Positions 1-64,000 of a DNA stretch of 64,000 nucleotides are shown piece after piece (within the stretch, counting starts at the first letter, position 1; every line of letters starts with the position of its first letter). The translations under genes were made by a program, and so were the position numbers. The notes beneath the pieces are model-generated. The model did not search any database and was not told the DNA's origin. It saw only the letters and a list, made by a program, of their open reading frames with translations. This stretch comes from a virus (Duplodnaviria > Caudoviricetes), in IMG/VR virus record IMGVR_UViG_3300027740_000003, positions 128,001-192,000 of that record; one strand, 5' to 3'.

Positions 1-33
1 AAAGAAATTATAAAAATAATAAAATTATGTTAT

Positions 34-495
34 TTGGAACCGGTAAAAAACAATTGGAGAATATGGTCAGATAATCAAGGAAATATTATAACTCTATTTA
101 AAAATAGAGTTGTTATATCTAGAAAAATAAACAATTATTTATTAAAAGCAGATGATCTTTATTTAAAATCGCCAGCAGAAAGCATTATTGAAAACAGCCG
201 TTGGGCAATGATATGTTTAGAAGAAGACAATTGTGTTATATGGCTTCTAGGTGTCGATTCCAGACTACGACACATTCATTATACGAATGGTGTCTGGATA
301 GGAAATGTCCCCCCAATGAATAATGGTATTAATTCTATAAGAACAGTCATTGAAAATCTTGATACGGATAAAGTTATAACTTATCCAAATAAAAAATCTT
401 GGGCAGCTAATCTGCCTTTAAAACCAGATATAACAAAAGATATCTTTTCTACAAATAAAGATATCGGAGAAGCAATAAAGGAAATAACCAAATAA
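34..495 (+). CDS. hypothetical protein
   Basis: 153-aa ORF, stop overlaps start of IF-1 gene; true start uncertain. Confidence 0.55.
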   Translation: MEPVKNNWRIWSDNQGNIITLFKNRVVISRKINNYLLKADDLYLKSPAESIIENSRWAMICLEEDNCVIWLLGVDSRLRHIHYTNGVWIGNVPPMNNGINSIRTVIENLDTDKVITYPNKKSWAANLPLKPDITKDIFSTNKDIGEAIKEITK

Positions 496-719
496 TGTCA
501 AAAACAGACTATCTTCAATACACAGGAATTGTTAAAGAGTCCCGAGGAAATGGAAATTTCCTTGTTTTAATAGATGAGCTGGGAAGAGAAATCTCCTGTA
601 CATTATCAGGGAAAATTAGAAAGAACACTATAAGAATTTTGGATGGAGATAAAGTTTCTGTTGATGTCTCTGTTTATGATATGAACAAAGGAAGAATAAC
701 TTTCAGGCATAAAATATGA
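495..719 (+). CDS. infA: translation initiation factor IF-1
   Basis: S1/OB-fold signature GIVKESRGNGNFLV...LSGKIRKNTIRILDGDKVSVDVSVYDMNKGRITFRHK. Confidence 0.95.
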   Translation: MSKTDYLQYTGIVKESRGNGNFLVLIDELGREISCTLSGKIRKNTIRILDGDKVSVDVSVYDMNKGRITFRHKI

Positions 720-949
720 TTGTTCATCTTGCCCTGTTTCCTGATTCAAAAACACAAGTAAGAAATATTCTCTGCAACAATAGAGAATATACTTTTGACC
801 TAGAAACAACTCAAATTTACGGCGATATGGGGTTTTATGTTGGAATAAATAAAATTGACAATTCTAAAATATTTTATGCCTACAACGAAGGTAGAGTAAG
901 TTGTAAAGAATGTTTAGACAGCCTGATGATAAAAGATATAATAGAATGA
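716..949 (+). CDS. small Cys/His protein with IKDIIE C-terminal tag
   Basis: ends CKECLDSLMIKDIIE; ATGA overlaps on both sides. Confidence 0.8.
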   Translation: MIVHLALFPDSKTQVRNILCNNREYTFDLETTQIYGDMGFYVGINKIDNSKIFYAYNEGRVSCKECLDSLMIKDIIE

Positions 950-1179
950 CAGATTGCGATTTTGAAGATGGTTTGTATTATTTTACTGAACGTGATTGCT
1001 TCGGATTTGGTCCAGGAGTTTATAAACTTAAACTTAAATATCAAGGTGCCGTTTATAAATATAGTAAAGAAGATATGGTTTCCTGGTCTGATGTTAATCA
1101 TTATATAAATTTGTTAAAAACTGGGAAAATACAAAAATTAACAAATGATGAATTAATGATAAAGGATATAATAGAATGA
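946..1179 (+). CDS. small hypothetical protein with IKDIIE tag
   Basis: start re-assigned to ATG overlapping upstream TGA; ends LTNDELMIKDIIE. Confidence 0.8.
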   Translation: MTDCDFEDGLYYFTERDCFGFGPGVYKLKLKYQGAVYKYSKEDMVSWSDVNHYINLLKTGKIQKLTNDELMIKDIIE

Positions 1180-1610
1180 ACAATACAACTGTACATTACT
1201 GTTATTTTTGTTATGAAGACGTGTATCCATCGGAAACATTTTGTTTTTGTAATGGTGAATATTGCTCTGTTAATAATGCTGATTATAATTTACACATTTA
1301 TAATTTAATTTCTGAAGACGAGGAAAGGTATTATGTAGCCACAAATATTAAAGAAAATGTAAACTGCACAGCTTGTTTACAAAAATTAGCAGTAAAAGAT
1401 AAAATAACTATACATTATGCAAAAGACTATAATAATATGCCGGGAATTAAAATTTTATGTTCTAAAAAGGGGCATAATTATACAATGAATCTTTCGGGCC
1501 TCCCGCAGAATGTATTTTGTACAAGTGAAAACGATTATTCATACGTTATATATACCTTTGATGAGGACAAAATAACTTGTAAAGACTGTCTAGACAGATT
1601 AAAGGAATAA
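1176..1610 (+). CDS. Cys-rich protein with two H..C..CxxC units (paralogous to 716-949)
   Basis: TVHY...VNCTACL and TIHY...ITCKDCL repeats. Confidence 0.7.
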   Translation: MNNTTVHYCYFCYEDVYPSETFCFCNGEYCSVNNADYNLHIYNLISEDEERYYVATNIKENVNCTACLQKLAVKDKITIHYAKDYNNMPGIKILCSKKGHNYTMNLSGLPQNVFCTSENDYSYVIYTFDEDKITCKDCLDRLKE

Positions 1611-1613
1611 ACT

Positions 1614-2093
1614 ATGCCAGAATATAATAATCCATTTACTATTGGGAGAACAAAGTATGTTAAAGGAAATGCTGCTCGGCCTGTTTCTACGGATAACAGA
1701 ACCATCGTATTATTTGTCTCTACCACAGGCGATTTCGAAAAAATTGAAGGAAACGCCGCAGTGGCCAAGATCTACCCCAAAGCCAAAGACCTCTACAGAT
1801 CTTGGTGGAGAAGTCAGTCCAAATTCAAAGCAGGAGAATTCCAGGTAAATACTATTCTCTCAGATACAGAACTTGCTCACCTTATTGCATACGTGGAAGT
1901 AGATGGAGAAACCGGCTTCGAGGAAACTGCCCTCCGTGGCTCTATCGATAAATTAGGAAAACATGCTGCTTTGAACCGAACTAATGTTCATGTAAATAAA
2001 TGTGGGACAGAAGAGGAATGGGCGGTGATAGCAAAGCTGCTTGAGGAACTAGTTGCCAAGAGAGCAGTTAATGTATTTATATACGAGGCATAA
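1614..2093 (+). CDS. divergent macro-domain (TARG1/Appr-1-p-like) protein
   Basis: YVKGNAARP start, YRSWW..F.GEFQV, VHVNKCG...W.VI..LL....V.V.IY pattern; catalytic loop appears degenerate. Confidence 0.55.
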   Translation: MPEYNNPFTIGRTKYVKGNAARPVSTDNRTIVLFVSTTGDFEKIEGNAAVAKIYPKAKDLYRSWWRSQSKFKAGEFQVNTILSDTELAHLIAYVEVDGETGFEETALRGSIDKLGKHAALNRTNVHVNKCGTEEEWAVIAKLLEELVAKRAVNVFIYEA

Positions 2094-2287
2094 TGAATAT
2101 TAGAAAATATTTTTCCATTAACAAGCTGTGTGTTGTCTACATTGGATTTGGCAGGTTTTGTTTGCTTTGGGTTCCACCTTGGTGTTGGGAGGGAACTGCT
2201 TGGGAATGGATATTAGGATATGAACCAGATGATTACTCTTGGTATGTTAGAATTCTTGGTTGGGAAATAAACTGGATTAACAAATAA
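2093..2287 (+). CDS. small Trp-rich hypothetical protein
   Basis: 64-aa ORF, TAATG coupling. Confidence 0.6.
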   Translation: MNIRKYFSINKLCVVYIGFGRFCLLWVPPWCWEGTAWEWILGYEPDDYSWYVRILGWEINWINK

Positions 2288-2298
2288 TCTACACCCGG

Positions 2299-2330
2299 GC
2301 CCTGATGAGAAATTGTTAGGGCTTTGATTT
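2299..2330 (+). terminator. possible rho-independent terminator
   Basis: GCCCTGA...TTAGGGC hairpin followed by TTTGATTT after the gene run 34-2287. Confidence 0.4.
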
Positions 2331-2346
2331 GTGAATAATTCAGTAT

Positions 2347-3018
2347 TTGTGTATGTTAGAAGACCTTCCGGAAAAGATAAGTGATAGAGAAACAAAAATA
2401 CTGGATATCATTCAAAACCAAAAACATCGCGTTATTCATAATTGGTATCCAATAATTCTCCCAGAAGCCACCTACGTGGTGTCAGCTCAGCCTATCCGCA
2501 TCGATGGCGTTTTTATTACCCTATCCGCTAATGCTCAGACCCAGTTGGCCAAACTATGGGACTGTACCCTGCTAACAGCTAAGCTTGTTGATATCATTCA
2601 TCAACATGCTGATATCATTATAGAACCTTGTCCAAGACTAATCTCTTCAACCAAAAGCGCCATGATCCTACATAGCCAGAATGTAGATAAACAACTGGTA
2701 AAGTATGATACAACAAATAAGTTAGTATCTACCATAGGAAAGATGTGGATTAATAATTTATCTGCTCCGGCTGGCAAAGCAACTATATATGGTTGGCACA
2801 TAAATACCAACCAATTAAATTGGAAAGGAATTAAACTGTTTCCATCAGAAACATTACAGAACAGCAGAGTAATTCAGCCTGTTTCTACTACTCATAATAT
2901 GTTTCATAATGACTACTCTATGTGTCCTAGGTTTATATCTAGAATTATAGTAAAAGAAGAAATTTATAAAGCCGCGGATGTTATGTTTGATCCAGAATTT
3001 AAACACTTATTTTTCTAA
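2347..3018 (+). CDS. conserved hypothetical protein
   Basis: 223-aa ORF with TIYGWH...IQPVS..H...DYS motif. Confidence 0.6.
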   Translation: MCMLEDLPEKISDRETKILDIIQNQKHRVIHNWYPIILPEATYVVSAQPIRIDGVFITLSANAQTQLAKLWDCTLLTAKLVDIIHQHADIIIEPCPRLISSTKSAMILHSQNVDKQLVKYDTTNKLVSTIGKMWINNLSAPAGKATIYGWHINTNQLNWKGIKLFPSETLQNSRVIQPVSTTHNMFHNDYSMCPRFISRIIVKEEIYKAADVMFDPEFKHLFF

Positions 3019-3024
3019 AACACT

Positions 3025-3909
3025 ATGTATAATCATTTATTAAAATTATCCATGTTCTTCGAGAAATATGCTATTCGAAGTGTTGTGTATGATCCGAAAC
3101 AGCATGAAGAGTATAAATATTATGAGTCTAATATGGCTCCAGAAGATACATATGGAGAATCAAAAGAATATGGTCAAACGAAGAAATTTGACATGAATTA
3201 TTTCTCTAGGATTCAAGACCCAGAAAAGATCCGTTTATATGCTCATAGAAGGCTACAGATGCTTGGCCAAGGCTCTTCAAGGGTGGTCTATGTCTATAGT
3301 TCCAAGTATGCTTTAAAGATTGCTACAAACCTTGCTGGCCAGGCCCAGAACGAATTAGAATACAAAATTTCTCAAGATAGACAGTTCAATGAGATTGTTG
3401 CCAAATCTATTAAATCAGATAATTATTTTAATTGGTTGTTGTCGGAACTAGTTAGACCTGTAAATATTATGGACGATGAAGGTTGTCAAGACGAATTTTT
3501 AGAGAAAATGGAATTTGAGCAACACTCTCCTGTTCCATTTGATACATTAATTCAAGGAATTGATCCTAGGTATAGAGGAGAATATGACGAAGGGTTTGTT
3601 CCATATAGGAAGTTTGTTAAAACATCACCTCAGAAAGAGGAAATAAGAAGGAAAGTAAGAAAAGCAAGAGCATTGATTAAAAAATATAATTTAAAATTGC
3701 CAGACATAAAAGTTCCTTCCAATTGGGGGCAGACAACTGATGGCAGAATGGTTATTTTGGACTTTGGTTTTAATGATGATGTTAATATTAATTTTTATGG
3801 AACGCAGAGGCCAAAAAATTGGCCCATAGATCCAAATGACTACGGGCCAACATTTCCAGTGGACTTGACGATTAAAGAAAATCCCAACGCCCCGAAAGAA
3901 GAAGATTAA
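3025..3909 (+). CDS. protein-kinase-like fold protein
   Basis: LGQGSSRVVY, ALKIA, AQNELE, D..PSNWG, ILDFG; N-terminal LLKLSMFFEKYA motif. Confidence 0.7.
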   Translation: MYNHLLKLSMFFEKYAIRSVVYDPKQHEEYKYYESNMAPEDTYGESKEYGQTKKFDMNYFSRIQDPEKIRLYAHRRLQMLGQGSSRVVYVYSSKYALKIATNLAGQAQNELEYKISQDRQFNEIVAKSIKSDNYFNWLLSELVRPVNIMDDEGCQDEFLEKMEFEQHSPVPFDTLIQGIDPRYRGEYDEGFVPYRKFVKTSPQKEEIRRKVRKARALIKKYNLKLPDIKVPSNWGQTTDGRMVILDFGFNDDVNINFYGTQRPKNWPIDPNDYGPTFPVDLTIKENPNAPKEED

Positions 3910-4709
3910 TGATCAAAGAAAATCATTGGATCGTTGAAATTTATTTCTGGAATTAACGGCTCTTTTTTGTCATGTTTTTCAACATACCATTCGTTTTCTT
4001 CTGAAATCAATGAAAAACAGTGAGCAAGCCACGGATTAATTTGGCCCCACACTCTATTATATAACTCTCGTATCATACTGATTTTTGTTTTATTCATATT
4101 TTCAAAAGGAAATAGAATTATATTTTTAACCTCTTCATTATTCAATGATTCTTGTTTAGCTATATATGTAAAAATAGGAACGAGGTAGCTCGTTCCTCTA
4201 ACTTCTGTTCCTTGGCGAGATAATTTTAAATGTTTTATATATTTTTGTTCAAGAGGTATGTTTCCGCCAGTTTTTACAGAATCATAAACCTCTCTGCTAA
4301 TTTTATATTCTAACAAATCTTCATATTTGTTATTGTTAAATATTCTTTTTATACCTTCATCAGGTATTATGAACATATCACCTGCGCCATTAAGATTTCT
4401 TTTAACAACTACATAGTCAATATTTTGATCCAATATTTTTGTAAAAAATTTATCTTTTATTTCTATGTAAGGAAAGCTTTCTCCAAACACTAGTAAATCA
4501 TATATAATATATTGTAAAGAGCTTTTCACAATTGGAATAATTTCTTTGAATTTGTTATGATTTGTATCTATAATAGAAATTGATTTTTCTATATGTGATA
4601 TGTGGAATTCTATTGTAGGATTTACAATAGGATCAATTGTCGCGGCGCTCCTAAGCCAAGCATTAATTGTTGCTCTGTCTCGTGGAATGTTTAAATTTTC
4701 ATACAACAT
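3906..4709 (-). CDS. truncated/divergent portal-protein-like paralog
   Basis: LLVFGESFPYIE..NIDYVVVKR..PDEGIKRI..GGNIPLE..HL..RGTSY resembles the mid-section of large-phage portal proteins; only 267 aa. Confidence 0.5.
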   Translation of the reverse strand: MLYENLNIPRDRATINAWLRSAATIDPIVNPTIEFHISHIEKSISIIDTNHNKFKEIIPIVKSSLQYIIYDLLVFGESFPYIEIKDKFFTKILDQNIDYVVVKRNLNGAGDMFIIPDEGIKRIFNNNKYEDLLEYKISREVYDSVKTGGNIPLEQKYIKHLKLSRQGTEVRGTSYLVPIFTYIAKQESLNNEEVKNIILFPFENMNKTKISMIRELYNRVWGQINPWLAHCFSLISEENEWYVEKHDKKEPLIPEINFNDPMIFFDH

Positions 4710-4726
4710 GTTGTTTTCCTTTCATC

Positions 4727-5446
4727 TTAATATCCTGTTTTCATTCTTTTTTGAATTTCTTCTTCAATCGTTTTCATATCTAATCCAGCCGTGTCAATTT
4801 TGCCACGTTTCCAATTATAATGATTTAACAATCCGTTATAATTCATAGGATTAGGTAATACGGTCGTTATATAGCCATTTTTGTTTTTAGGGAATTCCGG
4901 TTTCACATTTGGGAATAATGTACAATAACCCCACATTAACTGAATAAGAGAATTCATTTGTGCTTGAGTTGGAAGATAAACTTTAAGTTTGGTTCCATGT
5001 ATCGGAGCTATTGTTGTTTCATGAGTGGGAACTTTCCATTTTTCGCAATCATTTTCATCATACATATTTCCTTCCCAGGCTCCGGGACGATAAGACATTT
5101 CTACTCCAGATCCTACATCATTCATTCCTGTTCCTTGGGACCATCCAGAATGTTGGCAATTTAATGGTTGATAAATTGTAGCATATCCATCTATATCATT
5201 ATCTCCAATAATGAAATTAACACTGTAGGCTCTGTATACCAAAGCCTCAAAAGTATTCTTTGCAGTATATGTATCAGACCAATGTACAGTAAATTTAGTA
5301 AAATTATTCTTTAATGTATTATAATTACAATTTCTATATCTATACTTTTTGTATGGGACAAAGTTGAGCCCATCAGGTTCGTCCCATTTAATTACTCTAC
5401 AACCGATATCAAAAGATTTTTCTGCTGCCCATATGCTGGTGTTCAT
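4727..5446 (-). CDS. N-acetylmuramoyl-L-alanine amidase (Amidase_2-like)
   Basis: TVHWS, SVNFII, WSQG..N..G.GVEM, LLNHYN..GKID. Confidence 0.7.
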   Translation of the reverse strand: MNTSIWAAEKSFDIGCRVIKWDEPDGLNFVPYKKYRYRNCNYNTLKNNFTKFTVHWSDTYTAKNTFEALVYRAYSVNFIIGDNDIDGYATIYQPLNCQHSGWSQGTGMNDVGSGVEMSYRPGAWEGNMYDENDCEKWKVPTHETTIAPIHGTKLKVYLPTQAQMNSLIQLMWGYCTLFPNVKPEFPKNKNGYITTVLPNPMNYNGLLNHYNWKRGKIDTAGLDMKTIEEEIQKRMKTGY

Positions 5447-6204
5447 TTAATAAAAACCTTGGTTTTAATCTTATCCCACCAACTAGGCTCTACACGATAA
5501 TAATTTTCGTATTCTTTTATTTCATCTTTTCTTTCAAAAAGTCTATAACTTTCCTGTGCTGTCATTCCAGCAATTCCACCGAGCTGTTGTAGTTCCCAAT
5601 CTGTGAATAGTGGTTGGGGCGGCTCTGGGATAGGTTCTGGTAGGGCTGGACGCCATTCTGAAAGGGTTTTGGCCTTGGCAGTGAATTGCTCAGCGAGCCG
5701 GATCAAACCCCTTGTGTAGAGGCTTTCTGATGCTGTGTAATATTTATTTTGATGCAATTCGTGGGAATAGCCGGCCGGATCTCCATCTAACACTTTCTGC
5801 CATACATTTTTATAACTAGGTTTAGCTAGGAATGCAAGATGATGAGCCATTCCGTCTTCGAGAGTTTTAAAAGCTCTGAAAGAGCAATTTGGATCCGGTG
5901 GATAAAACCAGACTTCTTTGCCATTAAGAATTTCCGAGCATTTGAATAATGTAAAAAATTCGTTAGGTTTAAGTTTACTAATATTAGCTCGAATATTTCC
6001 CATATTATACGAATGGAAGCCCTTTCTCCAGCCTCCCGTTTCTAATGCGCTATGTGCTAAAAGCACAATAACGCTTTTTGTGGATAATTTTATTTTGAGG
6101 AAATTTTCTGCACCAGTTTTAATGTAGTAGAACATTTGTTCTGGGGTGGATGCGATAAGTTCATCTGGTAAATATTGCGGGTGTTTTGTTAAATCTATTG
6201 CCAT
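5443..6204 (-). CDS. GH73 glucosaminidase (FlgJ-like) peptidoglycan hydrolase
   Basis: LAHSALETGG, YNMGNIRA, FRAF.TLEDG, YYTA. Confidence 0.8.
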   Translation of the reverse strand: MAIDLTKHPQYLPDELIASTPEQMFYYIKTGAENFLKIKLSTKSVIVLLAHSALETGGWRKGFHSYNMGNIRANISKLKPNEFFTLFKCSEILNGKEVWFYPPDPNCSFRAFKTLEDGMAHHLAFLAKPSYKNVWQKVLDGDPAGYSHELHQNKYYTASESLYTRGLIRLAEQFTAKAKTLSEWRPALPEPIPEPPQPLFTDWELQQLGGIAGMTAQESYRLFERKDEIKEYENYYRVEPSWWDKIKTKVFIK

Positions 6205-6221
6205 ATTTGAATGGCAAATTA

Positions 6222-6605
6222 TTATTCAATGATGTCTTTCACCATAATCTCATCATAAATTCTATCAACGTTTTGCGATAAATGTTTTAAATCTGGGTAA
6301 TATGCGTTAATTTTGTATCGTTCTTGTTCTAACCAATCTGGCATACAGTATTTAATATATTCTTTGGGGATATATTGGAGAAATTCATAATCAACTTTAT
6401 GATCTATCAATAATCCCATAGGATTGATTAATTCGTGTACTTGTATTAATCTGACACTATAATGTATATTAGGATTATTAACTGTTCCAATTACATAAAT
6501 AAATATTTCTTCAAGAAATTTATAATCAATATTGTCGGGCCAATTTGTTATTTTTGGACAGTTATCATATATACATAACGAATTAGAATGTAGCAATAAA
6601 TACAT
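6222..6605 (-). CDS. family-A paralog (IDYKF/IPKE) with IKDIIE tag
   Basis: WPDNIDYKFL, IPKEY, ends IYDEIMVKDIIE. Confidence 0.85.
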   Translation of the reverse strand: MYLLLHSNSLCIYDNCPKITNWPDNIDYKFLEEIFIYVIGTVNNPNIHYSVRLIQVHELINPMGLLIDHKVDYEFLQYIPKEYIKYCMPDWLEQERYKINAYYPDLKHLSQNVDRIYDEIMVKDIIE

Positions 6606-7016
6606 TTATTCTATGATGTCCTTTATCATCAATTCGTCATATATTTTATCTAAATTATCTTTTAAATATTGTAGCCTTTCTAAAATAGTTATATTTATAG
6701 AATTAGAAAGTATCAATTTTGGCAAAATATATTCAAAGAAATCTTTTGGAATTCTTTCTATTGTTTCATAATATATTTTATTATTATAGTCGTTAAAGTT
6801 CATTACGTTGCTCAAACGAATATATTTCATGAACAAATCTTGTGGTTTCCAAACTTCAAAATGTTTTTGATTTAAATCAAACAAATCAATGGTTCCAATA
6901 ATATCAATTTCTCCATATTTCAAATTTGAGATGAATTTATAATCAAGACCATCAGGCCAATCCAAAATTAGCGTTATATTAGGTCTGTAATCTAAAATTT
7001 TAGCTAGCAATTTCAT
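6606..7016 (-). CDS. family-A paralog with IKDIIE tag
   Basis: WPDGLDYKF, IPKDF, ends IYDELMIKDIIE. Confidence 0.85.
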   Translation of the reverse strand: MKLLAKILDYRPNITLILDWPDGLDYKFISNLKYGEIDIIGTIDLFDLNQKHFEVWKPQDLFMKYIRLSNVMNFNDYNNKIYYETIERIPKDFFEYILPKLILSNSINITILERLQYLKDNLDKIYDELMIKDIIE

Positions 7017-7019
7017 GTT

Positions 7020-7394
7020 TTATTCTATGATGTCTTTTATCATCAACTCATCGTATATTATGTCTATATTATCTTCGATATACTTGATCTCATTTTTCCA
7101 AAATGATTCTTTTATTTTATCATTTTTCCAGACATTTATTAAATATAACAAAACCTCTTTTGGAACATGTACATATATTCGTGCCATAGTGAAATCATAA
7201 ACATTAAATAATTCGTGTAATTCTACTATTTTAATATATTTTGGACAGGTATAAGCTAGAGATAATTCTGCTATTATATCTAGTTTATAGTTTAACCATT
7301 TATAATTAATTTTTAACTCATCTGGATAATGTAAAATCATATAATAATCTTCATCATCGTAATCTCCGTCTGTTTTTTTGTATAGCAATAACAT
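7020..7394 (-). CDS. family-A paralog with IKDIIE tag
   Basis: INYKWL, VPKEV, ends IYDELMIKDIIE. Confidence 0.85.
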   Translation of the reverse strand: MLLLYKKTDGDYDDEDYYMILHYPDELKINYKWLNYKLDIIAELSLAYTCPKYIKIVELHELFNVYDFTMARIYVHVPKEVLLYLINVWKNDKIKESFWKNEIKYIEDNIDIIYDELMIKDIIE

Positions 7395-7789
7395 TATTCA
7401 ATTATGTCCTTTATCATCAATTCGTCAGGAGTAAATATTTCTTTTTGTATGTAGTCGCCAGCATAAATTTTTGCATTATTAAATAAACAATAGTTTCCAT
7501 GAGACATTTCTGATTTATAACTATCTTCTATTTTACAAAAGAAGAAGATATTTGCAAATTTTCTATAATCTTTATTATAATATTTTATTATGGCGAATTG
7601 TGAATGATATGATTCAGATTCCAAATATAAAAATGGAATAAAAATATCATACCCGTTATGTCTTCCGAAAATTCTATCTACAGGATTTTCAATTCCAACA
7701 CTGTAAATGTCCTGATAAGTTCTATTTTTAGAAACACTAATTTCTTTGCAATAGCCAATGGTTTCGTTATTTGTTTTTAGATATATCAT
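7394..7789 (-). CDS. hypothetical protein (N-terminus reminiscent of tail-tube proteins) with IKDIIE tag
   Basis: IGYCKEISVSKNRTYQDIYSVG..NPVD; ends DELMIKDIIE. Confidence 0.75.
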   Translation of the reverse strand: MIYLKTNNETIGYCKEISVSKNRTYQDIYSVGIENPVDRIFGRHNGYDIFIPFLYLESESYHSQFAIIKYYNKDYRKFANIFFFCKIEDSYKSEMSHGNYCLFNNAKIYAGDYIQKEIFTPDELMIKDIIE

Positions 7790-7797
7790 TTTCTTCT

Positions 7798-8217
7798 TTA
7801 TTCTATGATATCCTTTATCATCAATTCGTCATAGGCTTTATCTAAATTTTCTTCAAAAAATTTTACTAATTCAGAACTCCATTCTTTTTTCCATTCACCA
7901 ACAATGAATTTGAGAACTTCTTTTGGGATTCTTTTTAAATTTTTCAGATTTATTTCAAATTTATTACCATTAGACACAGAATGACTTGCAAAAATCGAAG
8001 GATGATAAAATTGTGATAAATTTTTCAAACAACAACTGTTATGTTGTATTGTTTCTAAATCTAGCATTTCTTCGGGAACAATTCCAATAATAGAATGATA
8101 CAGATCGTTAAGAAACGAAAAATTGGTTATAAACGGTGGTGTTTTTATTAAAACTATATTTCCTATATCTAAATTTTCTTCTTTTAGAATAACAATCATT
8201 TTATTGTATTTCTCCAA
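7798..8217 (-). CDS. family-A paralog with IKDIIE tag
   Basis: NFSFL..IIGIV, IPKEV, ends AYDELMIKDIIE. Confidence 0.85.
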   Translation of the reverse strand: MEKYNKMIVILKEENLDIGNIVLIKTPPFITNFSFLNDLYHSIIGIVPEEMLDLETIQHNSCCLKNLSQFYHPSIFASHSVSNGNKFEINLKNLKRIPKEVLKFIVGEWKKEWSSELVKFFEENLDKAYDELMIKDIIE

Positions 8218-8791
8218 ATTCTTCTAACAACATCATTTCTAGAACAAATGAATGGCCCATAGATCTATCCGGATTATTAATTACATCTTCAATACTCATT
8301 CCCATTGCTTTCCTGTTGTATCCGTCATAACACCATAACATTATTCTTTTTTCTTTTTCATATAATTCACATAATTGTTTAAATGCATTTGTGGGTTTAA
8401 TAACTTCTTTATATACTGGAATATAAATTTCTCTTCTAGCTTCTATTTTTCCTAATAACCTTCCGTCCCACCACAAACCCTCAGGAACGGCTCCCTTGCC
8501 CCTAGGGTACCTGATAGCCGCCTTGAGTTGAAAACCGTTCCTGGCCCATTCTACCCAGTGGGAATTAGGTGTTCCATCTTGTCCGAGGTGGTCTTGGTAA
8601 ACCTTGCTGTACTGCCAACAATTTTCTATATTACATGCGGTTTCGGAGGGAGCACCAAGGTAAAGGCCACATGGGCCATTAAGGAATGGGGAAAGACCTT
8701 TTCCAAAAGAAGTAGAATGAGAGGTTGTATTAACAAAGAATGGCGAAGATGCTTTTCCTGGGCATTCCTGTGGACCAACAACCGTTATCAT
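8201..8791 (-). CDS. DUF6939-like (possible NADAR-fold) protein
   Basis: LSPF..GP, ENCWQYSKVY, WDG..LG.IEAR..IYIP.Y. Confidence 0.55.
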   Translation of the reverse strand: MITVVGPQECPGKASSPFFVNTTSHSTSFGKGLSPFLNGPCGLYLGAPSETACNIENCWQYSKVYQDHLGQDGTPNSHWVEWARNGFQLKAAIRYPRGKGAVPEGLWWDGRLLGKIEARREIYIPVYKEVIKPTNAFKQLCELYEKEKRIMLWCYDGYNRKAMGMSIEDVINNPDRSMGHSFVLEMMLLEEFGEIQ

Positions 8792-9039
8792 TCTATAATG
8801 TCCTTTATTATAAGATCGTCTTTTGTCAATTCTTCTATACAGTTTTCATTTATTAATTTTTCTATATCATAATTAGTATAGAAACTATTCGTGGAATACC
8901 AAACATTTCCAACTTTACATTCAAAAATATATTTTTTAAACCAATAATTATAAACACATCTGCACGTTTTATGTTTTTCAAATATACCAATAGGAATTAA
9001 AGGCATATTACACAAAAAATATTTTCCATTATAACTCAT
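8788..9039 (-). CDS. small protein with IKDIIE tag
   Basis: ends LTKDDLIIKDIIE. Confidence 0.8.
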   Translation of the reverse strand: MSYNGKYFLCNMPLIPIGIFEKHKTCRCVYNYWFKKYIFECKVGNVWYSTNSFYTNYDIEKLINENCIEELTKDDLIIKDIIE

Positions 9040-9362
9040 TCTATAATGTCCTTTATCATTAACTCATCTTCTGTTAGACATAATATATTGCAAAAATCGG
9101 GACCACATTTGTTTATCAAATTATGATTTGAAGAAGCGTTAGATGTTAATGTCTCTCCACATTTTCTACAACAAAAATACCACATAATTGTTTTATTTCC
9201 ATTTTCCAAAGAATATATAAAATTAAAATCATGTTGTTTTAACAACATATATGTGGTATAGTCTTTTTCTGACAACATCGTTTTGTTGTATCTGTCCCAC
9301 CAATTACGTGGTTTAAGGATATTTTTTATTTCTTTTGTTGAACAATCGTTTATTGTTCTCAT
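9036..9362 (-). CDS. Zn-ribbon-like protein with IKDIIE tag
   Basis: HDF..CCRKCG; ends LTEDELMIKDIIE. Confidence 0.8.
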   Translation of the reverse strand: MRTINDCSTKEIKNILKPRNWWDRYNKTMLSEKDYTTYMLLKQHDFNFIYSLENGNKTIMWYFCCRKCGETLTSNASSNHNLINKCGPDFCNILCLTEDELMIKDIIE

Positions 9363-9769
9363 TCAATGATATCCCTTATCATCATATTGTCATACAAAGA
9401 ATCTAATTCTTGTTCAAACGAAAGAACCACTTGAAGATCTTTTTTACAAATCTCTTTCCAATTTTTTATTACACATTTTATAAATTCTTTTGGAATACAC
9501 TCCAGCATTTGATATAATAATTTTTCTGCCAATTCATTGCCACGTTTATACTCTGCGTAATAATTAAATATAAAATTACATCTATCATATACTGAAAATA
9601 TTTTTATTTCTTTAGGAAGCTCACCATCAAACACAAAGCATCTTCCTGGCAATATTAATCCTTCATCTATTAAATATTCATTATTTAGAAATTTATAATC
9701 TATATTGATATTATCTGGATAATTTATAAAACAATACGTTCCAATTTCTACAGAAGTTATTAGAATCAT
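9359..9769 (-). CDS. family-A paralog with IRDIIE tag
   Basis: YPDNINIDYKFL, IPKEF, ends LYDNMMIRDIIE. Confidence 0.85.
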   Translation of the reverse strand: MILITSVEIGTYCFINYPDNINIDYKFLNNEYLIDEGLILPGRCFVFDGELPKEIKIFSVYDRCNFIFNYYAEYKRGNELAEKLLYQMLECIPKEFIKCVIKNWKEICKKDLQVVLSFEQELDSLYDNMMIRDIIE

Positions 9770-10146
9770 TCAATGATATCCTTTATCATAAGGTTATCAT
9801 ATATATAATCTAATTTTTGTTCAAATTCGGCAAGAATATTCAAATCAAAATTTCCCGGATATTCTTTCCATTTTAATATTAACCATTTAACAAATTCTTT
9901 CGGAACACCATTTAAATAATAGAATAAAGTTTTTTCATCATATATTGATGCATAAATTATTTTAAACATGTCTTCTAATCTAAATTTAGGCACATGGTCA
10001 TCAATTATTGAATTGTTATGAATTTTTCCTATTATTTCTCCTATTGAAATATTGGAATCGTTTAAAAAAGAATAATCAATATAAAATTCGTCAGAGTTTT
10101 CAACGAAGAATATCTCCCCGACAGTTCCTTTGCAAATATAAATCAT
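9766..10146 (-). CDS. family-A paralog with IKDIIE tag
   Basis: IDYSFL, VPKEF, ends IYDNLMIKDIIE. Confidence 0.85.
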   Translation of the reverse strand: MIYICKGTVGEIFFVENSDEFYIDYSFLNDSNISIGEIIGKIHNNSIIDDHVPKFRLEDMFKIIYASIYDEKTLFYYLNGVPKEFVKWLILKWKEYPGNFDLNILAEFEQKLDYIYDNLMIKDIIE

Positions 10147-10445
10147 TCAATAATGTCCTTGATTGTTTTTTCTTCTGGAGTTAACCAATGATCATAACCG
10201 ATTCTTCCGAAACAAAGAATAATTTCTCGCCCAATTGCAAATATATGCATTTGATTATAATGCCATTGTCTGTTTTCATCTATTGATATTTCTCCTAGTT
10301 CGTCAACAAATGACAGCGCTTTATTTCTATAATCTTCTAGAACATTTTGATTACAGAATTCTTCATACCAACTATAATTAAATATAATATCTTGTGCGGC
10401 GTATAGCCTTGTTTTTACTAAAGGGTCTACATTAGCCAACGACAT
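10143..10445 (-). CDS. hypothetical protein with IKDIIE tag
   Basis: ends LTPEEKTIKDIIE. Confidence 0.8.
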   Translation of the reverse strand: MSLANVDPLVKTRLYAAQDIIFNYSWYEEFCNQNVLEDYRNKALSFVDELGEISIDENRQWHYNQMHIFAIGREIILCFGRIGYDHWLTPEEKTIKDIIE

Positions 10446-10520
10446 AGGAACAGCCTTTCAATATTGATAGAAAAACAAATCCACATAACAGCCCATATAC
10501 AACAAAAATTATTTTATCTT

Positions 10521-10991
10521 TCATTTTATGTCCCGTATTTCTCTTTTTAAATTATATATAAAAAAGCAATTATTACATAGACACCTATCCCACCCTTTAT
10601 GATTTCTTAATTCCCCAGCAATACCACAATCTTCACAAGTGTTTAAAGATTTGTTTGCCGTTTGTTTAATTATTTCAACAATACGATCCCTGGCAATATT
10701 TCTACCAATAATAATAACATCAATATCAAAAGCTTCATTCCTATCGCGTTTAAAACCATAATAAATTCTCAGTTCTCCAAATTTTTCTTTTATTTGCAAC
10801 ATAGAAATGTTATAACCGTCTTTTTCTAAATCCCCCATATTTTCATATATTTTTTCTGACATGTCCCAAATTAAATCAAACCAACCATTTCCATGTTCAA
10901 AATGAAACCACTCAGGTTTCATCATAGGAGAATTTGGCTTATATAATTTTGGGAATGTTTGTGTAAGTTTTGTTTCTAACTCTGGTTTCAT
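10521..10991 (-). CDS. conserved phage protein with C-terminal Zn ribbon
   Basis: GNGWFDLI, QIKEKFGELRIY, CEDCG..GW.RCLC..C. Confidence 0.8.
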   Translation of the reverse strand: MKPELETKLTQTFPKLYKPNSPMMKPEWFHFEHGNGWFDLIWDMSEKIYENMGDLEKDGYNISMLQIKEKFGELRIYYGFKRDRNEAFDIDVIIIGRNIARDRIVEIIKQTANKSLNTCEDCGIAGELRNHKGWDRCLCNNCFFIYNLKREIRDIK

Positions 10992-11242
10992 TCTATTATA
11001 TCCTTAATTATTCTTTCATCAAAACTTAAACAAGTATCGTATACACCGTATCTAATAACTTCTTGTTGATATTCTTCGAAATCTTTTTTCTTCCAAAATC
11101 CTGGAATATAATATATGTGTCTTTTTAACGGATCAAATTCTTTTAAACAAGACGGAGTTGTTGCTTTTAATTCACAATTAATACATTTCCATAACGAAGT
11201 GGTCATTTTTCTTTCTACTAGAATCCATTCGTGTTGTTTCAT
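10988..11242 (-). CDS. H-CxxC-C zinc-finger family protein with IKDIIE tag
   Basis: MKQHEW..CINC..CLSFDERIIKDIIE; start moved to ATGA overlap. Confidence 0.8.
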   Translation of the reverse strand: MKQHEWILVERKMTTSLWKCINCELKATTPSCLKEFDPLKRHIYYIPGFWKKKDFEEYQQEVIRYGVYDTCLSFDERIIKDIIE

Positions 11243-11502
11243 TGAATAATATCTTTTATTCCTTGACAATCGGGACATAATAGTTTTGGAAATTTATCGA
11301 ATGACCACCCACAATTACTACAATCATATTTATTAATTTCTCCTAACATCTTACAAGAAGAACATTTAACAACAATTGTAGAACAATTACAGTCTGAACA
11401 AACAGTTTTTGCAATGTGCCCTGTTTCATTTTTTACATAAATATATTTAGGTTCACCACAAACTTTTTTGTTGCAAGAATAACATTTAAAATATAGTATC
11501 AT
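11239..11502 (-). CDS. multi-CxxC protein with IKDIIQ tag
   Basis: five CxxC pairs; ends LCPDCQGIKDIIQ. Confidence 0.8.
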   Translation of the reverse strand: MILYFKCYSCNKKVCGEPKYIYVKNETGHIAKTVCSDCNCSTIVVKCSSCKMLGEINKYDCSNCGWSFDKFPKLLCPDCQGIKDIIQ

Positions 11503-11687
11503 TCGATTATATCTTTAACAATTGCACAGTCTGGACACAAATGTTTACAGGAAAATTTAAAAGGAAAGCACCTATCATTAAAAATGATCCAACCTTTAGG
11601 GAAATCACCATTTAAAGATTTATAGATTACTGCTTTAAAACAAGAATCACATGTTATTTGATATTCTTTTATTTCAGACAACATCAA
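11499..11687 (-). CDS. CxxC zinc ribbon with VKDIIE tag
   Basis: CDSC..PKGW..HLCPDCAIVKDIIE. Confidence 0.8.
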   Translation of the reverse strand: MMLSEIKEYQITCDSCFKAVIYKSLNGDFPKGWIIFNDRCFPFKFSCKHLCPDCAIVKDIIE

Positions 11688-12147
11688 CTTGTACCCAATC
11701 TGGAAGATCTTTCATCCAATCTTTACATGAATAAATTGTTGTATTTAGTGGTTGGTGTGCTTTAATATATAAAGAGGTTGTTCCTAGCCCTGATTGATTG
11801 CTACAACTTGCATAAAAGTTCAAACTTTCGATTCTTCCTGCTGGTTTTCCATTAATATTTATATAACATTTTGGCGATACATGATTTGCAAAGCGTGGAC
11901 TAACACTAATATATGATTCAATTTTTATCATAATTCCATCATCCGGGGGAGAGTTCGTATCTTGCAAATACATACGAGGCGATATTAACATTATATCACT
12001 GATTGGAAAAGGAAACTGATTAATAGAAAGGTTAATTTGTATAGAATCAATAAGCCATACATAATACCAATTATCATTATTTTTAAAATATATAGTAGAA
12101 TGGGCAGGCCCCTTTCCATGTATATGAACTATTAGATCGTAATTCAT
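11674..12147 (-). CDS. hypothetical protein
   Basis: 157-aa ORF in operon. Confidence 0.65.
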   Translation of the reverse strand: MNYDLIVHIHGKGPAHSTIYFKNNDNWYYVWLIDSIQINLSINQFPFPISDIMLISPRMYLQDTNSPPDDGIMIKIESYISVSPRFANHVSPKCYININGKPAGRIESLNFYASCSNQSGLGTTSLYIKAHQPLNTTIYSCKDWMKDLPDWVQVDVV

Positions 12148-12153
12148 TATTAT

Positions 12154-12387
12154 TCATTCTATTATATTTTTTATAGCCAAACAATCCGGGCACAAATGTA
12201 TATAATCACAACCTGTACTAAAAAAGGCCCATCCATATGGAAGCTCTATAAGTTCATTAAAATCTGCCACAACAGCCCCGGTGTTTTCTCTTTTTTTGCA
12301 GGACGAACAAGATATCTTAATTAGATAACGTTTTTCACACCTAAAAATAGAACCATTAATTGATTTTGTGTAATATCTAGCGTTCAT
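12154..12387 (-). CDS. CxxC zinc ribbon with IKNIIE tag
   Basis: CSSC..LPYGW..HLCPDCLAIKNIIE; paralog of 11499-11687. Confidence 0.8.
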   Translation of the reverse strand: MNARYYTKSINGSIFRCEKRYLIKISCSSCKKRENTGAVVADFNELIELPYGWAFFSTGCDYIHLCPDCLAIKNIIE

Positions 12388-12389
12388 TA

Positions 12390-13097
12390 TTATTCTTTCT
12401 TGAATTTTACTTGATAATAATATTTACTTACTTCTTCATCAGAAAGTTCAGAAACCCTTTTTATAGCTTGTTCGTTGGTGGCATCAAAATTATCTATTAA
12501 ATATTTTATAAGTCTTTCTTTTTTATTATTGAAAGAATCGGGGCCCCAATCCCTTGGCCATACACCATATTGTCTTAATAAACGAATCATTGGCTCACCC
12601 ACCAAAACCCTATCAACACCCTTTGTTTTTTCTGAGAAATAATCTCCCGGCTCGACAGTTTGATACTGTGGATTCTCATATTCCCACTGCCCAGATAAAT
12701 CTTCTTTTGGTTTCCTTGACCAGGCCTTATCAGCTTCGTACATTACTACAATAGCCCCAAACCGCTTTAGCTCCTCATCAGAGACTTCATGAAACTGTTT
12801 TCCAAGCATACCAGCTACTGCTGAAACCATTCCTCCTAAGGCTTTGCTTAACTCTTCTTTGTCTGTTGCAAAGGTAAGGTCAAATACTGGCTTTTGATAT
12901 AACCCTTCGTATTCTTCAGAGTCTGTATCAAAATCCATTTCTGTTCCATAGCTATCCGAAACCCATTTCCCAACCTGAGGAACCAACCCATGCTGCTGAA
13001 TGCTTTTAACATTATTTATAGAAGTACCATGATATAAAGTTCTGTCTTTAGCAATCTTTTCAAATAAATAAGATAGTTGTGAAATACGAGAAAACAT
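12390..13097 (-). CDS. ADP-ribosyltransferase-fold-like protein
   Basis: LYHGTS..N..SI..HGL.P strand-1 motif; N-terminal ISQLSYLFEKIA motif. Confidence 0.55.
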   Translation of the reverse strand: MFSRISQLSYLFEKIAKDRTLYHGTSINNVKSIQQHGLVPQVGKWVSDSYGTEMDFDTDSEEYEGLYQKPVFDLTFATDKEELSKALGGMVSAVAGMLGKQFHEVSDEELKRFGAIVVMYEADKAWSRKPKEDLSGQWEYENPQYQTVEPGDYFSEKTKGVDRVLVGEPMIRLLRQYGVWPRDWGPDSFNNKKERLIKYLIDNFDATNEQAIKRVSELSDEEVSKYYYQVKFKKE

Positions 13098-13111
13098 AAA
13101 TTAATACAATA

Positions 13112-13651
13112 TTATCCGCCAGATACTTTCTCAAATCCGGCGGACATTTTTTCTATCTTTTCCAATGTGTCTTCTGCTAAAGTTTCAATTGCACCAACTG
13201 CATTACAGTATTCTTCAATAAATTCTGTAATCTCTTTTTTACTAGCAATTTCTCTTAGCTTCTTTGCTACATTGTTTGATAGCCTTTTGAATTCATTTTC
13301 ATCAATTGTTTCTAATAACTTAGCAACTAATCCACATATTTTGATTAACTTCTTCCAGTTGTTTAATAACAACACTGCGTCTTCTTGAATTTGTTGATCT
13401 AATTGAGGGTGGGATTGGCACCACTGATTAAGAACAAATCCAGTTGATGTTGGCAATAATCTTTTTATTTCTTTTAATGGGTTTTTAATTTCAGCAATTG
13501 TATCAGTAATTCCTACGTTGCCAGTTTCAGACAATTTGTTTGAAATAATGTTTAATTGGTGGGGCCAAGGTTCAAATAGAATATTGGACATACTGTAAGC
13601 AGTTTGCGCCAACGGAACAAGAATATTAACAGTATCTCTAGATAGCAACAT
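13112..13651 (-). CDS. helical hypothetical protein
   Basis: start moved downstream of the sigma70-like promoter that overlaps the track start. Confidence 0.65.
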   Translation of the reverse strand: MLLSRDTVNILVPLAQTAYSMSNILFEPWPHQLNIISNKLSETGNVGITDTIAEIKNPLKEIKRLLPTSTGFVLNQWCQSHPQLDQQIQEDAVLLLNNWKKLIKICGLVAKLLETIDENEFKRLSNNVAKKLREIASKKEITEFIEEYCNAVGAIETLAEDTLEKIEKMSAGFEKVSGG

Positions 13652-13748
13652 GATTGTCTTTTCGAGCCTCTGACCTGATTCGAACAGGCATCGTCCAATT
13701 ACGGCTGTCCAGTTTAGGAAACTGGCCCGATACAGAGGCGTTCTGTGT

Positions 13749-13777
13749 ATCCTAGTCATTCATCGGGGCTCTGTCAA
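13749..13777 (-). promoter_or_regulatory. sigma70-like promoter TTGACA-17-TAGGAT
   Basis: exact -35, 17-bp spacer, TAnnnT -10. Confidence 0.65.
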
Positions 13778-13799
13778 GTCTATATCTTAACAATACCCA

Positions 13800-14051
13800 C
13801 TATTTCTTTATTTCTGATAAAGTTATTGCAAATTTTGCAGCCAGCTCTTGAATTGTTTCATGAGCCTTCTTTTTTCTGCTCTTTTTCTTTCCTTTAAAAT
13901 AATTACTAGGACTCTTTTTCTGACAGTGTTTTGAATCTGGGTTTTTGTATTTACAATACCTGCTCCAAGCTACTGCCCAAGCTTTTGAATCATCATAATC
14001 TGGATTTTGTTCTTTTGTTTCTTTAAAATATCTATCTACATCTTTTGGCAT
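13800..14051 (-). CDS. ChaB-like small basic protein
   Basis: Y.K.....NPDY..SKAWAVAWS; basic tail; IQELAAKF motif. Confidence 0.55.
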   Translation of the reverse strand: MPKDVDRYFKETKEQNPDYDDSKAWAVAWSRYCKYKNPDSKHCQKKSPSNYFKGKKKSRKKKAHETIQELAAKFAITLSEIKK

Positions 14052-14151
14052 AATTTATTCCCCAACAATATAATATCCTATTAAGCACATATCATAAATT
14101 TTACAGAATTATCAATTGTTGCTATTGTCTTTCCTCCGACAATTATATTAA

Positions 14152-14463
14152 TTATTGGGGCCAAATGAAACTTAGCTGCTTTGGACATGTGTCTCTTTCC
14201 TCTTCTTTATCTACGACATCAACAATATTTTCTATCTCTCCAGAATATACTATAAATAATTCTACATCAGTTATTCCAGAAAGTTTATATGTTTGTCCTT
14301 CTAAAATCTTACAATCTTCACCTTCATATAAAACTATATTTCTACCACTTATTTCTATTAATAACGCTCCTTTAAAAACAATTATAATTTCATCACTTGT
14401 TTTGTTGTATCTGGGACCGATTATATCAAATTCTTTTATTTTCAATATATGCGAGTTAATCAC
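14152..14463 (-). CDS. hypothetical protein
   Basis: 103-aa ORF, overlaps upstream stop; ends QLSFIWPQ. Confidence 0.65.
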   Translation of the reverse strand: MINSHILKIKEFDIIGPRYNKTSDEIIIVFKGALLIEISGRNIVLYEGEDCKILEGQTYKLSGITDVELFIVYSGEIENIVDVVDKEEERDTCPKQLSFIWPQ

Positions 14464-14959
14464 TTAACATTCCTTTTTCCAAAAGATCCTCAACAGAAAC
14501 CTTTATCATTGACATTGCCTCTGTATCGTTTGGTGTTAGTTTTCTTTTCATTGCCTCTTCTATCCAAGTCCACATATTTTCATCCATAAAGAAGTCCACA
14601 GCATCTGCTGTCATTTCTTGTGGATCTAATAAAGCCTCAGCTGGAGGAAACAGCATTTCTTTTGTCCTAACCAAAGATCCTAACAGTCCAGTTGACAGAC
14701 CATCTTCTAATGTGTCTTCAATCTTTTTGACCTTAACAAGTTTATTAAATAAAGGAAGAACATCTTCTGGTTTTGACTTGATATATTCTGGAAATAAACT
14801 GTGGTTTTTACCTAGGTTTTTTAATATTGTTAATGCGGGGTTTAATTTACCAAGACGAAGAAGTTCATATAATTCGTGAAATTTTTTAATATAGTCAAAT
14901 GTATCTAGAGCGGATACTGAATATGGTTCTTCTGCCAGCTTTGATATCAGAGTTGTCAT
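14456..14959 (-). CDS. hypothetical protein
   Basis: 167-aa ORF beginning MTTLISKLAEE. Confidence 0.7.
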   Translation of the reverse strand: MTTLISKLAEEPYSVSALDTFDYIKKFHELYELLRLGKLNPALTILKNLGKNHSLFPEYIKSKPEDVLPLFNKLVKVKKIEDTLEDGLSTGLLGSLVRTKEMLFPPAEALLDPQEMTADAVDFFMDENMWTWIEEAMKRKLTPNDTEAMSMIKVSVEDLLEKGMLSD

Positions 14960-14984
14960 GAAATTATGTCAAAATAGTATTAGA

Positions 14985-15056
14985 AGCTAGAGGGAGAATC
15001 GAACTCACCAAACAACTGTTTTGCAGACAGTGCCATTTACCAATTTGGTATCTAGC
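14985..15056 (-). tRNA. tRNA-Cys(GCA)
   Basis: ACTGT-CTGCAAA-ACAGT anticodon arm, GTTCGATT T-loop, GCTAGA/TCTAGC acceptor; one T-stem mismatch, no CCA. Confidence 0.75.
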
Positions 15057-15148
15057 CTTAATTGATTTTGGTGCGCCATCCCGGTGATGCTCCGAGGTAC
15101 TCTGGTTGGAGGCCAAATATTCTACTGTTGAATTAATGGCGCATATTA

Positions 15149-16486
15149 TTACCATTGAATATCTATATCTCCAATGCTTCTATTTATATCATTTTTCAAT
15201 TTTGCTAAAACCTCTTCAGGAACAGCTTTCACATCAGCGGGATATATTATCTTGGCATTTTCGCCAGAATCAAAATCTTTTGAAAATTCTACTATTACTA
15301 CTATTTTATTGTTTCCGTTAAATCCAACATTTTCTACAAGTCTAGCATTAACGCTATTCCAATCTGAATTTGGATTTGTATTCCTGGCTAATATTTTTAA
15401 AGCTCTAGTAATTAAATCTTGATATTTTTTAAATTCAGCTTCTGATTCTGAAGAATTTGGTTTTGTGGGTTTTTGTAAATTTTTATTATTTTCTGAATAG
15501 GCCTCCCAAGCCCTATCATAATCATAATCTTCAACATAAGAAATTTTTCTTTTTATTGATGCTTTTGCTGTATTTTTTAATAGTTCCGTTAGTCTATTTT
15601 CTAAATCCGGATGAAGAGTATTACTTATTTTTGTTTTTATTTTAGATAAAGCGGTTTGTACAAAATACATTACGTCGGCAGAATTTTCCACAAAAAGGCT
15701 TCCGAAATAAGATAATGCTGCTTGGAATCCACTGCCGCCCGCAATACGCATTTCTAAATTAATTTCATCTTCATCTAGTATTAACGAATTGCGTTGGGCC
15801 TGAATTATTATGACAATAGGGTTTTCTCTTTTTTTATTTTTTGCATTGTTTGTTGAAATATAAGCTGTCATTAAATTTGGAGTTAGGTAAATTCCTTCTA
15901 AAGAGTTTCTAGAAGACATATTAAAATTTGATTCTTCGTCTATTTGCCAAGTTCTTTTTTTCGGATTAGCTAATAGTCCAGACGACATTATACTACTCAA
16001 ATTGCTTTTATGAGTTCCATGATATAAATATATTGGAGGTGTTTTTGCTAGTTTTTCAAACAAACACGCTAATTTCTCTACTTTATCTCTGTTTAATATA
16101 TTAATAGCCTTGGAAACATCTTCGTCTGTTATTCCTGTCTCATCATTAATATGAACTAAATTGTCAGGAAATAATAACAACAGGTCGTCTATTACTACAT
16201 AACTATCTACTTCTTTTCCTTCTAACCATTCTTCAATCTCACTTATCCTATTTCCTGTTATTCCAGTGTTGCCTATTATGTAAGAAGATAATGTTGGCAA
16301 TGATTTCCTAACAAGACCCATATCGAAACGCCAATTAGAGGAAATAACTATCTTGGCACCCGTAGCTGATACAATCTTTTCTATTCTTTTTATTTTCTCA
16401 GGATCTAAATAATTGTGTCCATACTTACCGAGTTCCTTGTAAGTATTTAATACACCATCTAGATCAAGGAAAATAACAGAAACCAT
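15149..16486 (-). CDS. HAD phosphatase (HAD_SAK_2-like) fused to ART-fold-like domain
   Basis: IFLDLDGVLN..IVISSNWR..YVVIDD; then YLYHGTH..NL.SI..SGL. Confidence 0.75.
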   Translation of the reverse strand: MVSVIFLDLDGVLNTYKELGKYGHNYLDPEKIKRIEKIVSATGAKIVISSNWRFDMGLVRKSLPTLSSYIIGNTGITGNRISEIEEWLEGKEVDSYVVIDDLLLLFPDNLVHINDETGITDEDVSKAINILNRDKVEKLACLFEKLAKTPPIYLYHGTHKSNLSSIMSSGLLANPKKRTWQIDEESNFNMSSRNSLEGIYLTPNLMTAYISTNNAKNKKRENPIVIIIQAQRNSLILDEDEINLEMRIAGGSGFQAALSYFGSLFVENSADVMYFVQTALSKIKTKISNTLHPDLENRLTELLKNTAKASIKRKISYVEDYDYDRAWEAYSENNKNLQKPTKPNSSESEAEFKKYQDLITRALKILARNTNPNSDWNSVNARLVENVGFNGNNKIVVIVEFSKDFDSGENAKIIYPADVKAVPEEVLAKLKNDINRSIGDIDIQW

Positions 16487-16503
16487 AACATAATGCGGTT
16501 ATA

Positions 16504-17160
16504 TTATCTCTTGCGCATTCTCCCGGCGGTTTTTTTAAATAGCTTTTGGAAAGGAGGCATCTCTTGCATAACCATTGGTTTATTAAAATCAGGGATTAGT
16601 CCTGTAGAAAGATACGCTTGAGTTTCATCAATAAAGAAATCATCAGAATATCCACACTTCTTTAGTTTTTTAGAAATGAAATTTCTTGTTTTTGTTGGCA
16701 ATGCGTTAACCAAAGCCGTTGTTTTGGTTTTATATTTCTCGTCAGTATAAAAGAATCCATGAGCAAGCTCGTGGTTAAATGTTCCAACCAAGTCCGCGTC
16801 TTCACCTGATGTTCCAATTATATAAAAATCGCTTCTATTATCTTCTTTTGAACAAATAAATTCTGCCAGGGAGAGCATAAGTTTATCATATCGATTTGGA
16901 TCTTGTATACCATCTTTGTGGAGGGAAAAGATATATTCGCCAGGAAGGTTGAAACCAGCCCAATCTTTAGTATATGTAAAGACACCTTCTCCCATTTCTC
17001 TTGCATACCAATCCATGTAATTCACTAAAGTTAGATTGGTCTTCCTGAATTTTGGAGACTCATAGAACTCCTGATATCTCAGGAAGTGCATTGTTAGATC
17101 GTAGTGGTGGTCAAAATGTAGATGCCAAATTTGCTTTCTGAGTTGCTTTAAACTAAACAT
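16504..17160 (-). CDS. conserved phage protein with HExxH metallopeptidase-like motif
   Basis: FLRYQEFYESP, WAGFNLP, HELAHG, DETQAY. Confidence 0.7.
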   Translation of the reverse strand: MFSLKQLRKQIWHLHFDHHYDLTMHFLRYQEFYESPKFRKTNLTLVNYMDWYAREMGEGVFTYTKDWAGFNLPGEYIFSLHKDGIQDPNRYDKLMLSLAEFICSKEDNRSDFYIIGTSGEDADLVGTFNHELAHGFFYTDEKYKTKTTALVNALPTKTRNFISKKLKKCGYSDDFFIDETQAYLSTGLIPDFNKPMVMQEMPPFQKLFKKTAGRMRKR

Positions 17161-17275
17161 TCACCCTCCAGCCGTATATATCTATGCTGGATTATAGTCT
17201 GGGCATTGAACTTTAATATAATAATAATAATAATAGAATTGTGGGGAATATGTGGTGTAAACTTTTGTTTACATA

Positions 17276-17458
17276 TTATTCATTTGCTGCTAATTTTATA
17301 TCTTCTTCGGAAGCTATTTTTATTATGAACGTTCCTGACAATTCCATTATTCTACTAGCACCAGCTCTAAGAATGGTTGCTAATTTATAATCGTATGAAT
17401 ATTCGTCTGCTAAGTCTGATATTTTTTCTGCTGCTTCTAGATAAAAGTTATTTCCCAT
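17276..17458 (-). CDS. small hypothetical protein (paralog of 17490-17669)
   Basis: YLEAAEKISDLADEY vs YREAADKVWELAKQY. Confidence 0.6.
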   Translation of the reverse strand: MGNNFYLEAAEKISDLADEYSYDYKLATILRAGASRIMELSGTFIIKIASEEDIKLAANE

Positions 17459-17489
17459 TATTACCACCCACAATAACTATATCAAAATA

Positions 17490-17669
17490 TTACTTATCAT
17501 CCTCTGTTTGTTTAGCTCTTGCCAAAGCATGGATTTGAGAGACAATATTTTTTAATTCCCCGGCAAGCTCAAACAAACCCTTGTCTTCGTATTGTTTGGC
17601 TAATTCCCAAACTTTATCGGCCGCTTCCCTATATGACTGGCCTTCTGTTTTTAATTCATTGTCTCCCAT
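17490..17669 (-). CDS. small hypothetical protein
   Basis: start moved to MGDNELK; track start is an artefact of the upstream FLVCA tag read in another frame. Confidence 0.6.
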   Translation of the reverse strand: MGDNELKTEGQSYREAADKVWELAKQYEDKGLFELAGELKNIVSQIHALARAKQTEDDK

Positions 17670-17683
17670 GCCTTTATAACAAA

Positions 17684-17806
17684 TTATGCACAAACAAGAA
17701 ACGTTTCATTTTCCATTATAGAATCTATAATAGAGGAAACAAGCAAATCTTCTTGTATTTGAATGTCTCTTAAGAAATTTAGATAACATTGTTGAGTTAT
17801 GCACAT
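17684..17806 (-). CDS. 40-aa mini-ORF E ending ETFLVCA (capsid-like fragment)
   Basis: hand-translated MCITQQCYLNFLRDIQIQEDLLVSSIIDSIMENETFLVCA*. Confidence 0.7.
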   Translation of the reverse strand: MCITQQCYLNFLRDIQIQEDLLVSSIIDSIMENETFLVCA

Positions 17807-17943
17807 ACTAAAAATAGCTCCTCATACCTATCAATTATGTTAAACCGTCGCATTTTAACATCTGATAGAGTTATAGGACACGTAGACCAATCAACAACCT
17901 TAAATGTAGGAACAACAACTCTATTTGCTTTTAAATAATTCAT
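17797..17943 (-). CDS. 48-aa mini-ORF D ending ELFLVCA (capsid-like fragment)
   Basis: hand-translated MNYLKANRVVVPTFKVVDWSTCPITLSDVKMRRFNIIDRYEELFLVCA*; ATGA overlap. Confidence 0.8.
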   Translation of the reverse strand: MNYLKANRVVVPTFKVVDWSTCPITLSDVKMRRFNIIDRYEELFLVCA

Positions 17944-18071
17944 GCACACACCAAAAATGTAGGACAATTAAGAGTTGTTCTTAATGGTTGAAGCATTGCT
18001 TTTGCTAATCTTTTTCTTCCTTCCAGAGTGTAAAGTAATTGGCTAATTAAAGGGTGGTTATTTATGCACAT
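17940..18071 (-). CDS. 43-aa mini-ORF C ending PTFLVCA (capsid-like fragment)
   Basis: hand-translated MCINNHPLISQLLYTLEGRKRLAKAMLQPLRTTLNCPTFLVCA*. Confidence 0.75.
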   Translation of the reverse strand: MCINNHPLISQLLYTLEGRKRLAKAMLQPLRTTLNCPTFLVCA

Positions 18072-18163
18072 ACAAGAAATGTCCTTTCTTTAAATAAATG
18101 AGTTATTTGCAGCGGTATGTATGGTAGTATTGGTATGCTTGGCGGGGGTGGCGGGGGTGGCAT
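18062..18163 (-). CDS. 33-aa poly-Pro mini-ORF B ending RTFLVCA
   Basis: hand-translated MPPPPPPPSIPILPYIPLQITHLFKERTFLVCA*; could start further upstream. Confidence 0.65.
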   Translation of the reverse strand: MPPPPPPPSIPILPYIPLQITHLFKERTFLVCA

Positions 18164-18194
18164 TGGTATTTTTAGTGTGCATAATATTAAACAA

Positions 18195-18329
18195 TCAAGC
18201 ACAGACGATGAAATTTGTTGACTCATATCCAAATACTTTTAAAATTACTTCTTGCCTAATCAGTCCTTGATTAACATACTTTGATATGTCAATATTATAA
18301 GCTTTTGCTAACAGGTTCCAATCTGGCAT
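18195..18329 (-). CDS. 44-aa mini-ORF A ending NFIVCA
   Basis: hand-translated MPDWNLLAKAYNIDISKYVNQGLIRQEVILKVFGYESTNFIVCA*; starts 2 nt after upstream stop. Confidence 0.7.
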   Translation of the reverse strand: MPDWNLLAKAYNIDISKYVNQGLIRQEVILKVFGYESTNFIVCA

Positions 18330-18331
18330 AA

Positions 18332-18583
18332 TTATCCCAGATCCTTTCTGTCCAACATAAACTTTTCCATATATTCCCTAATAAGTTCTTCTCTGTCTTT
18401 TGGAAGCTTTCCTCCCCAAACATTGCATAATTCTATTCCAAACATTTCTTCCACACTATCATAGTGTAATAATACCCAAGTCTTAGTAAATTCTTGGCAG
18501 ATCGCCAACCTTAATTCCATCATTAATTCCTTTGAAGAGTCAATTACTAATACTTCATCTCTCTCACCAAGCGGTAGAATCAT
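18332..18583 (-). CDS. hypothetical protein
   Basis: 83-aa ORF. Confidence 0.65.
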   Translation of the reverse strand: MILPLGERDEVLVIDSSKELMMELRLAICQEFTKTWVLLHYDSVEEMFGIELCNVWGGKLPKDREELIREYMEKFMLDRKDLG

Positions 18584-18641
18584 GTGTCCTCATGTGTCTA
18601 TGTAGGTTTACGTTATGCTCTCGGCAGATCTGTGTCCTATT

Positions 18642-18842
18642 TTAGTTTCTCCACAGATCCATTATTCCAGCTTTTTCTACCGACAGTATTCCAGGAACCT
18701 CTAAAAGCAATATGTATTCTTCATTTGATACTTCGGCTGTGAATTTTTCATCACTTGAAGTGATTATATTTATTCCAATTTCCTCCAAAGCATTTTTAAC
18801 ATCTTCAGATTTTCCCTCTTTACAGAATATGTTTATTTTCAC
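18642..18842 (-). CDS. small hypothetical protein (ferredoxin/I9-like pattern)
   Basis: 66-aa ORF, ATGA coupled. Confidence 0.6.
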   Translation of the reverse strand: MKINIFCKEGKSEDVKNALEEIGINIITSSDEKFTAEVSNEEYILLLEVPGILSVEKAGIMDLWRN

Positions 18843-19093
18843 AGCTTGTTCTCCGTTGTTGAACTCAGGCCTTCTATTACTAGAATTCTATTTTCTACCT
18901 CATCGATTAATTTTTTGTCTAAAGAATAATATCTCATTCCTTGGCCTGGAATCATTTTATAAAATCCCGCCATATCTATTCCATTAACCCTAAGTTTTGC
19001 TTTGAACATAGGATAGTCATCGGTTTTAATTTCTATTGAAAAATAGAGTATTAAAACAATAATTAATAGCAAAATTAACCATATATAAATCAT
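18839..19093 (-). CDS. small protein with N-terminal TM helix
   Basis: MIYIWLILLLIIVLILYFSI. Confidence 0.65.
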   Translation of the reverse strand: MIYIWLILLLIIVLILYFSIEIKTDDYPMFKAKLRVNGIDMAGFYKMIPGQGMRYYSLDKKLIDEVENRILVIEGLSSTTENKL

Positions 19094-19275
19094 AATATAA
19101 CCTTTGTAATTTCATTGTTATTAATTTCAACATTAATCATTTCTGGATTAAGAGCTCCAAAGTTAATGCCATTTGATATAGCAACCCGAAACTTCAATCC
19201 GTGATCTCTAACAATTTTGGCTCCTTCTTTGATATTGAGCCCAATAATTTCTTCTGCAATGTGTTCGTAATTCAT
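19090..19275 (-). CDS. small hypothetical protein
   Basis: AAGGAG RBS; IIGL....A......G...RV...RINVE-like pattern. Confidence 0.65.
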   Translation of the reverse strand: MNYEHIAEEIIGLNIKEGAKIVRDHGLKFRVAISNGINFGALNPEMINVEINNNEITKVIL

Positions 19276-19296
19276 TTTCTCTCCTTAAAAACATCA

Positions 19297-19319
19297 ATGG
19301 CCAGCTTCTGGCTGGCCAT
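19297..19319 (-). terminator. intergenic 9-bp hairpin, possible terminator
   Basis: ATGGCCAGC-TTCTG-GCTGGCCAT perfect inverted repeat. Confidence 0.45.
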
Positions 19320-19343
19320 TTGGAATAATTAGATTAACTTCTT

Positions 19344-19772
19344 TTATTCCCGAATAGCCTTCCAAACCAACTCTTCGTTTACATTATATTTTTGTGCCAA
19401 ATCTTTAACTTTATTTCTAAGCAATAATAGTTGTTTTTCTTGTCCGTTTAAAAAATCATTATAACCGTCTGAAAGCACCACCTCTTTTGGTGCAAACTGT
19501 GTTTTTATATTAGATTTGATAATATCGTAATCGTATCCTTTTATTTCATCGTAATTCAAAGCAGTACGCATTATTTTAATATTACATGTAAAAGACCTGT
19601 TAAAATAAAATTCAAAATATAATTTCTTTAATGTCGCAAGCTCTTTTTTGGACAATTTCGTTATTTTTATTAAATCAACAAACTCAACTAATTTAAAAAG
19701 TTTATCAATTGATTCATTCGTCATATTAATTGTTTCTTTTTTACCATCTCTGTCTATCGTTATTTTTGCCAT
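19344..19772 (-). CDS. hypothetical protein
   Basis: 142-aa ORF. Confidence 0.65.
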   Translation of the reverse strand: MAKITIDRDGKKETINMTNESIDKLFKLVEFVDLIKITKLSKKELATLKKLYFEFYFNRSFTCNIKIMRTALNYDEIKGYDYDIIKSNIKTQFAPKEVVLSDGYNDFLNGQEKQLLLLRNKVKDLAQKYNVNEELVWKAIRE

Positions 19773-19780
19773 TGCTCACC

Positions 19781-20104
19781 TTATTCAATCAGATCTTTTA
19801 TTATCTTTTCGTCTTCTGAAAGTGGTACAAATTCTTCTATGGAAGTTTTTTCATACATTCCACATCTTTTGCATGGAATTAGATTTAAACAATATTTGTA
19901 TTTGTCATAATCGTATGATATACAATTGTATGTCAATGACGGGGGGCATTCTTGTTCTATTGTTATTGAATCTGATTTTACATAATATCCCTGGTCAGAA
20001 TTGTTTTTAATTTTAATATGACCAAATATTCTGCATAATAAACGATCCCACCATGTAGGCTCCCTAATTATTATTTTTCCTTTGGAAACTATTTTTACAG
20101 GCAT
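19781..20104 (-). CDS. Zn-finger-like protein with IKDLIE tag
   Basis: LCRIFGH..CKRCG; ends LSEDEKIIKDLIE. Confidence 0.8.
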   Translation of the reverse strand: MPVKIVSKGKIIIREPTWWDRLLCRIFGHIKIKNNSDQGYYVKSDSITIEQECPPSLTYNCISYDYDKYKYCLNLIPCKRCGMYEKTSIEEFVPLSEDEKIIKDLIE

Positions 20105-20592
20105 GTTGGATCAATTCTATGTATTTTATACTCGGGCCTAACTTTCTGTTGCTTCTGAGCATATCTTATTGTTCCATAAGTTCCACCTTTTTCAATACCA
20201 TTCCATACAGCTAATAAACAATCAGAATTATCTATAATCCACCTATCACGAGTATGCATCTTTTCTGGTGCATATGAACCAGGCGATACTATAACTACCT
20301 TTTCTGCAAGGCTTAATAAATGTTTAAATATGCGCTTGGTATCATCTGGCCACATCGAATCCTGACCTTCAAATGGTACTGCTGCTATAAAAGGTATATT
20401 TAGTTCTATTGCTGCCCAACAGGAAATTGTGTCAGTCCCCAGCGCCATTCCAGATATAATCTTTTCCGGAGATAATTCGTGGAACTTGTCTACGATTGCT
20501 TTGTAAACTTTATCATATACAGGATTGGGAATTTCATATCCACATCCAAGTCCGGGGGGCCGATGACCAGAGATGCCAACAATATTACTCAT
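20095..20592 (-). CDS. SLOG superfamily protein (YspA/DUF1273-like)
   Basis: ISGHRP, ISGMALGTD, AAVPF..Q...W, RDRWIIDNS..LLAVWNG..GGT..TI.YA. Confidence 0.9.
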   Translation of the reverse strand: MSNIVGISGHRPPGLGCGYEIPNPVYDKVYKAIVDKFHELSPEKIISGMALGTDTISCWAAIELNIPFIAAVPFEGQDSMWPDDTKRIFKHLLSLAEKVVIVSPGSYAPEKMHTRDRWIIDNSDCLLAVWNGIEKGGTYGTIRYAQKQQKVRPEYKIHRIDPTCL

Positions 20593-20687
20593 TTATTTCC
20601 TATCTGGGTGCGTATGGTACAAAATGATTCCCAACAACACTCCTGCTGTTAACATTATTATTACAAAAAAATGATGTTGGCATTTTG

Positions 20688-20760
20688 TGGCTCTGAGTGT
20701 AGTCGAAACACTGATCGGGTTTTTAGAGAACCCTGCTTTAGACCGCTAAGCTACAGAGCC
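20688..20760 (-). tRNA. tRNA with CUA anticodon (amber suppressor)
   Basis: GGCTCTG/CAGAGCC-A acceptor, GCTT/AAGC D-arm, GGGTT-CTCTAAA-AACCC anticodon arm, AGTGT-TTCGACT-ACACT T-arm; all stems perfect. Confidence 0.9.
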
Positions 20761-20763
20761 ATT

Positions 20764-20786
20764 TGATCACCATTTTATGGTGATCA
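20764..20786. repeat. 10-bp perfect inverted repeat between PTH2-like gene and CUA tRNA
   Basis: TGATCACCAT-TTT-ATGGTGATCA. Confidence 0.7.
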
Positions 20787-20791
20787 TTTGT

Positions 20792-21124
20792 TCACTTGCT
20801 CATTGCTAATGGTAATTTCCTTAACAATCTCTTTGCAGCGTCTCCTGGTTCAAAAGCCACTGCTGTTATCTGATTGTTTAAATCTGGCTCCCTAAACACA
20901 GAATATCTTATTTCTTTGCTTGCCGCAATATCTGTGAAATAAGATAACTGTGATTCATTTTCACATTCTAGGACAGCTAGATAATCAGAGTCTAAATGCC
21001 ACTCTTCTGTTATTTCCGTATGTTCTTTTGCAAATAGAAGAGCAGCATGAATCCCTTGAGCTAACATTGCTCCTGGTTTTATGTCTTTACGTATTACTAC
21101 ATAAAGTTTAGTTCCCTAAATCAT
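20792..21124 (-). CDS. peptidyl-tRNA hydrolase 2 (PTH2)-like protein with in-frame TAG at codon 3
   Basis: ATG ATT TAG GGA ACT AAA CTT TAT GTA GTA ATA CGT AAA GAC = MI*GTKLYVVIRKD, then AQGIHAAL, FREPDLNNQITAVAF, KLPL. Confidence 0.75.
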
Positions 21125-21462
21125 GCCGCCACCTCTTCAATTTTAGTAGCGTACTTAGCAAAAACCCAGGCTCTAATTTCTTCTCTCAGATTCCCGTCTT
21201 TGAGAAATTCTTGGAAAGATAAATCATATCCTTCGTATTTTCCAAAGTAATATACATCATTACATATACTATATATTAGACAAGAAAGAAAACTATTTCT
21301 TCCTATTTCTGGAAAATTATCTTCATTTATTTTTCTTTCAAGTTTCACATATGCAGCTCCTCTTAGGAACGCATAAGCAAGAGCTTGAGTTCTAGATAAA
21401 TAATGATGTTTCTTTGCTAGATTTTTAAATACCTTCAGCGCTTCTTTTTTATCAAATGTCAT
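21121..21462 (-). CDS. hypothetical protein upstream of PTH2-like gene
   Basis: R..ALAYAFLRG..Y..LE motif; TGA overlaps next ATG. Confidence 0.7.
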   Translation of the reverse strand: MTFDKKEALKVFKNLAKKHHYLSRTQALAYAFLRGAAYVKLERKINEDNFPEIGRNSFLSCLIYSICNDVYYFGKYEGYDLSFQEFLKDGNLREEIRAWVFAKYATKIEEVAA

Positions 21463-21741
21463 CACGAAACCTCCTTGTCTCGATTTACAAGGTATCGAGC
21501 TACCTTTGTAGGGTATAGTCAAACAAATATACCAAAAACAATTATTGAATTAACTATTTCTAAGGAGGGCCACGAATATTAATCTACGCCATTTTAAATA
21601 CCTTTAACCTTTCTGACAGCTTAGCTGTCAATCATATTCCTAATTATTCCCAGCTTCCTCGACATGTACATGGAAAATGTTTCTTTTATTCCTAGGAACG
21701 GCCTATTACTATATACCCTGTGTCCTTGGAATAAAACTTTT

Positions 21742-22176
21742 TCATAGTGGCACTTTATATGGTTTTTGATAGACATATTTATACCAATAACATTTAGAAC
21801 AATGTATTAGTGCTGCAAATTTATAATAGCTTTCATTTTTACCTGTGTGTTTCTTGTTAATCGGAATAATTTTATTGTTATTGGCTATTTTTATATTATG
21901 TTTAAGTTCTCCTATAATTCTTCCTTTAGCTTTAACTTCTGATAAATTATCATCTATTTCGTCAATAATGAAAACGGAATATTTATATATGTTTCTATTG
22001 TTATTGATTCTGCTAAACGATTCTTCTATGCCACAATCATAATCTTGATATTTGCCCATTTTACATTTATAATCTTTAATTTCTAATAAAGAAAAAGTTT
22101 CAGATCCGCAGTAGGGACAACGATATTGCCCTTGTTTCAATTTGGTTAAACTAATTTGGGCTTGAAAATTATTCAA
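21742..22176 (-). CDS. CxxC-containing hypothetical protein
   Basis: CPYCGS...CSKC; TTG start. Confidence 0.6.
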   Translation of the reverse strand: MNNFQAQISLTKLKQGQYRCPYCGSETFSLLEIKDYKCKMGKYQDYDCGIEESFSRINNNRNIYKYSVFIIDEIDDNLSEVKAKGRIIGELKHNIKIANNNKIIPINKKHTGKNESYYKFAALIHCSKCYWYKYVYQKPYKVPL

Positions 22177-22650
22177 TGATATCCTTTATCATCAAATTGA
22201 CTAATATCTCTTGTTCAAATTCTTTCCAATCTGGACATAATAATATTATTGCAATATCATATCTAGATTGTTCTATTGCAGTTTTTTGAACTTCTTTTGA
22301 AGGATTGTTTATAAATTGAACAGATCGGGAGGATTCTTTATAAATCGAATAGAGCTTCCATTTTGTTTAACCGCTAATAATTGCATTTCCTTTGAAGGGT
22401 TCTTTATAAGTTGAATAGAATATCCATATTGTTTAACTGCTTCTAATTGTGCTTCTTTAGAAGGGTTCTTTATATATTGAATAGACCATCCACTTCGTTT
22501 AATAGCTTCTAATTGTACTTCTTTAGAAGGATTTTTTATATATCGAATAGAATATTCATCTTGTTTAACTGCTTTTAAACACTCTGATTCATTTTCTGGA
22601 TCGAACCCTAGTTTGTTTATAATAAATTTTTTGATTGATGTATTAGTCAT
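22169..22650 (-). pseudogene. DUF4116-like 22-aa repeat protein, frameshifted near 22320
   Basis: repeats SKEVQLEAVKQ..SIQYIKNP break out of frame; second frame continues ..CPDWKEFEQEILVNLMIKDIIE*. Confidence 0.8.
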
Positions 22651-23119
22651 CTTGGGGCCTTTTAACAATATATGTTTTAACACCTGATTTGTCTGCAAAA
22701 TCATCAATGGCTTTTAGATACCAATCCCAATCTCCACCAGCCAAACCACACCCAATTTTATAAGGAAAAGCAATAGACTGCAAACCATTAATACAAGATA
22801 TGTTTGTCAAACAACATATGAACCATAATTGGCGCATATCTGGTGTCTCGTTAAATTTTATACTATTCATAGAATATCTTCCCGACGGACCGGGATAAAA
22901 TTGTCCCATTGCATTAATTACATGTTTTTTTATGTAAATATATCCTGGCTTGTGCCAATAATTACTATTAGATCTTTCTTTATATATATTTGTTTCTGGC
23001 CATTTATCAAAAATAGCCCTAGCTATTCCGCTTGCTCCAGAAGAAACACAGTTGGTTTGATGCACAATATATTGCATCGTTGATTCTAAAAGATCACCTT
23101 CTATTTGTTTTGTTGGCAT
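22643..23119 (-). CDS. macro domain (Appr-1''-p processing) protein
   Basis: IEGDLLE, IVHQTNC.S.GASGIA, IAFPYKIGCGLAGGDW. Confidence 0.9.
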   Translation of the reverse strand: MPTKQIEGDLLESTMQYIVHQTNCVSSGASGIARAIFDKWPETNIYKERSNSNYWHKPGYIYIKKHVINAMGQFYPGPSGRYSMNSIKFNETPDMRQLWFICCLTNISCINGLQSIAFPYKIGCGLAGGDWDWYLKAIDDFADKSGVKTYIVKRPQDD

Positions 23120-23127
23120 TGTAAACC

Positions 23128-23290
23128 TTATAGTATTATGTCTCTTATCATTGCTTCATCTTCTGTTAGTTGAATAAAAAATGCCTCTGTTATCTATTGC
23201 GACACATTTGAATAATATATTATATTTTGTTAAGTGAAAATAATTTTTACATTCATCGTTAAGACAATAGTATTTTCCATCTTCAATCAT
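23128..23290 (-). pseudogene. small tagged ORF with frameshift at T6
   Basis: MIEDGKYYC... frame stops at RR*; +1 frame reads ..IQLTEDEAMIRDIIL*. Confidence 0.55.
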
Positions 23291-23538
23291 TGAATTATGT
23301 CTTTAATAACCATTTCTTCATCAGAGAGACATGGTATATCAGAAAATATTTTATATTTTAAAGCCAAAAGTAATTTTTCAGCCAATTCTGAATCTGGGTC
23401 ATTTTTAATTTTTTCTTTAATATCTTTGAATAAATCAACATTATTTTTAATAAATAATTTTGTTATATCTGTAATATTTACATCACACCTTAAACATTTT
23501 CCTGCTTTGTTCCAAATATGTTCAATTGGTTTTTTCAT
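23287..23538 (-). CDS. H-CxxC-C protein with IKDIIQ tag
   Basis: HIW..KCLRC; ends PCLSDEEMVIKDIIQ. Confidence 0.8.
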   Translation of the reverse strand: MKKPIEHIWNKAGKCLRCDVNITDITKLFIKNNVDLFKDIKEKIKNDPDSELAEKLLLALKYKIFSDIPCLSDEEMVIKDIIQ

Positions 23539-23800
23539 TAGTTTTCCTCGGGAAATATTTATAATAAATCAGAATGATAACAATTGCAATATTTAAAATA
23601 TAATTCGACAATTGTATTGTATCAAAATCTTTAAACAAAACATATATAATGTAAAAAACCTCTCCCCAAAACCAAAGCCACAAGAAGGCATGACTAATTC
23701 CTTCTGAATGACCATCTTTAATAGATTTGATCATTTGAGGAAAGCCACAGATAGCAAGAAGAATTGTGCCTATCCAGCCAATTATTCCAATGTTAATCAT
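23522..23800 (-). CDS. PQ-loop (SemiSWEET-like) membrane protein
   Basis: IGWIG.ILL.IC.FPQ..KS.K....EGIS..F; three TM helices. Confidence 0.85.
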   Translation of the reverse strand: MINIGIIGWIGTILLAICGFPQMIKSIKDGHSEGISHAFLWLWFWGEVFYIIYVLFKDFDTIQLSNYILNIAIVIILIYYKYFPRKTNEKTN

Positions 23801-23964
23801 CTTTTATTTTGTTCCAAATTCGGAACTTCTGCATCCTAAGTTCTAGGGACAGTCTTCGCAGCTCCTCGGCAAGATCTTCTGCTTTTTCAAGAGTCTCAAG
23901 TAATTCTTTATATTCTTCCTTGGTTAGAACAATATATTCTTTTGTCATCTGTAATTATATCATT

Positions 23965-24340
23965 CTATTCTATTATATCTTTTATCATCATGTTGTCTAG
24001 TATCTCTTGTTCAAATTCTTTCCAATCAGGACATAATGCTATTATTGCAATATCATATCTAGATTTCTCTATGGCCTCTAATTGAACTTTTTTTGTAGGA
24101 TTATTTATATATCGAATATTAAATTCATTTATTTTAATAGCTTCTAGTTGTGCTTGTTCTGAGGGATCTTTCATATATACGATAGAAAAAAAAGCTCTGT
24201 TTAACAGCCGCTAGTTGTTCTTGTTCTGAAGGATTTTTTATATATCGAATATTGTGTGCTTCTCGTTTAATGTTTGTAAAACAATCCAATTCATTTTCTG
24301 GATCGAAGCCTAAATGTTTTATAATCATTTCTTTTAACAT
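23965..24340 (-). pseudogene. DUF4116-like repeat protein, frameshifted at T8 (24186-24193)
   Basis: removing one T joins KQSFFSIVYMKDPSEQ..CPDWKEFEQEILDNMMIKDIIE. Confidence 0.8.
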
Positions 24341-24345
24341 AACAA

Positions 24346-24585
24346 TTAATAGCCCTTTATATAAGGAAATACAACATCTTCTAAATTAATAGAACTACAA
24401 ATTTCTCTCTCTAATTTTTCTATGACATCCATTTGTTGACAATCTTTTAGAGCTAATTTTTCCTCTTCAGGATAATATTGCCCAGCGTGGAAGAACTGTC
24501 CATTTTTGTATATGGCAACTCCACATCCTTTTTCTTTTAGACGGATATCAAACTTGTTGTCCCCAATGTAGACGATCTTGGTCAT
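24346..24585 (-). CDS. hypothetical protein
   Basis: 79-aa ORF. Confidence 0.6.
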   Translation of the reverse strand: MTKIVYIGDNKFDIRLKEKGCGVAIYKNGQFFHAGQYYPEEEKLALKDCQQMDVIEKLEREICSSINLEDVVFPYIKGY

Positions 24586-24601
24586 ATTCCGACATTCCTA
24601 T

Positions 24602-25363
24602 ATGTATGGTTCCATCCTAAGGCTCTCTGAGCTCTTTGTCAAGCTGGCAGAAGAACTGGCTACGGTAGATTCGGCTAAAGTAAGATATCCTTCTGTTCTT
24701 CCTGAACTTAATCCAGAATTGCTTGATGATAAAATAAAAGAAATTTTAAAAAGAAAGCAATTTAATTATGATGAATTTTCAGAATTACAAACCATAAAAG
24801 AAGTAAAAGAATATATAGATTCAACATTGTTCCCGATTTTCAGTGCGGGAAAGCAAAAAAGAGGAACTTCTAGAATGGCCTATGGCCTTGAAGATAATGT
24901 TTTAAAAGTAGCTATTAATCAGGCGGGGATCGCTCAGAACAACATGGAAGCTAGGATACAAAACAGAAGCGAATTATTTACTAAAGTTTTTGATATGCAC
25001 CCCCGAGCCCTTTGGATAATTGTTGAGAAAGTTTACCCATTTGAAAATATAGACGAATTTGAACATCATACGGGAATTCCAAAAAATCTGTTTAGTAGCA
25101 AATGGCTTTACGATGTTATACGTTATAAATTTACAAAAAGCAATATTAAAAATCTTAAAAAATATAATCTATCAGATGATGCTATTAAAACACTAATAGA
25201 GATTGGTGATATTATTAATTTGGGTGTTATTTATGGTGATGCAAGAAACCCTGAACATTGGGGTTTAAATAAATTTGGAGATTTAAAATTATTTGATTTT
25301 GGATTAGACTCTACAATGCATTCTAATTTTTATACACATGAAGGTTTTTTGAAGGATGAGTGA
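24602..25363 (+). CDS. protein-kinase-like fold protein (paralog of 3025-3909)
   Basis: GTSRMAY, VLKVA.NQAGIAQN..E, GD..NPEHWG, LFDFG; N-terminal ILRLSELFVKLA. Confidence 0.7.
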   Translation: MYGSILRLSELFVKLAEELATVDSAKVRYPSVLPELNPELLDDKIKEILKRKQFNYDEFSELQTIKEVKEYIDSTLFPIFSAGKQKRGTSRMAYGLEDNVLKVAINQAGIAQNNMEARIQNRSELFTKVFDMHPRALWIIVEKVYPFENIDEFEHHTGIPKNLFSSKWLYDVIRYKFTKSNIKNLKKYNLSDDAIKTLIEIGDIINLGVIYGDARNPEHWGLNKFGDLKLFDFGLDSTMHSNFYTHEGFLKDE

Positions 25364-25394
25364 ATAATTTAATATTAAGACTGAGGACTAAAAT

Positions 25395-25772
25395 ATGGAC
25401 AAAAAGGCTCAAGCACATACAAACACTGTTAATTATGGACCTGTTTCTTCTGGAACCGGACGGCCTGAGGGAAATGCTTCTCCTGCAACGTCAACTGAAA
25501 GAAGTAATGTATCAGAGCTTACATATGCTTTAAAAACAATTATAAGAGCTCTTCAGTCTGGACAACAGGATAAAGCCCAAAGGCTTTGGGAAGCTAATAA
25601 AGAAGCTTTTATAAAAGAAGTGCAGAATGCTTTAGATCCTAATAGCATGGTTGGTCAACAGGACAAAGAACTTGTTAACAATACTATTCCAAAAGCTTGG
25701 ATAAAAACAGCTTCAAAAATAGCTAGCTTAGCATCAGAATTTGAACTAAAATATCTTGGTAAAAAAAAGTAA
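25395..25772 (+). CDS. hypothetical protein
   Basis: C-terminal KTASKIASLASEFELKY motif. Confidence 0.7.
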   Translation: MDKKAQAHTNTVNYGPVSSGTGRPEGNASPATSTERSNVSELTYALKTIIRALQSGQQDKAQRLWEANKEAFIKEVQNALDPNSMVGQQDKELVNNTIPKAWIKTASKIASLASEFELKYLGKKK

Positions 25773-26025
25773 TCTGACCAAGCTAGCAGAGTTTAATCAT
25801 CCAGGAGCTGATTTTGTTAATGCATTTGAAAGCCGAATAAGCGAAGCTTTATACAGTATGGCTGAAGGCATTCAGGTTTTAATAGAAAGTATAGAAAATG
25901 ATTTTAATAGTTTGCCTGAAGATAAACAAATAAAAGTAAAAAGAATAGAAAAACAAAAAATTGATCTATTAACTGGTTTGGCTAAACAAATGGAACCATT
26001 AGATAATGAAGAAACTTCTATCTAG
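25756..26025 (+). CDS. hypothetical protein
   Basis: 89-aa ORF, NLTKLAEF. Confidence 0.6.
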   Translation: MVKKSNLTKLAEFNHPGADFVNAFESRISEALYSMAEGIQVLIESIENDFNSLPEDKQIKVKRIEKQKIDLLTGLAKQMEPLDNEETSI

Positions 26026-26161
26026 GAATCCCTCTAAGCACATACTAGAAAATACTCTTTTAGAGGATAATCAAAATAAAATATATTTCCAATGGAAATT
26101 GGAAACATTGGTTGAATTATAAGATCCGATATTTTAAACATAGTATTTAAAGTTATTTGTT

Positions 26162-26413
26162 TCATTCGATTATGTCTTTTATCACTAATTCATCACACGA
26201 TAGCTCGTTTCCTACCAATGTCCACGTCCACTTATCTCTTTTTGATATAAAAAGATTATATTCTAAATCATTTGTGTCGCAAATTATACCACATTTTTTA
26301 CATGTATATATTGTTGACGGACATTCTATATTTTCTTCCAAACTATTATAACAGAAAACAAAACTATGATCTGAATCATTTGGCGGTTCAAACAATGGTG
26401 ATTCAGCATTCAT
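26162..26413 (-). CDS. H-CxxC-C zinc-finger protein with IKDIIE tag
   Basis: DHSF..YTCKKCG..LSCDELVIKDIIE. Confidence 0.85.
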   Translation of the reverse strand: MNAESPLFEPPNDSDHSFVFCYNSLEENIECPSTIYTCKKCGIICDTNDLEYNLFISKRDKWTWTLVGNELSCDELVIKDIIE

Positions 26414-26634
26414 TCAATTATATCCTTTATCATCATTTCGTCGCATGACAAATAGTTTTTCGGAAAACAACCCAAACCATCAATTGTAATTTGTATTTTA
26501 CATTTTGAACATTCATATGAGGAGCCCGAAAATAATATAAGCCCATCCACATAATCATGATTTTTAATCAAAACTAAATCATGTCCTTTTTTATCATAGC
26601 TAAATTTTAAAATAGGCTCTTTAATTTTGTTCAT
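26410..26634 (-). CDS. H-CxxC-C zinc-finger protein with IKDIIE tag
   Basis: GHDL..YECSKC..LSCDEMMIKDIIE; start at TAATG overlap. Confidence 0.85.
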   Translation of the reverse strand: MNKIKEPILKFSYDKKGHDLVLIKNHDYVDGLILFSGSSYECSKCKIQITIDGLGCFPKNYLSCDEMMIKDIIE

Positions 26635-26918
26635 TATTCTATTATATCTTTTATCATCATTTCTAAACAAGATAATCCATATGTGTTCCCATTATGACCA
26701 TAATAACTATGACACAAAAACACATCATCAAAACCTTCAACCTCTTCCTCTATCATTAGAATAACTCCACATTTTTTACATTTATAAAATGATTGTTTGT
26801 CGTCTGGCCCACAAAGAAAAGAAATACTCCAATTAATATCTACGAACTCACAATTATTTGAAATGAAAATAAATTCATGATCTGTTTTAATAGGTGGATC
26901 AAAATTAGGCTTATCCAT
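26634..26918 (-). CDS. H-CxxC-C zinc-finger protein with IKDIIE tag
   Basis: DHEF..YKCKKCG..LSCLEMMIKDIIE. Confidence 0.85.
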   Translation of the reverse strand: MDKPNFDPPIKTDHEFIFISNNCEFVDINWSISFLCGPDDKQSFYKCKKCGVILMIEEEVEGFDDVFLCHSYYGHNGNTYGLSCLEMMIKDIIE

Positions 26919-26920
26919 AT

Positions 26921-27157
26921 CTACTCTATTATGTCTTTTATTATTACTTCGGCACAACTCAAAATTTCATTTTTATAAATTCTCCCCCTAGAACAAAACT
27001 TGGGATAAAAATGAAAACTATCTCTTTTAAAATCAATTCTAATTTTTGAAACACATTTCGCACATTCGTACCAAACTACATTGTTGGTAAATCTGCCAAG
27101 CTCAACAAGTACATGATCTTGTGCAATATTGTTGGGAACAATATATTTTTTAATCAT
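26921..27157 (-). CDS. H-CxxC-C zinc-finger protein with IKDIIE tag (TAG stop)
   Basis: DHVL..YECAKC..LSCAEVIIKDIIE. Confidence 0.85.
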   Translation of the reverse strand: MIKKYIVPNNIAQDHVLVELGRFTNNVVWYECAKCVSKIRIDFKRDSFHFYPKFCSRGRIYKNEILSCAEVIIKDIIE

Positions 27158-27720
27158 CTGCTTGCTTTCAAAAACATTTCAGATAATTCAACAATGCTGT
27201 CAGAACTCTTCTTCTCAACACCAAGAGAGAATGGGAAATTAACAAATATCTCTGAATCTGCTTCGTCTCCACCAAATAATGCAATCTGGTTTATCATGAA
27301 CTTTGCCTTGGTTGGTAGCCTCAAATTCTTTTGCCTCTTCTTATTAAAAGATAATGTAATGTGAGGTTTGTACTCATCATGGTCATTACTGTATTCTACT
27401 TTGTTCTTATCAAGTAATTTGCGAATCTTTTCTCGAATCTCGAGAAGTTTCTCTGATTTAACTTCGGCAATAATTGGGTATTCCTTTTTATCCTCTCCTT
27501 TGGGAAAGGAGGTTATCTTTCCGACAGTAGCCTCAAATGGCCTAACGTCCTCAACCACTTTATGTATAATAGGAATTATATCTAATATAGTATCTAAAGA
27601 TATCTCATCTCCTAGATAGAATAAAGTAATGTGGTCAGAAGGGTCTCTGTGTCCATCTATATCAATTTCTCTAAAAAGACGGGACACATCAGGTGATATT
27701 GGAACTGCTATCATTGCCAT
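27154..27720 (-). CDS. 2H phosphoesterase (2'-5' RNA ligase/ThpR family)
   Basis: two HITL motifs; C-terminal IVELSEMFLKA. Confidence 0.9.
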   Translation of the reverse strand: MAMIAVPISPDVSRLFREIDIDGHRDPSDHITLFYLGDEISLDTILDIIPIIHKVVEDVRPFEATVGKITSFPKGEDKKEYPIIAEVKSEKLLEIREKIRKLLDKNKVEYSNDHDEYKPHITLSFNKKRQKNLRLPTKAKFMINQIALFGGDEADSEIFVNFPFSLGVEKKSSDSIVELSEMFLKASR

Positions 27721-27889
27721 GATTTAATGCAAGAATATTATGCGCAAACAATAAAATATTCCTCCTCCAAAATATGTCTTCTAGCAATTCCTTGATAAGG
27801 AAGAGATGGTTTAACTTTAGTCTTTGGTTTTTTACCAGAAATATCTATGTCTCTAGGATAATCTATTATTAGAAATGGTTTTTTCACAG

Positions 27890-27976
27890 AGGAAGGCAGA
27901 GAATTCGAATCTCACTGATTTTACTCAGCCCACCGGTTTCGAGCCGGGTACAGCGAACCTGTCTGTTTTACCTTCC
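27890..27976 (-). tRNA. tRNA-Ser(CGA)
   Basis: GGAAGGT/TGCCTTCC acceptor, CCGG-CTCGAAA-CCGG, long variable arm, TTCGAAT. Confidence 0.8.
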
Positions 27977-27986
27977 ATAGATACGG

Positions 27987-28070
27987 AGGAAAGCATCGGA
28001 GTCGGACCGAATGCCTTTCGGCACATTCTGTTTAGCAAACAGATGAACAACCACTTGTTCTTTACTTTCC
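27987..28070 (-). tRNA. tRNA-Ser(GCT)
   Basis: TCTGT-TTGCTAA-ACAGA, long variable arm GTGCCGAAAGGCAT. Confidence 0.8.
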
Positions 28071-28076
28071 ATTTAG

Positions 28077-28151
28077 TCGGCACACCCTGGATTGAACAGG
28101 GAGCCTCAAGTTTATCAGACTTGCGTGCAAAACCAATTACACCTTGTGCCG
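28077..28151 (-). tRNA. tRNA-Ile(GAT)
   Basis: CAAGT-CTGATAA-ACTTG, CCCTG-TTCAATC-CAGGG. Confidence 0.85.
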
Positions 28152-28158
28152 AATATTG

Positions 28159-28476
28159 TCAATTATCACTAGGCCAACATTTTTCACACCATTTCGTAAA
28201 AGGATTCCCACACCAACAAAATGTTATCCACCCCAGGTGCAACATACAATGCGGACCATCATAGTAATAATGTTCCCTACCAAAACGAAATTTATTATCT
28301 AACCATACTTCGTAAACCGTAGTGTGAGAAGACTCCCACTCCCCATTACTTTTATTCTTATATTGCCAAACAAATCCTATGTGCCACATTCCTGTTTCAA
28401 ATACCCATCTAAATGCAGAACAAGGATACTTTTCCCCTCTTGTCTCTGGAATCTCTTTAAACTTGTAAATTATCAT
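28159..28476 (-). CDS. aromatic-rich hypothetical protein
   Basis: 105-aa ORF within tRNA cluster. Confidence 0.65.
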   Translation of the reverse strand: MIIYKFKEIPETRGEKYPCSAFRWVFETGMWHIGFVWQYKNKSNGEWESSHTTVYEVWLDNKFRFGREHYYYDGPHCMLHLGWITFCWCGNPFTKWCEKCWPSDN

Positions 28477-28489
28477 TTTCTATCCTCAG

Positions 28490-28576
28490 CGGAGAGTGGT
28501 GGTCCCGCCCCACAAGGCCTTTTCAAACCTCCATCACCTTTCCAAGATGCTCCGAAACTTATTCGGTTCACTCTCC
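28490..28576 (-). tRNA. degenerate tRNA-Ser(GGA)
   Basis: GGAGAGT/ACTCTCC-G acceptor, TTGGAAA loop, long variable arm, but T-loop lacks TTC. Confidence 0.55.
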
Positions 28577-29149
28577 ATTACATATTATATCATATTCTCT
28601 GCCATTTTCCTTGCTAAAAATGCCATTACAATCATTTATATCTTCCAACAATTCCGGGTGAATATTCATCAACGCTTTCAACAAAACCACCTCTCCATCT
28701 TTATTAATAATTATCATTTCATCTTTCGTTATGCTAAAATCAAAATCCCACGGGTTCCAATTGCAATCACAATCAACCTCAGAGTCTCCATAAGAATTAG
28801 CAGTGCTATGAAATATATTATCTAAATAATTATACCAATCATCAATTGAAAATTGCGATTCAGCCTCTACAGAATAGCTAGCCCCACATCTGGGACATTT
28901 TTCGGGAGGATTATTTTGATCTCTTTTATCCCAAGCTTTTCTGCAACATGGCGCCATATATGTTTTGTATCTATTAATATGGTCTACATGTTCTTTAATT
29001 TCAAAAGAATATTTCGTATATAGATATTCTGCTAGGGAATGTAAAGCTTCTTTTCTTGTTTCAAAAGCATGTTCTGGTGTGAATATAAGCACAGCAGAAG
29101 TGGCAGATTCTACATATCCAAAAGTTAGTGCTATTGCTTTATATGTCAT
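28568..29149 (-). CDS. hypothetical protein with CC..CPRC
   Basis: start moved to MTYKAI; track start lies in tRNA-His. Confidence 0.7.
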   Translation of the reverse strand: MTYKAIALTFGYVESATSAVLIFTPEHAFETRKEALHSLAEYLYTKYSFEIKEHVDHINRYKTYMAPCCRKAWDKRDQNNPPEKCPRCGASYSVEAESQFSIDDWYNYLDNIFHSTANSYGDSEVDCDCNWNPWDFDFSITKDEMIIINKDGEVVLLKALMNIHPELLEDINDCNGIFSKENGREYDIICNGE

Positions 29150-29163
29150 GATGTTCTTTCTTG

Positions 29164-29237
29164 TGGGTCCTTCCAGAGTCGAACTGGAACCAGCTTCGGG
29201 CCACAACCGAAGGCTCTACCATTTAAGCTAAGGATCC
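29164..29237 (-). tRNA. tRNA-His(GTG), no encoded G-1, A73
   Basis: TTCGG-TTGTGGC-CCGAA; position -1 is T; discriminator A. Confidence 0.85.
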
Positions 29238-29248
29238 AAGTATTTTAG

Positions 29249-29495
29249 CGGCCATAGTGGAATTCGAATCCACATTGAAGATACAAATTCTCGTTTTGGA
29301 AATGTGCTTCCCTAGCGACCCAGGATCTCTGTGCCATTCGGTGCATCAGCAACCATGAGAAAATTCACATTAGTAGAGGTCTATCCGAGCATCACCCTAT
29401 AAACATTTGCTAATGCTACTTTATCTTCCCTCTTTCGAGTATAGGTTCCGATTTACATTTTTACCTACGCATTGTCCTTTTTATGCTATATGGCC
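29249..29495 (-). ncRNA. tRNA-like RNA with ~170-nt structured insertion replacing the anticodon loop
   Basis: GGCCATA/TATGGCC-G acceptor, GCAT-AAAAAGGACA-ATGC D-arm, GTGGA-TTCGAAT-TCCAC T-arm, 247 nt total. Confidence 0.75.
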
Positions 29496-29499
29496 CTAG

Positions 29500-29571
29500 T
29501 CGGAATTATAGGATTTGAACCTATGACTTTTTCTCTGTGAAAGAAAACTTCTACCGCTGAATTAAATTCCG
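29500..29571 (-). tRNA. tRNA-Val(CAC)
   Basis: TTTCT-TTCACAG-AGAAA, ATAGG-TTCAAAT-CCTAT. Confidence 0.85.
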
Positions 29572-29577
29572 AATCGT

Positions 29578-29778
29578 TTATGATTTAAAAAACTTTACGA
29601 GATCTACCTCATCTTCCATCAAAAATTCTTTTATCCAAACTGCATCACTGATGTCTTTTAAATATATAATAACATCACCACGGAATTGACCAATTGCAGA
29701 CACTTTTATATCAAGCTTTTCAAATCTCTTTTTAAGCGTATCTACAAGCAATATTCCTTTGAGCAATTTATCATCCAC
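29578..29778 (-). CDS. small hypothetical protein
   Basis: GTG start after AAGGA, downstream of promoter. Confidence 0.55.
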   Translation of the reverse strand: MDDKLLKGILLVDTLKKRFEKLDIKVSAIGQFRGDVIIYLKDISDAVWIKEFLMEDEVDLVKFFKS

Positions 29779-29796
29779 AATGTTCCTTAGGCACAC

Positions 29797-29825
29797 ACTA
29801 TAAACACTTCCGGCCCCTTTGTCAA
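29797..29825 (-). promoter_or_regulatory. sigma70-like promoter TTGACA-17-TATAGT
   Basis: near-consensus; reads into the tRNA cluster. Confidence 0.75.
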
Positions 29826-29932
29826 CCTCCGAGGTCCGTTATATCCACATTTTATACATTTATATTGTTTTATATATTTAATGAATTCAGAACAATGTTG
29901 GCAGAACATACTTATATGCAATATTAATCATC

Positions 29933-30009
29933 TGGTTGCGGAAATTGGATTTGAACCAATGTCCTTCAGCTTATGAGGCTGACGGGCTTCCTGACTGCCC
30001 TATTCCGCA
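29933..30009 (-). tRNA. tRNA-Met(CAT), initiator-like body
   Basis: TCAGC-CTCATAA-GCTGA, ends CCGCAACCA; lacks the 3 G:C anticodon pairs. Confidence 0.85.
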
Positions 30010-30017
30010 ATATTATT

Positions 30018-30245
30018 TTATCCAAATATCTCGTCCATTAATAATTCTTCAATTAGGTCATCAAAATCAATTTCTCTATATCCATAAACTGTTTCTTTTA
30101 TTTTATCTATTCCAATAGAATTCGAAATACCCGCTTTGCATTCAAATACTATTTTGTTCCTTGTTATATGCGCCATTATAGAAAATCTATTTCTATTTAA
30201 TTTTATTGTCTTGTTGGCCAAGTGTTTTATATAATCATCTTGCAT
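30018..30245 (-). CDS. small hypothetical protein
   Basis: 75-aa ORF between tRNAs. Confidence 0.6.
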   Translation of the reverse strand: MQDDYIKHLANKTIKLNRNRFSIMAHITRNKIVFECKAGISNSIGIDKIKETVYGYREIDFDDLIEELLMDEIFG

Positions 30246-30249
30246 TTTG

Positions 30250-30322
30250 CTGAGCTACTCCGAGTTGGACGGAGATTTCAAGGGCCAGAACCTTGCGTAA
30301 TGTACCGTTATACCATAGCCCA
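30250..30322 (-). tRNA. tRNA-Gln(CTG)
   Basis: TGGGCTA/TAGCTCA-G, CAAGG-TTCTGGC-CCTTG. Confidence 0.85.
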
Positions 30323-30386
30323 ATTTAACATACACCCTACTATATATCTCAAATCATTACCATAGTCAATATTTTCTCATATTCTT

Positions 30387-30737
30387 ATGACAAAGTTATT
30401 AAAACTAGCCAAAGAGTTTTCAAAGAAATATGCCCAAGTTCTGCCTTTGGGAGAAAGCGAGAAAGAACGAATCTCTGTAGGAGAAGCAGAAGCCCTTGCA
30501 GAAGAGTGGTATAATAAAATTCCACAAACACAATCACAATATACTACAGCAAAAGAACTACTAGGCTTCCTTACTGGCAATAGAGCCTCTAAAGCTCTTT
30601 TAGAAAGACCTATTACTGCTCATTCACGTTATTGGGCCCTTGATGATGTTAAAAAATATCATTCAACTGTTATTGACCCAGAACAGTTTAAAGAAGTTGT
30701 TGATGTCCTTTGGGATTACAAAAAACCCAATCTTTAA
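30387..30737 (+). CDS. hypothetical protein
   Basis: counter-oriented; N-terminal LLKLAKEFSKKYA. Confidence 0.7.
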   Translation: MTKLLKLAKEFSKKYAQVLPLGESEKERISVGEAEALAEEWYNKIPQTQSQYTTAKELLGFLTGNRASKALLERPITAHSRYWALDDVKKYHSTVIDPEQFKEVVDVLWDYKKPNL

Positions 30738-30849
30738 AACCACATCTAGCTCTATATTCTGTGATTTTGGTGTTGGTTATGGGTGATGCTCCCATCTTAA
30801 TTCTGCTTATGAAACAGACGCAATCCTGGATTGCTAAACCAACATGGAT

Positions 30850-30926
30850 TGGAGCCAGCCGCGAGAATCGAACTCGCCTTATTCCTGCTTACAGGGCAGG
30901 TGCTATCCCTTGATTGCTAGACTGGC
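30850..30926 (-). tRNA. tRNA-Thr(TGT)
   Basis: CCTGC-CCTGTAA-GCAGG, encoded CCA. Confidence 0.85.
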
Positions 30927-30933
30927 TGATAAT

Positions 30934-32307
30934 TTACTCTACACAACAGGCGTACTCACCTGTCTCCGTACACAAACATCCATTGAAATAATGCGGATGC
31001 ATCTCAATACAAGAATCAATTTCAAAACTATTCACAATTACAGTTCCATTCACTTGCCCACTACCATTACTTCCAAATGATGCCAGTGGTGCTAATATCG
31101 ATCCTTGAACTGCTGTACCACTTACCGATATCACTTCAGCTTCATAAAAATTCCAGATTAACTGATTGCAAAAGTCATCCAATGATACTGCCCCAGATCC
31201 ACAAGAAACTCCATCCGGCAATATAGTTGTTCCATTTACAAATCCAGCCTCTGTTCCCGAAACGTTTATTATAACCGTAGATGCTACAGGAACATTAATT
31301 GTAAATCCATTTGAGGATAACATATCTGAACCACTTATGGAGAATACATTCATTTCCGTATCAGTACCTGTAAACACCGTTGGAGAACCTACGTCTGTGG
31401 TTCCATTTGTTTCATATTCTGCTAGTCTGGTACTGTATGCAATTAATGTTTCCTCTAATGACTCGAAATCTACTGGCGAAGGAAGATCTCCCCAAACTCC
31501 TCCACATTGAGAAGTTCCATTAAGCACATTTCCTCCAACCCAGATTTTTCCTTTTATTCCTCCATTAGCATCTAGATCCCCTCCAACAACAAGAACGTAA
31601 TTTTCTGTATCACATTGAGATAGTTGAGCACCTACGCCGTATCCACTTAATGTAGCATTGCCACCAACCCACATTCTTCCTTCTGTATCACATCCGCTTG
31701 CATTTGCGTTTTCGAAAATTAGAAGGTTAACCGCTTCTTCACCAAAACCTAGAATGTCTGGGGTACAAGTGGTAATGCATAAGTCAGTGGTTCCGCCAGT
31801 TCCTAGATCAACAGAGCCTCCGGTTCCCAGGTCTACTGTGCCACCAGTACCAAGGTCAACCGTACCTCCCGTTCCAAGATCAATGGTTCCGCCTGTTCCT
31901 AAATCTATTGTATTTCCTTCCCCTCCTGTTCCTAGATCGATAGTACCACCTGTTCCAATATCATAAGTTGCTCCAGTGGAAGGGGCTTCCCCAGCTGTTC
32001 CTCCATAAGAGAATACAGAACCGGCCATTCCTGGTTCCAGGATGCCCGCAGAGCCTGCTTCGTTCTCAGGACCACCCGCAGCTCCTGGATCAGTTCCTGC
32101 TGTCTCAGAGCCACCTGAACCAATTATAATATCTCCTCCTGTTTCATTAGGAGCAGAGCCGGTAGCAATTCCACCGCCACCGGTAGTAATAGCAGATGTA
32201 GAGCCAGCAATTCCATCTGGACTTGTACCGACATTTATACTATTTGGTGTAGAACAAGACAGTAGAATTGTTGCAATTATAGATGTTAGGAACTTATTTG
32301 TTTTCAT
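30934..32307 (-). CDS. lipoprotein with Gly/Thr linker and choice-of-anchor A domain
   Basis: lipobox LLSC, (LGTGGT[IV]D)n repeats, DTEGRMWVGGNATL, LIWNFYEA, GSILAP.A, GQVNG. Confidence 0.8.
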   Translation of the reverse strand: MKTNKFLTSIIATILLSCSTPNSINVGTSPDGIAGSTSAITTGGGGIATGSAPNETGGDIIIGSGGSETAGTDPGAAGGPENEAGSAGILEPGMAGSVFSYGGTAGEAPSTGATYDIGTGGTIDLGTGGEGNTIDLGTGGTIDLGTGGTVDLGTGGTVDLGTGGSVDLGTGGTTDLCITTCTPDILGFGEEAVNLLIFENANASGCDTEGRMWVGGNATLSGYGVGAQLSQCDTENYVLVVGGDLDANGGIKGKIWVGGNVLNGTSQCGGVWGDLPSPVDFESLEETLIAYSTRLAEYETNGTTDVGSPTVFTGTDTEMNVFSISGSDMLSSNGFTINVPVASTVIINVSGTEAGFVNGTTILPDGVSCGSGAVSLDDFCNQLIWNFYEAEVISVSGTAVQGSILAPLASFGSNGSGQVNGTVIVNSFEIDSCIEMHPHYFNGCLCTETGEYACCVE

Positions 32308-32375
32308 TTTATCTTCTCATTTCTTTTATAGTTTGTAGGCTTGTTAACCATTAATATATGGATTTATTAGTTTAG

Positions 32376-32451
32376 TAGACCCTCCCACAATTGCAGTGGG
32401 GCAATCTCCCGGGTAAGAGCCGGGTGCTGTTCTCTGTCTAGCTTAGGGTCC
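32376..32451 (-). tRNA. tRNA-Lys(CTT)
   Basis: CCCGG-CTCTTAC-CCGGG; T-loop atypical (TGCAATT). Confidence 0.75.
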
Positions 32452-32524
32452 AAAATATTTTGTATAAAACGTGTAGCGCACACTTAAACATTCACACTGT
32501 TTTAATGGAGTTAAACCATATATC

Positions 32525-32564
32525 CTTCCGCTGGAACGATATGTCTTCCGCTGGAACGATATGT
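32525..32564. repeat. 20-bp direct tandem duplication
   Basis: CTTCCGCTGGAACGATATGT x2. Confidence 0.85.
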
Positions 32565-32670
32565 TTCCGAACTTAACAGTGGATTATTTCCAGGCTCCTA
32601 ACTGGGACTTTTTATACAAAATATCCAATACAACATAGAGTTCTAGACCTCTTATTTGTTGTAATAGTTT

Positions 32671-32973
32671 TTATTCTACAGATTTGTGTACATGATAATA
32701 TGTTCTTTGCCAATCACTTTCGTTTTGATCATGATCATATTTGTCTCCCTTTTTACGATTCCTTTTTAAATGATTAATTTTCGCATATGGGGTTGAATTG
32801 CTTGGCGTAAAACTCCATCCCGGGAGTTTGGAAATATTCATAATTGTTTTATGCACCATATTTTTTGATGCATTGAATTTCTTTGCTAATTCTTCCAAAG
32901 TTATATAGGAATCATTTTGTAATGATGATATTAAAGACAGTTGTAGATCTTCTAATTGTTTTTGTTTGTTCAT
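32671..32973 (-). CDS. HTH-domain protein
   Basis: ITLEELAKKFNASKNMVHKTI. Confidence 0.65.
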   Translation of the reverse strand: MNKQKQLEDLQLSLISSLQNDSYITLEELAKKFNASKNMVHKTIMNISKLPGWSFTPSNSTPYAKINHLKRNRKKGDKYDHDQNESDWQRTYYHVHKSVE

Positions 32974-32988
32974 TATAGCTTCCTTTTG

Positions 32989-33061
32989 TCAGCATATTCT
33001 GATTTGAACAGAAACTATATGGTCCCAGGCCATAGGTACTACCAGGTTATACTATATGCTG
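32989..33061 (-). tRNA. tRNA-Pro(TGG)
   Basis: CAGCATA/TATGCTG-A, TATGG-CCTGGGA-CCATA. Confidence 0.8.
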
Positions 33062-33065
33062 ATAA

Positions 33066-33154
33066 AGAATATGTTCCGATTCGAACGGAATTTAACCAAT
33101 ATAGGACTCGAACCTATTTAACCTCGTCAGGTTGGGAAACCCATCCCCATATTC
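33066..33154 (-). ncRNA. aberrant tRNA-like RNA with two TTCG 7-nt-loop hairpins
   Basis: GAATATG/CATATTC-T acceptor; ATAGG-TTCGAGT-CCTAT and TTCCG-TTCGAAT-CGGAA; no normal D-arm. Confidence 0.5.
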
Positions 33155-33158
33155 TTAG

Positions 33159-33230
33159 CGCCTCCAAGGGAACTCGAATCCCTGTATCTGCTTCGACAGA
33201 GCAGTGTCCTTGCCGCTGAACGATGAAGGC
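33159..33230 (-). tRNA. tRNA-Asp(GTC)
   Basis: CTGCT-CTGTCGA-AGCAG, G73. Confidence 0.85.
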
Positions 33231-33237
33231 AATTACT

Positions 33238-33630
33238 TTATGCACACAATATAAACCTTATAGGTTCTTTAACAATTTCCCAACTAAATATACATTTTAA
33301 ACTTTTATAGTCGTATTCTGTTTTATATGGGACAACAACCGCACCAATAAGAGAACCATATTGGTTTACATATTTACATTTTAAATTATTCATGGCATTA
33401 GTGATTTTGTTAAATTTTCTTTCTCTAATTTCACCTGGTGTCAAAGAAACTGTTTCGATTATTCTTTCCATATTATTCCTAAGAGGCCTGGGAGAGATTT
33501 GAACTCTCGACCCGGAACTTATCTTTGGATCTTCCAGACTTGAACTGGAAAGAGACGTGTATCTAGATCCCACAGGTTCCCGCTCTTCCTCTGAGCTACC
33601 AGGCCTTGTATTAAAAAAAATATCACTCAA
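33238..33630 (-). CDS. hypothetical protein ending RFILCA (FLVCA-type tag)
   Basis: 130-aa ORF; C-terminus TTT ATA TTG TGT GCA TAA. Confidence 0.7.
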   Translation of the reverse strand: MSDIFFNTRPGSSEEEREPVGSRYTSLSSSSLEDPKISSGSRVQISPRPLRNNMERIIETVSLTPGEIRERKFNKITNAMNNLKCKYVNQYGSLIGAVVVPYKTEYDYKSLKCIFSWEIVKEPIRFILCA

Positions 33631-33641
33631 TTACTAAAGCT

Positions 33642-33820
33642 TGGGGTGCTCTGCCATTGAGCTAGTTATTCTGATTATTCATTTCTTCGAGCCGGCACAA
33701 AGACGGCAGTTAGCTACCTGCCTAGCATTGCTTTTGTCCTAAGACATAACGGCTGAGAGGAAATTGCCTTTGCAGGGCTGATTTCTTCAGAATAGCAAGG
33801 ATTCGAACCTCTTCTCCCCA
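33642..33820 (-). ncRNA. circularly permuted tRNA-like RNA (3' half precedes 5' half)
   Basis: TGGGG..T-arm(GG TTCGAAT CC)..GCTATTCTGA, 112-nt spacer, TCAGAATAAC TA GCTC-AATGGCA-GAGC A CCCCA. Confidence 0.75.
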
Positions 33821-33824
33821 TTAG

Positions 33825-33898
33825 TGGCCTGAATCGGATTTGCGCCGATGACACCAAACTTTTCAGACTTGTGCTCTACGTAGCTGAGCTATCAGGCC
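33825..33898 (-). tRNA. tRNA-Phe(GAA)
   Basis: GGCCTGA/TCAGGCC-A, CTGAAAA loop. Confidence 0.85.
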
Positions 33899-33907
33899 AT
33901 ATATAAG

Positions 33908-33991
33908 TGGTGATGGTTGGATTTGCACCAACACAGGATAACCGGGAGTTTTACAGACTCTTGCCTTCGCTAAAAATAGGCGAGCACCACC
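33908..33991 (-). tRNA. tRNA-Tyr(GTA)
   Basis: GAGT-CTGTAAA-ACTC, long variable arm. Confidence 0.8.
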
Positions 33992-34037
33992 AAAACAACT
34001 ATTTAATTTTCATAGAACAATAGAATTTCTTCTATTA

Positions 34038-34113
34038 TGGTGAACCCAATCGGATTTGAACCGACGTTCTTCCGGGTGAGAGCCGGATGATTTTTCCGCT
34101 AATCTATGGGTCC
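34038..34113 (-). tRNA. tRNA-Glu(CTC)
   Basis: TCCGG-CTCTCAC-CCGGA, encoded CCA. Confidence 0.85.
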
Positions 34114-34148
34114 AAAACAAAAACCCGGCAACTTCTTCAAGTTCCGGG
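34114..34148 (-). terminator. rho-independent terminator directly upstream of tRNA-Glu
   Basis: CCCGG-AACTT-GAAG-AAGTT-G-CCGGG followed by TTTTTGTTTT. Confidence 0.7.
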
Positions 34149-34353
34149 CCGTGCATCCTTTTTCTTTCTGAGGTTTATTTCCTTTCCTCCATTGCACAAC
34201 CCGAAACATTACTAGGCTTATTAATAAAGCTATCCGGCTCCATATTATTATATGGAGAATGTTCCTGGAATTGTGTGGTTAATTTTATCATGTCCAAACC
34301 TATATCTTGTTATGCCTAGCCGTTCTCGACTTTTTCTTCGATTTTCTTTTATT

Positions 34354-34605
34354 CTACTCTATTATGTTTTTGATTATATACTCGGCACAGGACAATTTGT
34401 CCAATTCATAGTTCTTATTAATTATGAATAATGAATGGTAAAATCCACAGGAACCGTCTCTAAAAATGTGAAAATAAGTTCTACATATTGAACATTTATA
34501 TTTCGAGCAATAAGTATCTGACAATTTACTATAATTGTTTTCTATAAAATGAAACTCATGATCTTTTTTATATTTAGTTGGTATTGAATACCAAGGAGCT
34601 TCCAT
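34354..34605 (-). CDS. H-CxxC-C zinc-finger protein with IKNIIE tag (TAG stop)
   Basis: KKDHEF..YKCSIC..LSCAEYIIKNIIE. Confidence 0.85.
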   Translation of the reverse strand: MEAPWYSIPTKYKKDHEFHFIENNYSKLSDTYCSKYKCSICRTYFHIFRDGSCGFYHSLFIINKNYELDKLSCAEYIIKNIIE

Positions 34606-34727
34606 TATTCTATTATGCTTTTTAAACATTTAAAATTATATCCATTAACAGTAGGAATAAAATCATGATCTTTTTTAATATCAGGTGGTATTTTCGCAAT
34701 TAGCGCTGGCCATGTATTTTTTAACAT
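34605..34727 (-). CDS. 40-aa internally deleted zinc-finger paralog ending LKSIIE
   Basis: hand-translated MLKNTWPALIAKIPPDIKKDHDFIPTVNGYNFKCLKSIIE*; coupled by TGATG and TAATG overlaps. Confidence 0.65.
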   Translation of the reverse strand: MLKNTWPALIAKIPPDIKKDHDFIPTVNGYNFKCLKSIIE

Positions 34728-34978
34728 CACTCTATTATGTTTTTTATTATTATTTCATCGCAAGAAAGTGTTTTACCATTTATTATTGAATAATAAATAT
34801 AATTATGCTGCGGATATATATGGCATATTAATCCACATTTTAAACATCTATATTTCGACAGAAACCCTTGTTTGTTTTGTCCTTTATATCCAAAATATAT
34901 ATCAACATTCTTTTCAAATACATAATTATGATCTTTAATTTGATCATCTGGAATTTTGTGAAACGCTTCCTCTTTCAT
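34727..34978 (-). CDS. H-CxxC-C zinc-finger protein with IKNIIE tag
   Basis: IKDHNY..YRCLKCG..LSCDEIIIKNIIE. Confidence 0.85.
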   Translation of the reverse strand: MKEEAFHKIPDDQIKDHNYVFEKNVDIYFGYKGQNKQGFLSKYRCLKCGLICHIYPQHNYIYYSIINGKTLSCDEIIIKNIIE

Positions 34979-35262
34979 TCTATTATATCTTTTATTATTA
35001 TTTCACTACAAGTAAGCGTTTGTAATTCTTCTGATAAATATAGTCCATTTTTTTGACTAAAATCTAATCCATCAGAAAATTGATGATGAAATTTTCCAAA
35101 TATAATTTTGCATTCATCGGAATAAATTCTTAATATAATTTTACATTTAGAGCAAATATACCTCGAATAAAATAATTTATTTGTAGTTAGGTATACGTTC
35201 GAAACAAATGTATAATCATGATCTTTTTTAATTTCTTCCGGAATTTTAAATGCGGGGGTCAT
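34975..35262 (-). CDS. H-CxxC-C zinc-finger protein with IKDIIE tag
   Basis: KKDHDY..YICSKC..LTCSEIIIKDIIE; start moved to MTPAF. Confidence 0.85.
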   Translation of the reverse strand: MTPAFKIPEEIKKDHDYTFVSNVYLTTNKLFYSRYICSKCKIILRIYSDECKIIFGKFHHQFSDGLDFSQKNGLYLSEELQTLTCSEIIIKDIIE

Positions 35263-35593
35263 ATATACCAAGCTTCCCCCAATATAACTCAGCCACACGA
35301 TATGTCAACCCCGGCGGTCCAAATTTGTTGTTCTCAATCGCTGCCATTCCATTGTTAACATAAATAACTACATCCGCAAATATTCTGTTATTTAATTCCG
35401 TAAAAGGTCGCATCACCATCACTCTTTCACTATGGTTCCTTACCCATGTAGGATATCCAGGATTACTTGCTACATATCCATCAAATGCATACCCGTCCAT
35501 TAGTTGGGTTATAAATAATTGTTTTCTCAACGTATCCCGAACCTGGTCAGGCACATTGTTGTTCATAAACACAATGGCACCAGGTAATGTCAT
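35246..35593 (-). CDS. hypothetical protein
   Basis: 115-aa ORF coupled to upstream gene. Confidence 0.7.
   Translation of the reverse strand: MTLPGAIVFMNNNVPDQVRDTLRKQLFITQLMDGYAFDGYVASNPGYPTWVRNHSERVMVMRPFTELNNRIFADVVIYVNNGMAAIENNKFGPPGLTYRVAELYWGKLGIYDPRI
35281..35308 (-). promoter_or_regulatory. sigma70-like promoter TTGACA-16-TATATT
   Basis: precedes the tagged zinc-finger run 34354-35262. Confidence 0.55.
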
Positions 35594-36051
35594 TAAGAGC
35601 TCCCAATGTTTACATCGAATCCTTCAGAAAGATCATTTACATCCTCTACTTCTTCTTTCTTTGTTTTCTTTTCATATCGGCAAAGGTCATTAGTATCAGC
35701 ATTATAAGAATATCTTTTCCCATCCTTGATATAAGCAACATCGTCTTCGTCTGTTCCAATATTAACTTCGTCAGCTCCAGAGAAATCCATGTTCCTAAGA
35801 ATTTCATGGGCTTTCTTCATCTCTGCTCTGGTTAATGCTTCCCCTTCCTTATGCTCTTCAATAAAAGTTTGAAGTTTGTCTAATTGGCTCTGAGCATCTT
35901 TAAGCGATGTGGATAAAGAAGAATACTGTTTCTTGAGTTTATCAAGAAATTTCTCCACAGACTTTCTATTGTTTTTTCCCTTGAGCTTTTCAGTCTTTTC
36001 TGTTTTTGCAGCAAGCTTCTCTAAAAATCTTCTTCTAACCAATTTATTCAT
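35593..36051 (-). CDS. charged coiled-coil hypothetical protein
   Basis: N-terminal RRFLEKLAAK. Confidence 0.7.
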   Translation of the reverse strand: MNKLVRRRFLEKLAAKTEKTEKLKGKNNRKSVEKFLDKLKKQYSSLSTSLKDAQSQLDKLQTFIEEHKEGEALTRAEMKKAHEILRNMDFSGADEVNIGTDEDDVAYIKDGKRYSYNADTNDLCRYEKKTKKEEVEDVNDLSEGFDVNIGSS

Positions 36052-36084
36052 CGATGCATCCTTTGGATAAGATATTCCAATATT

Positions 36085-36537
36085 ATGTCAGAATATAACC
36101 TGCCTGATTATGGCACAAACATACATGAATATATAAGAGATAAAATCCAAACTGCTATGCAAAAAATCATCGGCGAACCAATGAACAACCAGGCCTTGTC
36201 AGTATTAGAATATAATTGCAAAGAAATAATCAAAAGTTTACCTTTTACAGTTATTGATAGTGAGATAATAGTTAAACAAGACGAATTCGATACGACCAAA
36301 ATAAACTTTACATTTCCATTTATTTCAGAAATACTTGGATATATTTTATTTGATCCGAAAAATGACAATCATTATTGGGATTATTTGTCTGATACTAATG
36401 TTTATTTAAATTCAGGACATTATACTTCTTTCAAATGCAGAAAATGTGGATTAGAAATGATTATAAATAACGGATGGAAGCTTGCCAAACAGAATCTGAC
36501 TTGCGAAGAAATGGTAATAAAAGATATAATTGAATGA
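36085..36537 (+). CDS. fusion of tail-sheath-C-terminus-like segment, zinc finger and IKDIIE tag
   Basis: IIVKQDEFDTTKINFTF; NHYW..FKCRKCG..LTCEEMVIKDIIE. Confidence 0.75.
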   Translation: MSEYNLPDYGTNIHEYIRDKIQTAMQKIIGEPMNNQALSVLEYNCKEIIKSLPFTVIDSEIIVKQDEFDTTKINFTFPFISEILGYILFDPKNDNHYWDYLSDTNVYLNSGHYTSFKCRKCGLEMIINNGWKLAKQNLTCEEMVIKDIIE

Positions 36538-37157
36538 CCGCAACATCTTTAAGCAAACTACGAAGCCTTCCTTATCACGAAAGGATAAAATTTATCTTCC
36601 TTCAAAATAATTGGTTTGAAGAAACTTTGTATTTATTAAAAGATTATCCAAATTGGGACCACGATGAACTAGAAAAGAAATTGGCTATCGAAATAACATC
36701 ACATGAATGTGTTAATTTATTTAATGTTTGTGCTTTGTTAAAACACAGGGGTATAAATTTTGACAGAATGTTTTCTTACATTCTACAACACATTCCTATA
36801 TATCATCTTTCAGATTCTCTCTACGAACCCACCGTTATAATAGAGTGTATTGTTAAATCTGAGAAAATAAATTCTCTAAATGCATTTATTCGCTTTCTTT
36901 CTGAAAAAGAAAATGATGAAAGTTATTTTAATAATTTATTTTGTTATAATTCTATAGTAAATAACATCGATCATTTAATACATCAAAATAAAGAAAAATT
37001 TATTGATTTTAATACTATTATAGATGTGTGTTTGAAAAATTTAAATAAAGACCGCCGTGCCGCACACATTTTGTCCACATTATTAAAATTGCTGAAAAAC
37101 AAAGATTTAATTCAGAAAATAAAAGATAATTTGTTGATTTATGATATTATGACGTAA
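36534..37157 (+). CDS. helical protein with divergent tag (DNLLIYDIMT)
   Basis: 207-aa ORF, ATGA coupled. Confidence 0.7.
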   Translation: MTATSLSKLRSLPYHERIKFIFLQNNWFEETLYLLKDYPNWDHDELEKKLAIEITSHECVNLFNVCALLKHRGINFDRMFSYILQHIPIYHLSDSLYEPTVIIECIVKSEKINSLNAFIRFLSEKENDESYFNNLFCYNSIVNNIDHLIHQNKEKFIDFNTIIDVCLKNLNKDRRAAHILSTLLKLLKNKDLIQKIKDNLLIYDIMT

Positions 37158-37338
37158 TCTTTTCCAAAGAGGAGAGATAATATCTTAGTACATACGGTTT
37201 GCCACGTTCTGGAACAAAACATACATAGGAATCCAAGTCTCCATTCTCATCTTCCCATATTTTTACCACAATACCTGTTTCTAGATTGCCATTGCAATCA
37301 TAAAAAACCCAATCGCCAACCTTAATATCTTTTTCCAT
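37147..37338 (-). CDS. small KOW/SH3-like protein
   Basis: IKVGDWV..GIVVKI..LEKI. Confidence 0.6.
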   Translation of the reverse strand: MEKDIKVGDWVFYDCNGNLETGIVVKIWEDENGDLDSYVCFVPERGKPYVLRYYLSSLEKITS

Positions 37339-37726
37339 TATTTTCCCTGGTATACAAAATTGTTTCTGCAACGTGAAATCCTGCATTAAGCTCTTCTTTA
37401 TGTTTATTTAAATCCGATGCTGTTTCGGGTCCAATTACTTTAAATGCTATAACTTTATCTAAGACATCTTCTGGTAATTGGGCTAATACCTCTGCTACAC
37501 TAGGTTTAAAAAAACCATAATAAGCATATGTATGCAAAGTCGGTAGTGATGCGAATTCTTTTAACCCTTTTGCTTTACAATCTTTTTCAGCCCATGAAAA
37601 AGACTCATTTCTAAGATCACAGGATTTGTAATAAAACAATTCGCCATTTTCTTCTTTTGCCGGCCTGATTCTTTTGCTTAGCTCTTCAAGTTTTTCGTCA
37701 GATATCTTTGGGATCTTTATTTCCAT
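37322..37726 (-). CDS. conserved phage hypothetical protein
   Basis: TLHTYAYYGFFKPSVAEVLAQ.P. Confidence 0.75.
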   Translation of the reverse strand: MEIKIPKISDEKLEELSKRIRPAKEENGELFYYKSCDLRNESFSWAEKDCKAKGLKEFASLPTLHTYAYYGFFKPSVAEVLAQLPEDVLDKVIAFKVIGPETASDLNKHKEELNAGFHVAETILYTRENNGKRY

Positions 37727-38006
37727 TTTCGCTCCTATTATTAAACGGATTACACAAGTCAGCTATCTCGCCTAAAGCATAATATACATCAAATATATAA
37801 TCAGAAAGATCTAATAATTTACTGGCTAGCATTTTTCTTCCAGCCATTCTGTCTTTATTTGAATCAGACAATACTTTATCATGCAACTGAAACATGAATT
37901 CACACAGAGTCTCGTAATTCAGGTTCCCGAAGTTTTCTGCCCAAGCTTTCATATCTAATACATTTGAAGGAATTTTGGGACTTTTGGGGTGTTTTTCTGC
38001 CGACAT
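37698..38006 (-). CDS. hypothetical protein
   Basis: start uncertain; overlaps upstream ORF. Confidence 0.55.
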   Translation of the reverse strand: MSAEKHPKSPKIPSNVLDMKAWAENFGNLNYETLCEFMFQLHDKVLSDSNKDRMAGRKMLASKLLDLSDYIFDVYYALGEIADLCNPFNNRSENGNKDPKDI

Positions 38007-38370
38007 CTTTTACTCTCTGGTTAACAAATGCTACAATTGTTTTACACCTAGTCATTGAAAATTGTTTTATATCAAAATCTATTTTGTTTACTTTAATCTT
38101 CCTACACAAATCATCAAATATTTTCTTTCTTGTTTTTTCAGGAAGCAAATTATTTCTCCATAAACCTTCCATAGCCACTTCAGCTTTAACTCTTAATATA
38201 TGGCTTTTCTCATCCTCTTTAACAGGATTGCCTAAATTGTCAGCGTCTATCTTGCCTAGACAGCCATCAAATAACCATTTAGAACAAGAGTAGAATACTC
38301 CAATCCGGCCCTTCTGAAGAACCATATTAGAACTGCATTTAGGACAGGTTAGGTTTTTGTAGACTCTCAT
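37900..38370 (-). CDS. topoisomerase-type zinc ribbon / DUF3268-like protein
   Basis: CPKCSSNMVLQKGRIGVFYSCSKW...C. Confidence 0.7.
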   Translation of the reverse strand: MRVYKNLTCPKCSSNMVLQKGRIGVFYSCSKWLFDGCLGKIDADNLGNPVKEDEKSHILRVKAEVAMEGLWRNNLLPEKTRKKIFDDLCRKIKVNKIDFDIKQFSMTRCKTIVAFVNQRVKDVGRKTPQKSQNSFKCIRYESLGRKLREPELRDSV

Positions 38371-39599
38371 ACAACATCTTTCACAAAAAATTCATGCAAC
38401 TCGTGGTATACATATTTTATTAAACCTTTTTCTGGCCACAAAATTTCTAAATCACTTAATCTTTCTCCACCATTTCCACGTTCCTCTTTTATTGCTTTTT
38501 TCAATAAACCAACGTTTCCATTTTTATCACAAATTTTCATGTCCATAACCAATCTCTCCATTGGATAATTTAATAATGGAATAGAGGCATCCCTAACTGC
38601 CCAACCAAAACCAGGTTTTACTGCACCAGATATTTCCTTTGAACCAACGATTCCTCCAATGAATTCCATAGGATACTGTTTATCATAATAATTCCATATA
38701 AATGGAACTGTAGATATTCCTTTGGGGAATTCGTTAATTGTTAAACCTCCGCCGAAAGACTTAACATTATCAAAACATACATATTTATTTTGATAATATT
38801 CGTTATTTGTATCTATCAAATATGGGTAAAATTTAATAACATGACCATTGATAAATGGGCCTCCGCTCCCGCCACCTTCTGAATAAAAATTCATCCAAAA
38901 GTCTGTATCAACATTGCCTTTGGCACTGTCAACAATCTTCTCTAAAACCGGATCTAGTTTTATAGTCCACCAATCAAGATTATATTGTGCCAATTGTTTT
39001 GTTTTATCTCTAATTAGTTCCCAGTCTTCTACTGTTCCTTCCAGCGTGATAGAAGGAATTCCACAGAGGGTAGTACAAGAATAATTAAAATATTTGCTCA
39101 TTGCGTCCATAAAAACAATTTCACTACTTACTCTTTCTAATATTCCAGTTGTGCTGAAATTTCCCACTATTAAATCTTTTTGTGGACCAATTTCTTTGCC
39201 TATTTTTTCTGAGAATTCATCGAAACAACCTTCCCAATGATTATTGCCACCTTTTACAAAACTGTCTCTTCTTACATCTATTGTTTTCTTTCCATCGAAA
39301 TTAACAAATTTGCTTCGTAATTTTTCTGCATTTTCAGTAATATGAGCAGCCATCCCACGTTCTATTGTTAGCCAAATAGAATCAGGATCAAGAATTAAAT
39401 GACGATGCTCTGCAAATGAAAGCTGAACAACAGATACCAAACCTGATCCAGTTCCGGAAACAAATTCTCCTTCTGAGCATTGTTCTAAATCACCCCCAAC
39501 CAATTGTTTTATTTGTATGTTAGTTTTTGATTTTCGGGAAGGATCGGTGTTGGTAGAAAAATTCTTTTTAGTTAGTGCTACGTCAAATGTTGCTGTCAT
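38367..39599 (-). CDS. DUF4419 family protein
   Basis: HRHLIL.PD.IWL.I, NFSTT, CGIPSITLEGT.EDW. Confidence 0.85.
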   Translation of the reverse strand: MTATFDVALTKKNFSTNTDPSRKSKTNIQIKQLVGGDLEQCSEGEFVSGTGSGLVSVVQLSFAEHRHLILDPDSIWLTIERGMAAHITENAEKLRSKFVNFDGKKTIDVRRDSFVKGGNNHWEGCFDEFSEKIGKEIGPQKDLIVGNFSTTGILERVSSEIVFMDAMSKYFNYSCTTLCGIPSITLEGTVEDWELIRDKTKQLAQYNLDWWTIKLDPVLEKIVDSAKGNVDTDFWMNFYSEGGGSGGPFINGHVIKFYPYLIDTNNEYYQNKYVCFDNVKSFGGGLTINEFPKGISTVPFIWNYYDKQYPMEFIGGIVGSKEISGAVKPGFGWAVRDASIPLLNYPMERLVMDMKICDKNGNVGLLKKAIKEERGNGGERLSDLEILWPEKGLIKYVYHELHEFFVKDVV

Positions 39600-39643
39600 T
39601 GTATTATATCCCTAATAGTTAGTTAATTTTTTCTTGATTGGAA

Positions 39644-39832
39644 TCAACCATTTTTATACCCATCCTTCGCCCAACCACTTCCTTTTAAATGAAATGGTGG
39701 GGCTCCTGATATTAATCTTTTAGCAGATTCTTTTCCACATTTTGGGCATATTTTAATGACAGGATCTGTAATCTTTTGATCTTCTTTCCATTCGTGTTTG
39801 CAATATTCACAGATGTAATCGTATTCTATCAT
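39644..39832 (-). CDS. FmdB family zinc ribbon protein
   Basis: YDY.C..C.H.W....KITD....CPKCG....KRLIS..F.LKGSGW. Confidence 0.9.
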   Translation of the reverse strand: MIEYDYICEYCKHEWKEDQKITDPVIKICPKCGKESAKRLISGAPPFHLKGSGWAKDGYKNG

Positions 39833-40752
39833 TTGAAAAACTCCATAGCATCAGCATATTTGAATCCACATCTAGAAGCAAAGGTTTTATCAGACGTCAT
39901 GTCTCCAACCATAATGCATTCTTTAGGATTTAGTTTATATTTCTCTACAAACTCTATCCCTATTCCAGGCATAGGTTTCCTCTTCCATGATATAATCGGA
40001 GGAACTTTAGATGTATCAAATTGATACTCTATATCTAACCCAATCAATTTATTAGTATGTTCAAAACAAGCAGTGGCAGCTTCTATTGTTAAATCTCCTT
40101 TTGCTACACCGCTTTGATTAGATGCTCCTAATAATTTGTATCCTTTTTCCAGGTATGATTTTAAAACCTCTGTTCTTCTTGGCAATAATTTTATTTGATC
40201 TGTGCTTGTTGGGAACATACCGTTTCCATTAACAATTTCTCTTAATGTTCCGTCATAGTCCAATATTAATGCTTTATTAACATATTCTGATTCCCATTTC
40301 CTAGTAAAGTTATTCTTAATTATTTCTGAAAATCCCTCGTTTATATTTGGTTTTTCAAATTCTTTGTTGGCTTTGAATAATACTGCCGGTGGAAATGTGT
40401 TTGGATCTTTTTCCTTTTTTAACTCTTCGGGAGTTAATACTTTGCCAAATTTAGAACACATTCTCCTACATGCATTAACTTGACAATCTTCTATACTGGT
40501 AGTTTGCCAGATACATTTAATTTCAACATTATATTTCTCAGCCAGATCAATAAAAGGTTTTCTATCTGAAACTTTAGTAAACAAATTATCTATAATAACA
40601 TCTTTTGATGAAGATATTAGAACTTCTAGTTTAGGCAGAAGATCAACAACTTTTCCGCCTACAAGATCTCTGTTAAGTCTTTCGTAGGTTGGATATTGGT
40701 TAGTTATTGTTGTTTTTCCTGAAGCTGGCAAACCACAAACAAGTAAAATCAT
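39829..40752 (-). CDS. polynucleotide kinase / HAD-IIIA 3'-phosphatase fusion
   Basis: GLPASGKTT, LILDYDGTL, SNQSG, RKP.PG, MVGD..SD. Confidence 0.85.
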   Translation of the reverse strand: MILLVCGLPASGKTTITNQYPTYERLNRDLVGGKVVDLLPKLEVLISSSKDVIIDNLFTKVSDRKPFIDLAEKYNVEIKCIWQTTSIEDCQVNACRRMCSKFGKVLTPEELKKEKDPNTFPPAVLFKANKEFEKPNINEGFSEIIKNNFTRKWESEYVNKALILDYDGTLREIVNGNGMFPTSTDQIKLLPRRTEVLKSYLEKGYKLLGASNQSGVAKGDLTIEAATACFEHTNKLIGLDIEYQFDTSKVPPIISWKRKPMPGIGIEFVEKYKLNPKECIMVGDMTSDKTFASRCGFKYADAMEFFK

Positions 40753-41039
40753 AGTATTAAATCCTTAATCATTACTTCATCACAACTTAGTAGATCGGTT
40801 GGTAAAATTGACTTTTTATCAAATATTAGCGAAGTTCCTGTCATAAAACATTTTTTGCATTTCCAGGACGCTTTATCGTAGCTATATTTTCCTCCAAAAT
40901 ATCTTTCCCATTCATGATCTAATATTTTAAATGGTTTTAACATTTTATTCCCATAACAATCACCAAATGTATAAGCTATTATTTCAGGATAAACAGCGCT
41001 TCGATAAATATATCTTTTTATTTTAACAATATTAACCAA
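40749..41039 (-). CDS. H-CxxC-C zinc-finger protein with IKDLIL tag
   Basis: DHEW..WKCKKC..LSCDEVMIKDLIL. Confidence 0.8.
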   Translation of the reverse strand: MVNIVKIKRYIYRSAVYPEIIAYTFGDCYGNKMLKPFKILDHEWERYFGGKYSYDKASWKCKKCFMTGTSLIFDKKSILPTDLLSCDEVMIKDLIL

Positions 41040-41103
41040 TTTATATCCGGTTCTTTTTAGACCAAAATTAGTAATATATGAAAACTTCTTCTTCCTAACT
41101 GTT

Positions 41104-41412
41104 TTACCAGGTTTGATTAAATGAATTTGATTGTTCCATTTTTTTTATATTTTCTGGCAATAAATTCCATTCATATTTTTCATTATCAGTTAATTCTGAT
41201 TCTTTTATATGTTCTTTAAAATTGGTTAAAATCCTGTCATAAATTCCATCAATTTTATATTCTATAATTCTTTGGGCAAATTTTACTTTACTTAGGATAT
41301 AAATTAAATCATTGTAAAACTGATCAATTGTAGAGAATTCATCATTATACACGGGCAAATATTCTGGATCCACATATTCGTACTTATCATCAAAATAAAA
41401 AGATGAACTCAT
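41104..41412 (-). CDS. hypothetical protein
   Basis: 102-aa ORF, ATGA coupled. Confidence 0.65.
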   Translation of the reverse strand: MSSSFYFDDKYEYVDPEYLPVYNDEFSTIDQFYNDLIYILSKVKFAQRIIEYKIDGIYDRILTNFKEHIKESELTDNEKYEWNLLPENIKKMEQSNSFNQTW

Positions 41413-41750
41413 TGGATAATATCCTTAATCATTACTTCATCAGCGGTCAATAATAACAACTCCGTTGATCCTTTAGAATTACCCCTGTATTTTGTTTTTA
41501 AATTTTTCTTATCTACATTTATATACATTACCGGGCTGTTCTCTGACATTTTTTGAGCTTCTAAACCGGTTTTGTTGCATCTAAATGTTCTGGGCCATGT
41601 CAATTGTTTTTGAGATCCGTCTTCTTCAAACTCTATCATTGTAATATCGAACCAGTCAAATGTTTTTGCACACTCTATAGCTTTTTCATAATCTTTATTT
41701 CTAATTGTTGGTTCAAATTTTTGTGATTTTGTTATTTGGAAAAATGCCAT
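41409..41750 (-). CDS. hypothetical protein with IKDIIQ tag
   Basis: ends LTADEVMIKDIIQ. Confidence 0.8.
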   Translation of the reverse strand: MAFFQITKSQKFEPTIRNKDYEKAIECAKTFDWFDITMIEFEEDGSQKQLTWPRTFRCNKTGLEAQKMSENSPVMYINVDKKNLKTKYRGNSKGSTELLLLTADEVMIKDIIQ

Positions 41751-42033
41751 ATCTAATCCTTTTTAAAAAATTGACGCAAATGATACTTCGTATCATTTGA
41801 TTATATATTGCATTTGATCCTTAGGATCTACTATTTGTATAGATCATAGTAGAGGATCAATAAGGACTACTTTGCAATAGTCGTGCCAACATTTGGACGG
41901 CGAATATAAATTTCTAGGCCTAAAATTTTAATAAATGAATAATTCCCCATAATTTTTGTAAATTGGTTTCTTCTGAAGCAGAATAACCAATCTGTTGTGG
42001 GAAGCCAATTAAACCAAACGTTTCCTAGTTTTC

Positions 42034-42786
42034 TCATTTTTCATCTTGCTCCAAAGCTTTTTCAATTATTAAACTGTCCTCCGAGAAAATTGGAGTTTCC
42101 GAGCTGGCATAGATTTTACTTCTTATAGATCCAGAATCAGATGTTTCTTTTGCCCTACATAAACATATTCCAAGTTTTTCCCAATCTGATAATTTGTCCC
42201 AATCTATTCCTTTGTTTTTTAACATTAATTTCATCTCTTTACATGTTTTGTTCATTAGCTGCTTATGAGAGAAATTTGCTTGTGCTAGACTTGATACGCT
42301 ATTTCTTATCGTGTCAAGTTGCCTCCAATAATAATAATTCACCACATCTTCTCTTGGAACTACGAAGGCCCGGCAATCAAAGAGAGCGGGGTTCTTGGGA
42401 ACGCTTTTCCCACTGGCGAGGATGAATTCTAAAACAGCTTTGTTGAAGGCTGCTGTAGCGATACTGGCAGAGACTGAAACGACCTTAGACAGCTTACTGC
42501 CAAACCAGGGCTGGGTATTGAATTTCCGGTATGGATTTATTAAAATAGAGATCTCGTCAGATTGAGTATAAGCAAACTCAGCTCCGGATATTTGTTTAAT
42601 GAGAGCCGATGAGGTTTCAATCATTCCGTGTCGGATCGCAGGATCCCATGGTTTATCAAACTTTTTGGTATACGAAGAAAAATGGCAACCATCAACACGA
42701 ATAATAATTGGAGACCGGGGAACTAAAAATATTTCACTAGACAATTCATATTGTTTCATCCTTTTTCCCAAATTATTAAATTTCAT
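42034..42786 (-). CDS. thg1: tRNA(His) guanylyltransferase Thg1-like protein
   Basis: LG.RMK.YE, IIRVDG..F, AYTQSDEISI, FDCR, NY..WRQ.D..RNS. Confidence 0.92.
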   Translation of the reverse strand: MKFNNLGKRMKQYELSSEIFLVPRSPIIIRVDGCHFSSYTKKFDKPWDPAIRHGMIETSSALIKQISGAEFAYTQSDEISILINPYRKFNTQPWFGSKLSKVVSVSASIATAAFNKAVLEFILASGKSVPKNPALFDCRAFVVPREDVVNYYYWRQLDTIRNSVSSLAQANFSHKQLMNKTCKEMKLMLKNKGIDWDKLSDWEKLGICLCRAKETSDSGSIRSKIYASSETPIFSEDSLIIEKALEQDEK

Positions 42787-42790
42787 ATAT

Positions 42791-43588
42791 TTAATTTATT
42801 TTTTTGTGGAAGGCTCTGTTGCAGATATAGCATTTGTATGCCTGTCTTGTTGCAACTTTATTATTGTAAGTTTTACCATTTTTAAAAGTTTTATTTAAAC
42901 AAAATTTGCACGGAACATTTTCTTTATCATTTAATAATTGATAATTTTTTCTCCAAATATCTGATTTTCTATCCATAAAATCAAATACAGGATCTATTAA
43001 ATCAACAAATTTTTTAACATTTTTTTTATTAGTAATATACAATATCGGTTGAAACTTGTTTTTACGATCTGTATACCCTAAAGATGTTTTTATATCAAAT
43101 TTTGACAGTTCTTTTTGCAGAATTTTTATATCATTTTCTGAAAATGAATGCGTAGATAGTTTTATTGAATAACGTCCTTTTTTGATAACAATTGATCCGT
43201 CATCTGCAAACCAAGTTGCTATTATTTCTGCATTTAAACACAAATCTTCAGGAATTGTCTTTTTGCCATTTTTATACCATTTTTTATGTAATGATGTAAA
43301 AAATCTATTACATTTTGTTCTTAACCTGATGTTATAATAAATTTTATTAGTTCTTTTGTCGAAAATAGCCCCTTCTGATACGGACTTTTCTGTAAGAAAA
43401 TTTATTAATTTATTTTTGCTAAAAAGAAGGTAATTTTTATCTTTTATTGCTCGGGTTAATTTTAAACAAGCATTTTTGCCAAATTTGTGTAGTTCAAGAT
43501 GTCCGTCTCCTAAAATTAACCCCAAAACATGATTCATTATATTCATAATTAAATGAAAAATTATTACCAGACATGTAATTATTTTCAT
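42791..43588 (-). mobile_element. free-standing LAGLIDADG homing endonuclease with C-terminal zinc ribbon
   Basis: LGLILGDGHL and WFADDGS helices; CKFC..KNG..YKC.IC.R.F. Confidence 0.85.
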
Positions 43589-43604
43589 TGTGATGAAAAA
43601 TAGT

Positions 43605-43688
43605 TATAATTGGCATACGTGGAGTAAGACAAAATTGATAAGTTCCTTCGTAAGATTTCATCCTATTGCCAAGATCACTGTTTTCCAT
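43605..43688 (-). pseudogene. orphan 5' fragment of a second Thg1 gene
   Basis: MENSDLGNRMKSYEGTYQFCLTPRMPII matches Thg1 N-terminus, then runs into endonuclease sequence. Confidence 0.75.
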
Positions 43689-43978
43689 TATTCTATTATA
43701 TCCTTTATCATTAGTTCATCTTTGGTTATCAACACAGAGTTTTCTTTTATTTTATCTAAAACTTCGGGAAATTTATTATTGGACACACTAGCTATTATTT
43801 TGCTTGAACTGGTTGTTATTTTTCGTTTTGTTCTCTTGTTTTTTGGATATAAAATTTTAATTATATCATTTTTAACAAAAATAAACCCCCATATACAATC
43901 TTTGTATTGCAAATTACCAATTGTAAATGACCGTTTGGCTAAATAAAATTCTTCTCTCTCAATTTTGACAATATTCAT
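43688..43978 (-). CDS. hypothetical protein with IKDIIE tag
   Basis: ends ITKDELMIKDIIE; start at ATGA overlap. Confidence 0.8.
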   Translation of the reverse strand: MNIVKIEREEFYLAKRSFTIGNLQYKDCIWGFIFVKNDIIKILYPKNKRTKRKITTSSSKIIASVSNNKFPEVLDKIKENSVLITKDELMIKDIIE

Positions 43979-44730
43979 TCTATTATATCTTTTATCATTA
44001 AATTGTCTATTATTTCTTCGGCAAATTCTTTCCAATCTGGACATAATAATATTATGTTTATATTATATCCAGATTGTTCTATTGCAGTTTTTTGAACTTC
44101 TTTAGGAGGGTTCTTTATAAATTGAATAGAATATGCATCTTGTTTAACTGCTTCTAATTTTATTTCTTTAGAAGGATTTTTTATAAATTGAATAGAATAT
44201 GCATTTTGTTTAATCGCTACTAATTGTACTTCTTTAGAAGGATTCTTTATAAATTGAATAGAATATGCATTTTCTTTAACAGCTGCTAGTTTTATTTCTT
44301 TAGAAGGGTTATTTATATATTGAATAGAATTTCCATTTTGTTTAACTGCTTCTAATTGTACTTCTTTAGAAGGGTTCTTTATAAACCTAATACGAAATCC
44401 GTCTTGTTTAACAGTCTCTAATTTTGTATTTTTTGTGGGTTTATTTATAAATTGAATATAACTTCCGTCTCTTTTAACCACTACCAGTTGTACTTTTTCT
44501 GTAGGATTTTCTATATACTTAATTGAAATTGGGTCTAGTTTAACAGCTTTTAATTGTATTTCTTCTGAAGGATTTTTTATATACCTAATTGAATATGAAT
44601 CTTGGTTAATAGTTTCTAACTGTACTTCCCTAGAAGGATTTTTTATATATTTAATGTAATCACTGTCAAAATCAATAAGTTTTCCTAAATGAGATGATAA
44701 TAAATCCTCAACTTTTTTAGCATGCGACAT
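43975..44730 (-). CDS. DUF4116-like 22-aa repeat protein with IKDIIE tag (intact)
   Basis: ~9 repeats SKEVQLEAVKQ..SIQ[FY]IKNP; ends CPDWKEFAEEIIDNLMIKDIIE. Confidence 0.9.
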   Translation of the reverse strand: MSHAKKVEDLLSSHLGKLIDFDSDYIKYIKNPSREVQLETINQDSYSIRYIKNPSEEIQLKAVKLDPISIKYIENPTEKVQLVVVKRDGSYIQFINKPTKNTKLETVKQDGFRIRFIKNPSKEVQLEAVKQNGNSIQYINNPSKEIKLAAVKENAYSIQFIKNPSKEVQLVAIKQNAYSIQFIKNPSKEIKLEAVKQDAYSIQFIKNPPKEVQKTAIEQSGYNINIILLCPDWKEFAEEIIDNLMIKDIIE

Positions 44731-46731
44731 TTATACATCCTCCACAGATTCATCATATCCAAGCAATTTGTCTTTAGACTTGGCGCCAAATTTATCTACA
44801 ATTATCTTTTGCCATTTTGTCTGTTCAATAATCGCCGAAGCTTCACCTTTTGTTATATTTGTTATATCTAAATCAAATTTTATTTTCCCAGCAAACATTA
44901 GATTCTCAATAAACTTCTTTTGAGAATCACTTGCTAATGTCTTCTTCCATTTAGCGTCTCCCCTAACCAAAGGCAATACTCCAGCTTTCCTAGCCGATTC
45001 TACAATATAACTTTTAGCATCTTGCTTTGTTAACCTGTCATCTTTCAATACAACAAGATCATTCTTAACCTTGGTCATTTCTACAATACGACCTTTGTCG
45101 GTAGTAGTTGGAAAACACAAATAGAATATCCTGTCCACTTTCTTTTTATCTTTTTGTTCAGATATCTCTTGGAACTCATGTTTTACTTTAAGATCAGATA
45201 TTGATACAAATTCCTTCCTTCCAGACATCCATCCGTCAGAATTAAATTCTACTTTTACTTCTAATCCCAGTCCAATATCAACAATTTTCCCTTCGCCAAA
45301 CGTATCATGCATAACATTAATAGGATATTGTTTTACAGCACTTATTGTTGGTTTAATTGTTAGCGGTTTCCACGTTGATTTGTCAATTATTTTATCCAAC
45401 AACTGTTCTTCGGTCCACGTAATAAGCCTTTGATCATTTGCAACAACCCATGAGGTTATCTGCATAAAATCGTCATCTGTAGTCCATCGGTCTTGGTCTT
45501 GATGAATCATAAATACGGGGAAATTGATAAGCTTTTCTGCAATATGGTCATTGGTTGGGTTTTTGCCAGTACCAGATCCTTGCAGCTCTTTCCAAGTTGG
45601 AAGATTTGCTGTTAAGATATTATTGGCTCGTTTCTTTTCTCCATACATATCACCATGTTGAGCCATATCCTCAAATGTGATACGAGATTGTTTTACTTTA
45701 AGCTTATCGTATACATCAACTATAATAGCATCAGTTTTGCCTGGATATTTTCGCAATGGCCGTCCAGCCATTTGAAGATAAAGCCCAAGGCTTCTTGTTG
45801 GTCTAGCAATAGTTGCAAAGCTTAAATGTGGAACATTCCAACCTTCCGTGCAAACCAAATTATTAACGAAGCAATCTATTTCACCGCCTCTAACTTTTTC
45901 CATAAAATATCTTCTTTGTTCTTTTGGCGTATCTCCATAAACCTCAGCCGCTCTAATGTCATTTTTTAATAATTCATACATATCATGAGAATGAGCAACA
46001 TCAACACCAAATAATATCCCCTGTCTTTTTTGGTCTTTAACTAGCTCTATAATGCGCTTTGCAATTAATTTATTTCTTTCTTCGGTATTTACTGTTTGAG
46101 ACAGTTCTTTTGTGGCAAAATCTCCCATTTGTGTTTTAACATTGGCTAAAGATACATTAGATTTTAATATTTCTGGAACTGCTGCAATTAGATATCCATG
46201 TGATATAGCTGTTCCTATATCCATTTCTAATAAAACTTCTCCTAGAGGCAGTTCATCACCAGAAAACCTCCAAGGGGTAGCTGTAAGTCCAAGAATTTTT
46301 GTTCTGGGAAACCAATCTTTTAAATTTTGATATGTTTTATTTTTCTCAGAAAAATGATGATATTCATCTATAATTATTAGATCTGGTTTGAATCCTTTTA
46401 AATGAGATCTTCTTCCGGCTAATGTCTGAACAGACCCAACAATAATATCGCTATTATTATCGGCTTTAAATTCTGCCATTTCTTTTGATAATTTTTGTGT
46501 CCATGATACTGTTTCTGACAAACAATCATTAGCCTGATCAATAAGCTCCTCCCTATGGGCAACCCAAAGAATTTTTAAACCACTAATTTTATCAATGCAC
46601 AATGATGCGGATTTGGTTTTTCCAGTGCCACAAGGAAGAATGATTGTGGCCAATTTCCCATCAGTATTAATCCATTTCTCAAAATTTTCAACAATCCTTT
46701 CTTGATATCTTCTTTTCTCAAATTGAATCAT
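44731..46731 (-). CDS. SF2 DEAD/DEAH (ResIII/IRC3-like) helicase
   Basis: LPCGTGKT, AHREELI.Q, IIDEYHH, GLTATP, TEGW.VP, YLQM.GR.LR. Confidence 0.92.
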   Translation of the reverse strand: MIQFEKRRYQERIVENFEKWINTDGKLATIILPCGTGKTKSASLCIDKISGLKILWVAHREELIDQANDCLSETVSWTQKLSKEMAEFKADNNSDIIVGSVQTLAGRRSHLKGFKPDLIIIDEYHHFSEKNKTYQNLKDWFPRTKILGLTATPWRFSGDELPLGEVLLEMDIGTAISHGYLIAAVPEILKSNVSLANVKTQMGDFATKELSQTVNTEERNKLIAKRIIELVKDQKRQGILFGVDVAHSHDMYELLKNDIRAAEVYGDTPKEQRRYFMEKVRGGEIDCFVNNLVCTEGWNVPHLSFATIARPTRSLGLYLQMAGRPLRKYPGKTDAIIVDVYDKLKVKQSRITFEDMAQHGDMYGEKKRANNILTANLPTWKELQGSGTGKNPTNDHIAEKLINFPVFMIHQDQDRWTTDDDFMQITSWVVANDQRLITWTEEQLLDKIIDKSTWKPLTIKPTISAVKQYPINVMHDTFGEGKIVDIGLGLEVKVEFNSDGWMSGRKEFVSISDLKVKHEFQEISEQKDKKKVDRIFYLCFPTTTDKGRIVEMTKVKNDLVVLKDDRLTKQDAKSYIVESARKAGVLPLVRGDAKWKKTLASDSQKKFIENLMFAGKIKFDLDITNITKGEASAIIEQTKWQKIIVDKFGAKSKDKLLGYDESVEDV

Positions 46732-46735
46732 TAAT

Positions 46736-47293
46736 TCACCATTTGAACCTTGGTATACCAGGAACAACCTTTATATTAGTTGCTTTAATATGCTGGTGAT
46801 ATTTAGCAACAATTTTTTTCTGATCCATTGTTAAAGCATACCAAAATGGATGCTTGGCAGGATCTTCTGGATTGGTCAATATGCCTTTATATTTTTCCTG
46901 ATGTGTAGTAAGATTATATGCCCACTCTTGTTCTCTTTGTTCATCAAGCATATTTACATTAGATAGTTTATGTTCATGTCCGCTGATTTCTGAATATATT
47001 TCATTCACTCGCCCATTAAACATATTTCCAAATGGCAAAATATCAGCATAAAGTTGAAACCTTAACCAAGGTCTAGTTATTTCCAGATCAATTAAATTTT
47101 GACTGCCAACAACAAGCAGGTTTTTATCCTCTATTTCAATTATATCATCTTCATCATCTTCAAAATAATAAACTTCAGCGGTTAATCCGGTTTTATCACA
47201 TAATAGTTTCAAACCATCGCATGTGGCCGCGAATCCATTTGTTCCAAATGCTTTATTCTGTTCTATAAGCCATTCAACAAGTTTATTCATCAT
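46736..47293 (-). CDS. hypothetical protein
   Basis: 185-aa ORF. Confidence 0.7.
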   Translation of the reverse strand: MMNKLVEWLIEQNKAFGTNGFAATCDGLKLLCDKTGLTAEVYYFEDDEDDIIEIEDKNLLVVGSQNLIDLEITRPWLRFQLYADILPFGNMFNGRVNEIYSEISGHEHKLSNVNMLDEQREQEWAYNLTTHQEKYKGILTNPEDPAKHPFWYALTMDQKKIVAKYHQHIKATNIKVVPGIPRFKW

Positions 47294-48140
47294 TCTATTA
47301 TGTCCCTTATTATTACATTATTATATATTGTTTCTAACGTTTTTGTATCTAACCTGGATAGATTTATAGTCCCAATAACATTTAAATTATATTTACTTGC
47401 AACAACGGCTTGTTGTTGTACTTCTTTTGAAGGGTTTTTTATAAATTTAATAGAAGACGGGTTTTGTTTTACAGCTGCTAGTTGAATTTCTTTTGAAGGG
47501 CTCTTTATACTTACAATAGATAGACCGAATTGTTTAACAGCTGCTAATTGGACTTCTTTAGATGGATTTTTTATATATTGAAGTGCATATCCATTTTGTT
47601 TAACAGCTAGTAATTTCATTTTTTCTGAAGGATTACGTATGTCTTCAATACAAAGTGAACATTGTTTAATAGCTGCTAGTTTTATTTTTTCGGAAGGTTT
47701 TTTTATATATTGAATAGAAAAACCGTTTTGTTTAACAGCCTCCAATTGAAGTTCTTTAGAAGGATTATGTATAAATTGAATAGAATGCCCGTTTTCTTCA
47801 ATCGCTGCTAATTTAACTTCTTTTGAGGGATTTTTTATATATTTAATAGAACATCCGTTTTGTTTAACAGCTACTAGTTTTATTTTTTCGGAAGGATTTT
47901 TATATAACATATAGATCCTCCGTTTTGTTTAACTGCTTCTAATTTTAATTCTTCTGAGGGGTTCTTTATAAACTTAATAGAATATCCGTTTTGTTTAACA
48001 GCTGCTAATTGCATTTCTTCAGTAGGATTATTAATATTTCGAATATTATGTAAATCTTGTTTAACAAGATTTAATCTTTTAGAATATAAAAAATTATCTA
48101 ATTTAGAGATAATGTCCGATTTAACAAGTTCATTTGTCAT
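47290..48140 (-). pseudogene. DUF4116-like repeat protein, frameshifted at A5 (47897-47901)
   Basis: adding one A restores ..SICYIKNPSEKIK..; ends LETIYNNVIIRDIIE. Confidence 0.8.
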
Positions 48141-48658
48141 TCTATTATGTCTTTTATTATTACGTTATTATATATTGTTTCTAGATTTTCTTTGCTCAAT
48201 TTTGACAAATCGACAAATACAATAACTTTTGGATCAAATTTACTAGCAATAATAGCTTCCATAACAATTTCTTCGGTTGCCCATCCTTTTTCATAATACA
48301 TATCCAAATTAAATGGATGAAGTTTAATTGCCTCCAATTTCATTTCTTCACTAGGACCAACCGGATCTTTAATCCAATATATTGCATTATAGGCCCTTTT
48401 AATTGCTTCTAATTGAAGCCATTTTGGAGGATTCATTACACTATGAATAGAACAAGGCTCTTGTTTAACTGCTTCTAACATAACCTCGTTTGAAGGATTT
48501 TGTATCCACTGTAGGGAATTGCCCCAAACTTTAACAGCTTCCAATTTCATTTCCTCAGATGGATTTTTTATTTTTGAGAAATAAAGGCCAGGATTATTTT
48601 TAATTAGCTCCAATTTTGCATTGTACAACATTTCGTCTATTTTATCTGCAATGTCCAT
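48137..48658 (-). CDS. DUF4116-like repeat protein with IKDIIE tag
   Basis: IKNPSEEMKLEA repeats; ends LETIYNNVIIKDIIE. Confidence 0.85.
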   Translation of the reverse strand: MDIADKIDEMLYNAKLELIKNNPGLYFSKIKNPSEEMKLEAVKVWGNSLQWIQNPSNEVMLEAVKQEPCSIHSVMNPPKWLQLEAIKRAYNAIYWIKDPVGPSEEMKLEAIKLHPFNLDMYYEKGWATEEIVMEAIIASKFDPKVIVFVDLSKLSKENLETIYNNVIIKDIIE

Positions 48659-49683
48659 TATGCCACCAAAACCTTGAATTGTTTAACAATTGTTTCTTCA
48701 ACAGAGTTAAATAAATCATCAGACAGTCTGGTTAATTCTCTTCTCTTCTCCAGATCTCTTTTTAGTAGTTTTGGAAATGCAGCTGCTCCCCATCTGGCCC
48801 CAACCAATGCCGCATACATTGCCCCTATAGTATCTGTGTCCCCTCCCTGTTGTATTAGTTCACATAAATTAGGAAAAGCTTGCCGGCGATTCTTTGTGTT
48901 CAAAAACACAGCGGTCGCCGTTATCCATGATTCCGTTGCTTTGCCATTGGTTCCAATTTGCTCTGCAATAATTTCTATTGTTGGCAACTTAACCGCTATT
49001 TTCAATTTATCAGCAAACCTAGTTTCCCCAAATAAACTTTCTTCAATTCTAGCAAGCTCTTCAATTAATATTTTTTTATTACGAATGCCGTTTATGGACA
49101 TTGCTATCAAAACAGATTGAAGCACTCCGGCCGTAATACCTATTTCATGATGTGTAATCTTTCCAACAGATACAATAGAGTTAATTGTGTTATAAAAAGT
49201 TTTATGATCCTTCATAGAACTTAAATAACACCCCAAGGGAGCTGCCTTCATTGCAACACCATTTCCGTAGCCCAAACTAGTGTCAGCGGCCCGGGTCCAA
49301 GGAACACCCTCGCTAAGCCGCTTTACAGCCTCTCTGGTGGACTTTCCCCATCCCCTAAGCTCCTCCTCCTGGTACACCTTCAAACTGAATCTAGCAATGT
49401 CCTGAGGGCATATATAACCAAGGTTTGTTATGGACAGCAATATTGGCTTCATTAGTTGTGTATCATCTGTCCATTGTCCTGAGCCACGAACATTCTGATG
49501 AATACTTTGTGGACGATTAACCTTGCCAGGATCAACATATTGATATATTACAGGATATTGTTTAATAATATCTTTTTTAGACATACATTCAAAAGGGGCT
49601 CCAAGAGCATCACCAATTGCTGTTCCTAAAATAGCGCCACGATATCGAGATTTTACTGTGATTGGATTTCTAGTAGAGGTCAT
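48658..49683 (-). CDS. ADP-ribosylglycohydrolase (ARH/DraG family)
   Basis: GAILGTAIGDALG, WTDDTQL, GNG.AM..AP, GGDTDTIGAM.AAL.GA. Confidence 0.92.
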   Translation of the reverse strand: MTSTRNPITVKSRYRGAILGTAIGDALGAPFECMSKKDIIKQYPVIYQYVDPGKVNRPQSIHQNVRGSGQWTDDTQLMKPILLSITNLGYICPQDIARFSLKVYQEEELRGWGKSTREAVKRLSEGVPWTRAADTSLGYGNGVAMKAAPLGCYLSSMKDHKTFYNTINSIVSVGKITHHEIGITAGVLQSVLIAMSINGIRNKKILIEELARIEESLFGETRFADKLKIAVKLPTIEIIAEQIGTNGKATESWITATAVFLNTKNRRQAFPNLCELIQQGGDTDTIGAMYAALVGARWGAAAFPKLLKRDLEKRRELTRLSDDLFNSVEETIVKQFKVLVA

Positions 49684-49689
49684 GGGGGT

Positions 49690-49718
49690 AGCATAAGGCT
49701 TCCATCGGTCTTTGTCAA
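49690..49718 (-). promoter_or_regulatory. sigma70-like promoter TTGACA-17-TATGCT, leaderless
   Basis: -10 lies 6 nt upstream of the ARH ATG. Confidence 0.7.
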
Positions 49719-49905
49719 CGACGAAGGCCTCGACATCTTACGATGTCAAGGCCCTCTGAATAATAGTTCCAATTTTAATTTAAGTAATGACTAACCGTTT
49801 TTTCTCATTGACTTCCTGTATTTTGGAGATCTGAGGTTGCTAAATAACGGCTTACTTTCAAAGCTCGTTTGTTTGGAAATAATAACGGCTTATTCACCCA
49901 ATCGG

Positions 49906-49983
49906 CTCCGGGACCTGGAATTGAACCAAATATTACCTACACCTGTTTATGGCCGCAGATAGTCTTACGTTTAAACAACCCGG
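49906..49983 (-). pseudogene. degenerate tRNA-like sequence (CAT in an enlarged loop)
   Basis: CCGGG/CCCGG acceptor-like ends, TTGG-TTCAATT-CCAG, 10-nt anticodon-like loop. Confidence 0.35.
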
Positions 49984-50039
49984 TATATTTCACTTAATCT
50001 TTCAAAGAAATTATATTCTCGACAACAAACCTTAATTAT

Positions 50040-50441
50040 TTAAAATGGCCAATTATTAGCTAGAGCAGTAATTAATACTCCAGCCAGTGCTAGAATCCCA
50101 GAAACCATAGCGGTTTTTGTTTGCCAGATTCCTTGGCTAGCTTCTTTTTTTATTGTTTTGTTTTCTTGTATATAAGATTGTGTTGCTTTTTGTTCATTTT
50201 CTAAAGCGCTAACTCTATCTAATAGACTTGCTTTTCCATTTCCGTCTCTAATTATTTTTATTAAATGATCTACGCTTTTTTTCATTTCATCATGAGAAAG
50301 ACATTGCAGAGCTAATGTTTTATCGATTACAGAAAGCTGTTTTTGAAATTCAGATATGGCATCTTTTGACGATTCCAAACCGTCTATTATATTTTTTATT
50401 ACTAGTCTGTTTATATCTGGAGGATCTGAATTAGCTACCAT
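50040..50441 (-). CDS. coiled-coil protein with C-terminal TM helix
   Basis: GNGKASL..RV..LE; MVSGILALAGVLITAL. Confidence 0.7.
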   Translation of the reverse strand: MVANSDPPDINRLVIKNIIDGLESSKDAISEFQKQLSVIDKTLALQCLSHDEMKKSVDHLIKIIRDGNGKASLLDRVSALENEQKATQSYIQENKTIKKEASQGIWQTKTAMVSGILALAGVLITALANNWPF

Positions 50442-50983
50442 AAATCTCCCGTGTCTGTTAATTCTCTTAATTCTTTTATAACATCATCTAATTTAGATAA
50501 CGATTGGGAAACCTCTTGTTTTTCAATTGACTGTAATATAATTATTTGTTGTTCAAGTCTTTTTGCCTTTGCTTCTGATGCTGCACTTCTAGATAATATT
50601 TTTAATTCTAATGTTTCATTTAATCTTTCCAACTCTTCGTCTCTTGACCTTTGATAAAGTAAAATTCCGCCAACAAATGTTAAAATAACTATAGAAAAAA
50701 ACCTAAACAATCCTTCATAATCTAACTCTGCTTGAATTATTCCAATATCTACAAATGATTTAACAAATCTGGTTTGGTATAGCCAACCAATTATAGTTAA
50801 AGATACAGAAATAACAACAGACCCGGCCATGTTAAATTTTCTTTTTGCAAACCAAAAAGTGATTAGCATTAAAAAAATATAACATAAAGAAATGGCGCCA
50901 AGGCTAAAAGTAATATCTGCTATAAATATTAAACTAGATACAATTAACCAAAGCAGCAAGAGACGAAGATCGAAAAGATGCAT
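50435..50983 (-). CDS. 4-TM membrane protein with cytoplasmic coiled coil
   Basis: hydrophobic N-terminal half; LERLNETLE.KI. Confidence 0.75.
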   Translation of the reverse strand: MHLFDLRLLLLWLIVSSLIFIADITFSLGAISLCYIFLMLITFWFAKRKFNMAGSVVISVSLTIIGWLYQTRFVKSFVDIGIIQAELDYEGLFRFFSIVILTFVGGILLYQRSRDEELERLNETLELKILSRSAASEAKAKRLEQQIIILQSIEKQEVSQSLSKLDDVIKELRELTDTGDLW

Positions 50984-51006
50984 ACAGTTATGCTAAACTA
51001 TTGATA

Positions 51007-51228
51007 TTACTTACGCAAAGCTCTTCTTTTTGCTTTATTCTTATTTCTTTGTTTTCTTTTTTGTTCAGCAATATTGTTTAATTCCGCTGAAGCAACAGTC
51101 TCTAAGTCAAAATGTCTTGGGATTGTATTAATCGGCTTTTCTTGTTCAGAAAAAGCTTTTTCCACAGCTTTTAGTGCTCTTTCAAACTTAGCGGTTCTTT
51201 TTTGAATTTTTCGTACCAAAGTGCCCAT
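51007..51228 (-). CDS. small basic hypothetical protein
   Basis: 73-aa ORF. Confidence 0.55.
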   Translation of the reverse strand: MGTLVRKIQKRTAKFERALKAVEKAFSEQEKPINTIPRHFDLETVASAELNNIAEQKRKQRNKNKAKRRALRK

Positions 51229-51745
51229 TTCTAAAAACTCCTTTTCTTATCCATCCAAAATCATGAACAATTTCCTCAATCTCGACAACTGACCCATCAT
51301 TTTGTCCAATTATCTTTCTAGGACATTTCTCAAATGCTTTTAACATCCTAACACAGGTTTCTAAAGGAACATTGTGTACATTTGATTTAAAACTATCCTC
51401 GGCAGTCATTCCTGTTATTGAATGACAAATTACTTTATATCCAGCTTCTTGCCCTAATAAAGCATATACTTTAAGGTCTTTTAATTTAATATTCGTATTA
51501 TCTATTATGATTAATTCTTTTTCTACTTCAATTGCTTTAATACAATTATATTTACAAGATCCGTGAGCTTTGCTTAACAAAGCAATATCGAATTTATAAT
51601 TCTCTGGAATTTGTTCTTTACCAAAGTACCAATAATGATCTGCACTACATACTGTAGCTTCTTGACCATATTGTTTTTCTAACTCTTTTATTATTGTGGT
51701 TTTTCCTGCTCCTGGAAGACCACGTAGTATTATTAGTGTTTTCAT
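51188..51745 (-). CDS. AAA_33 P-loop kinase (N4BP2/PNK-like)
   Basis: ILRGLPGAGKTT, CSADHY, IIIDNTN, NVHNVP. Confidence 0.85.
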   Translation of the reverse strand: MKTLIILRGLPGAGKTTIIKELEKQYGQEATVCSADHYWYFGKEQIPENYKFDIALLSKAHGSCKYNCIKAIEVEKELIIIDNTNIKLKDLKVYALLGQEAGYKVICHSITGMTAEDSFKSNVHNVPLETCVRMLKAFEKCPRKIIGQNDGSVVEIEEIVHDFGWIRKGVFRNGHFGTKNSKKNR

Positions 51746-52194
51746 TCGATTATGTCTTTAATCATCAATTGATCTTTTATATATGGCCAAATGTCTTTAG
51801 GATATTGCGTTTCTAAATAACACGTTGATGTTCCGGAAATTCTTCTTAAGAATTTTGCAGATATGAGCGTCTTTCTATATTCTAGAGGAAGATTTTTGTT
51901 TTGTATTAATATTGAATCTGATACTATATATTCTGATACTATATATGTGGACATCGCGGCATTTACTAATAAATTTTCAGTTGCTTGTTTAGATTTTACT
52001 TTTCTAAGCAACCTGAGGGCTGTTGATTTATTCATTTTTTTTAAACATAGTTTTTCTAATTGAGATTCGGACAAATCATTTCTATGAGAAAGCCATTGAA
52101 TGGCTATTGTATCACCAAGATCAATTACTACATCAAAAGCTTTAGATATATCTTCTAGTGTGAAATTTGTTGATTGTTGTTTCTTTTTAATCAT
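51742..52194 (-). CDS. helical protein with IKDIIE tag
   Basis: ends IKDQLMIKDIIE. Confidence 0.8.
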   Translation of the reverse strand: MIKKKQQSTNFTLEDISKAFDVVIDLGDTIAIQWLSHRNDLSESQLEKLCLKKMNKSTALRLLRKVKSKQATENLLVNAAMSTYIVSEYIVSDSILIQNKNLPLEYRKTLISAKFLRRISGTSTCYLETQYPKDIWPYIKDQLMIKDIIE

Positions 52195-52391
52195 TCGATT
52201 ATATCCTTAATCATCATTTCATCACATGATAATATTTCAACATAGAGATTGTAAAATAATGTCGGTTTTTTCATATGAATAAATAAGTCGCCAAAAGCTT
52301 CGAATCCACATTTTTTGCATTTAAATCTATAGGTAGAAATTTTCTCAAAATCATGGGAGTTTAATTTTTCACCAAGATTATTTATACTCAT
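52191..52391 (-). CDS. H-CxxC-C zinc-finger protein with IKDIIE tag
   Basis: SHDF..FKCKKCG..LSCDEMMIKDIIE. Confidence 0.85.
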   Translation of the reverse strand: MSINNLGEKLNSHDFEKISTYRFKCKKCGFEAFGDLFIHMKKPTLFYNLYVEILSCDEMMIKDIIE

Positions 52392-52624
52392 TCTATTATA
52401 TTCTTTATAATAAATTCGTCGCAAGAAAGAATATTATAAATGTCTCTTAAATAAGATAATCCGTAGCTGTCTAATCTATTAAACTTCATTCGAATTTTAT
52501 ATCCACATTTTTTACACTTATAAACAACGCCATTATATCCAAAATTATCTAAAGGAAAAAACTCATGTGTTTTAAGTTTTTCATCGGCAATTTTAAACAG
52601 ATCTGGAAAGCTATTTATGTCCAT
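52388..52624 (-). CDS. H-CxxC-C zinc-finger protein with IKNIIE tag
   Basis: THEF..YKCKKCG..LSCDEFIIKNIIE. Confidence 0.85.
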   Translation of the reverse strand: MDINSFPDLFKIADEKLKTHEFFPLDNFGYNGVVYKCKKCGYKIRMKFNRLDSYGLSYLRDIYNILSCDEFIIKNIIE

Positions 52625-53304
52625 AATGTCATGCGAATATCAATTAGTTCTTTCAACTTTTCATTAATTGTTTCATCAATCTTTTGTTGAAGATCCCACG
52701 TTTGATCCAATTTGTCTTTATCATAATCTCCAAAACCCCTTCCGCCAACAGCTTCATGGCAAAGCTTGTCATGCTCTTTATACATCTTGGGAAGCTCATA
52801 TTTCCACCATCTATAAAGTTCTAATTCCTTCTCCATACTTTTTATCTGATCAGAAGGAACATCTTCCAGCGTTTTTAATTCAGCAATATGTTTCTCTGCT
52901 GCTTTACATCCGCCCCGCTCTTTTTCTACAAATTCAACCAACAGATTAAAATTAGCAAAAATCATCTTATTAACAACATCACACCATCCCCAACGATAAT
53001 CATAATATCCACCTTTAGGTTGACGCAAATCAAGCAGATGATATTTGTTATATGTATTGCACCTAATGTAGTAAAATACATTATCAATTTTATCGGCTAA
53101 CCGATAAAGTCTGCTAGGAACCTCTTCCATCAAATAATGCCTAATTGGATATTTGTTTTTCATCATCTTGTGCCAAGATTCCCAAGTCATTTCTCCATCC
53201 TTCTTGTGTTTAAACATTTCCATAGGAAGAGCATAAGGAACTTGCCATTTAAACACCTTATGAACTAACTTTTCCAAATCTAGAATTTTTTCTTTAAGTT
53301 CCAT
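52615..53304 (-). CDS. conserved phage hypothetical protein
   Basis: YRWGWCD....I..ANF.LL..FVE.E. Confidence 0.75.
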   Translation of the reverse strand: MELKEKILDLEKLVHKVFKWQVPYALPMEMFKHKKDGEMTWESWHKMMKNKYPIRHYLMEEVPSRLYRLADKIDNVFYYIRCNTYNKYHLLDLRQPKGGYYDYRWGWCDVVNKMIFANFNLLVEFVEKERGGCKAAEKHIAELKTLEDVPSDQIKSMEKELELYRWWKYELPKMYKEHDKLCHEAVGGRGFGDYDKDKLDQTWDLQQKIDETINEKLKELIDIRMTLWT

Positions 53305-53328
53305 TGTGTCGGATCCATCCTAACCATT

Positions 53329-53907
53329 CTAGCTACCGTTGTCAATGAGCTTTATACGAAAATCTTCGTCAAAGTTTATTTTTCCTTGTTCCCATAATTC
53401 TGTTATTATTTCTTTAACTATACTTCGATCAAATCCCTCTTTAGAAAGAAGATCTTGAATTTCTTGCGAACTATAAGAACCAGAAGTAATTGTTCTTATT
53501 ACCGCATCTGTTGTTTTGAAAAATTCCATGGCTGTTTTCCCCCAACGTATTGTTGTAGAATATGTAATTGGTGTATTTTCATATGATACATCGATTAGTT
53601 GACAATAATTTTTAGGAACAGGGTTGGGAACTTCCCCATGAATATCCAAAGCGCCACCACTGTTCACATAATCTTCTTTTTGTTTTCTTAACTTTTCTTT
53701 TTGATCATTAATCTCTTTTTCACGCTTTTGATTATTTTCATATATAATTTTTTCTCTTTCTTCTGGCATTAAAAAAGAATAATTTGAGTATTCTTTTCTA
53801 GTAACACCAACCTCATCATAATCAACAATATCTATACATCTATTGTGTTCTTTACAAAGAAGTTTATATTTCTGCAAAAACTCTATGTCCTTTTCTTCTT
53901 CAGTCAT
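53329..53907 (-). CDS. hypothetical protein, possible C-terminal winged helix
   Basis: 192-aa ORF. Confidence 0.65.
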   Translation of the reverse strand: MTEEEKDIEFLQKYKLLCKEHNRCIDIVDYDEVGVTRKEYSNYSFLMPEEREKIIYENNQKREKEINDQKEKLRKQKEDYVNSGGALDIHGEVPNPVPKNYCQLIDVSYENTPITYSTTIRWGKTAMEFFKTTDAVIRTITSGSYSSQEIQDLLSKEGFDRSIVKEIITELWEQGKINFDEDFRIKLIDNGS

Positions 53908-54506
53908 TCTTCACCAACTTTATGAGCAAATCTTTTTATGTGAGAAACGGCAGGAATTCCTTCCTTCTTCAATTTGTCCCATAACATATAGTTGTTCTGT
54001 GTATCAATAACGGCATTATGAGATCCTTCTTTAGGCTTACCACCAACAAGAATTAATGAACTCTCTAAATCTAATTTTTGTTTGCCAAGACCGTTTTTCT
54101 TAACAAAATCTTTTACATAAGTATGAGTATCAAGCCACAGGTTTGCAGGAAAAATATATCCTAAACTTTCCCAAAGCGAATGGAGAAAACGTTTATCAAA
54201 AGCAATTATTTTATGTCCAACAATACATCTTTCCTCTGGAGTCTTTCCGTCGGCTTCAAAGAAAGCATTGCAAAAATCTACAACGTCTTTTTTAGGATCC
54301 CCTTTATCAAGGTCCTCCATTGTCCTATCAGTATAAGTCAGAGCATCAATAGATGTTCTTTCTGGATGTTCTATACGAATATATTTATTTAACTGAACTC
54401 TATCTGAACAACGGATTATAGAGATTTGTGTAATCTCATGCCAATATCCAGCAGACTTAGATCCGTTCGTTTCTGTATCCAACATATAGTATTGTATATC
54501 TGCCAT
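53904..54506 (-). CDS. DEDDh 3'-5' exonuclease (DnaQ-like)
   Basis: LDTET.G, EI.QI, GH.I.AFD..FL, SHNA..D. Confidence 0.85.
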   Translation of the reverse strand: MADIQYYMLDTETNGSKSAGYWHEITQISIIRCSDRVQLNKYIRIEHPERTSIDALTYTDRTMEDLDKGDPKKDVVDFCNAFFEADGKTPEERCIVGHKIIAFDKRFLHSLWESLGYIFPANLWLDTHTYVKDFVKKNGLGKQKLDLESSLILVGGKPKEGSHNAVIDTQNNYMLWDKLKKEGIPAVSHIKRFAHKVGEE

Positions 54507-54540
54507 ACAAAACGAACAAGTTAATATCCGTCAGCTCGAC

Positions 54541-54792
54541 TCAAAATTTGCGAATATGTTTTATTACGTTCGTGCCGTACTCATAAACCTTTGCAGACAG
54601 CCTTTTCATCTTTGCTAGTTGTAGCTTCGGAGGAGCTGCCGGAACAGCTTTTACACTCTCCAGTGCCGCCTTGTCATATTCTCCCTCATCTACCATTATT
54701 CGATATTTAACTATGGCTGGAATAAGACACTCTACCTCAACTGTATAAAATTTCTTGTCTATTGACTTTTCCTGTTTTTCTTTTTTTTGCAT
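54541..54792 (-). CDS. hypothetical protein
   Basis: start moved to MQKKE. Confidence 0.65.
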   Translation of the reverse strand: MQKKEKQEKSIDKKFYTVEVECLIPAIVKYRIMVDEGEYDKAALESVKAVPAAPPKLQLAKMKRLSAKVYEYGTNVIKHIRKF

Positions 54793-54809
54793 AATCTGAT
54801 ATATAACTG

Positions 54810-55391
54810 ATGGCAATTGAGAATGTAAAAAATGAATTAGAAGAATTAGCCAGGTCCCTAGGGATAACATTGCCAGGCCAGCGGGCCGAATCTAATACAC
54901 AGACTTATAGAATGCCAACTGAAGGACAAATAATCAGCCAACATCATCCTATATCCCAAGGAGGATTTGCCACGCCAACCCATCCACAAGGGCATTTCGG
55001 ATTAGATATATTAGGACAGGTTGGCACACCAATATATGCTATTGGCCCCGGGGTTGTCTCACAAATATACAACGAAAGCAATAATCCCAAAGGCGGGAAT
55101 GCTGTAAAAATATACCACGAAGACGGAGCTGTAGTTTCATACTATGCTCATTTAGATAAAGTTGATGTGTCTGCGGGAGACGAGGTAAATCAGAACACAC
55201 AAATTGGAACAATGGGTACTAGCGGAATGATTTATAATGGGAAAAAACGACACACAGCTCCACATTTGCATTATCAAGTAAAAATTAACGGGACCGATGT
55301 TAATCCATCAATGATTGCCAGCAAACCAATCGGATCCTTTTCTAGAGTTGCCAGGCTAGCCGAAGAATTTAGAAAAAAGCTAGGATTTTAA
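54810..55391 (+). CDS. M23 family peptidase
   Basis: HFGLDI, GTPIYA...G.V, YYAHL, PHLHYQV; C-terminal VARLAEEFRKKL. Confidence 0.92.
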   Translation: MAIENVKNELEELARSLGITLPGQRAESNTQTYRMPTEGQIISQHHPISQGGFATPTHPQGHFGLDILGQVGTPIYAIGPGVVSQIYNESNNPKGGNAVKIYHEDGAVVSYYAHLDKVDVSAGDEVNQNTQIGTMGTSGMIYNGKKRHTAPHLHYQVKINGTDVNPSMIASKPIGSFSRVARLAEEFRKKLGF

Positions 55392-56366
55392 TTCATCAAT
55401 TTTTGGCACAAATTTTTCCGCTTCTTCCTTAAAGAAAGAAGGTGGTTTTACCGATGACAAATCAAGATCAAAATCCGGCTTATCTATTGGATCAGAAACT
55501 TTTGCAAAGAATTCATTTTCTTCTCTTTTGGTCATTCCCAAATTATCGCAAGGATGAGATTTTATTACAAAATCTTCGCTAAGAAGATTTCTTAAAGCTA
55601 GTAAATCTTGGTAAGAAAAACTCTTTGCACAATAGTTATAATCTAACCATGCTTCAAAAGAAATTGGCACAACCCGTTTTACCATAGCCGCTATTATATT
55701 TGCATATTCCCTAGTTTCAAATTGAGCATGTTCGTCGCATCTTAATTTTAGAAAATGAAATAAGTTATGCAAATCCATCTTCCAATACCATTCGGTATAT
55801 GTAGACAACGGAAGATCTATCCTGGCAATTTCTCTGGCAGTTTCGTTCTTCAGGTCTTTAACATAAAGATTACCACAATATTCTCTTAAACTAATATGAT
55901 CCTCGATCCAGTTGCCGTAAAGATTTTCGTCAACAATACCAGAACGTCCTTGTTTGTTATCTGTCGATTGATATTGAAAATCTTTGTGTTTAGGAGTATA
56001 GAATTGTAATGGCATAATTGAATATCTGCCGCTGAGCTCGTTCAAATTAGCAACTCTGTGCCGTACTATTTGTCTAGCAACAAATATAGGCAGCTTCATA
56101 TGGAATTTTAATTCTACCATCTCTAGCGGCGAAGTGTGTTTGTGATTAATCAAATATCTAATTAGACCTTTGTTATTAGATATAGATTTGGTTCCAGCTC
56201 CATATGAACATCTTGCTGCTTGTGCTATACAAGCATCATTACCCATATAATCAATCAAGGAACAGAATCCATTATCTAAAACTGGGAAATATAATCCTAG
56301 TAATTCTTCTGCTCCCCGATTTGATCTAAAATTTTTCGCCTCAATATTTGCTTCCGACAATCCCAT
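55380..56366 (-). CDS. thyX: FAD-dependent thymidylate synthase
   Basis: H.SPLEM, RQIVRHR.A.LNELSGRYS, ARIDLP, LRCD.HAQ.E.R. Confidence 0.95.
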   Translation of the reverse strand: MGLSEANIEAKNFRSNRGAEELLGLYFPVLDNGFCSLIDYMGNDACIAQAARCSYGAGTKSISNNKGLIRYLINHKHTSPLEMVELKFHMKLPIFVARQIVRHRVANLNELSGRYSIMPLQFYTPKHKDFQYQSTDNKQGRSGIVDENLYGNWIEDHISLREYCGNLYVKDLKNETAREIARIDLPLSTYTEWYWKMDLHNLFHFLKLRCDEHAQFETREYANIIAAMVKRVVPISFEAWLDYNYCAKSFSYQDLLALRNLLSEDFVIKSHPCDNLGMTKREENEFFAKVSDPIDKPDFDLDLSSVKPPSFFKEEAEKFVPKIDELKS

Positions 56367-56953
56367 TATTTCGCCCTCTGGTACCAATTAATAACAACAG
56401 CATGAAAATCTCCAATGTTCTTAATAGTTTCGTGTTCGACGTCTATTGTATAAAAATCTTTAATATTAACATTTTTTACATAATCAATTAAATAAAGATC
56501 TGTTGGAATGCTATAAATATATCTGTTCCCAACAACAAATAATAATTTATATGTATTTGTTTCTTTGGTTTCGACAATATCAACCAACGTTGCTGGATGT
56601 TCTGTGTTATTGATTATATTTGTTCCCCTATATCCAGCAACATAGGTTTTCCCAGAAATTATTTTTGTTGGCAATGACATGTCTTGTAAAGCTCCACTGA
56701 TATTATATAGAGTGGCTTCTGGCCCAAAAATCAAAGCAAGATCCTTAACGACTTTACTTAAGGAAACCTCTTCCTCTTTTAATGAATCAACAAGTGCTTC
56801 CAATGCCTGTTCTTTTGTTGCCCACCCTACAATGTTAGGTCTTCTATCTTCTAGTATCATTCCGTATTTGTATCCTTGATCAAGCATGTTATTCTCCATT
56901 TGTTCTTCTATTGCTGTTAGTAAATCCATTGGACAAGCATATGCCACAGTCAT
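56366..56953 (-). CDS. hypothetical protein
   Basis: 195-aa ORF. Confidence 0.65.
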   Translation of the reverse strand: MTVAYACPMDLLTAIEEQMENNMLDQGYKYGMILEDRRPNIVGWATKEQALEALVDSLKEEEVSLSKVVKDLALIFGPEATLYNISGALQDMSLPTKIISGKTYVAGYRGTNIINNTEHPATLVDIVETKETNTYKLLFVVGNRYIYSIPTDLYLIDYVKNVNIKDFYTIDVEHETIKNIGDFHAVVINWYQRAK

Positions 56954-56954
56954 A

Positions 56955-57359
56955 TTAGGTTCCTTTATACTTCTTTCTCATTTTTACACCAAAAACACTA
57001 ACTGTATCGGTTTCTTCTTTTTCGGTGCCCCAACAATCTGATTTATATATTTTTAAATTGATTCCCTGATCAAATCCTTTCATAAATTTCCAAATCCAAT
57101 AAGTGTCTTCTCCAAGAATTTCACAGCAATCTTTTAACCATCCTGAATAAGGAAATGAATTCGAAATATCTTTAATAGATTCTGCTGTTTTTATTTCAGG
57201 TTTGGCAAATCCTTTTCTAAGCATAACAGAGCCAATTGCACTAACTCCAATTAGTTTACCATTAACATAATCATATGCACAACTGGTTGCTATTATTCTA
57301 TATCCGTTTTCTTTTGCCCAAGAAAGAGATTCGTCAATGATAGTCTCTGCCTTCGACAT
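56955..57359 (-). CDS. hypothetical protein
   Basis: 134-aa ORF. Confidence 0.65.
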   Translation of the reverse strand: MSKAETIIDESLSWAKENGYRIIATSCAYDYVNGKLIGVSAIGSVMLRKGFAKPEIKTAESIKDISNSFPYSGWLKDCCEILGEDTYWIWKFMKGFDQGINLKIYKSDCWGTEKEETDTVSVFGVKMRKKYKGT

Positions 57360-58239
57360 TATCTAGCCTTTCAGATAAAGAAAAAACTATATCTTCTAAT
57401 TTTTGAATTCTACTATTAAGTTCTTCAATTGAATTTTCTATAATAATTTCACTAACAGTAATTTTCTTTTGTAATTTTCCGACTTTCTTCAGTTTCTTTA
57501 ACCTATTTTCTACATCTAGTAGAGATTTCTGATTAAATATTTCCGCTTTTGTATAATATATATCAAATAAATTATTTAGAATTGCTTGGAATCTATGGTG
57601 CCCATCAATAAGTTTAAGTTTTTTATTGTTATCTTTAATAACAATTAGGTTGTTTAATTTTTTATCCACCATCAGCTCAGAGATTTTGTTTATATCTGGA
57701 TTGTGATTAGTAATAACTAATTTGTTTATTAAATCTTTTAAAGTTATAGAATATATTTTTACATCACAAATATTTTCATGATCTTTTAATAATTGTCCAT
57801 GTTCTAAAGTAGATGCTAGTTTTAATATTTCAGTATTTCTTTTTCCAACCAACTGTTTGGCAAAATTAATAAACTCATTTGCTTTTGAACAGTTTAATTT
57901 TATGCTATCAATCTCTTCTCCATAATATCCTTCGATAATATTTATGTCAAAACTATCACTGCTAATAGTATTTTTAATATATTTTTCAACAGCATATAAA
58001 ATATTTTCAGCCGTTTTTGAAGTAGAATCAATTTCGATAAAAAGCGATACGTCTTTTGCTATTTCTCTGTAATCTATATTTTCCACTCTAGCATTTAGAA
58101 TTTTTTTACATCGACAACAACCATCGCTGTTAATACATTCTGAAGTGCAACCGGTTGTATCATATTCACAATCACCATAATAATATTTACAATTATCAAA
58201 AAGATGAATTTTTGGAACGTTATTTTTTAACTTTTTCAT
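57334..58239 (-). CDS. ParB/Srx N-terminal domain-containing protein
   Basis: LIVI......LIDGHHRFQA; Cys-rich N-terminus. Confidence 0.75.
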   Translation of the reverse strand: MKKLKNNVPKIHLFDNCKYYYGDCEYDTTGCTSECINSDGCCRCKKILNARVENIDYREIAKDVSLFIEIDSTSKTAENILYAVEKYIKNTISSDSFDINIIEGYYGEEIDSIKLNCSKANEFINFAKQLVGKRNTEILKLASTLEHGQLLKDHENICDVKIYSITLKDLINKLVITNHNPDINKISELMVDKKLNNLIVIKDNNKKLKLIDGHHRFQAILNNLFDIYYTKAEIFNQKSLLDVENRLKKLKKVGKLQKKITVSEIIIENSIEELNSRIQKLEDIVFSLSERLDNVEGRDYH

Positions 58240-59270
58240 AGTATTATATCATGTGGTTTAGATTCGACAATACCAGCATTACTTATCTCAACAAATTCTG
58301 GATTGCGCTTTAGATCTTCTAGATTACTTACTCCTTGATAAGAACATCCGGATCTAATTCCGTCCATCAACCTTGCAATAACTATTTTAACATCTCCTCG
58401 ATAAGGAACATAACCAGAAACACCTTCTATATTGGCAGATTTATGTGTAGACGATCCTGCATACTGTTTGTATATTTGTCCATTTATTATAATCTTATCT
58501 CCGGGGGCTTGGTCTGTTCCAGCCAAAAGATTTCCTAACATAACTGCATCTGCAATAGATAATGCTTTAACACAGTCTCCTGCGTTTTTTATACCACCAT
58601 CTGCTATAATTTTAACATGTGAAAAATAATTTTGTTCCAAAGCCTCTCTACAATCATCCAAAGAAGTAAGTGATCCGCAACCATTACCCGTTTCTATTCT
58701 GGTAGAACAGCACGACCCCCCTCCGACGCCAACTTTTATTACATCCGCCCCGGCAATAGCTAAAAATAAAGCACCTTCACCTGTTGCAACATTACCGGCA
58801 ATAATTAAAACGTCAGGCATATGTTTCCTAACAAAATTAATCATGTCCGATGTATTTTTATGATGCCCATGAGCAACATCAATACAAACAATTTTTACCC
58901 ATTCTTTTAGTGGCAAATATTTTTCAACAAGATATTGTTTTTCTTGATCGGTTGTTCCAACTGACACACCAACGTAATTTACATATTGATCATGTTTTAT
59001 ACTGGCAGATAACCATTTAATAGCTGCAAGATAATCTTGATCCCTGTTATTATTAAACCTATGTAAAATAGCTAATCCGCCAAGTTCTGCCATTGACCGA
59101 GCAAGCTCAGGTCCCGTCACAAACTTCATGTTGGCAGATACAATAGGAATATCTAAAACAATTCCCCGTCCCAGATCTGCCTTTGTTGATACCTCTGATC
59201 TGTGCTGAATTTCTGAATATTTCGGCACAAGTAATAAGTCGTCATACGAATAGCTTTTTCTAATATTCAT
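58236..59270 (-). CDS. guaB: IMP dehydrogenase / GMP reductase (CBS-less)
   Basis: SYDDLLLVP, IDVAHGH, GNVAT, KVGVGGGSCCSTR, IIADGGI, GIRSG.SY.G. Confidence 0.88.
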   Translation of the reverse strand: MNIRKSYSYDDLLLVPKYSEIQHRSEVSTKADLGRGIVLDIPIVSANMKFVTGPELARSMAELGGLAILHRFNNNRDQDYLAAIKWLSASIKHDQYVNYVGVSVGTTDQEKQYLVEKYLPLKEWVKIVCIDVAHGHHKNTSDMINFVRKHMPDVLIIAGNVATGEGALFLAIAGADVIKVGVGGGSCCSTRIETGNGCGSLTSLDDCREALEQNYFSHVKIIADGGIKNAGDCVKALSIADAVMLGNLLAGTDQAPGDKIIINGQIYKQYAGSSTHKSANIEGVSGYVPYRGDVKIVIARLMDGIRSGCSYQGVSNLEDLKRNPEFVEISNAGIVESKPHDIIL

Positions 59271-59330
59271 TCCCAACTCCAACAAGTTGTTGTTGGTACA
59301 GTGTGCGTGTCTCGACAGAAACACCAGATT

Positions 59331-59663
59331 CTAATAATAAACCTCGCCATCACAATTGTGTTTTGGTGCTTCAATATCATCTCTAGGAATTATAGTCTTC
59401 AAAACCAAAGATACAGCTTTTTCTAAAGTAGGAACGTTCACTACTTTCTTATCTTTATAATAAATAGAATTACTGCCATTGTCTTTTTCGAAGAAAACTT
59501 CATACCCAAAATCATTTTGCTCAATAATAAAGCCGTCTTTTATAAAATTAATTGAAGAGTATTTGTCTCTATATCCGCCACCATATATTAATTCACTCAA
59601 ATCACAATACCTACAAATTAATTTGGCATCCTGTAATGTTTTTACCGCCTCTTGTGGTGTCAT
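59331..59663 (-). CDS. hypothetical protein
   Basis: 110-aa ORF, ATGA coupled. Confidence 0.65.
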   Translation of the reverse strand: MTPQEAVKTLQDAKLICRYCDLSELIYGGGYRDKYSSINFIKDGFIIEQNDFGYEVFFEKDNGSNSIYYKDKKVVNVPTLEKAVSLVLKTIIPRDDIEAPKHNCDGEVYY

Positions 59664-60508
59664 TCTATGATATCCTTTATTATTAAATTATCTACTATTT
59701 CATCTGCAAATTCATTTCTATCAGAACATAAACATATTATGTCCATATCATATTTTGATTGTTCTATTGCAATTTTTTGTAATTCTTTAGAAGGATTCTT
59801 TATATAAGATATAGAATATGCATCTTGTTTAACTGCTGCTAATTGTACTTCTTCGGAAGGATTTTTTATATAAGATATAGAAACCCCTATATTTTTAACT
59901 GCTGCTAATTTAACTTCTTTTGAGGGATTCTTTATAAATTGAATAGAAAGCCCGTTTTCTTTAACGGCTGCTAATTTCATTTCTTTAGAAGGATTCTTTA
60001 TATATTGAATAGAGTTTCCGTTTTGTTTAACGGCTGCTAATTTCATTTCTTTAGAAGAATTCTTTATATATCGAATAGAAGTTCCAATTTGTTTAACCGC
60101 TGCTAACTGCATTTCTTTAGAAGAATTCTTTATATATCGAATAGAAGTTCCAATTTGTTTAACCGCTGCTAATTGTGCTTCTTCGGAAGGATTCTTTATA
60201 TATTGAATAGAAGTTCCAATTTGTTTAACCGCTGCTAATTGTGCTTCTTCGGAAGGATTTTTTATATAACAAATAGAATAGCTATTTTGTTTAACAGCTG
60301 CTAATTGCATTTCTTTAGTGGGGTTTTTTATATAACAAATAGAGGTTCCGTCTTGTTTAATAGCTACTAACTGCATTTCTTTAGTGGGTTTTTTTATATA
60401 TTTAAGATTGCTTCCAGCTAGTTTAACTGCCTTTAAAGCAAATTCCTCATCGTCATAATCAAATTTAAGATGTTTAATGCATAATTTATTTAATTTATCT
60501 ATTGACAT
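59660..60508 (-). CDS. DUF4116-like 22-aa repeat protein with IKDIIE tag (intact)
   Basis: ~10 repeats incl. near-identical 66-bp units; ends EIVDNLIIKDIIE. Confidence 0.9.
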   Translation of the reverse strand: MSIDKLNKLCIKHLKFDYDDEEFALKAVKLAGSNLKYIKKPTKEMQLVAIKQDGTSICYIKNPTKEMQLAAVKQNSYSICYIKNPSEEAQLAAVKQIGTSIQYIKNPSEEAQLAAVKQIGTSIRYIKNSSKEMQLAAVKQIGTSIRYIKNSSKEMKLAAVKQNGNSIQYIKNPSKEMKLAAVKENGLSIQFIKNPSKEVKLAAVKNIGVSISYIKNPSEEVQLAAVKQDAYSISYIKNPSKELQKIAIEQSKYDMDIICLCSDRNEFADEIVDNLIIKDIIE

Positions 60509-60518
60509 TTTTTTTCTT

Positions 60519-60863
60519 TTAATAGCAGTAGTTAGCCCGACACCGCTTGCCAAGATTAATTTCTTTTGTATTAGTTATACAAACAGTTTTTGCATTGCTA
60601 CATTCTAAAACTTTATTCGGATAACAAGCAAGTTCACAATTGGTTTGTTTATAAGACAAAGCCAATACCAAGAACACAAAAATAACTACAATCATAATAC
60701 CAATTATTCCAAACATATTTTCTTTTGATTGTCTGGCGTCTATTTCGTCAATGAGCCGATCGATTTCAGTATTAGAATTTTCTAATTTTAAAATTGATGC
60801 ACCAAAATTTACTATTACCTTTTCTAATTCTACAACTGTTTTCTCTAATTTTTCATCGGACAT
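60519..60863 (-). CDS. coiled-coil + single TM + Cys-rich C-terminus protein
   Basis: IIGIMIVVIFVFLVLAL; four Cys downstream. Confidence 0.65.
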   Translation of the reverse strand: MSDEKLEKTVVELEKVIVNFGASILKLENSNTEIDRLIDEIDARQSKENMFGIIGIMIVVIFVFLVLALSYKQTNCELACYPNKVLECSNAKTVCITNTKEINLGKRCRANYCY

Positions 60864-60906
60864 ATTATTTTTTCAACCAAAGCAATAGAGTTTTGTAAAA
60901 TTTTTG

Positions 60907-61344
60907 TCAGTTGGTTGGATATTTTGAATCTCTTTTTAGTCTCTTTTGGTTTATTTCTAAACTTTTTCTTAAATTCCCATCATAATGTCTTTGACATGAA
61001 GAGGCCCAATCACAAAACATCTCAATAATATCAATCAAATTCATATCATCAATTCCTTCAGCAAAATGCTCCGGATGATGTGAGTTTTTCGCATAATGAT
61101 GTATTAAAGCAGGTTTTAAACCATCCAAAGATTTTTGATATTCATCAGAACCATATGTTAAATCCTTCAACTTTTTCGTGTATTCAGAAAATAATGGAGA
61201 TTCAACTTCGCCTAATTTAGACAAATCATGTTGTTCTCCTCGGTTTAGTAATTCTATAATTATTGAATTTAGTAGATTCCTTACCAACAGTATATGTGCT
61301 CTAGTTTCTGATTCTGATGAATATTTATCTTCCTTTGTCGTCAT
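60907..61344 (-). CDS. DUF5662-like (HD-like) protein
   Basis: H..HDLSK, HHY..N.HHPEH, D..EM.CDW. Confidence 0.75.
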   Translation of the reverse strand: MTTKEDKYSSESETRAHILLVRNLLNSIIIELLNRGEQHDLSKLGEVESPLFSEYTKKLKDLTYGSDEYQKSLDGLKPALIHHYAKNSHHPEHFAEGIDDMNLIDIIEMFCDWASSCQRHYDGNLRKSLEINQKRLKRDSKYPTN

Positions 61345-61347
61345 ATA

Positions 61348-62181
61348 TTATCTTCTTGTACATGTAAACTCAAGCAGGTACTTCATTATATGTTGGTCTG
61401 TTTTATATAAAATCATTTCATCGTTGATCACTCCAGAATTTTTACCTCCGAGGGCCCACACAGAATGATTTGGTTGAACATTATTCCATGAATACATATG
61501 AGATCCATTAGCTAATTTCTGATTGCCTAATATACAATCATTAATAAACAAATACGCAACATTATCATTTCCTTTCGCCCAAATACTTGAATTTATTGAA
61601 GAATACCCGCAGGCCTTGCTCGACAGTCCGTGATAGATCCCGTTCCCGTACATTGACCCACATAAAACTACACCAGAAGGTCTTATCAACAAACCTTTCT
61701 TCAATATACCAGTAAGGTTCTCAGTCCTAGTTCCATGGAACAAAGGAATTACATTAGCTTTCTGATACAACTCAGGGTTCCCGTCAGGCCTAGTTTTTAC
61801 TAGCTTTTCCATCTTGTCTGGAAATACTTGCTTTCCACAAACTTGAGCAATAGTCTCCGCTGTATTTTTAAATCTAGCAACCTCTCCTTTTCTTTCAATT
61901 GACCAAGCGTTTAGTAAAGAAATCTTTCCTAGGTAATGATGATTTGAAGCACGTGTCTCCTGAATCATCTTATCTAACCATTTGAACCTATCATCTGTAT
62001 GATCTATAAATGAAAATTCTGTTTCCAAACTTCTATACTGGTCATCAACACCATTACCAGTTAATTCTATATTAAGATCTTTGGCATCTAATAATGTATC
62101 TAAATCATACTCTTTCTGAATAATTTTATCTTGACTATCTAATTGGTGTTGCAGAAAGATATATGGAAAGGGCGTCTGTAA
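61348..62181 (-). CDS. PARP-like ADP-ribosyltransferase catalytic domain, apparently 5'-truncated
   Basis: LFHGTR, GIL..GL.I.P, GSMYGNGIY, SKACGY, DEMILY (H-Y-E); frame open to 62181 but no ATG; first possible start TTG at 62028. Confidence 0.8.
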   Translation of the reverse strand, partial: LQTPFPYIFLQHQLDSQDKIIQKEYDLDTLLDAKDLNIELTGNGVDDQYRSLETEFSFIDHTDDRFKWLDKMIQETRASNHHYLGKISLLNAWSIERKGEVARFKNTAETIAQVCGKQVFPDKMEKLVKTRPDGNPELYQKANVIPLFHGTRTENLTGILKKGLLIRPSGVVLCGSMYGNGIYHGLSSKACGYSSINSSIWAKGNDNVAYLFINDCILGNQKLANGSHMYSWNNVQPNHSVWALGGKNSGVINDEMILYKTDQHIMKYLLEFTCTRR

Positions 62182-63293
62182 TTATTGCAGATGAAATGTC
62201 TTGGTCTAGAGAATCGAATGCTCGAAAAAGAATAGAAAACGCAATAAAATCAAAAAACTATTTATCCGCGGCAAAAATTGCATTTCATGAGTTTAATATA
62301 GACCAAAATTGGGATACAGGATATGGAGGAAAAAAATGGGCCGAATTCTGTAAATATCTTGTTGCTCTTGGAACGGCTATAGAATTATTTAAAAAATCAA
62401 AAACAGAAGAAGAAAAATTAAAATCATCAAATGACATTTCTATTTATATGAATGTTCTTAATGGGCTTACCCATAATACAGGTTCTTTTTCGGAAAAGAT
62501 GATTTACAACGAATCTAATACTAATGTTTTTAATAATTCTTTTGGTAATTCTTTTGGTAATGAATATGAAAATAAAATGAGGGAATTTCTTAAAATTATG
62601 AACGCAAAACAACTAACTCATAAAGAGGACGTTTTACCATTCATAAAACAATACATGTATAACAATCCCGACTCTTTTTTATATCGAGAGCATTTTTCTA
62701 AATTGTTAGCACGGGATAAGCCAGATCTAAATAGGGCAGAAATTGAATTACAAGAAATTAGTAAAAGAAAAAAACTAATAAATTATGTTATTAATTTTAT
62801 TGATTTTAATATCGAAAGAATACAAAATGATTTAACTGAACATAACGTTGTAAATTACAACAATTATATAACGACTATATTAAGTTTGGTAAATAATGTT
62901 ATTTGGAAAAATATAAAAAACAAATTGCTAAATATTGCTAACGAATACAATTTGATTTCAGAAAGTCATAATGTCGAAAATGATATTGAAAATTTATATA
63001 AATATTTTAAAGAAAATGAATTTGGTCTATTTCCAGGAAACTATATAATTATTCTTGATTGGAAATCGAAATATGAAATGAGTTATAATAATGGAAAAAT
63101 TATCATAAAAGCAATAGACAATTATTATCAAACATTATCTAATGATTTTCTTAATTATGAACAAATAGATTTGAATCGCAGTATAATTGATCTTCCGTTG
63201 TTAGAAAAATTAGAAAACGCACTAAATGCATTAAAAAAAATGCGTTCCATAATTAATCAGGAATATAATCTTGGTCTGCCAGAACTAAATTAA
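62163..63293 (+). CDS. hypothetical protein
   Basis: 376-aa ORF with WDTGYGGKKWA motif. Confidence 0.7.
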   Translation: MERASVIIADEMSWSRESNARKRIENAIKSKNYLSAAKIAFHEFNIDQNWDTGYGGKKWAEFCKYLVALGTAIELFKKSKTEEEKLKSSNDISIYMNVLNGLTHNTGSFSEKMIYNESNTNVFNNSFGNSFGNEYENKMREFLKIMNAKQLTHKEDVLPFIKQYMYNNPDSFLYREHFSKLLARDKPDLNRAEIELQEISKRKKLINYVINFIDFNIERIQNDLTEHNVVNYNNYITTILSLVNNVIWKNIKNKLLNIANEYNLISESHNVENDIENLYKYFKENEFGLFPGNYIIILDWKSKYEMSYNNGKIIIKAIDNYYQTLSNDFLNYEQIDLNRSIIDLPLLEKLENALNALKKMRSIINQEYNLGLPELN

Positions 63294-63741
63294 TAGAAAA
63301 TTCAATTTGTGATTGTGTTTCTGGACCAAACACAATACTTTTAACTATATCTAGTGATTCTTTTGGATCTTTATGCAACATAATCATTAAAGATAATATG
63401 GCCATTCCAGTTCTGCCATGCCCGCCGAAACAATGAATATATATGTTTTCCCCACTATTCAATAAATTAATAATTTTCAAAACATCTTTAATAAAATCTT
63501 TTTTATTTTCTGGAACGGAATAATCTGCAATTGGTGAATGAAAAACTGAGAAATGTTTTTTCTCTATTTGTGCTATGGTGTTATCTTCCAACAATGTCCA
63601 AATAACAGATACATTATTTTTTTTCAAATAATCGAATGTTTTATTCATTTTGTCTATTGTTTCATAAGACGACCCAAACCAAATTTTACCTTTGGTTCCT
63701 ATATCAACAAATCCACTAATTGATGTTTCTTTGATGTCCAC
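63253..63741 (-). CDS. dual-specificity/tyrosine protein phosphatase
   Basis: PIADYSVP, IHCFGGHGRTG, PET.SQ. Confidence 0.9.
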   Translation of the reverse strand: MDIKETSISGFVDIGTKGKIWFGSSYETIDKMNKTFDYLKKNNVSVIWTLLEDNTIAQIEKKHFSVFHSPIADYSVPENKKDFIKDVLKIINLLNSGENIYIHCFGGHGRTGMAILSLMIMLHKDPKESLDIVKSIVFGPETQSQIEFSINLVLADQDYIPD

Positions 63742-63747
63742 GACTGG

Positions 63748-63776
63748 AACCTAATCACCATTGTTTGACTTGTCAA
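63748..63776 (-). promoter_or_regulatory. sigma70-like promoter TTGACA-17-TAGGTT, leaderless
   Basis: -10 lies 6 nt upstream of the phosphatase GTG start. Confidence 0.65.
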
Positions 63777-63799
63777 GCTGCATATTATTGTATATCTGC

Positions 63800-64000
63800 A
63801 TGAGTAGAATTGCCAGATTAAAGGTAATCAAAAGCATATTTAAAAATGCAGGATACATTACTACACTAGTAGATCAGATTATTTCTCAAAAACAATCTGG
63901 AGAAACGACAGAAACCAAACCTGCTTTAGAATATAAACAAGTTCCAATTAGTCTTGGCCCAGCCGCTACTGTAATGATGCCGTCTAATGTTGTCAACCCC
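63800..64000 (+). CDS. hypothetical protein (partial, runs off window)
   Basis: MSRIARLKVIKSILKNAG... Confidence 0.55.
   Translation, partial: MSRIARLKVIKSIFKNAGYITTLVDQIISQKQSGETTETKPALEYKQVPISLGPAATVMMPSNVVNP

What the first reader, a model, noticed from the sequence alone, without database searches (positions are those of the whole stretch)
716..60508. A shared C-terminal peptide tag (IKDIIE-stop) grafted onto ~40 unrelated proteins
Seen: 37 ORFs in the track end in [IV][KR][DN][IL]I[EQL]-stop, usually preceded by (D/E)-E/N-hydrophobic-hydrophobic. Examples: 716-949, 6222-8217, 8788-12387, 19781, 23287, 26162-27157, 34354-35262, 36085, 40749, 41409, 43688-44730, 47290-48658, 51742-52624, 59660. 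Three more appear by hand (22169, 23128, 34605). The bodies belong to at least five unrelated families: IDYKF/IPKE proteins, H-CxxC-C zinc fingers, CPDC ribbons, DUF4116 repeats and singletons. The DNA varies at synonymous sites (GAT/GAC, AAA/AAG, ATA/ATC/ATT, GAA/GAG, TGA/TAA/TAG), so selection acts on the peptide. The motif is always at the extreme C-terminus. None of the recognisable enzymes carries it. Inference: a free-C-terminus docking signal read by one phage or host hub (import/packaging/ejection machinery, protease adaptor, or scaffold), i.e. a tag-addressed library of effectors. Secondary effect seen: GAA+TGA creates the next ATG, and AAG GAT gives an AGGA 9 nt upstream, so tagged genes chain into translationally coupled cassettes. 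I know of no described phage system like this.
Basis: partly seen in the sequence, partly recalled or inferred. Interest (0 to 1): 0.93.

Follow-up and report, generated by a model that had tools for sequence, protein, structure and literature searches.

The report
Shared C-terminal peptide tag in a jumbo phage
About one gene in six of this uncultivated 435-kb phage, all small, fast-evolving proteins with unrelated folds, ends in the same peptide (IKDIIE), which behaves like an address label read by one partner that I could not identify and that I found in no paper.

Summary
The window has 38 ORFs plus 2 short remnants ending [IV][KR][DN][IL]I[EQL]-stop. The 435-kb genome has 114 such endings against 7 internal matches, where chance predicts about 0.004 endings. 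The core IKDII lies exactly one residue before the stop 124 times. Selection acts on the peptide: entropy at codon positions 1-2 is about 0-0.5 bit, at position 3 about 0.9-1.5 bit.

Codon choice also serves translational coupling. About 64% of tagged stops overlap the next start, against 19% for untagged small genes.

The bodies are truly different: an all-alpha DUF4116 solenoid, an all-beta His/CxxC/Cys zinc protein, and many ORFans. In both models the tag is the lower-confidence end of a terminal helix.

The tag also occurs in three related uncultivated jumbo phages and on two genes of an unrelated 37-kb phage that shares tail fibres with this one. Phage G and Salicola SCTP-2 lack it. A pattern scan of one genome from each of 185,579 bacterial and archaeal species gave only chance-level hits.

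Best reading: a docking or address tag with one conserved reader, more likely host-encoded. DUF4116 is excluded, and the one complex test, with a phage AAA+ ATPase, gave no verdict.

Other first readers of this scan noted the same tag in neighbouring windows. Similar tags were noted in other phages.

The parts
716..949 (+). tagged gene, 77 aa, ends LMIKDIIE
910..1179 (+). tagged gene, 89 aa, ends LTNDELMIKDIIE
6222..6605 (-). tagged gene, 127 aa, IDYKF/IPKE family
   Evidence: no Pfam hit
6606..7016 (-). tagged gene, 136 aa, IDYKF/IPKE family
7020..7394 (-). tagged gene, 124 aa, IDYKF/IPKE family
7394..7789 (-). tagged gene, 131 aa, BLAST singleton
   Evidence: no Pfam hit
7798..8199 (-). tagged gene, 133 aa, IDYKF-like
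8788..9039 (-). tagged gene, 83 aa
9036..9362 (-). tagged gene, 108 aa, H/CxxC zinc type
9359..9769 (-). tagged gene, 136 aa, IDYKF/IPKE family, ends MIRDIIE
9766..10146 (-). tagged gene, 126 aa, IDYKF/IPKE family
10143..10445 (-). tagged gene, 100 aa, BLAST singleton
10988..11278 (-). tagged gene, 96 aa
   Evidence: metagenomic homologue P0021 ends IIRDIIE
11239..11502 (-). tagged gene, 87 aa, CPDC zinc ribbon, ends IKDIIQ
11499..11684 (-). tagged gene, 61 aa, CPDC zinc ribbon, ends VKDIIE
12154..12387 (-). tagged gene, 77 aa, CPDC zinc ribbon, ends IKNIIE
19781..20104 (-). tagged gene, 107 aa, ends IKDLIE; has a G001 homologue (38% identity)
22169..22366 (-). tag-bearing 3' frame of a split DUF4116 gene; its 5' part is ORF 22309-22704 in another frame
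23128..23193 (-). 21-codon remnant ending MIRDIIL
23287..23538 (-). tagged gene, 83 aa, ends IKDIIQ
23965..24174 (-). tagged gene, 69 aa, short DUF4116 type
26162..26413 (-). tagged gene, 83 aa, H/CxxC/C zinc family; this is the protein that was folded
   Evidence: five beta strands, then tag helix 73-82 with pLDDT of about 55-67
26410..26634 (-). tagged gene, 74 aa, zinc family
26634..26918 (-). tagged gene, 94 aa, zinc family
26921..27157 (-). tagged gene, 78 aa, zinc family
34354..34629 (-). tagged gene, 91 aa, zinc family, ends IKNIIE
34727..34978 (-). tagged gene, 83 aa, zinc family, ends IKNIIE
34975..35262 (-). tagged gene, 95 aa, zinc family
36085..36537 (+). tagged gene, 150 aa, with a zinc module at its C-terminal end
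39596..39622 (-). 8-codon remnant (LTIRDIIQ-stop) with no start codon; its stop overlaps the ATG of the DUF4419 gene (38367-39599)
40749..41039 (-). tagged gene, 96 aa, zinc type, ends IKDLIL
41409..41750 (-). tagged gene, 113 aa, ends IKDIIQ
   Evidence: homologue P0019
43688..44044 (-). tagged gene, 118 aa
43975..44730 (-). tagged gene, 251 aa, DUF4116 repeats
47290..47910 (-). tagged gene, 206 aa, DUF4116 repeats, ends IRDIIE
48137..48658 (-). tagged gene, 173 aa, DUF4116
   Evidence: PF13475, E = 4.9e-7
51742..52194 (-). tagged gene, 150 aa, BLAST singleton
52191..52391 (-). tagged gene, 66 aa, zinc family
52388..52624 (-). tagged gene, 78 aa, zinc family, ends IKNIIE
59660..60508 (-). tagged gene, 282 aa, about ten DUF4116 repeats
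   Evidence: (PF13475, E = 4e-25)

Best explanation
IK[D/N]IIE-COOH is a portable address peptide. It is usually preceded by a helix N-cap, giving L-[S/T]-x-[D/E]-[D/E]-h-h-I-K-D-I-I-E, and it forms the exposed last turns of an amphipathic C-terminal helix.

About 15-17% of this phage's genes encode it directly. These genes are small (median 96 aa), non-enzymatic, fast-evolving accessory proteins. They look like binders (zinc fingers, repeat solenoids, ORFans) and lie in tightly coupled arrays between conserved non-structural genes.

Shown:
- selection at the protein level;
- an exact register to the free C-terminus;
- presence on unrelated folds;
- retention by every detectable paralogue.

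Inferred: one conserved partner recognises the tag together with the chain end and treats all tagged proteins as one class. The tag is almost unchanged between phages whose core proteins are only about 45% identical. It also survives on two diverged genes of an unrelated 37-kb phage that shares tail fibres with this one.

My most likely concrete mechanism is weakly held. The tag tethers proteins to, or marks them for, an AAA+ unfoldase/Clp-type protease. The phage encodes ClpP but no ClpX/ClpA-type partner. The purpose would be either to remove early accessory proteins on schedule or to deliver the host proteins they bind.

The codons have been tuned secondarily: AAG-GAT gives a Shine-Dalgarno-like AGGA, and GAA-TGA gives the next ATG. 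Tagged genes therefore chain into translationally coupled cassettes.
For: - Counts and register: (114-124 terminal against 7 internal matches; 0.004 expected by chance).
- Peptide-level selection: (period-3 entropy; all synonymous codons in use).
- Unrelated bodies: one search gives 65 BLAST groups. One search gives an all-beta zinc protein (pLDDT 76) with the tag as helix 73-82 at low confidence. One search gives an all-alpha DUF4116 model (pLDDT 92) with the tag at the end of helix 89-106, where confidence falls to 74. The DUF4116 protein of Salicola phage SCTP-2 lacks the tag.
- Every body homologue keeps the tag: one search gives 104 tagged and 6 untagged hits in G000. The 6 untagged are 4 pieces of split DUF4116 genes, one short ORF abutting tagged gene T116939_117169m, and one G-for-D variant. 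The 2 G001 hits are tagged.
- Conservation across deep divergence: G001 has 25-39 tags with a median of 45% identity in shared proteins. G004 has 14-19 tags, nearly all IKNIIE. G003 has IKD/IKN/IKQ forms. 36 metagenomic proteins were retrieved, of which 35 end IKDIIE or IRDIIE and one ends IKDIIK.
- Unrelated 37-kb phage G002: it carries two diverged tagged genes with different codons, and its tail fibres are 64-67% identical to G000's. Beyond the fibres it shares only a RuvC-like gene, a lysin, a metalloprotease and a 232-aa ORFan.
- Phage ClpP is present but there is no AAA_2-type unfoldase.
- Coupling.
Against: - No reader was found.
- The only binding test, the phage YjoB/Cdc48-like AAA+ ATPase against a tagged zinc protein, gave no verdict.
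- The tag resembles no known Clp, Lon or FtsH degron: it ends in an acidic residue, not a non-polar one.
- ClpP is also present in the tag-less relatives phage G and SCTP-2.
- The host is unknown, so a host reader cannot be examined. No bacterial genome in the scan carries a real tagged gene that the tag could be mimicking.
- G002's two tagged genes are both DUF4116-like. They could be recent captures from an unsampled jumbo phage, which would remove the argument for a host reader.
- The metagenomic hits were retrieved with words from the tag itself, so their uniform endings are partly circular. The body-only search recovered only one new protein, and it is tagged.
Confidence: 0.55

Rival explanations
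1. Translational-coupling cassette. The last seven codons are kept because they supply a Shine-Dalgarno-like AAGGA, an A/U-rich spacer and the ATG of the next gene (GAA-TGA). The peptide would be a by-product.
For: 64% of tagged stops overlap the next start, against 19% of untagged small genes. TGA is the stop in 61% against about 35%. AAG makes up 46-50% of the Lys codons against 25% genome-wide. G-ending Lys/Arg codons correlate with coupling (odds ratio 3.9, p = 0.0016). An 8-codon remnant of the tag with no start codon survives directly in front of the DUF4419 gene..
Against: Variation has a strict period of three, with third positions free and first and second positions fixed. AAA is used as often as AAG. 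Only Ile codons appear where any A/U-rich codon would serve the RNA function. 33 of 124 tags in G000 and 10 of 19 in G004 have no overlapping start. The conserved stretch extends upstream into a 13-residue helix motif.
Confidence: 0.05
2. Nascent-peptide signal. The last residues act inside the ribosome at termination, for example to slow release or favour re-initiation. They might work together with the phage's own release-factor-like, peptidyl-tRNA-hydrolase-like and trigger-factor-like proteins.
For: The register to the stop codon is exact to one residue. TGA is enriched. The phage and its kin carry many translation genes: a trigger-factor N-domain protein, a release-factor-like ORF at 343013-343588 next to tagged genes, and S21, IF3 and deformylase in related contigs.
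Against: The motif has the hallmarks of a folded amphipathic helix: an N-cap, i/i+4 salt bridges and one hydrophobic face. It is predicted as a helix in two different bodies. It has none of the Pro- or Trp-type features of known arrest peptides (my own knowledge). All three stop codons occur after it.
Confidence: 0.1
3. Common descent or a structural cap. All tagged proteins descend from one old family, and the tag is merely its best-conserved structural helix, not a signal.
For: Many BLAST singletons share the H...CxxC...C pattern, so the number of independent bodies is overestimated. In that family the Cys of L-S-C-D-E is invariant and probably a zinc ligand, which ties the tag helix to the body.
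Against: The all-beta zinc model and the all-alpha DUF4116 model cannot be one fold. DUF4116 is an independent Pfam family found without the tag, for example SCTP-2 gp45. In both models the tag end has the lowest confidence. Position and register are conserved far beyond what a packing helix needs.
Confidence: 0.1
4. Capsid-loading signal. The tag binds the inside of the procapsid, as an encapsulin cargo-loading peptide does, or plays the role of the T4 capsid-targeting sequence. Tagged proteins would then be packaged and ejected with the DNA.
For: Precedent only. A very large capsid has room for many proteins.
Against: Tagged genes lie in the non-structural arrays: 1 tag falls between 195 and 340 kb, where the virion genes are. 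The 37-kb phage keeps the tag but its capsid, portal and terminase give no BLAST match to this phage's. Capsid proteins diverge (about 45-69% identity) while the tag does not.
Confidence: 0.08
5. Self-association. The tags bundle with each other and gather all tagged proteins into mixed oligomers or a condensate.
For: One continuous hydrophobic face (M/I, I, I, I) on a short, stable helix.
Against: Ten residues is short for a bundle. Self-association does not explain why exactly one residue must follow IKDII. It was not tested here.
Confidence: 0.07

Closest known systems
Poxvirus ankyrin/PRANC (F-box-like) adaptor families
   Same: A large viral multigene family of variable binder domains (repeats) carries one short conserved C-terminal module that plugs them all into one host hub. 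The genes are accessory, fast-evolving and clustered.
   Different: PRANC is a folded module of about 30-50 aa that binds eukaryotic Skp1. Here the tag is 6-13 residues, the host is a bacterium, the partner is unknown and the free chain end seems to matter.
SspB XB peptide and the ssrA degron of the ClpXP system
   Same: Short peptides at the extreme C-terminus are read by an AAA+ protease, either as a tether (XB) or as a degron (ssrA). The phage encodes ClpP.
   Different: There is no sequence likeness: ssrA ends non-polar (LAA) and XB is basic, whereas this tag is acidic and helical. ssrA is added by tmRNA; this tag is encoded in each gene. No binding has been shown.
Clamp- and polymerase-binding C-terminal tails of T4 (gp43, gp33, gp55 on gp45) and T7 (gp2.5, gp4)
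   Same: Several unrelated phage proteins share a short acidic/hydrophobic tail at the very C-terminus that docks on one hub.
   Different: Those tails sit on three or so replication and transcription enzymes. Here more than 100 non-enzymatic ORFans carry the tag and the replication enzymes do not. No DnaN-type clamp gene was found in the phage.
Encapsulin cargo-loading peptides and the T4 capsid-targeting sequence
   Same: A portable terminal peptide addresses unrelated cargo to one HK97-fold shell.
   Different: The consensus differs and the T4 signal is N-terminal and cleaved. Tagged genes are not next to capsid genes, and the tag persists in a phage whose capsid gives no BLAST match to this one's.
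Dot/Icm (type IVB) effector C-terminal signals
   Same: Hundreds of unrelated proteins in one genome are addressed by a C-terminal signal rich in Glu and hydrophobic residues.
   Different: That signal is loose and statistical, not an invariant hexapeptide. It belongs to a bacterial secretion system, and no such machine is seen here.

Membership tests
DUF4116 (Pfam PF13475), for the repeat-type bodies only | Match to the Pfam repeat model above its gathering score | tested here: met
   Window 59660-60553: E = 4e-25, 87.5 bits, 4 stretches. Window 48137-48658: 29.7 bits. 15 genes cluster with them.
DUF4116 as the reader of the tag | Present in every genome that uses the tag | tested here: not met
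   phmmer found no DUF4116 protein in G001 (complete, 25-39 tags), G003 or G004.
ssrA-type / ClpX C-terminal degron | Non-polar last residues (…LAA or similar) with a free carboxylate | tested here: not met
   The tag's last residue is E in 92 of 124 cases, then Q, L, T, I, K or Y. Net charge is acidic.
ssrA-type / ClpX C-terminal degron | Recognition and degradation by ClpXP | not testable with these tools
   The host is unknown. The phage has ClpP but no AAA_2 unfoldase.
T4-type clamp-binding tail | Carried by the polymerase or transcription factors, with a clamp gene present | tested here: not met
   No recognisable enzyme carries the tag. The Pfam DNA_pol3_beta family is absent from the genome. 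A T4 gp45-type clamp was not searched for.
Encapsulin cargo-loading peptide / capsid-targeting sequence | Cargo genes linked to the shell gene; the tag co-varies with the shell | tested here: not met
   One tag lies in the 195-340 kb virion region. The tag is kept in G002, whose capsid module gives no BLAST match to G000.
WRKY/GCM1-like zinc finger, for the H/CxxC/C bodies | Four- to five-stranded sheet with a zinc site, and a significant structural match | tested here: inconclusive
   The top Foldseek hits are WRKY domains, but with E of about 0.6 and TM of 0.4-0.5.
Translationally coupled operon (overlapping stop and start) | ATGA/TAATG overlaps with a Shine-Dalgarno sequence inside the upstream gene | tested here: met
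   64% of tagged genes against 19% of untagged ones. The AAG codon correlates with coupling. This is a secondary property, not the cause of the peptide's conservation.

The most novel reading that the evidence does not exclude
The phage carries a tag-addressed library of more than 100 diversifying binder proteins. Each grips a different host or defence target, and all are plugged by the same C-terminal hexapeptide into one conserved host unfoldase or protease (or another hub). This would be a bacterial-virus counterpart of the F-box/PRANC adaptor families of eukaryotic viruses. Unrelated phages of the same host could share and exchange the tag.
Probability: 0.15. Interest if true: 0.92.

Novelty: new variant of a known kind. 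Interest (0 to 1): 0.78.

Why it matters
If one partner reads this tag, about a sixth of a huge phage's genes, now all 'hypothetical', become one functional class with a single experimental handle: a 13-residue peptide. A pull-down would name the hub at once. That would open a way to study how huge phages organise their accessory gene load, and it would give a portable tag for the host concerned. The scan has now met comparable shared tags in several unrelated phage lineages, according to unchecked earlier notes. Terminal address peptides on phage ORFans may therefore be a general principle that has been overlooked. The case also shows cleanly how a protein-level motif and a translational-coupling signal can be written in the same codons.

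Tried and rejected
1. DNA element (promoter or recombination site): rejected by the period-3 entropy.

2. DUF4116 solenoid as the tag's receptor: rejected, because G001 uses the tag and has no DUF4116.

3. Phage YjoB/Cdc48-like AAA+ ATPase as reader. This gene (386265-387584) has a paralogue at 19975-21330 next to tagged genes. It is specific to the tag-bearing clade among the genomes checked. Complex prediction gave 'no answer' (score 0.00), which is no evidence either way. A related 61-kb contig encoding a homologue (45% identity) shows no tag in the 21 kb I could read.

4. Gene neighbours as reader (RuvC-like resolvase, TubZ-like tubulin, second ATPase, RNA ligase). In G001 the RuvC and TubZ neighbourhoods are conserved without the tagged genes. 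Tagged genes are insertions between core genes, so adjacency says nothing.

5. The 232-aa ORFan shared by G000, G001 and G002 (window 2353-3018): no Pfam or PHROG match and only four close homologues. It lies near the lysin in all three genomes and is probably a lysis-module gene.

6. ClpP as a tag-specific partner: it is also present in the tag-less phage G and SCTP-2. No S41 tail-specific protease is encoded.

7. Mimicry of a host protein's C-terminus: 15 single hits in 185,579 species genomes, none a plausible gene.

8. Body-only homology search for untagged relatives: too weak. It returned 8 hits; 7 were already known and the one new protein is tagged.

9. Close relatives of the 37-kb phage in IMG/VR: none found.

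10. Sigma-70 promoter scan to time the arrays: only noise in this AT-rich DNA.

11. Host identity: not obtained. The sequencing runs holding the window are labelled soil and groundwater metagenomes. The nearest cultured phage is Bacillus phage G, at 32% portal identity.

Full report
WHAT IS THERE

The window is bases 128001-192000 of a single 435,004-bp contig with 35% G+C. The contig is a tailed jumbo phage. It has a portal, a tail sheath, a DnaE-type polymerase, a TubZ-like tubulin, ClpP, a protein with a trigger-factor N-domain, and many tRNAs, including a CUA suppressor. The nearest cultured phage is Bacillus phage G, at only 32% portal identity. The sequencing runs that hold the window are labelled soil and groundwater metagenomes.

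THE OBSERVATION

In the window, 38 ORFs of at least 40 aa and two short remnants end in [IV][KR][DN][IL]I[EQL]-stop.

Genome-wide there are 114 terminal matches against 7 internal ones in all six frames. From amino-acid composition, 0.004 terminal matches are expected among about 720 genes.

The register is exact. The core IKDII is followed by one residue and then a stop 124 times, by a stop directly 4 times, and by two residues once. The last residue is E in 92 cases, then Q 16, L 6, T 4, I 3, K 2 and Y 1.

Upstream, the motif extends to L-[S/T]-x-[D/E]-[D/E]-h-h. That is a helix N-cap followed by an amphipathic helix with one hydrophobic face and E-K-E salt-bridge spacing. This last point is my reading of the sequence.

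PEPTIDE OR DNA?

Entropy per nucleotide over the last seven codons is about 0-0.5 bit at codon positions 1 and 2, and 0.9-1.5 bit at position 3. AAG and AAA, GAT and GAC, and ATA, ATT and ATC are all used.

The codons are still not neutral:
- AAG makes up 46-50% of Lys codons in the tag, against 25% in the genome.
- GAA makes up 92% of Glu codons, against 73%.
- TGA is the stop in 61% of tagged genes, against about 35%.
- About 64% of tagged stops overlap the next start (ATGA or TAATG), against 19% of untagged small genes.
- G-ending Lys/Arg codons go with a coupled start (odds ratio 3.9, p = 0.0016).

The 'secondary effect' is thus real. It cannot be the cause, because a quarter of the tags in G000 and half of those in G004 have no overlapping start.

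ARE THE BODIES UNRELATED?

BLAST of the bodies without their last 14 residues gives 65 groups:
- 15 DUF4116 repeat proteins (Pfam-confirmed);
- 13 proteins of a His...CxxC...Cys family;
- two groups of 5, one of them the IDYKF/IPKE family;
- several pairs;
- about 50 singletons.

An alignment shows that many of the singletons share the zinc pattern of the His...CxxC...Cys family, so the true number of independent bodies is lower than 65.

Two AlphaFold models settle the main point. The zinc protein (window 26162-26413) is all-beta: five strands, pLDDT 76, with weak WRKY-like matches. Its tag forms helix 73-82 at pLDDT of about 55-67. A DUF4116 protein is all-alpha with pLDDT 92. Its tag is the end of helix 89-106, where confidence drops to 74. 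DUF4116 proteins of other phages lack the tag, for example SCTP-2 gp45.

Twenty tagged bodies gave no enzyme domain in Pfam. Tagged proteins are small: the median is 96 aa, and the only ones above 250 aa are DUF4116 repeats.

Body-only BLAST finds 104 tagged paralogues. It finds only 6 untagged hits: four pieces of split DUF4116 genes, one short ORF abutting a tagged gene, and one G-for-D variant. So each family keeps its tag.

DISTRIBUTION

Exact-pattern scans of IMG/VR found the tag in several other records:
- G001, a complete 458.7-kb relative. It is syntenic with a median of 45% identity in shared proteins, and has 25 strict or 39 relaxed tags against 2 internal matches.
- G004, a 131-kb fragment of another relative with 28% G+C. 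It has 14-19 tags, nearly all IKNIIE.
- G003, a 28.7-kb fragment carrying IKD, IKN and IKQ forms.

Tagged genes are mostly not conserved between G000 and G001. They sit as insertions between conserved genes.

Phage G and Salicola SCTP-2 have no K[D/N]IIE-stop at all. One genome from each of 185,579 bacterial and archaeal species gave 15 scattered single hits, none a plausible gene. A profile search of 5.8 billion proteins returned 36 further small metagenomic proteins. Of these, 35 end IKDIIE or IRDIIE and one ends IKDIIK. That retrieval leans on the tag's own words, so it is partly circular. 'IKDIIE' occurs in one paper of the library, an unrelated mpox epitope list.

THE 37-KB PHAGE

G002 is a complete 36.9-kb phage with direct terminal repeats. 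It has its own terminase, portal, capsid, sheath and tape-measure genes.

It carries two diverged DUF4116-like genes. Both end LMIKDIIE, with different codons.

It shares few genes with G000: two tail-fibre proteins at 64-67% identity, a lysin, a 232-aa ORFan near the lysin, a RuvC-like resolvase and a metalloprotease. The two phages therefore very probably infect the same or closely related hosts.

If the tag is under selection in G002, its reader is a host protein or is one of those few shared genes. None of them looks like a hub. The caveat is that both G002 genes could be recent captures from an unsampled jumbo phage.

- DUF4116 is excluded because it is absent from G001.
- Adjacency to RuvC, TubZ, a second ATPase or RNA ligase is not conserved.
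- Among protein-handling genes, a YjoB/Cdc48-like AAA+ ATPase and the trigger-factor-like protein are present in G000, G001 and G004 but not in phage G or G002.
- The second ATPase and ClpP are also in tag-less phages.
- The phage has no ClpX/ClpA-type unfoldase and no S41 protease.
- The single complex prediction allowed, the AAA+ ATPase with a tagged zinc protein and both given as alignments, returned 'no answer'.
- A related 61-kb contig encoding a homologue of that ATPase (45% identity) shows no tag in the 21 kb I could read.

INTERPRETATION

The data fit a portable address tag read together with the free chain end by one very conserved partner. I put this at 0.55.

Two things favour a host-encoded reader over a phage-encoded one: the near-invariance of the tag across phages with about 45% core identity, and its presence in G002. 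The D-to-N shift in nearly all G004 tags shows that tags in one genome change together, which is what a shared reader predicts.

A tether or degron for an AAA+/Clp machine is my most likely concrete mechanism. It is weakly held, because the tag resembles no known degron.

The rivals and their confidences are:
- coupling cassette, 0.05 as the primary cause;
- nascent-peptide effect at termination, 0.10;
- structural cap or common descent, 0.10;
- capsid loading, 0.08;
- self-association, 0.07.

COMPARISON AND NOVELTY

The principle of a short C-terminal peptide shared by unrelated proteins and read by one hub is known. Examples are ssrA and XB with ClpX, T4 and T7 tails, encapsulin cargo peptides, PRANC and Dot/Icm signals.

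None of these matches in sequence, scale or context. The membership tests for the degron, clamp-tail and capsid-loading families fail where they could be tested.

An invariant hexapeptide on more than 100 proteins, about 15-17% of a phage's genes, is in my knowledge and in the searched literature undescribed. I class it as a new variant of a known kind.

Other first readers flagged the same tag in neighbouring windows of this genome. Earlier follow-ups in this scan reported analogous tags in other phage lineages. Those are unchecked notes, not support.

Noticed in passing
window 17684-18377, 26034-26189, 27738-27911, 29787-29927, 33238-33630 (all - strand); also genome position 375521: A second, smaller C-terminal tag. 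Nine mini-ORFs of 45-60 codons (stop to stop) end in F[L/I]VCA-stop, eight of them in the window, five in tandem; only 2 internal matches occur in the genome. A 130-aa ORF (33238-33630) ends in the variant FILCA. The tag is absent from G001-G004. Its hydrophobic ending is closer to ssrA-like degrons than IKDIIE is.
   Followed up: partly
window 22169-22704, 23965-24340, 47290-48140; genome 116322-116540: Four of about 15 DUF4116-tag genes are split into two overlapping frames, with an untagged 5' piece and a tagged 3' piece. These could be frameshifted pseudogenes, assembly errors in the repeats, or programmed frameshifts.
   Followed up: no
window 39596-39622 (-): An 8-codon remnant (LTIRDIIQ-stop) with no start codon lies directly before the DUF4419 gene, and its TGA overlaps that gene's ATG. 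It looks like a relic of a deleted tagged gene that still supplies the ribosome-binding context.
   Followed up: partly
window 20687-20760 (-) and 14983-34113: ARAGORN finds twelve tRNA genes, including a CUA-anticodon (amber suppressor) tRNA. TAG is the rarest stop codon, at 3% after tags and 9-15% elsewhere.
   Followed up: no
genome 410693-411244 (locus L104): A phage ClpP homologue (PF00574, E = 6e-54) sits behind a DksA/TraR-type zinc-finger gene. It is followed by three untagged zinc-ribbon paralogues. The genome has no ClpX/ClpA-type unfoldase. ClpP is also present in G001, G004, phage G and SCTP-2.
   Followed up: partly
genome 354067-355293 (L076); 386265-387584 (L073) and 19975-21330 (L091): Two clade-specific gene families are found in G000, G001 and G004 but not in phage G. 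One is a protein with a trigger-factor ribosome-binding N-domain. The other is a YjoB/Cdc48-like AAA+ ATPase. In related contigs the ATPase lies between a topoisomerase IA gene and a ribosomal protein S21 gene.
   Followed up: partly
loci L006/L007 (IMGVR_UViG_3300014205_000153) against genome 196837-201621: A complete 36.9-kb myophage shares two tail-fibre proteins (64-67% identity), a lysin and a 232-aa ORFan with the 435-kb phage. This points to gene exchange between very different phages of one host.
   Followed up: partly
window 15149-16486, 39829-40752, 48658-49683; genome 424142-425359: An RNA-repair and ADP-ribose set is interspersed with the tagged arrays. It comprises a HAD 'Swiss Army Knife' domain protein with a weak PARP-like match, a polynucleotide kinase-phosphatase, an ADP-ribosylglycohydrolase and a T4 Rnl1-type RNA ligase.
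   Followed up: no

What the first reader, a model, noticed from the sequence alone, without database searches (positions are those of the whole stretch)
17684..18329. Hidden array of five tandem mini-ORFs all ending F[LI]VCA-stop (second tag family)
Seen: the 650-bp gap in the ORF track contains five consecutive minus-strand ORFs of 44, 33, 43, 48 and 40 aa, ending NFIVCA*, TFLVCA*, TFLVCA*, LFLVCA*, TFLVCA*. Codons differ synonymously (TTC ATC GTC TGT GCT; TTT CTT GTA TGT GCA; TTT TTG GTG TGT GCA; TTT TTA GTA TGT GCA; TTT CTT GTT TGT GCA). Successive starts overlap the previous tag (ATGTGCATAA, GCATGA). A distant ORF (33238-33630) ends RFILCA*. Established: the ssrA degron ends in aromatic-x-hydrophobic-A-A (YALAA), read by ClpXP. 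Inference: FLVCA is an ssrA-like degron, or a Cys-based modification/attachment site, making these short-lived peptides or protease decoys. It is mutually exclusive with the IKDIIE tag.
Basis: partly seen in the sequence, partly recalled or inferred. Interest (0 to 1): 0.88.

Follow-up and report, generated by a model that had tools for sequence, protein, structure and literature searches.

The report
Cysteine-tailed mini-proteins of a megaphage
An uncultured 435-kb soil phage and its closest relatives encode dozens of tiny, otherwise unrelated proteins that all end in the same hydrophobic-hydrophobic-cysteine-alanine tail, and the tail's spelling changes in step across all of them from one phage lineage to the next, which points to an unknown common reader of that tail.

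Summary
The five tandem minus-strand mini-ORFs (44, 33, 43, 48 and 40 aa) end in F[LI]VCA-stop. Genome-wide, 11 ORFs carry F[LIM][VLI]CA-stop, against about 0.15 expected by chance. Ten of them lie at window 14-34 kb, all on the coding strand.

They are real genes. ORF1-ORF4 and the 26034 ORF have orthologues in related metagenomic phages, dN/dS of the bodies is 0.16-0.55, and the operon architecture is conserved, with 10-nt or 4-nt start/stop overlaps.

The bodies are unrelated to each other, so only the tail is shared. Tail variation sits at third codon positions, which indicates selection on the peptide.

The key new result is that the tail differs between lineages but is uniform within each: F[LI]VCA here, E[TV]YLLCA, K[KR]RIIC[YA], [MR]I[IV][LI]CA, xY[LI][IV]CA and Y[LIFY]ICG in relatives. 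I found 50 tails in seven lineages. Only hydrophobic-hydrophobic-Cys-x-COOH is constant.

I read it as a portable C-terminal recognition tag with a co-evolving reader that has not been identified. A plain ssrA-like degron is weakened, but a Cys-centred function remains open.

The scan has not seen this motif on other DNA; only analogous Cys-tailed arrays with different motifs exist. The mechanism is unproven.

The parts
18195..18329 (-). ORF1, 44 aa, ends NFIVCA-TGA. Its body (NWxLLAxAYNIxI) has orthologues in L006 and L008.
   Evidence: dN/dS 0.16 against L006
18062..18163 (-). ORF2, 33 aa, with poly-Pro from a 9-nt repeat, ends TFLVCA-TAA. Its body (PYIPLQIT) has an orthologue in L019/L020.
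   Evidence: in-frame 9-nt indel variant in run X2
17940..18071 (-). ORF3, 43 aa, ends TFLVCA-TGA. Its start ATG lies inside ORF2's tail (10-nt overlap). Its body (EGRxxLAKAMxxPLR) has two orthologues in L008.
17797..17943 (-). ORF4, 48 aa, ends LFLVCA-TAA, with an ATGA overlap with ORF3. Orthologues exist in L006 and L008.
   Evidence: dN/dS 0.28
17684..17806 (-). ORF5, 40 aa, ends TFLVCA-TAA. It is the last array member; its start lies inside ORF4's tail (10-nt overlap), and its own tail contains no downstream ATG.
14081..14188 (-). Dispersed member, 35 aa, ends KFMICA-TAA.
26034..26165 (-). Dispersed member, 43 aa, ends YFLVCA-TAG. It starts by an ATGA overlap with the stop of an IKDIIE-tagged gene. 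Its orthologue in L006 (749-883) ends ETYLLCA.
27738..27887 (-). Dispersed member, about 49 aa (GTG start, uncertain), ends YFIVCA-TAA (Cys codon TGC).
29787..29909 (-). Dispersed member, 40 aa, with a CxxC...CxxC zinc-ribbon-like body, ends VFIVCA-TAA. It lies between tRNA-Val and tRNA-Met.
33238..33471 (-). Dispersed member ending RFILCA-TAA. The open frame runs to 33630 (130 aa), but the likely product is 77 aa from the internal Met. It lies just upstream of tRNA-Asp.
18332..18583 (-). Conserved 83-aa gene immediately upstream of the array (2-nt gap), 92% identical in L006.
17490..17669 (-). Conserved 59-aa helical gene (MGDNELK...) immediately downstream of the array.
16504..17160 (-). 218-aa protein with an invariant HELxH motif, a putative zinc metallopeptidase-like fold. 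I used it as the marker to find relatives. It is a candidate tail reader with no support.
   Evidence: complex job gave no verdict
19296..19320 (-). Terminator-like hairpin upstream of the operon that contains the array. There is none inside the array.

Best explanation
The five mini-ORFs and their dispersed siblings are genuine, translationally coupled small-protein genes of a huge phage. Their unrelated bodies carry one portable C-terminal short linear motif: aromatic or basic residue, hydrophobic, hydrophobic, Cys, Ala/Gly, free carboxylate.

The motif acts as a recognition tag. One common trans-acting factor reads the extreme C-terminus, including the invariant penultimate Cys, and so gives all tagged proteins a shared fate, such as docking to a hub, sorting or timed removal. 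That factor is most likely phage-encoded, because the tag co-varies with phage lineage.

Shown here: the genes are real and conserved. The tail is selected at the peptide level and confined to the C-terminus. The bodies are unrelated. The tail has evolved in concert within each of seven lineages.

Inferred: that a single reader exists, that it is phage-encoded, and what it does.
For: (1) Enrichment and position: 11 of the 16 six-frame occurrences are at a stop, against 0.15 expected.

(2) Peptide-level selection: within this genome the tail codons have 0.00 bits of entropy at position 2, 0.48 at position 1 and 1.16 at position 3. Four Val, six Leu/Ile, three Ala and both Cys codons are used. 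DNA repeats are limited to about 21 nt at 69-90% identity.

(3) Unrelated bodies: phmmer of each body against all genome ORFs found only itself. Bodies range from helical peptides to a zinc ribbon, an alpha/beta domain and, in L018, MORN repeats.

(4) Real genes: orthologues of ORF1-4 and of the 26034 ORF exist in phages whose marker protein is 68-88% identical. Body dN/dS is 0.16-0.55 with saturated dS. The annotated frame is best of six in 9 of 10 ORFs, and against a stop-free off-frame null their scores lie between that null and true genes. ORF4 was independently called as a gene in the protein database.

(5) Concerted tail evolution on orthologous bodies: ORF1 ends NFIVCA, EVYLLCA and KRIICY in three lineages, and ORF4 ends LFLVCA, VYLLCA and LRIICY. 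Cys is the only invariant tail column. There are 50 tails in seven lineages.

(6) The Cys is kept in 22 of 50 tails that have no overlapped downstream ATG, so start-codon overlap alone does not explain it.
Against: No reader has been identified. The only candidate with any rationale, the syntenic HELxH protein, gave no verdict in the complex prediction, and its family extends to phages without the tail.

There are no expression or proteomic data, because no RNA run holds the locus.

In L008 the internal array junctions are nearly identical at the DNA level and contain the next gene's ATG and an SD-like AAGGA. Part of the conservation there is therefore nucleic-acid-level or reflects recent duplication.

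The census of relatives used a pattern that required Cys, so Cys invariance is independently supported only by the body-based alignments. One natural YLISG variant exists in L011.
Confidence: 0.5

Rival explanations
1. The tail is a degron or protease decoy. The nonpolar C-terminus is read like an ssrA tag by a host AAA+ protease (ClpXP/ClpAP, FtsH or Lon), perhaps together with the phage's own ClpP. This would make the peptides short-lived, or let them compete with host substrates.
For: The tail sits at the extreme C-terminus, is nonpolar and usually ends in a small residue (34 of 50 in Ala, 8 in Gly), as in LAA-type tags (established knowledge: ClpX reads L-A-A-COOH, and FtsH and Tsp read nonpolar C-termini). 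The phage encodes a free-standing ClpP (E 6e-54) but no Clp-type AAA_2 unfoldase, so it would depend on a host partner.
Against: The tail drifts between close relatives, including the terminal residue (Y/F in eight L008 members) and a charge flip just upstream, whereas ClpX-type pockets are conserved across bacteria. The strict Cys is not explained by a purely hydrophobic/small readout. There are no stability data.
Confidence: 0.17
2. The invariant penultimate Cys is a site of chemistry rather than docking. It could be covalently modified or attached (acylation, ADP-ribosylation, thioether or RiPP-type maturation), or it could ligate a metal. As a thiol next to a free carboxylate, it could for example plug the zinc of a metallopeptidase such as the neighbouring HELxH protein or host FtsH.
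For: Cys is the only invariant tail residue on orthologous bodies and is kept without the ATG constraint in 22 tails. A putative HExxH peptidase is syntenic with the array in four lineages. ADP-ribosyl-related genes lie nearby: a weak PARP hit inside the HAD_SAK_2 protein and an ADP-ribosylglycohydrolase. The genome has four radical SAM genes.
Against: No maturase is adjacent; the nearest radical SAM gene is about 23 kb away. The bodies are not leader-like, being neither conserved between paralogues nor short cores. The complex job with the HELxH protein and Zn gave no verdict. One natural Cys-to-Ser variant exists.
Confidence: 0.15
3. The tail is a by-product of gene-junction constraints and array dynamics. 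It encodes the ATG (NNA-TGY forces Cys or Trp), the spacer and the stop of a translational-coupling cassette. Unequal crossing-over and gene conversion homogenise it within a genome, and the peptide itself has no function.
For: 28 of 50 tails contain an overlapped ATG in the xxA-TGY position. The 10-nt overlap architecture is conserved in all lineages. The L008 junctions are nearly identical DNA (AAAAGRATWATATGTTATTRR) with an SD-like AAGGA.
Against: Dispersed and last-in-array members with no overlapped downstream gene keep the full tail (ORF1, ORF5, 27738, 29787, 33238; the L008 IICA members). Within this genome the tails differ at synonymous sites and never at second codon positions, which is the opposite of recent conversion. 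No sequence downstream of the stop is conserved.
Confidence: 0.1
4. The tail is a homotypic assembly handle. Its beta-prone hydrophobic residues and Cys bind each other (a beta-zipper or a shared metal site), so that different mini-proteins co-assemble. Concerted evolution would then reflect the need for mutual compatibility.
For: The tail is rich in beta-branched and aromatic residues. All members change together. A low-confidence AF2 model puts the tail in a terminal beta-strand, which is not usable as evidence.
Against: There is no direct evidence, and five residues is very short for a specific homotypic interface.
Confidence: 0.05

Closest known systems
ssrA-type C-terminal degrons (ClpX C-motif 1, ...LAA-COOH) and nonpolar C-terminal tags read by FtsH or Tsp
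   Same: A short nonpolar tag at the extreme C-terminus that works on unrelated bodies and usually ends in a small residue.
   Different: It is genetically encoded rather than added by tmRNA. It has an invariant penultimate Cys. The terminal residue can be Y, F or G. The sequence drifts in concert between closely related phages. No degradation data exist.
C-terminal hub-binding tails of phage T4 proteins (gp43, gp33 and gp55 binding the gp45 clamp) and bacterial beta-clamp motifs (QL[SD]LF, often C-terminal)
   Same: Several unrelated proteins of one phage share a short hydrophobic C-terminal peptide that docks on one hub and co-evolves with it.
   Different: The consensus is different, with no Q/L...F pattern and with Cys invariant. 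The carriers here are 33-130-aa proteins of unknown function rather than replication or transcription factors. No clamp link was tested.
Encapsulin cargo-loading peptides
   Same: A short C-terminal peptide appended to unrelated cargo proteins and read by one shell protein of HK97 (phage capsid) ancestry.
   Different: No GSL-type motif is present, there is no evidence of capsid association, and the genes sit in a tRNA/RNA-repair (probably early) region.
CaaX prenylation boxes with an upstream polybasic stretch (K-Ras type)
   Same: A Cys-containing C-terminal tetrapeptide with aliphatic residues. In L008, L018 and L019 it is preceded by K/R runs.
   Different: The order is reversed (a-a-C-X, not C-a-a-X), so Cys is penultimate. 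No prenyltransferase search was run. In this phage and in L006 the preceding residues are acidic.
Cys-tailed small-protein arrays noted earlier in this scan (W-x-SS-x-x-C tails next to a nucleotidyltransferase-like gene in T4-like phages; unverified AI notes)
   Same: Tandem arrays of small, fast-evolving phage proteins sharing a Cys-containing C-terminal tail.
   Different: The motif is different (there Cys is the last residue and the bodies are paralogous), the phage group is different, and there is a fixed partner enzyme next door. Here the bodies are unrelated and no fixed partner is adjacent.

Membership tests
ssrA-like ClpX degron (C-motif 1) | Located at the extreme C-terminus with a free carboxylate | tested here: met
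   11 of 16 six-frame occurrences are directly at a stop.
ssrA-like ClpX degron (C-motif 1) | Terminal hydrophobic-small-small tripeptide (L-A-A-like), conserved because the ClpX pocket is conserved | tested here: inconclusive
   VCA, LCA and ICA fit loosely, but ICY and ICF (8 L008 tails) and ICG (8 tails in L010/L011) do not obviously fit.
ssrA-like ClpX degron (C-motif 1) | Confers ClpXP-dependent degradation | not testable with these tools
   Needs a degradation assay.
CaaX prenylation box | Cys at the fourth position from the C-terminus (C-a-a-X) | tested here: not met
   Cys is penultimate in all 50 tails.
Bacterial lipoprotein lipobox | N-terminal signal peptide followed by L-x-x-C | tested here: not met
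   The motif is C-terminal, and no N-terminal hydrophobic stretch exists (maximum 12-residue Kyte-Doolittle score 1.82).
RiPP precursor array | Conserved leader (or follower) with variable core, plus an adjacent maturase (radical SAM, YcaO, LanM or similar) | tested here: not met
   Bodies share no similarity. Flanking genes have no maturase domain. The nearest radical SAM gene is about 23 kb away.
Secreted signalling propeptides (arbitrium AimP, Phr, SHP) | N-terminal secretion signal with the mature peptide at the C-terminus | tested here: not met
   No signal-like N-termini, and bodies reach 77-135 aa with folded domains.
Sliding-clamp binding motif (QL[SD]LF or T4 gp45-binding tails) | Consensus Q-L-x-L-F or S-L-D-F-L-F-type sequence | tested here: not met
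   The tail consensus is [FY/KR]-h-h-C-[AG].
Encapsulin-type cargo-loading peptide | C-terminal peptide on unrelated cargos | tested here: met
Encapsulin-type cargo-loading peptide | Binds the interior of an HK97-fold shell; the tagged proteins are found inside particles | not testable with these tools
   Needs virion proteomics or a structure.
Paralogous small-gene family (simple tandem duplicates) | Members alignable over their whole length | tested here: not met
   phmmer of bodies at E<=1 found only self hits. Only the last 5-6 residues are shared.

The most novel reading that the evidence does not exclude
This clade of huge phages may run a protein-addressing code of its own. It would use two orthogonal C-terminal tags: IKDIIE-type on about 110 proteins and h-h-Cys-Ala on about 10 in this genome, with lineage-specific respellings such as RKIIK, MxxALE, YLLCA and IICY. 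These tags would route or couple different sets of small effector proteins to different phage-encoded receptors. The Cys tag would be captured through its thiol, for example into a virion, compartment or protease chamber, in the way encapsulin cargo-loading peptides or T4 capsid-targeting sequences work.
Probability: 0.15. Interest if true: 0.9.

Novelty: new variant of a known kind. Interest (0 to 1): 0.7.

Why it matters
Huge phages carry hundreds of tiny ORFs that are usually dismissed as unannotatable. Here a subset is shown to be real, conserved genes organised by a five-residue C-terminal address that is kept on unrelated bodies and rewritten in step across a whole gene set as lineages diverge. 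That pattern is the signature of a hub-and-tag system.

It could also yield a compact, orthogonal, Cys-containing peptide tag for protein engineering.

The work also gives a practical rule for annotating mini-ORFs below gene-caller cut-offs in such genomes.

Tried and rejected
- **Cultured phages:** blastn (distant mode) of the locus against 50,697 phage records found nothing.
- **IMG/VR:** a two-tail DNA pattern gave four hits, all chance or off-frame repeats. The HAD_SAK_2 neighbour found no relatives. The 218-aa alignment found only relatives at 32-34% identity.
- **Family libraries:** Pfam, PHROGs and NCBIfam gave nothing significant on the mini-ORFs or the small neighbours.
- **Sequence searches:** the ORF4 sequence and profile, and the ORF1 profile, returned only this phage, L006 and L008, plus one spurious repeat protein.
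- **Literature:** full-text searches for IKDIIE/FLVCA/KDIIE and for shared C-terminal motifs in huge phages turned up nothing relevant. The one phage paper containing KDIIE holds it inside a reverse-transcriptase sequence.
- **Stop-codon recoding as an explanation for the short ORFs:** rejected. ORF lengths barely change with TAG or TGA read as sense, and TAG is simply the rare stop.
- **RNA-gene explanation:** no Rfam match in 17000-19000.
- **Readers in the phage genome:** no PDZ_2 and no Clp-type AAA_2.
- **Complex prediction** of the HELxH protein with ORF4 and Zn scored 0.01, which is no verdict and counts neither way.
- **AF2** of the 77-aa tail-bearing protein without an alignment gave pLDDT 47.7, which is unusable.
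- **Fold search** of the 218-aa model against the PDB found no significant match.
- **RNA evidence:** no RNA run holds the locus.

Full report
**Setting.** The window is bases 128,001-192,000 of a single 435,004-bp virus record with 35% GC. The record was assembled from a soil metagenome, and a diverged relative is present in a groundwater study. The window holds 12 tRNA genes, RNA-repair and nucleotide-metabolism genes (HAD_SAK_2, Pnkp-like, ThyX, IMPDH, ADP-ribosylglycohydrolase) and very many small ORFs, almost all on the minus strand. Cultured phages hold nothing similar at the DNA level, and the window's 678-aa helicase finds only distant homologues, under 35% identity, in the phage records.

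**Observation.** The five minus-strand mini-ORFs are exactly as described, in coordinates, lengths, endings and codons. They are packed head to tail. ORF1 starts 2 nt after the stop of a conserved 83-aa gene. ORF3 and ORF5 start at an ATG inside the preceding tail (GT-ATG-TGC-ATA-A, a 10-nt overlap), and ORF4 starts by an ATGA overlap.

The family is larger than reported. Nine ORFs in the window end in F[LI][VIL]CA-stop and a tenth in FMICA-stop, all on the minus strand between 14 and 34 kb. An eleventh, doubtful copy lies 230 kb away; it has no start codon and overlaps another gene's end.

In the whole genome the pentapeptide occurs 16 times in six frames. Eleven of those are directly followed by a stop, against 0.15 expected in block shuffles. 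The feature is real and far beyond chance.

**Peptide or DNA?** Within this genome the 15 tail nucleotides have zero entropy at second codon positions, 0.48 bits at first positions (Leu/Ile/Val/Met exchanges) and 1.16 bits at third positions. Both Cys codons and three Ala codons are used. Nothing downstream of the stop is conserved. The only DNA repeats in the array are the ~21-nt tails at 69-90% identity. There is no Rfam match and no terminator inside the array. This is the signature of purifying selection on a peptide, not of a nucleic-acid element.

**Are the mini-ORFs genes?** Four lines of evidence say yes.
- The annotated frame is the best of six in 9 of 10 ORFs. Against a fairer null of stop-free off-frame ORFs, their scores lie between that null and true genes.
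- The decisive evidence is comparative. The adjacent 218-aa protein has 379 homologues, and contigs encoding them were fetched.
- In phages whose marker is 88% (L006/L016), 69% (L008) and 68% (L019/L020) identical, the same operon is present: the 83-aa gene, a mini-ORF array, two small helical genes, the 218-aa gene and HAD_SAK_2. Clear orthologues exist for ORF1 (39-50% identity), ORF3, ORF4 and ORF2, and for the dispersed 26034 ORF.
- Between this phage and L006, synonymous sites are saturated, yet body dN/dS is 0.16 (ORF1), 0.28 (ORF4) and 0.55 (26034). Neighbouring genes give 0.04-0.12.

The mini-ORFs are therefore fast-evolving but constrained protein genes. In addition, a variant in a second run of the source sample differs by a 9-nt, in-frame indel in ORF2's poly-Pro repeat.

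**Only the tail is shared.** phmmer of each body, with the tail removed, against every ORF of the genome returned only self hits at E<=1. Bodies include helical peptides, a poly-Pro peptide, a CxxC...CxxC zinc ribbon and a 77-aa alpha/beta domain. In L018 they include MORN-repeat proteins of 100-135 aa. None has a signal-peptide-like N-terminus. The tail is thus a portable module, not the last conserved piece of a paralogous family.

**The key result is concerted respelling.** Each lineage has its own tail, uniform within the lineage:

| Lineage (marker identity) | Tail |
|---|---|
| This phage | x[TY]F[LI]VCA |
| L006/L016 (88%) | E[TV]YLLCA |
| L008 (69%) | K[KR]RIICY for internal array members, KIICA for the last and the dispersed member |
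| L019/L020 (68%) | [MR]I[IV][LI]CA |
| L018 (61%) | xY[LIF][IV]CA |
| L011 (60%) | Y[LIFY]ICG |
| L010 (55%) | YHIC[AG], YLICG |

In all there are 50 tails in seven lineages.

- On orthologous bodies the tail changes while the body is kept. ORF1 ends NFIVCA, EVYLLCA and KRIICY in three lineages, and ORF4 ends LFLVCA, VYLLCA and LRIICY.
- Cys is the only invariant tail column in these body-based alignments.
- The residues just before the core are acidic in this phage and L006 but basic in the other lineages.
- Within L006 the six tails again use different synonymous codons, so the uniformity is not recent gene conversion.
- More distant relatives (L009, L040-L042, L023, L012, L013, L027) show no Cys tails in the DNA sampled. 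The tag therefore belongs to a sub-clade.

**The start-codon caveat.** In arrays the Cys codon often forms the ATG of the next gene (xxA-TGY). That would force Cys or Trp, and in L008 the junction is almost identical DNA with an SD-like AAGGA. This contributes, but it does not explain the pattern. Twenty-two of the 50 tails keep Cys with no overlapped ATG. These include ORF1, ORF5, all the dispersed members lacking a downstream overlapping gene, and L008's last and dispersed members, which switch to ATT-TGC-GCA (IICA).

**Mechanism.** The best-supported reading is a C-terminal short linear motif read by one shared factor that co-evolves with the phage.
- The restriction to the very C-terminus implies that the free carboxylate is part of the epitope.
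- The invariant Cys implies either specific contacts or chemistry at the thiol.
The phage has no PDZ_2 domain and no Clp-type AAA_2 unfoldase. It does have a free-standing ClpP, four AAA-family hits and four radical SAM genes, none nearby.
- The syntenic 218-aa protein has an invariant HELxH motif and a fold weakly resembling putative zinc metallopeptidases, which made it the one candidate worth a complex prediction. The job gave no verdict. Its family also extends to phages without the tail, so I give it little weight.

The 'Cys-based site' alternative is strengthened by the Cys invariance. Both are untested.

**Comparison with known systems.** The tag fails the defining features of CaaX boxes (Cys position), lipoboxes, RiPP precursor arrays, secreted signalling propeptides and clamp-binding motifs. 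It matches ssrA-type degrons and encapsulin cargo-loading peptides only in general form (see the membership table).

Full-text searches found no description of these tails. The scan's index holds no look-alike DNA. It holds only analogous phage arrays with other Cys-containing tails, which are unverified notes that I did not test.

**Verdict.** This is a real, conserved and apparently undescribed family of tail-tagged mini-proteins in a clade of uncultured huge phages. Its concerted tag evolution argues strongly for a common reader. Function and reader remain to be found.

Noticed in passing
window 20687-20760 (-): A tRNA with anticodon CTA, which would read TAG (ARAGORN labels it tRNA-Pyl). 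The genome nevertheless shows no sign of TAG recoding: ORF lengths barely change, and TAG is the rare stop (32 of 351 long ORFs). Nine of the 50 Cys-tail genes across lineages end in TAG, so suppression would extend and mask their tails.
   Followed up: partly
whole genome; window 713-60574: About 110 ORFs end in an IKDIIE-type tail, 39 of them in the window. The Lys-Asp codons are mostly AAG-GAT/GAC, forming an SD-like AAGGA, and 69 of the 110 stops are TGA, often as an ATGA overlap with the next gene. That tag therefore also carries translational-coupling signals.
   Followed up: partly
L009, L041, L042 (relatives at 51-56% marker identity): The sister tag is respelled by lineage as well: V[RK][KN]IIK-stop on CxxC proteins in L009, [DE]E[VI]xMxxALE-stop on 8 ORFs in L041, and xxIMKKALE-stop on 6 ORFs in L042. 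Lineage-specific C-terminal tags seem to be a clade-wide habit.
   Followed up: partly
window 16504-17160 (-): A 218-aa protein with an invariant HELxH motif has no Pfam, PHROG or NCBIfam family but 379 homologues, many on 200-440-kb contigs. The AF2 model has pLDDT 80.7, and its best fold matches are uncharacterised proteins and weak putative zinc peptidases. It looks like an unnamed metallopeptidase-like family of huge phages.
   Followed up: partly
genome 410693-411244 (L005 1471-2088, -): A free-standing phage ClpP (205 aa, E 6e-54) sits next to a DksA/TraR-like C4 zinc-finger gene and three CxxC small genes. The genome has no Clp-type unfoldase.
   Followed up: no
window 18120-18160 (-), ORF2: The poly-Pro run is encoded by a 9-nt tandem repeat (CCACCCCCG x2). 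A contig from a second run of the source sample differs there by 9 gapped bases, an in-frame length polymorphism.
   Followed up: partly
window 18167-18195 (+): A degenerate inverted copy of the tail DNA (TATTTTTAGTGTGCATAAT) lies on the opposite strand inside the ORF1/ORF2 junction. It may be a remnant of an inverted duplication.
   Followed up: no
genome 375521-375682 (-): A FFLVCA-stop frame has no start codon, overlaps the 3' end of another gene in the +1 frame, and has a T8 run inside the tail. It is either a decayed copy or a frameshift-accessed tail.
   Followed up: partly
window 15149-16486 (-): The HAD_SAK_2 ('Swiss Army Knife' RNA-repair) protein also has a weak PARP-catalytic-domain hit (E 0.005). 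An ADP-ribosylglycohydrolase lies at 48658-49683.
   Followed up: no
L008 14673-15875; L006 19750-20517: Relatives carry mobile genes in the syntenic region that this phage lacks there: an IS605 OrfB/TnpB (Cas12f-like) gene in L008 and a GIY-YIG/NUMOD3 homing endonuclease in L006.
   Followed up: no
L018 2649-3669: Three tandem MORN-repeat proteins (102-135 aa) each end in KK[VA]YLICA-stop, showing that the Cys tail is also placed on larger repeat proteins.
   Followed up: no

What the first reader, a model, noticed from the sequence alone, without database searches (positions are those of the whole stretch)
17684..18071. Three FLVCA mini-proteins look like consecutive fragments of a major capsid protein
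Seen: ORF C has ISQLLYTLEGRKRLAKAMLQPLR; ORF D has RVVVPTF..P.TLSDVKMRRFNIIDR; ORF E has RDIQIQEDLLVSSIIDSI. From memory of large-phage HK97-fold capsid proteins, these match, in the same order, the motifs I...L.T..GR..LA..M.QPLR, RV..P.FEI...P.I....K.RRF..IDR and ..IQA.ED..VF..LD; that family also has TFLV shortly after QPLR. Established: several defence systems sense major capsid protein (CapRel-SJ46, Lit/Gol peptide). Inference: an MCP paralog dissected into individually translated, tagged epitopes that act as decoys for capsid sensors, or as dominant-negative inhibitors of competitor capsid assembly.
Basis: partly seen in the sequence, partly recalled or inferred. Interest (0 to 1): 0.82.

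Follow-up and report, generated by a model that had tools for sequence, protein, structure and literature searches.

The report
Tagged capsid-fragment mini-genes in a megaphage
A 435-kb soil phage related to Bacillus phage G carries a fast-changing row of tiny genes, several of which copy short conserved blocks of its own major capsid protein and all of which end in the same five-residue hydrophobic tail; related phages keep this design, so it is selected, but its purpose is unknown.

Summary
The observation largely holds. The window is part of a 435,004-bp phage genome. Its major capsid protein (MCP, outside the window) is 51% identical to phage G gp27.

- **ORF D** matches MCP residues 126-157 significantly.
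- **ORF C** matches residues 51-80. It is significant on its own and borderline genome-wide.
- **ORF E** is only suggestive, but its best match (162-184) lies exactly where collinearity predicts.
- **A fourth tagged ORF (27738-27887)** carries two motifs of MCP 81-111, the gap between C and D, that occur nowhere else in the genome.

The F[LIM][VIL]CA-stop tail is conserved at the peptide level. There are 11 copies; every second codon position is invariant, third positions vary freely, and all three stop codons are used.

Syntenic arrays exist in at least four related metagenomic phages, each with its own tail (YLLCA, RIICY, [IV][IVL][IL]CA, WISII). They hold further MCP blocks in shuffled order and in duplicate. 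D has orthologues with dN/dS of 0.27-0.47. The array is a hypervariable island between conserved genes. The cultured phage Tunturi 5 independently encodes the same MCP block in a 97-aa protein.

This is not a decaying pseudogene. The decoy and dominant-negative readings remain untested. Earlier notes of this scan describe analogous tagged fragment arrays in other giant phages.

The parts
18332..18583 (-). Conserved 83-aa gene directly upstream of the array; probable first gene of the same transcription unit
   Evidence: An ORF with a GAGGA ribosome-binding site. Orthologues stand directly before the arrays in L002 (8486-8737) and L004 (4255-4506). Contigs of a relative in run X3 cover it at about 83% identity.
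18195..18329 (-). Mini-ORF A (44 aa), tail FIVCA
   Evidence: Orthologues in L002, L004 and L021. Likeness to MCP 209-229 is weak (p 0.04-0.09).
18062..18232 (-). Mini-ORF B (proline-rich), tail FLVCA
   Evidence: A B-like ending is found in L021. No MCP likeness. A close strain shows a 9-nt length difference here.
17940..18071 (-). Mini-ORF C (43 aa): MCP block 51-80, tail FLVCA. Its ATG lies inside the tail of B.
   Evidence: Profile single-test p 1.3e-5; E 0.24 among 17,906 segments. C-type members in L004 score E 1e-8 and 2e-7.
17797..17943 (-). Mini-ORF D (48 aa): MCP block 126-157, tail FLVCA. Its ATG overlaps the TGA of C (ATGA).
   Evidence: tblastn: 45% identity over 33 aa (E 6e-5 with D as query; 0.005 with the MCP as query). 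Profile E 8e-5. Phage G gp27 is the best hit in GenBank phages. Orthologues P0245 and P0246. dN/dS 0.27-0.47. A gene caller called it as a 48-aa protein, P0122.
17684..17806 (-). Mini-ORF E (40 aa): possible MCP block 162-184, tail FLVCA. Its ATG lies inside the tail of D.
   Evidence: Suggestive only: p 0.02 and p 0.026, but at the collinear position.
17490..17669 (-). Untagged helical 59-aa gene F that closes the array; conserved in all relatives
17276..17458 (-). Untagged helical 60-aa gene G downstream of F; conserved flank
27738..27887 (-). Isolated mini-ORF (49 aa), tail FIVCA, carrying two MCP motifs of residues 81-92 and 103-111 in swapped order
   Evidence: The patterns YQGIARR and Y.RDID each occur only in the MCP and in this ORF among 632,078 six-frame residues. 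Profile p 1e-3.
26034..26165 (-). Isolated mini-ORF, tail FLVCA (TAG stop)
29787..29921 (-). Isolated Cys-rich mini-ORF, tail FIVCA. The next ORF starts at the GTG inside the tail.
33238..33630 (-). 130-aa ORF, tail FILCA, next to tRNA-Asp
14081..14188 (-). Isolated mini-ORF, tail FMICA
   Evidence: A tagged counterpart sits at the matching place in L004 (9094-9384, tail IICA).

Best explanation
C, D, probably E, and the separate ORF 27738-27887 are short copies of the most conserved sequence blocks of this phage's own HK97-fold major capsid protein.

**Shown**
- Each block is encoded as its own 40-50-residue protein that ends in a lineage-specific hydrophobic tail (here F-[LIM]-[VIL]-C-A).
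- The pieces belong to a syntenic array of overlapping minigenes that several related megaphages keep. The array evolves much faster than its flanks.

**Inferred: expression**
- Overlapping stop and start codons couple translation of one minigene to the next.
- The neighbourhood looks like an early or accessory region (tRNAs, RNA-repair genes).

**Inferred: mechanism**
- The peptides are far too short to fold as capsid protein. I think they act as mimics that compete for whatever normally binds those MCP blocks.
- The more likely partner is a host immune sensor that recognises the capsid protein. The less likely one is capsid protein itself during assembly, either the phage's own or a rival phage's.
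- The shared tail would serve as a common handle (address, degradation or pairing signal) read by a partner that co-varies with the lineage.

**Odds**
- MCP-derived, selected, tagged minigenes: about 0.85.
- Mimic or competitor mechanism: about 0.45.
- Host-sensor antagonist specifically: about 0.25.
For: **MCP derivation**
- Of 37 tagged mini-ORFs from six relatives' loci, 7 hit the MCP (E 6e-8 to 2e-4). No other large protein of the genome was hit convincingly.

**The tail is selected as a peptide**
- In 11 copies all five second codon positions are invariant, all five third positions vary, and TAA, TGA and TAG are all used.
- In L002 and L004 the last array member and the isolated genes keep the peptide with different codons and without the embedded ATG.
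- The shared DNA at the junctions is only about 20-33 nt long at 64-81% identity, so the copies are not recent duplicates.

**The tail is uniform within a genome and differs between genomes**.

**Purifying selection on D**.

**Hypervariable island**
- Flanking proteins are 85-88% identical to L002, while array members are about 50% identical or replaced.
- In run X3 an abundant relative covers 16400-17707 and 18337-19305, but nothing reaches 80% identity across most of the array.

**Independent case**
- Tunturi 5 gp172 carries MCP 128-161 (E 2e-6), 78% identical to that phage's own MCP, and ends a few residues after the RRRF motif, as the D-type does.

**Context**
- Several defence proteins sense MCPs, for example Avs7 and Dsr1 (PMC13581612).
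Against: - No binding partner, expression data or phenotype is available, and no RNA run holds the region.
- E, A and B have no significant MCP likeness, and most tagged ORFs have no identifiable parent.
- The fragments are only 32-45% identical to today's MCP. They are old and diverged, which fits poorly with a decoy that must track a current epitope.
- A fragment that binds a sensor could trigger it as easily as block it.
- The Tunturi 5 protein has a twin-arginine-like N-terminus. That suggests export or membrane anchoring, which does not fit a cytoplasmic decoy.
- Phage G, LR745208, Rctr197k and Rhodococcus phage E3 show no extra MCP fragments.
Confidence: 0.45

Rival explanations
1. The peptides are head-assembly accessories. 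They work on the phage's own capsid, for example by capping or pacing MCP polymerisation or by being packed into the head, with the tail as an address to the procapsid.
For: The blocks copied are among the most conserved of the MCP (invariant columns). They include the arginine cluster at the end of block 126-157. Analogous address-tag readings appear in earlier notes of this scan.
Against: The array lies about 150 kb from the head module, among tRNA and RNA-repair genes. It turns over quickly between phages whose MCPs are 80-93% identical, which is unexpected for a part of a conserved assembly pathway. No head-module ORF ends in a similar tail. Phage G has no such fragments.
Confidence: 0.15
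2. The tail is the working part: a released hydrophobic signal peptide, a degradation signal or a modification site. The bodies are carriers that happen to descend from capsid sequence.
For: The tail is the only feature common to all members. It is lineage-specific, like the pherotypes of Phr, arbitrium and SHP peptides, which are cut from the C-termini of small precursors (established knowledge). Many bodies show no MCP likeness. The phage encodes ClpP and a tmRNA.
Against: The D-type bodies keep the MCP block under purifying selection across three genomes. The MCP is the only recurrent parent. There are no signal peptides, no modifying enzymes in the neighbourhood (Pfam lists), and no ClpX, PDZ or S41 protease in the genome. 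The tmRNA tag (ending AAAA) is unlike the tail.
Confidence: 0.15
3. The array is debris of a decaying MCP paralogue, and the tail is a scar of some repeated insertion.
For: In this window C, D and E are collinear and each lies in frame -1 relative to the one before, as serial frameshifts would look. The genome holds other partial MCP-like paralogues.
Against: Every break lies exactly at a tail that is conserved as a peptide. D orthologues survive as 48-53-aa ORFs in other genomes with dN/dS 0.27-0.47. Relatives carry other MCP blocks in other orders. The same tail sits on isolated genes 8-15 kb away.
Confidence: 0.07
4. The pieces are joined during translation by -1 frameshifting or hopping at each junction, giving one rearranged capsid-like protein.
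For: All junctions shift to frame -1, and the -1 frame is open for 5-8 codons before each ATG.
Against: There is no slippery heptamer at the junctions. The order of blocks differs between relatives, so no constant product would result. Terminal and isolated members keep the tail without a following ORF.
Confidence: 0.03

Closest known systems
HK97-fold major capsid protein of the phage G gp27 type (PHROG 2522; PDB 6wkk)
   Same: C, D and ORF 27738 share sequence blocks with it, including the family's invariant residues.
   Different: Each mini-protein holds only 20-35 residues of a fold of about 290 residues, plus a foreign tail. It cannot be a capsid subunit.
Gol region of T4 gp23 and the Lit exclusion system; MCP sensing by CapRel-SJ46, Avs7 and Dsr1
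   Same: These show that a short stretch or the conserved fold of an MCP is what host immunity reads (Gol/Lit and CapRel from established knowledge; Avs7/Dsr1 from PMC13581612).
   Different: There the signal is part of the real capsid protein. No phage is known to encode such stretches as separate tagged genes, and no sensor is known for this phage's host.
Eukaryotic microProteins (Id proteins, LITTLE ZIPPER) and engineered dominant-negative fragments
   Same: Small proteins that descend from an interaction block of a larger protein.
   Different: Those bind the parent family in a shown way. Here binding is untested, the pieces come as an array of many different blocks, and they carry a common tail.
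Address tags of phage head proteins (T4 capsid targeting sequence; scaffold C-terminus mimicry by SaPI CpmB)
   Same: A short shared peptide on otherwise unrelated small phage proteins.
   Different: The T4 tag is N-terminal and is cleaved off. Here the tail is C-terminal, hydrophobic and differs between close relatives, and no head protein of this genome ends alike.
Phr, arbitrium (AimP) and SHP-type signalling peptides
   Same: The lineage-specific last 5-8 residues of a small precursor of about 40 aa.
   Different: Those precursors are single genes with export signals and a cognate receptor next door. Here there are 6-11 copies per genome, no signal peptide and no receptor candidate.

Membership tests
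HK97-fold MCP, phage G gp27 type | Significant similarity to the family profile | tested here: met
   D: E 8e-5. C: single-test p 1.3e-5 (E 0.24 over 17,906 segments). E alone is not significant.
HK97-fold MCP, phage G gp27 type | Complete fold of about 280-340 residues (N-arm, E-loop, P and A domains) | tested here: not met
   The ORFs are 40-48 aa and cover MCP 51-80, 126-157 and 162-184 only.
Decaying pseudogene of an MCP paralogue | Relaxed selection and loss of the reading frames in relatives | tested here: not met
   D orthologues are intact in L002 and L005. dN/dS is 0.27-0.47, with dS about 1.0-1.3, which is near saturation. Conserved residues show synonymous codon differences.
Decaying pseudogene of an MCP paralogue | Breaks at arbitrary places | tested here: not met
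   Every break coincides with the tail that is conserved as a peptide.
Anti-defence decoy or antagonist of an MCP sensor | Binds or silences a host sensor of the capsid protein | not testable with these tools
   The host and its defences are unknown (soil metagenome).
Anti-defence decoy or antagonist of an MCP sensor | Fast-evolving accessory locus outside the structural module | tested here: met
   The array is a hypervariable island between conserved genes. Its neighbours are tRNAs, a HAD_SAK_2 RNA-repair protein, PTH2 and YpsA.
microProtein-type dominant-negative fragment | Derived from a block of a larger protein | tested here: met
microProtein-type dominant-negative fragment | Binds the parent protein or its partner | not testable with these tools
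   The one complex prediction gave no verdict (see Tried and rejected).
RiPP precursor array | Modifying enzyme genes in the neighbourhood | tested here: not met
   The precomputed Pfam lists show no YcaO, LanM, radical-SAM or peptidase families within about 10 kb in L002 and L004.
RiPP precursor array | Conserved leader with a variable core | tested here: not met
   The conserved part is the last five residues. The N-termini are shared only as far as they overlap the preceding tail.
Scaffold-mimicking or capsid-targeting tag | Tag equals the end of a head or scaffold protein of the same phage | tested here: not met
   No ORF of 100 aa or more between genome 285 and 313 kb (the head module) ends alike. 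The whole-genome scan finds the tail only on the mini-ORFs and on one 130-aa ORF (33238-33630).

The most novel reading that the evidence does not exclude
Giant phages keep a heritable, rapidly reshuffled library of peptide mimics cut from the least mutable blocks of their own capsid protein. Each mimic carries a lineage-specific C-terminal handle. The library blunts host pattern-recognition immunity that reads the capsid protein, or sabotages the capsids of rival phages. This would be a new class of counter-defence or inter-phage weapon built from structural-gene fragments.
Probability: 0.3. Interest if true: 0.92.

Novelty: categorically new. Interest (0 to 1): 0.78.

Why it matters
Capsid proteins are among the main signals that bacterial immunity reads, and phages cannot easily change them. 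A phage-encoded set of capsid-block peptides would be a new way around that constraint, or a new kind of weapon between phages.

It would also give a natural map of which capsid segments matter in such contacts. Even without a known function, arrays of translationally coupled, tail-tagged minigenes derived from one structural gene are not described in the papers I could search.

Tunturi 5 and its Tunturiibacter host (PMC11924767) offer a cultured system in which the same capsid block can be tested.

Tried and rejected
- **Complex prediction, MCP 46-337 with D:** no verdict. It counts neither for nor against binding.
- **AlphaFold2 model of the MCP from 23 close homologues:** mean pLDDT 36, unusable. 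The assignment of blocks to fold elements therefore rests on the usual order of the HK97 fold (inference).
- **IMG/VR scans with D and with the 218-aa flanking protein:** no relatives.
- **megablast of 15000-21000 against GenBank phages:** no match.
- **Word-index protein search with D:** found only D itself.
- **Exhaustive representative search with D:** two of the five hits (P0243, P0244) are unrelated repeat proteins.
- **Pfam on the mini-ORFs:** nothing.
- **Promoter and terminator scan:** counts not above the shuffles.
- **RNA evidence:** the runs that hold the region are all DNA.
- **Extra MCP fragments in phage G, LR745208, Rctr197k and Rhodococcus phage E3:** none.
- **Other parent proteins for the remaining tagged ORFs:** none convincing.
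- **Profile-profile tests of the E-type and A-type against the MCP:** weak (p 0.026 and 0.094).
- **Possible readers of a C-terminal tail in the genome:** no S41 peptidase, PDZ domain or ClpX; ClpP only.
- **The tmRNA tag:** unlike the tail.
- **Frameshift-fusion reading:** rejected for lack of a slippery site and because block order differs between relatives.
- **Literature search for the tail peptides and for capsid decoys:** nothing relevant.

Full report
**What is in the sequence**

On the minus strand between 18329 and 17684 lie five short ORFs, A to E, that overlap head to tail. Each ends in F-[LI]-V-C-A followed by a stop.
- The ATG of C and of E lies inside the tail of the preceding ORF (GTATGTGCATAA, 10-nt overlap).
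- The ATG of D overlaps the TGA of C (ATGA).
- Each ORF is therefore in frame -1 relative to the one before.

A degenerate DNA pattern for the tail finds 10 sites in the window, all on the coding strand, against 0.19 expected. A six-frame scan finds the same ten, plus only two other segments ending in CA. The whole 435,004-bp genome has 11.

Among the 11 copies all five second codon positions are invariant, all five third positions vary, and first positions change only among Leu, Ile, Met and Val codons. TAA, TGA and TAG all occur. That is the signature of selection on a peptide, not on a DNA site. The DNA shared at the junctions is only about 20-33 nt long at 64-81% identity.

**The genome and its capsid protein**

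The window is bases 128001-192000 of a single 435-kb phage contig from a soil metagenome. Its MCP lies at genome 298573-299583, outside the window. It matches:
- PHROG 2522 'major head protein' at E 3e-76;
- the solved phage G gp27 capsid protein, PDB 6wkk, at E 2e-92;
- phage G by tblastn at 51% identity.

At least 1,764 metagenomic homologues exist, many on contigs of 300-500 kb.

**Are C, D and E capsid pieces?**

tblastn of the peptides against the genome places D on MCP 129-159 (45% identity, E 6e-5) and C on MCP 55-82 (32%), on the same strand and in the same order.

A profile of 121 MCPs searched against all 17,906 six-frame segments of the genome and two relatives gives:
- D: E 8e-5.
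- C: E 0.24, tenth in the list, where the next unrelated segment scores E 3. As a single test p = 1.3e-5.
- E: nothing at that depth. As a single test p = 0.02, aligned to MCP 165-183.

A profile of three E-type sequences again aligns to MCP 162-184 at p 0.026. So E is suggestive only, but it maps where collinearity predicts.

In 50,697 GenBank phages the best hit of D is the phage G MCP (E 3e-3).

The gap between C and D (MCP about 83-128) is partly filled elsewhere. The isolated FIVCA-tailed ORF 27738-27887 carries YQGIARR and Y.RDID. Each of these occurs only there and in the MCP among 632,078 six-frame residues. In this ORF they stand in swapped order.

**Relatives**

The 218-aa protein just downstream has homologues whose contigs are syntenic.

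| Locus | Flank identity | Tail | Members and MCP blocks |
|---|---|---|---|
| L002 | 88% | LE[TV]YLLCA | An A-type, a D-type (profile E 5e-5) and further members; no B or C |
| L004 | 69% | KKRIICY, or KKIICA on the last member and on an isolated gene | Nine members overlapping by 10 nt; MCP 285-329 (1e-7), 125-150 (4e-4), 48-90 (2e-7), 35-82 (1e-8), in that non-collinear order |
| L021 | 67% | [IVLT][IVL][IVL]CA | Eleven or more members; one carries MCP 2-33 (6e-5) |
| L005 | fetched through the D homologue P0246 | LWISII (no Cys) | At least three D-like members |
| L019 | 60% | YY[LI]ICG | Bodies not MCP-like |

Of 37 tagged mini-ORFs from these loci, seven hit the window genome's MCP (E 6e-8 to 2e-4), and no other large protein is hit convincingly.

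In the arrays the tail codons also supply the ribosome-binding site and the ATG of the next ORF. Examples are AGGA five bases before the ATG in L004 and GGAG in the LE codons of L002. Last and isolated members keep the peptide with other codons and without an ATG. This again points to selection on the peptide.

**Selection and turnover**

D-type orthologues (window, L002, L005) share R-[VI]-x-[VI]-P and RRF-[NS]-IIDRY. These conserved residues use different Arg and Ile codons. Nei-Gojobori dN/dS is 0.27, 0.29 and 0.47, with dS about 1.0-1.3, which is near saturation.

The flanks are 85-88% identical between the window and L002, while array members are about 50% identical, missing or replaced. 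In a groundwater run an abundant relative covers 16400-17707 and 18337-19305 at about 83% identity. Most of the array between them has nothing at 80% or more, apart from low-depth contigs of a closer strain over A and B. The array is thus a hypervariable island with sharp borders.

**An independent case**

A weak tblastn hit led to gp172 of the cultured jumbo phage Tunturi 5 (PP885688; PMC11924767). This 97-aa protein has a twin-arginine-like N-terminus. It ends in MCP block 128-161 (profile E 2e-6). That block is 78% identical to Tunturi 5's own MCP, against 33.6% identity between the two phages' MCPs. It stops a few residues after RRRF, as the D-type does. The same capsid block has therefore been copied into a small accessory protein at least twice, or is kept close to the resident MCP.

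**What it is not**

- *Assembly artefact:* no. Several independent assemblies show such arrays, and one contig of run X1 spans the region.
- *Plain pseudogene:* no. Breaks fall only at the tail, orthologous mini-ORFs persist, dN/dS is below 1, and the order is shuffled in relatives.
- *RiPP cluster:* no evidence. There are no modifying enzymes nearby and no shared leader.
- *Mimic of a head-protein end or of the tmRNA tag:* no.
- *Joined by frameshifting:* no support, since the junctions have no slippery site.

**Mechanism**

Shown:
- the MCP derivation of D, C and ORF 27738;
- the selected tail;
- the overlapping stop-start architecture;
- synteny and fast turnover;
- purifying selection on D.

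Inferred:
- that the ORFs are translated, and early;
- that the MCP blocks work by mimicry;
- that the tail is read by a lineage-specific partner.

I favour mimic peptides that compete for a binder of conserved capsid blocks. A host sensor is the somewhat more likely target than capsid assembly, for two reasons. First, the locus behaves like an arms-race accessory island far from the head genes. Second, MCP sensing by defence proteins is established (PMC13581612; Lit/Gol and CapRel from established knowledge).

Against this stand the age and divergence of the fragments and the export-like N-terminus of the Tunturi protein.

**Relation to earlier notes of this scan**

Notes on this genome describe the same array and a second, far more common tail, IKDIIE. 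Follow-up notes on other giant phages describe tagged mini-proteins that carry fragments of capsid and other core proteins.
- Those notes prompted my search for other parent proteins, which found none here.
- They also prompted my check of head-protein ends.
- They are AI notes and are not used as evidence.

Noticed in passing
window 26162-27157 (four consecutive ORFs) and many others: A second, much commoner C-terminal tail, IKDIIE-stop, sits on Cys-rich small proteins. It is also frequent in L002 and L004 (11 ORFs each ending in IIE), and L006 has 18 ORFs ending in IIK.
   Followed up: partly
window 20687-20760 (-): A tRNA with anticodon CUA (amber suppressor type; ARAGORN calls it tRNA-Pyl). 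One of the FLVCA tails (26034) and several tails in L002 and L004 end in TAG.
   Followed up: no
genome 97812-98149 (-) and 410693-411244 (-), outside the window: The phage encodes a tmRNA (tag peptide ANDNADLTAAAA) and a ClpP homologue (E 6e-54), but no ClpX, PDZ domain or S41 protease.
   Followed up: partly
genome 221669-223579, 219942-220397 and 392949-393323 (all -), outside the window: Further partial MCP-like paralogues. A 636-aa protein resembles MCP 125-283 in its C-terminal part (E 1e-4 by tblastn). Its 151-aa neighbour ends in IIKDIIQ and has a weak MCP 260-279 likeness. A 124-aa protein resembles MCP 11-99.
   Followed up: partly
L008 2306-2599 (Tunturiibacter phage Tunturi 5 gp172, PP885688.1 122430-122723): A 97-aa protein with an RRQFF twin-arginine-like N-terminus that ends in a recent copy of its own MCP block 128-161. 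It lies beside a DnaB-like helicase gene. The phage and its host are in culture.
   Followed up: partly
L019 569-1336: An array of four Tyr/Asn/Cys-rich mini-ORFs with the tail YY[LI]ICG or YFICG. It lies about 4 kb upstream of the usual place, and the bodies are not MCP-like.
   Followed up: no
window 17276-17669 (-): Two helical genes of about 60 aa (F and G) follow the array directly. F-like and G-like genes are found in every relative examined, including those without an array at that spot (L007, L019).
   Followed up: no
window 18057-18368: Low-depth contigs of a closer strain (runs X2 and X3) differ from the window by a 9-nt length change in the region of the proline-rich ORF B.
   Followed up: no
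window 30934-32307 (-): A 457-aa protein with a signal-like N-terminus and repeats of the DLGTGGT type sits among the tRNA genes in a stretch of higher G+C (0.386).
   Followed up: no
L004 14673-15875: An IS605 OrfB/TnpB-type gene (Cas12f-like TNB domain) lies in the relative's syntenic region. It was not seen at the matching place of the window.
   Followed up: no
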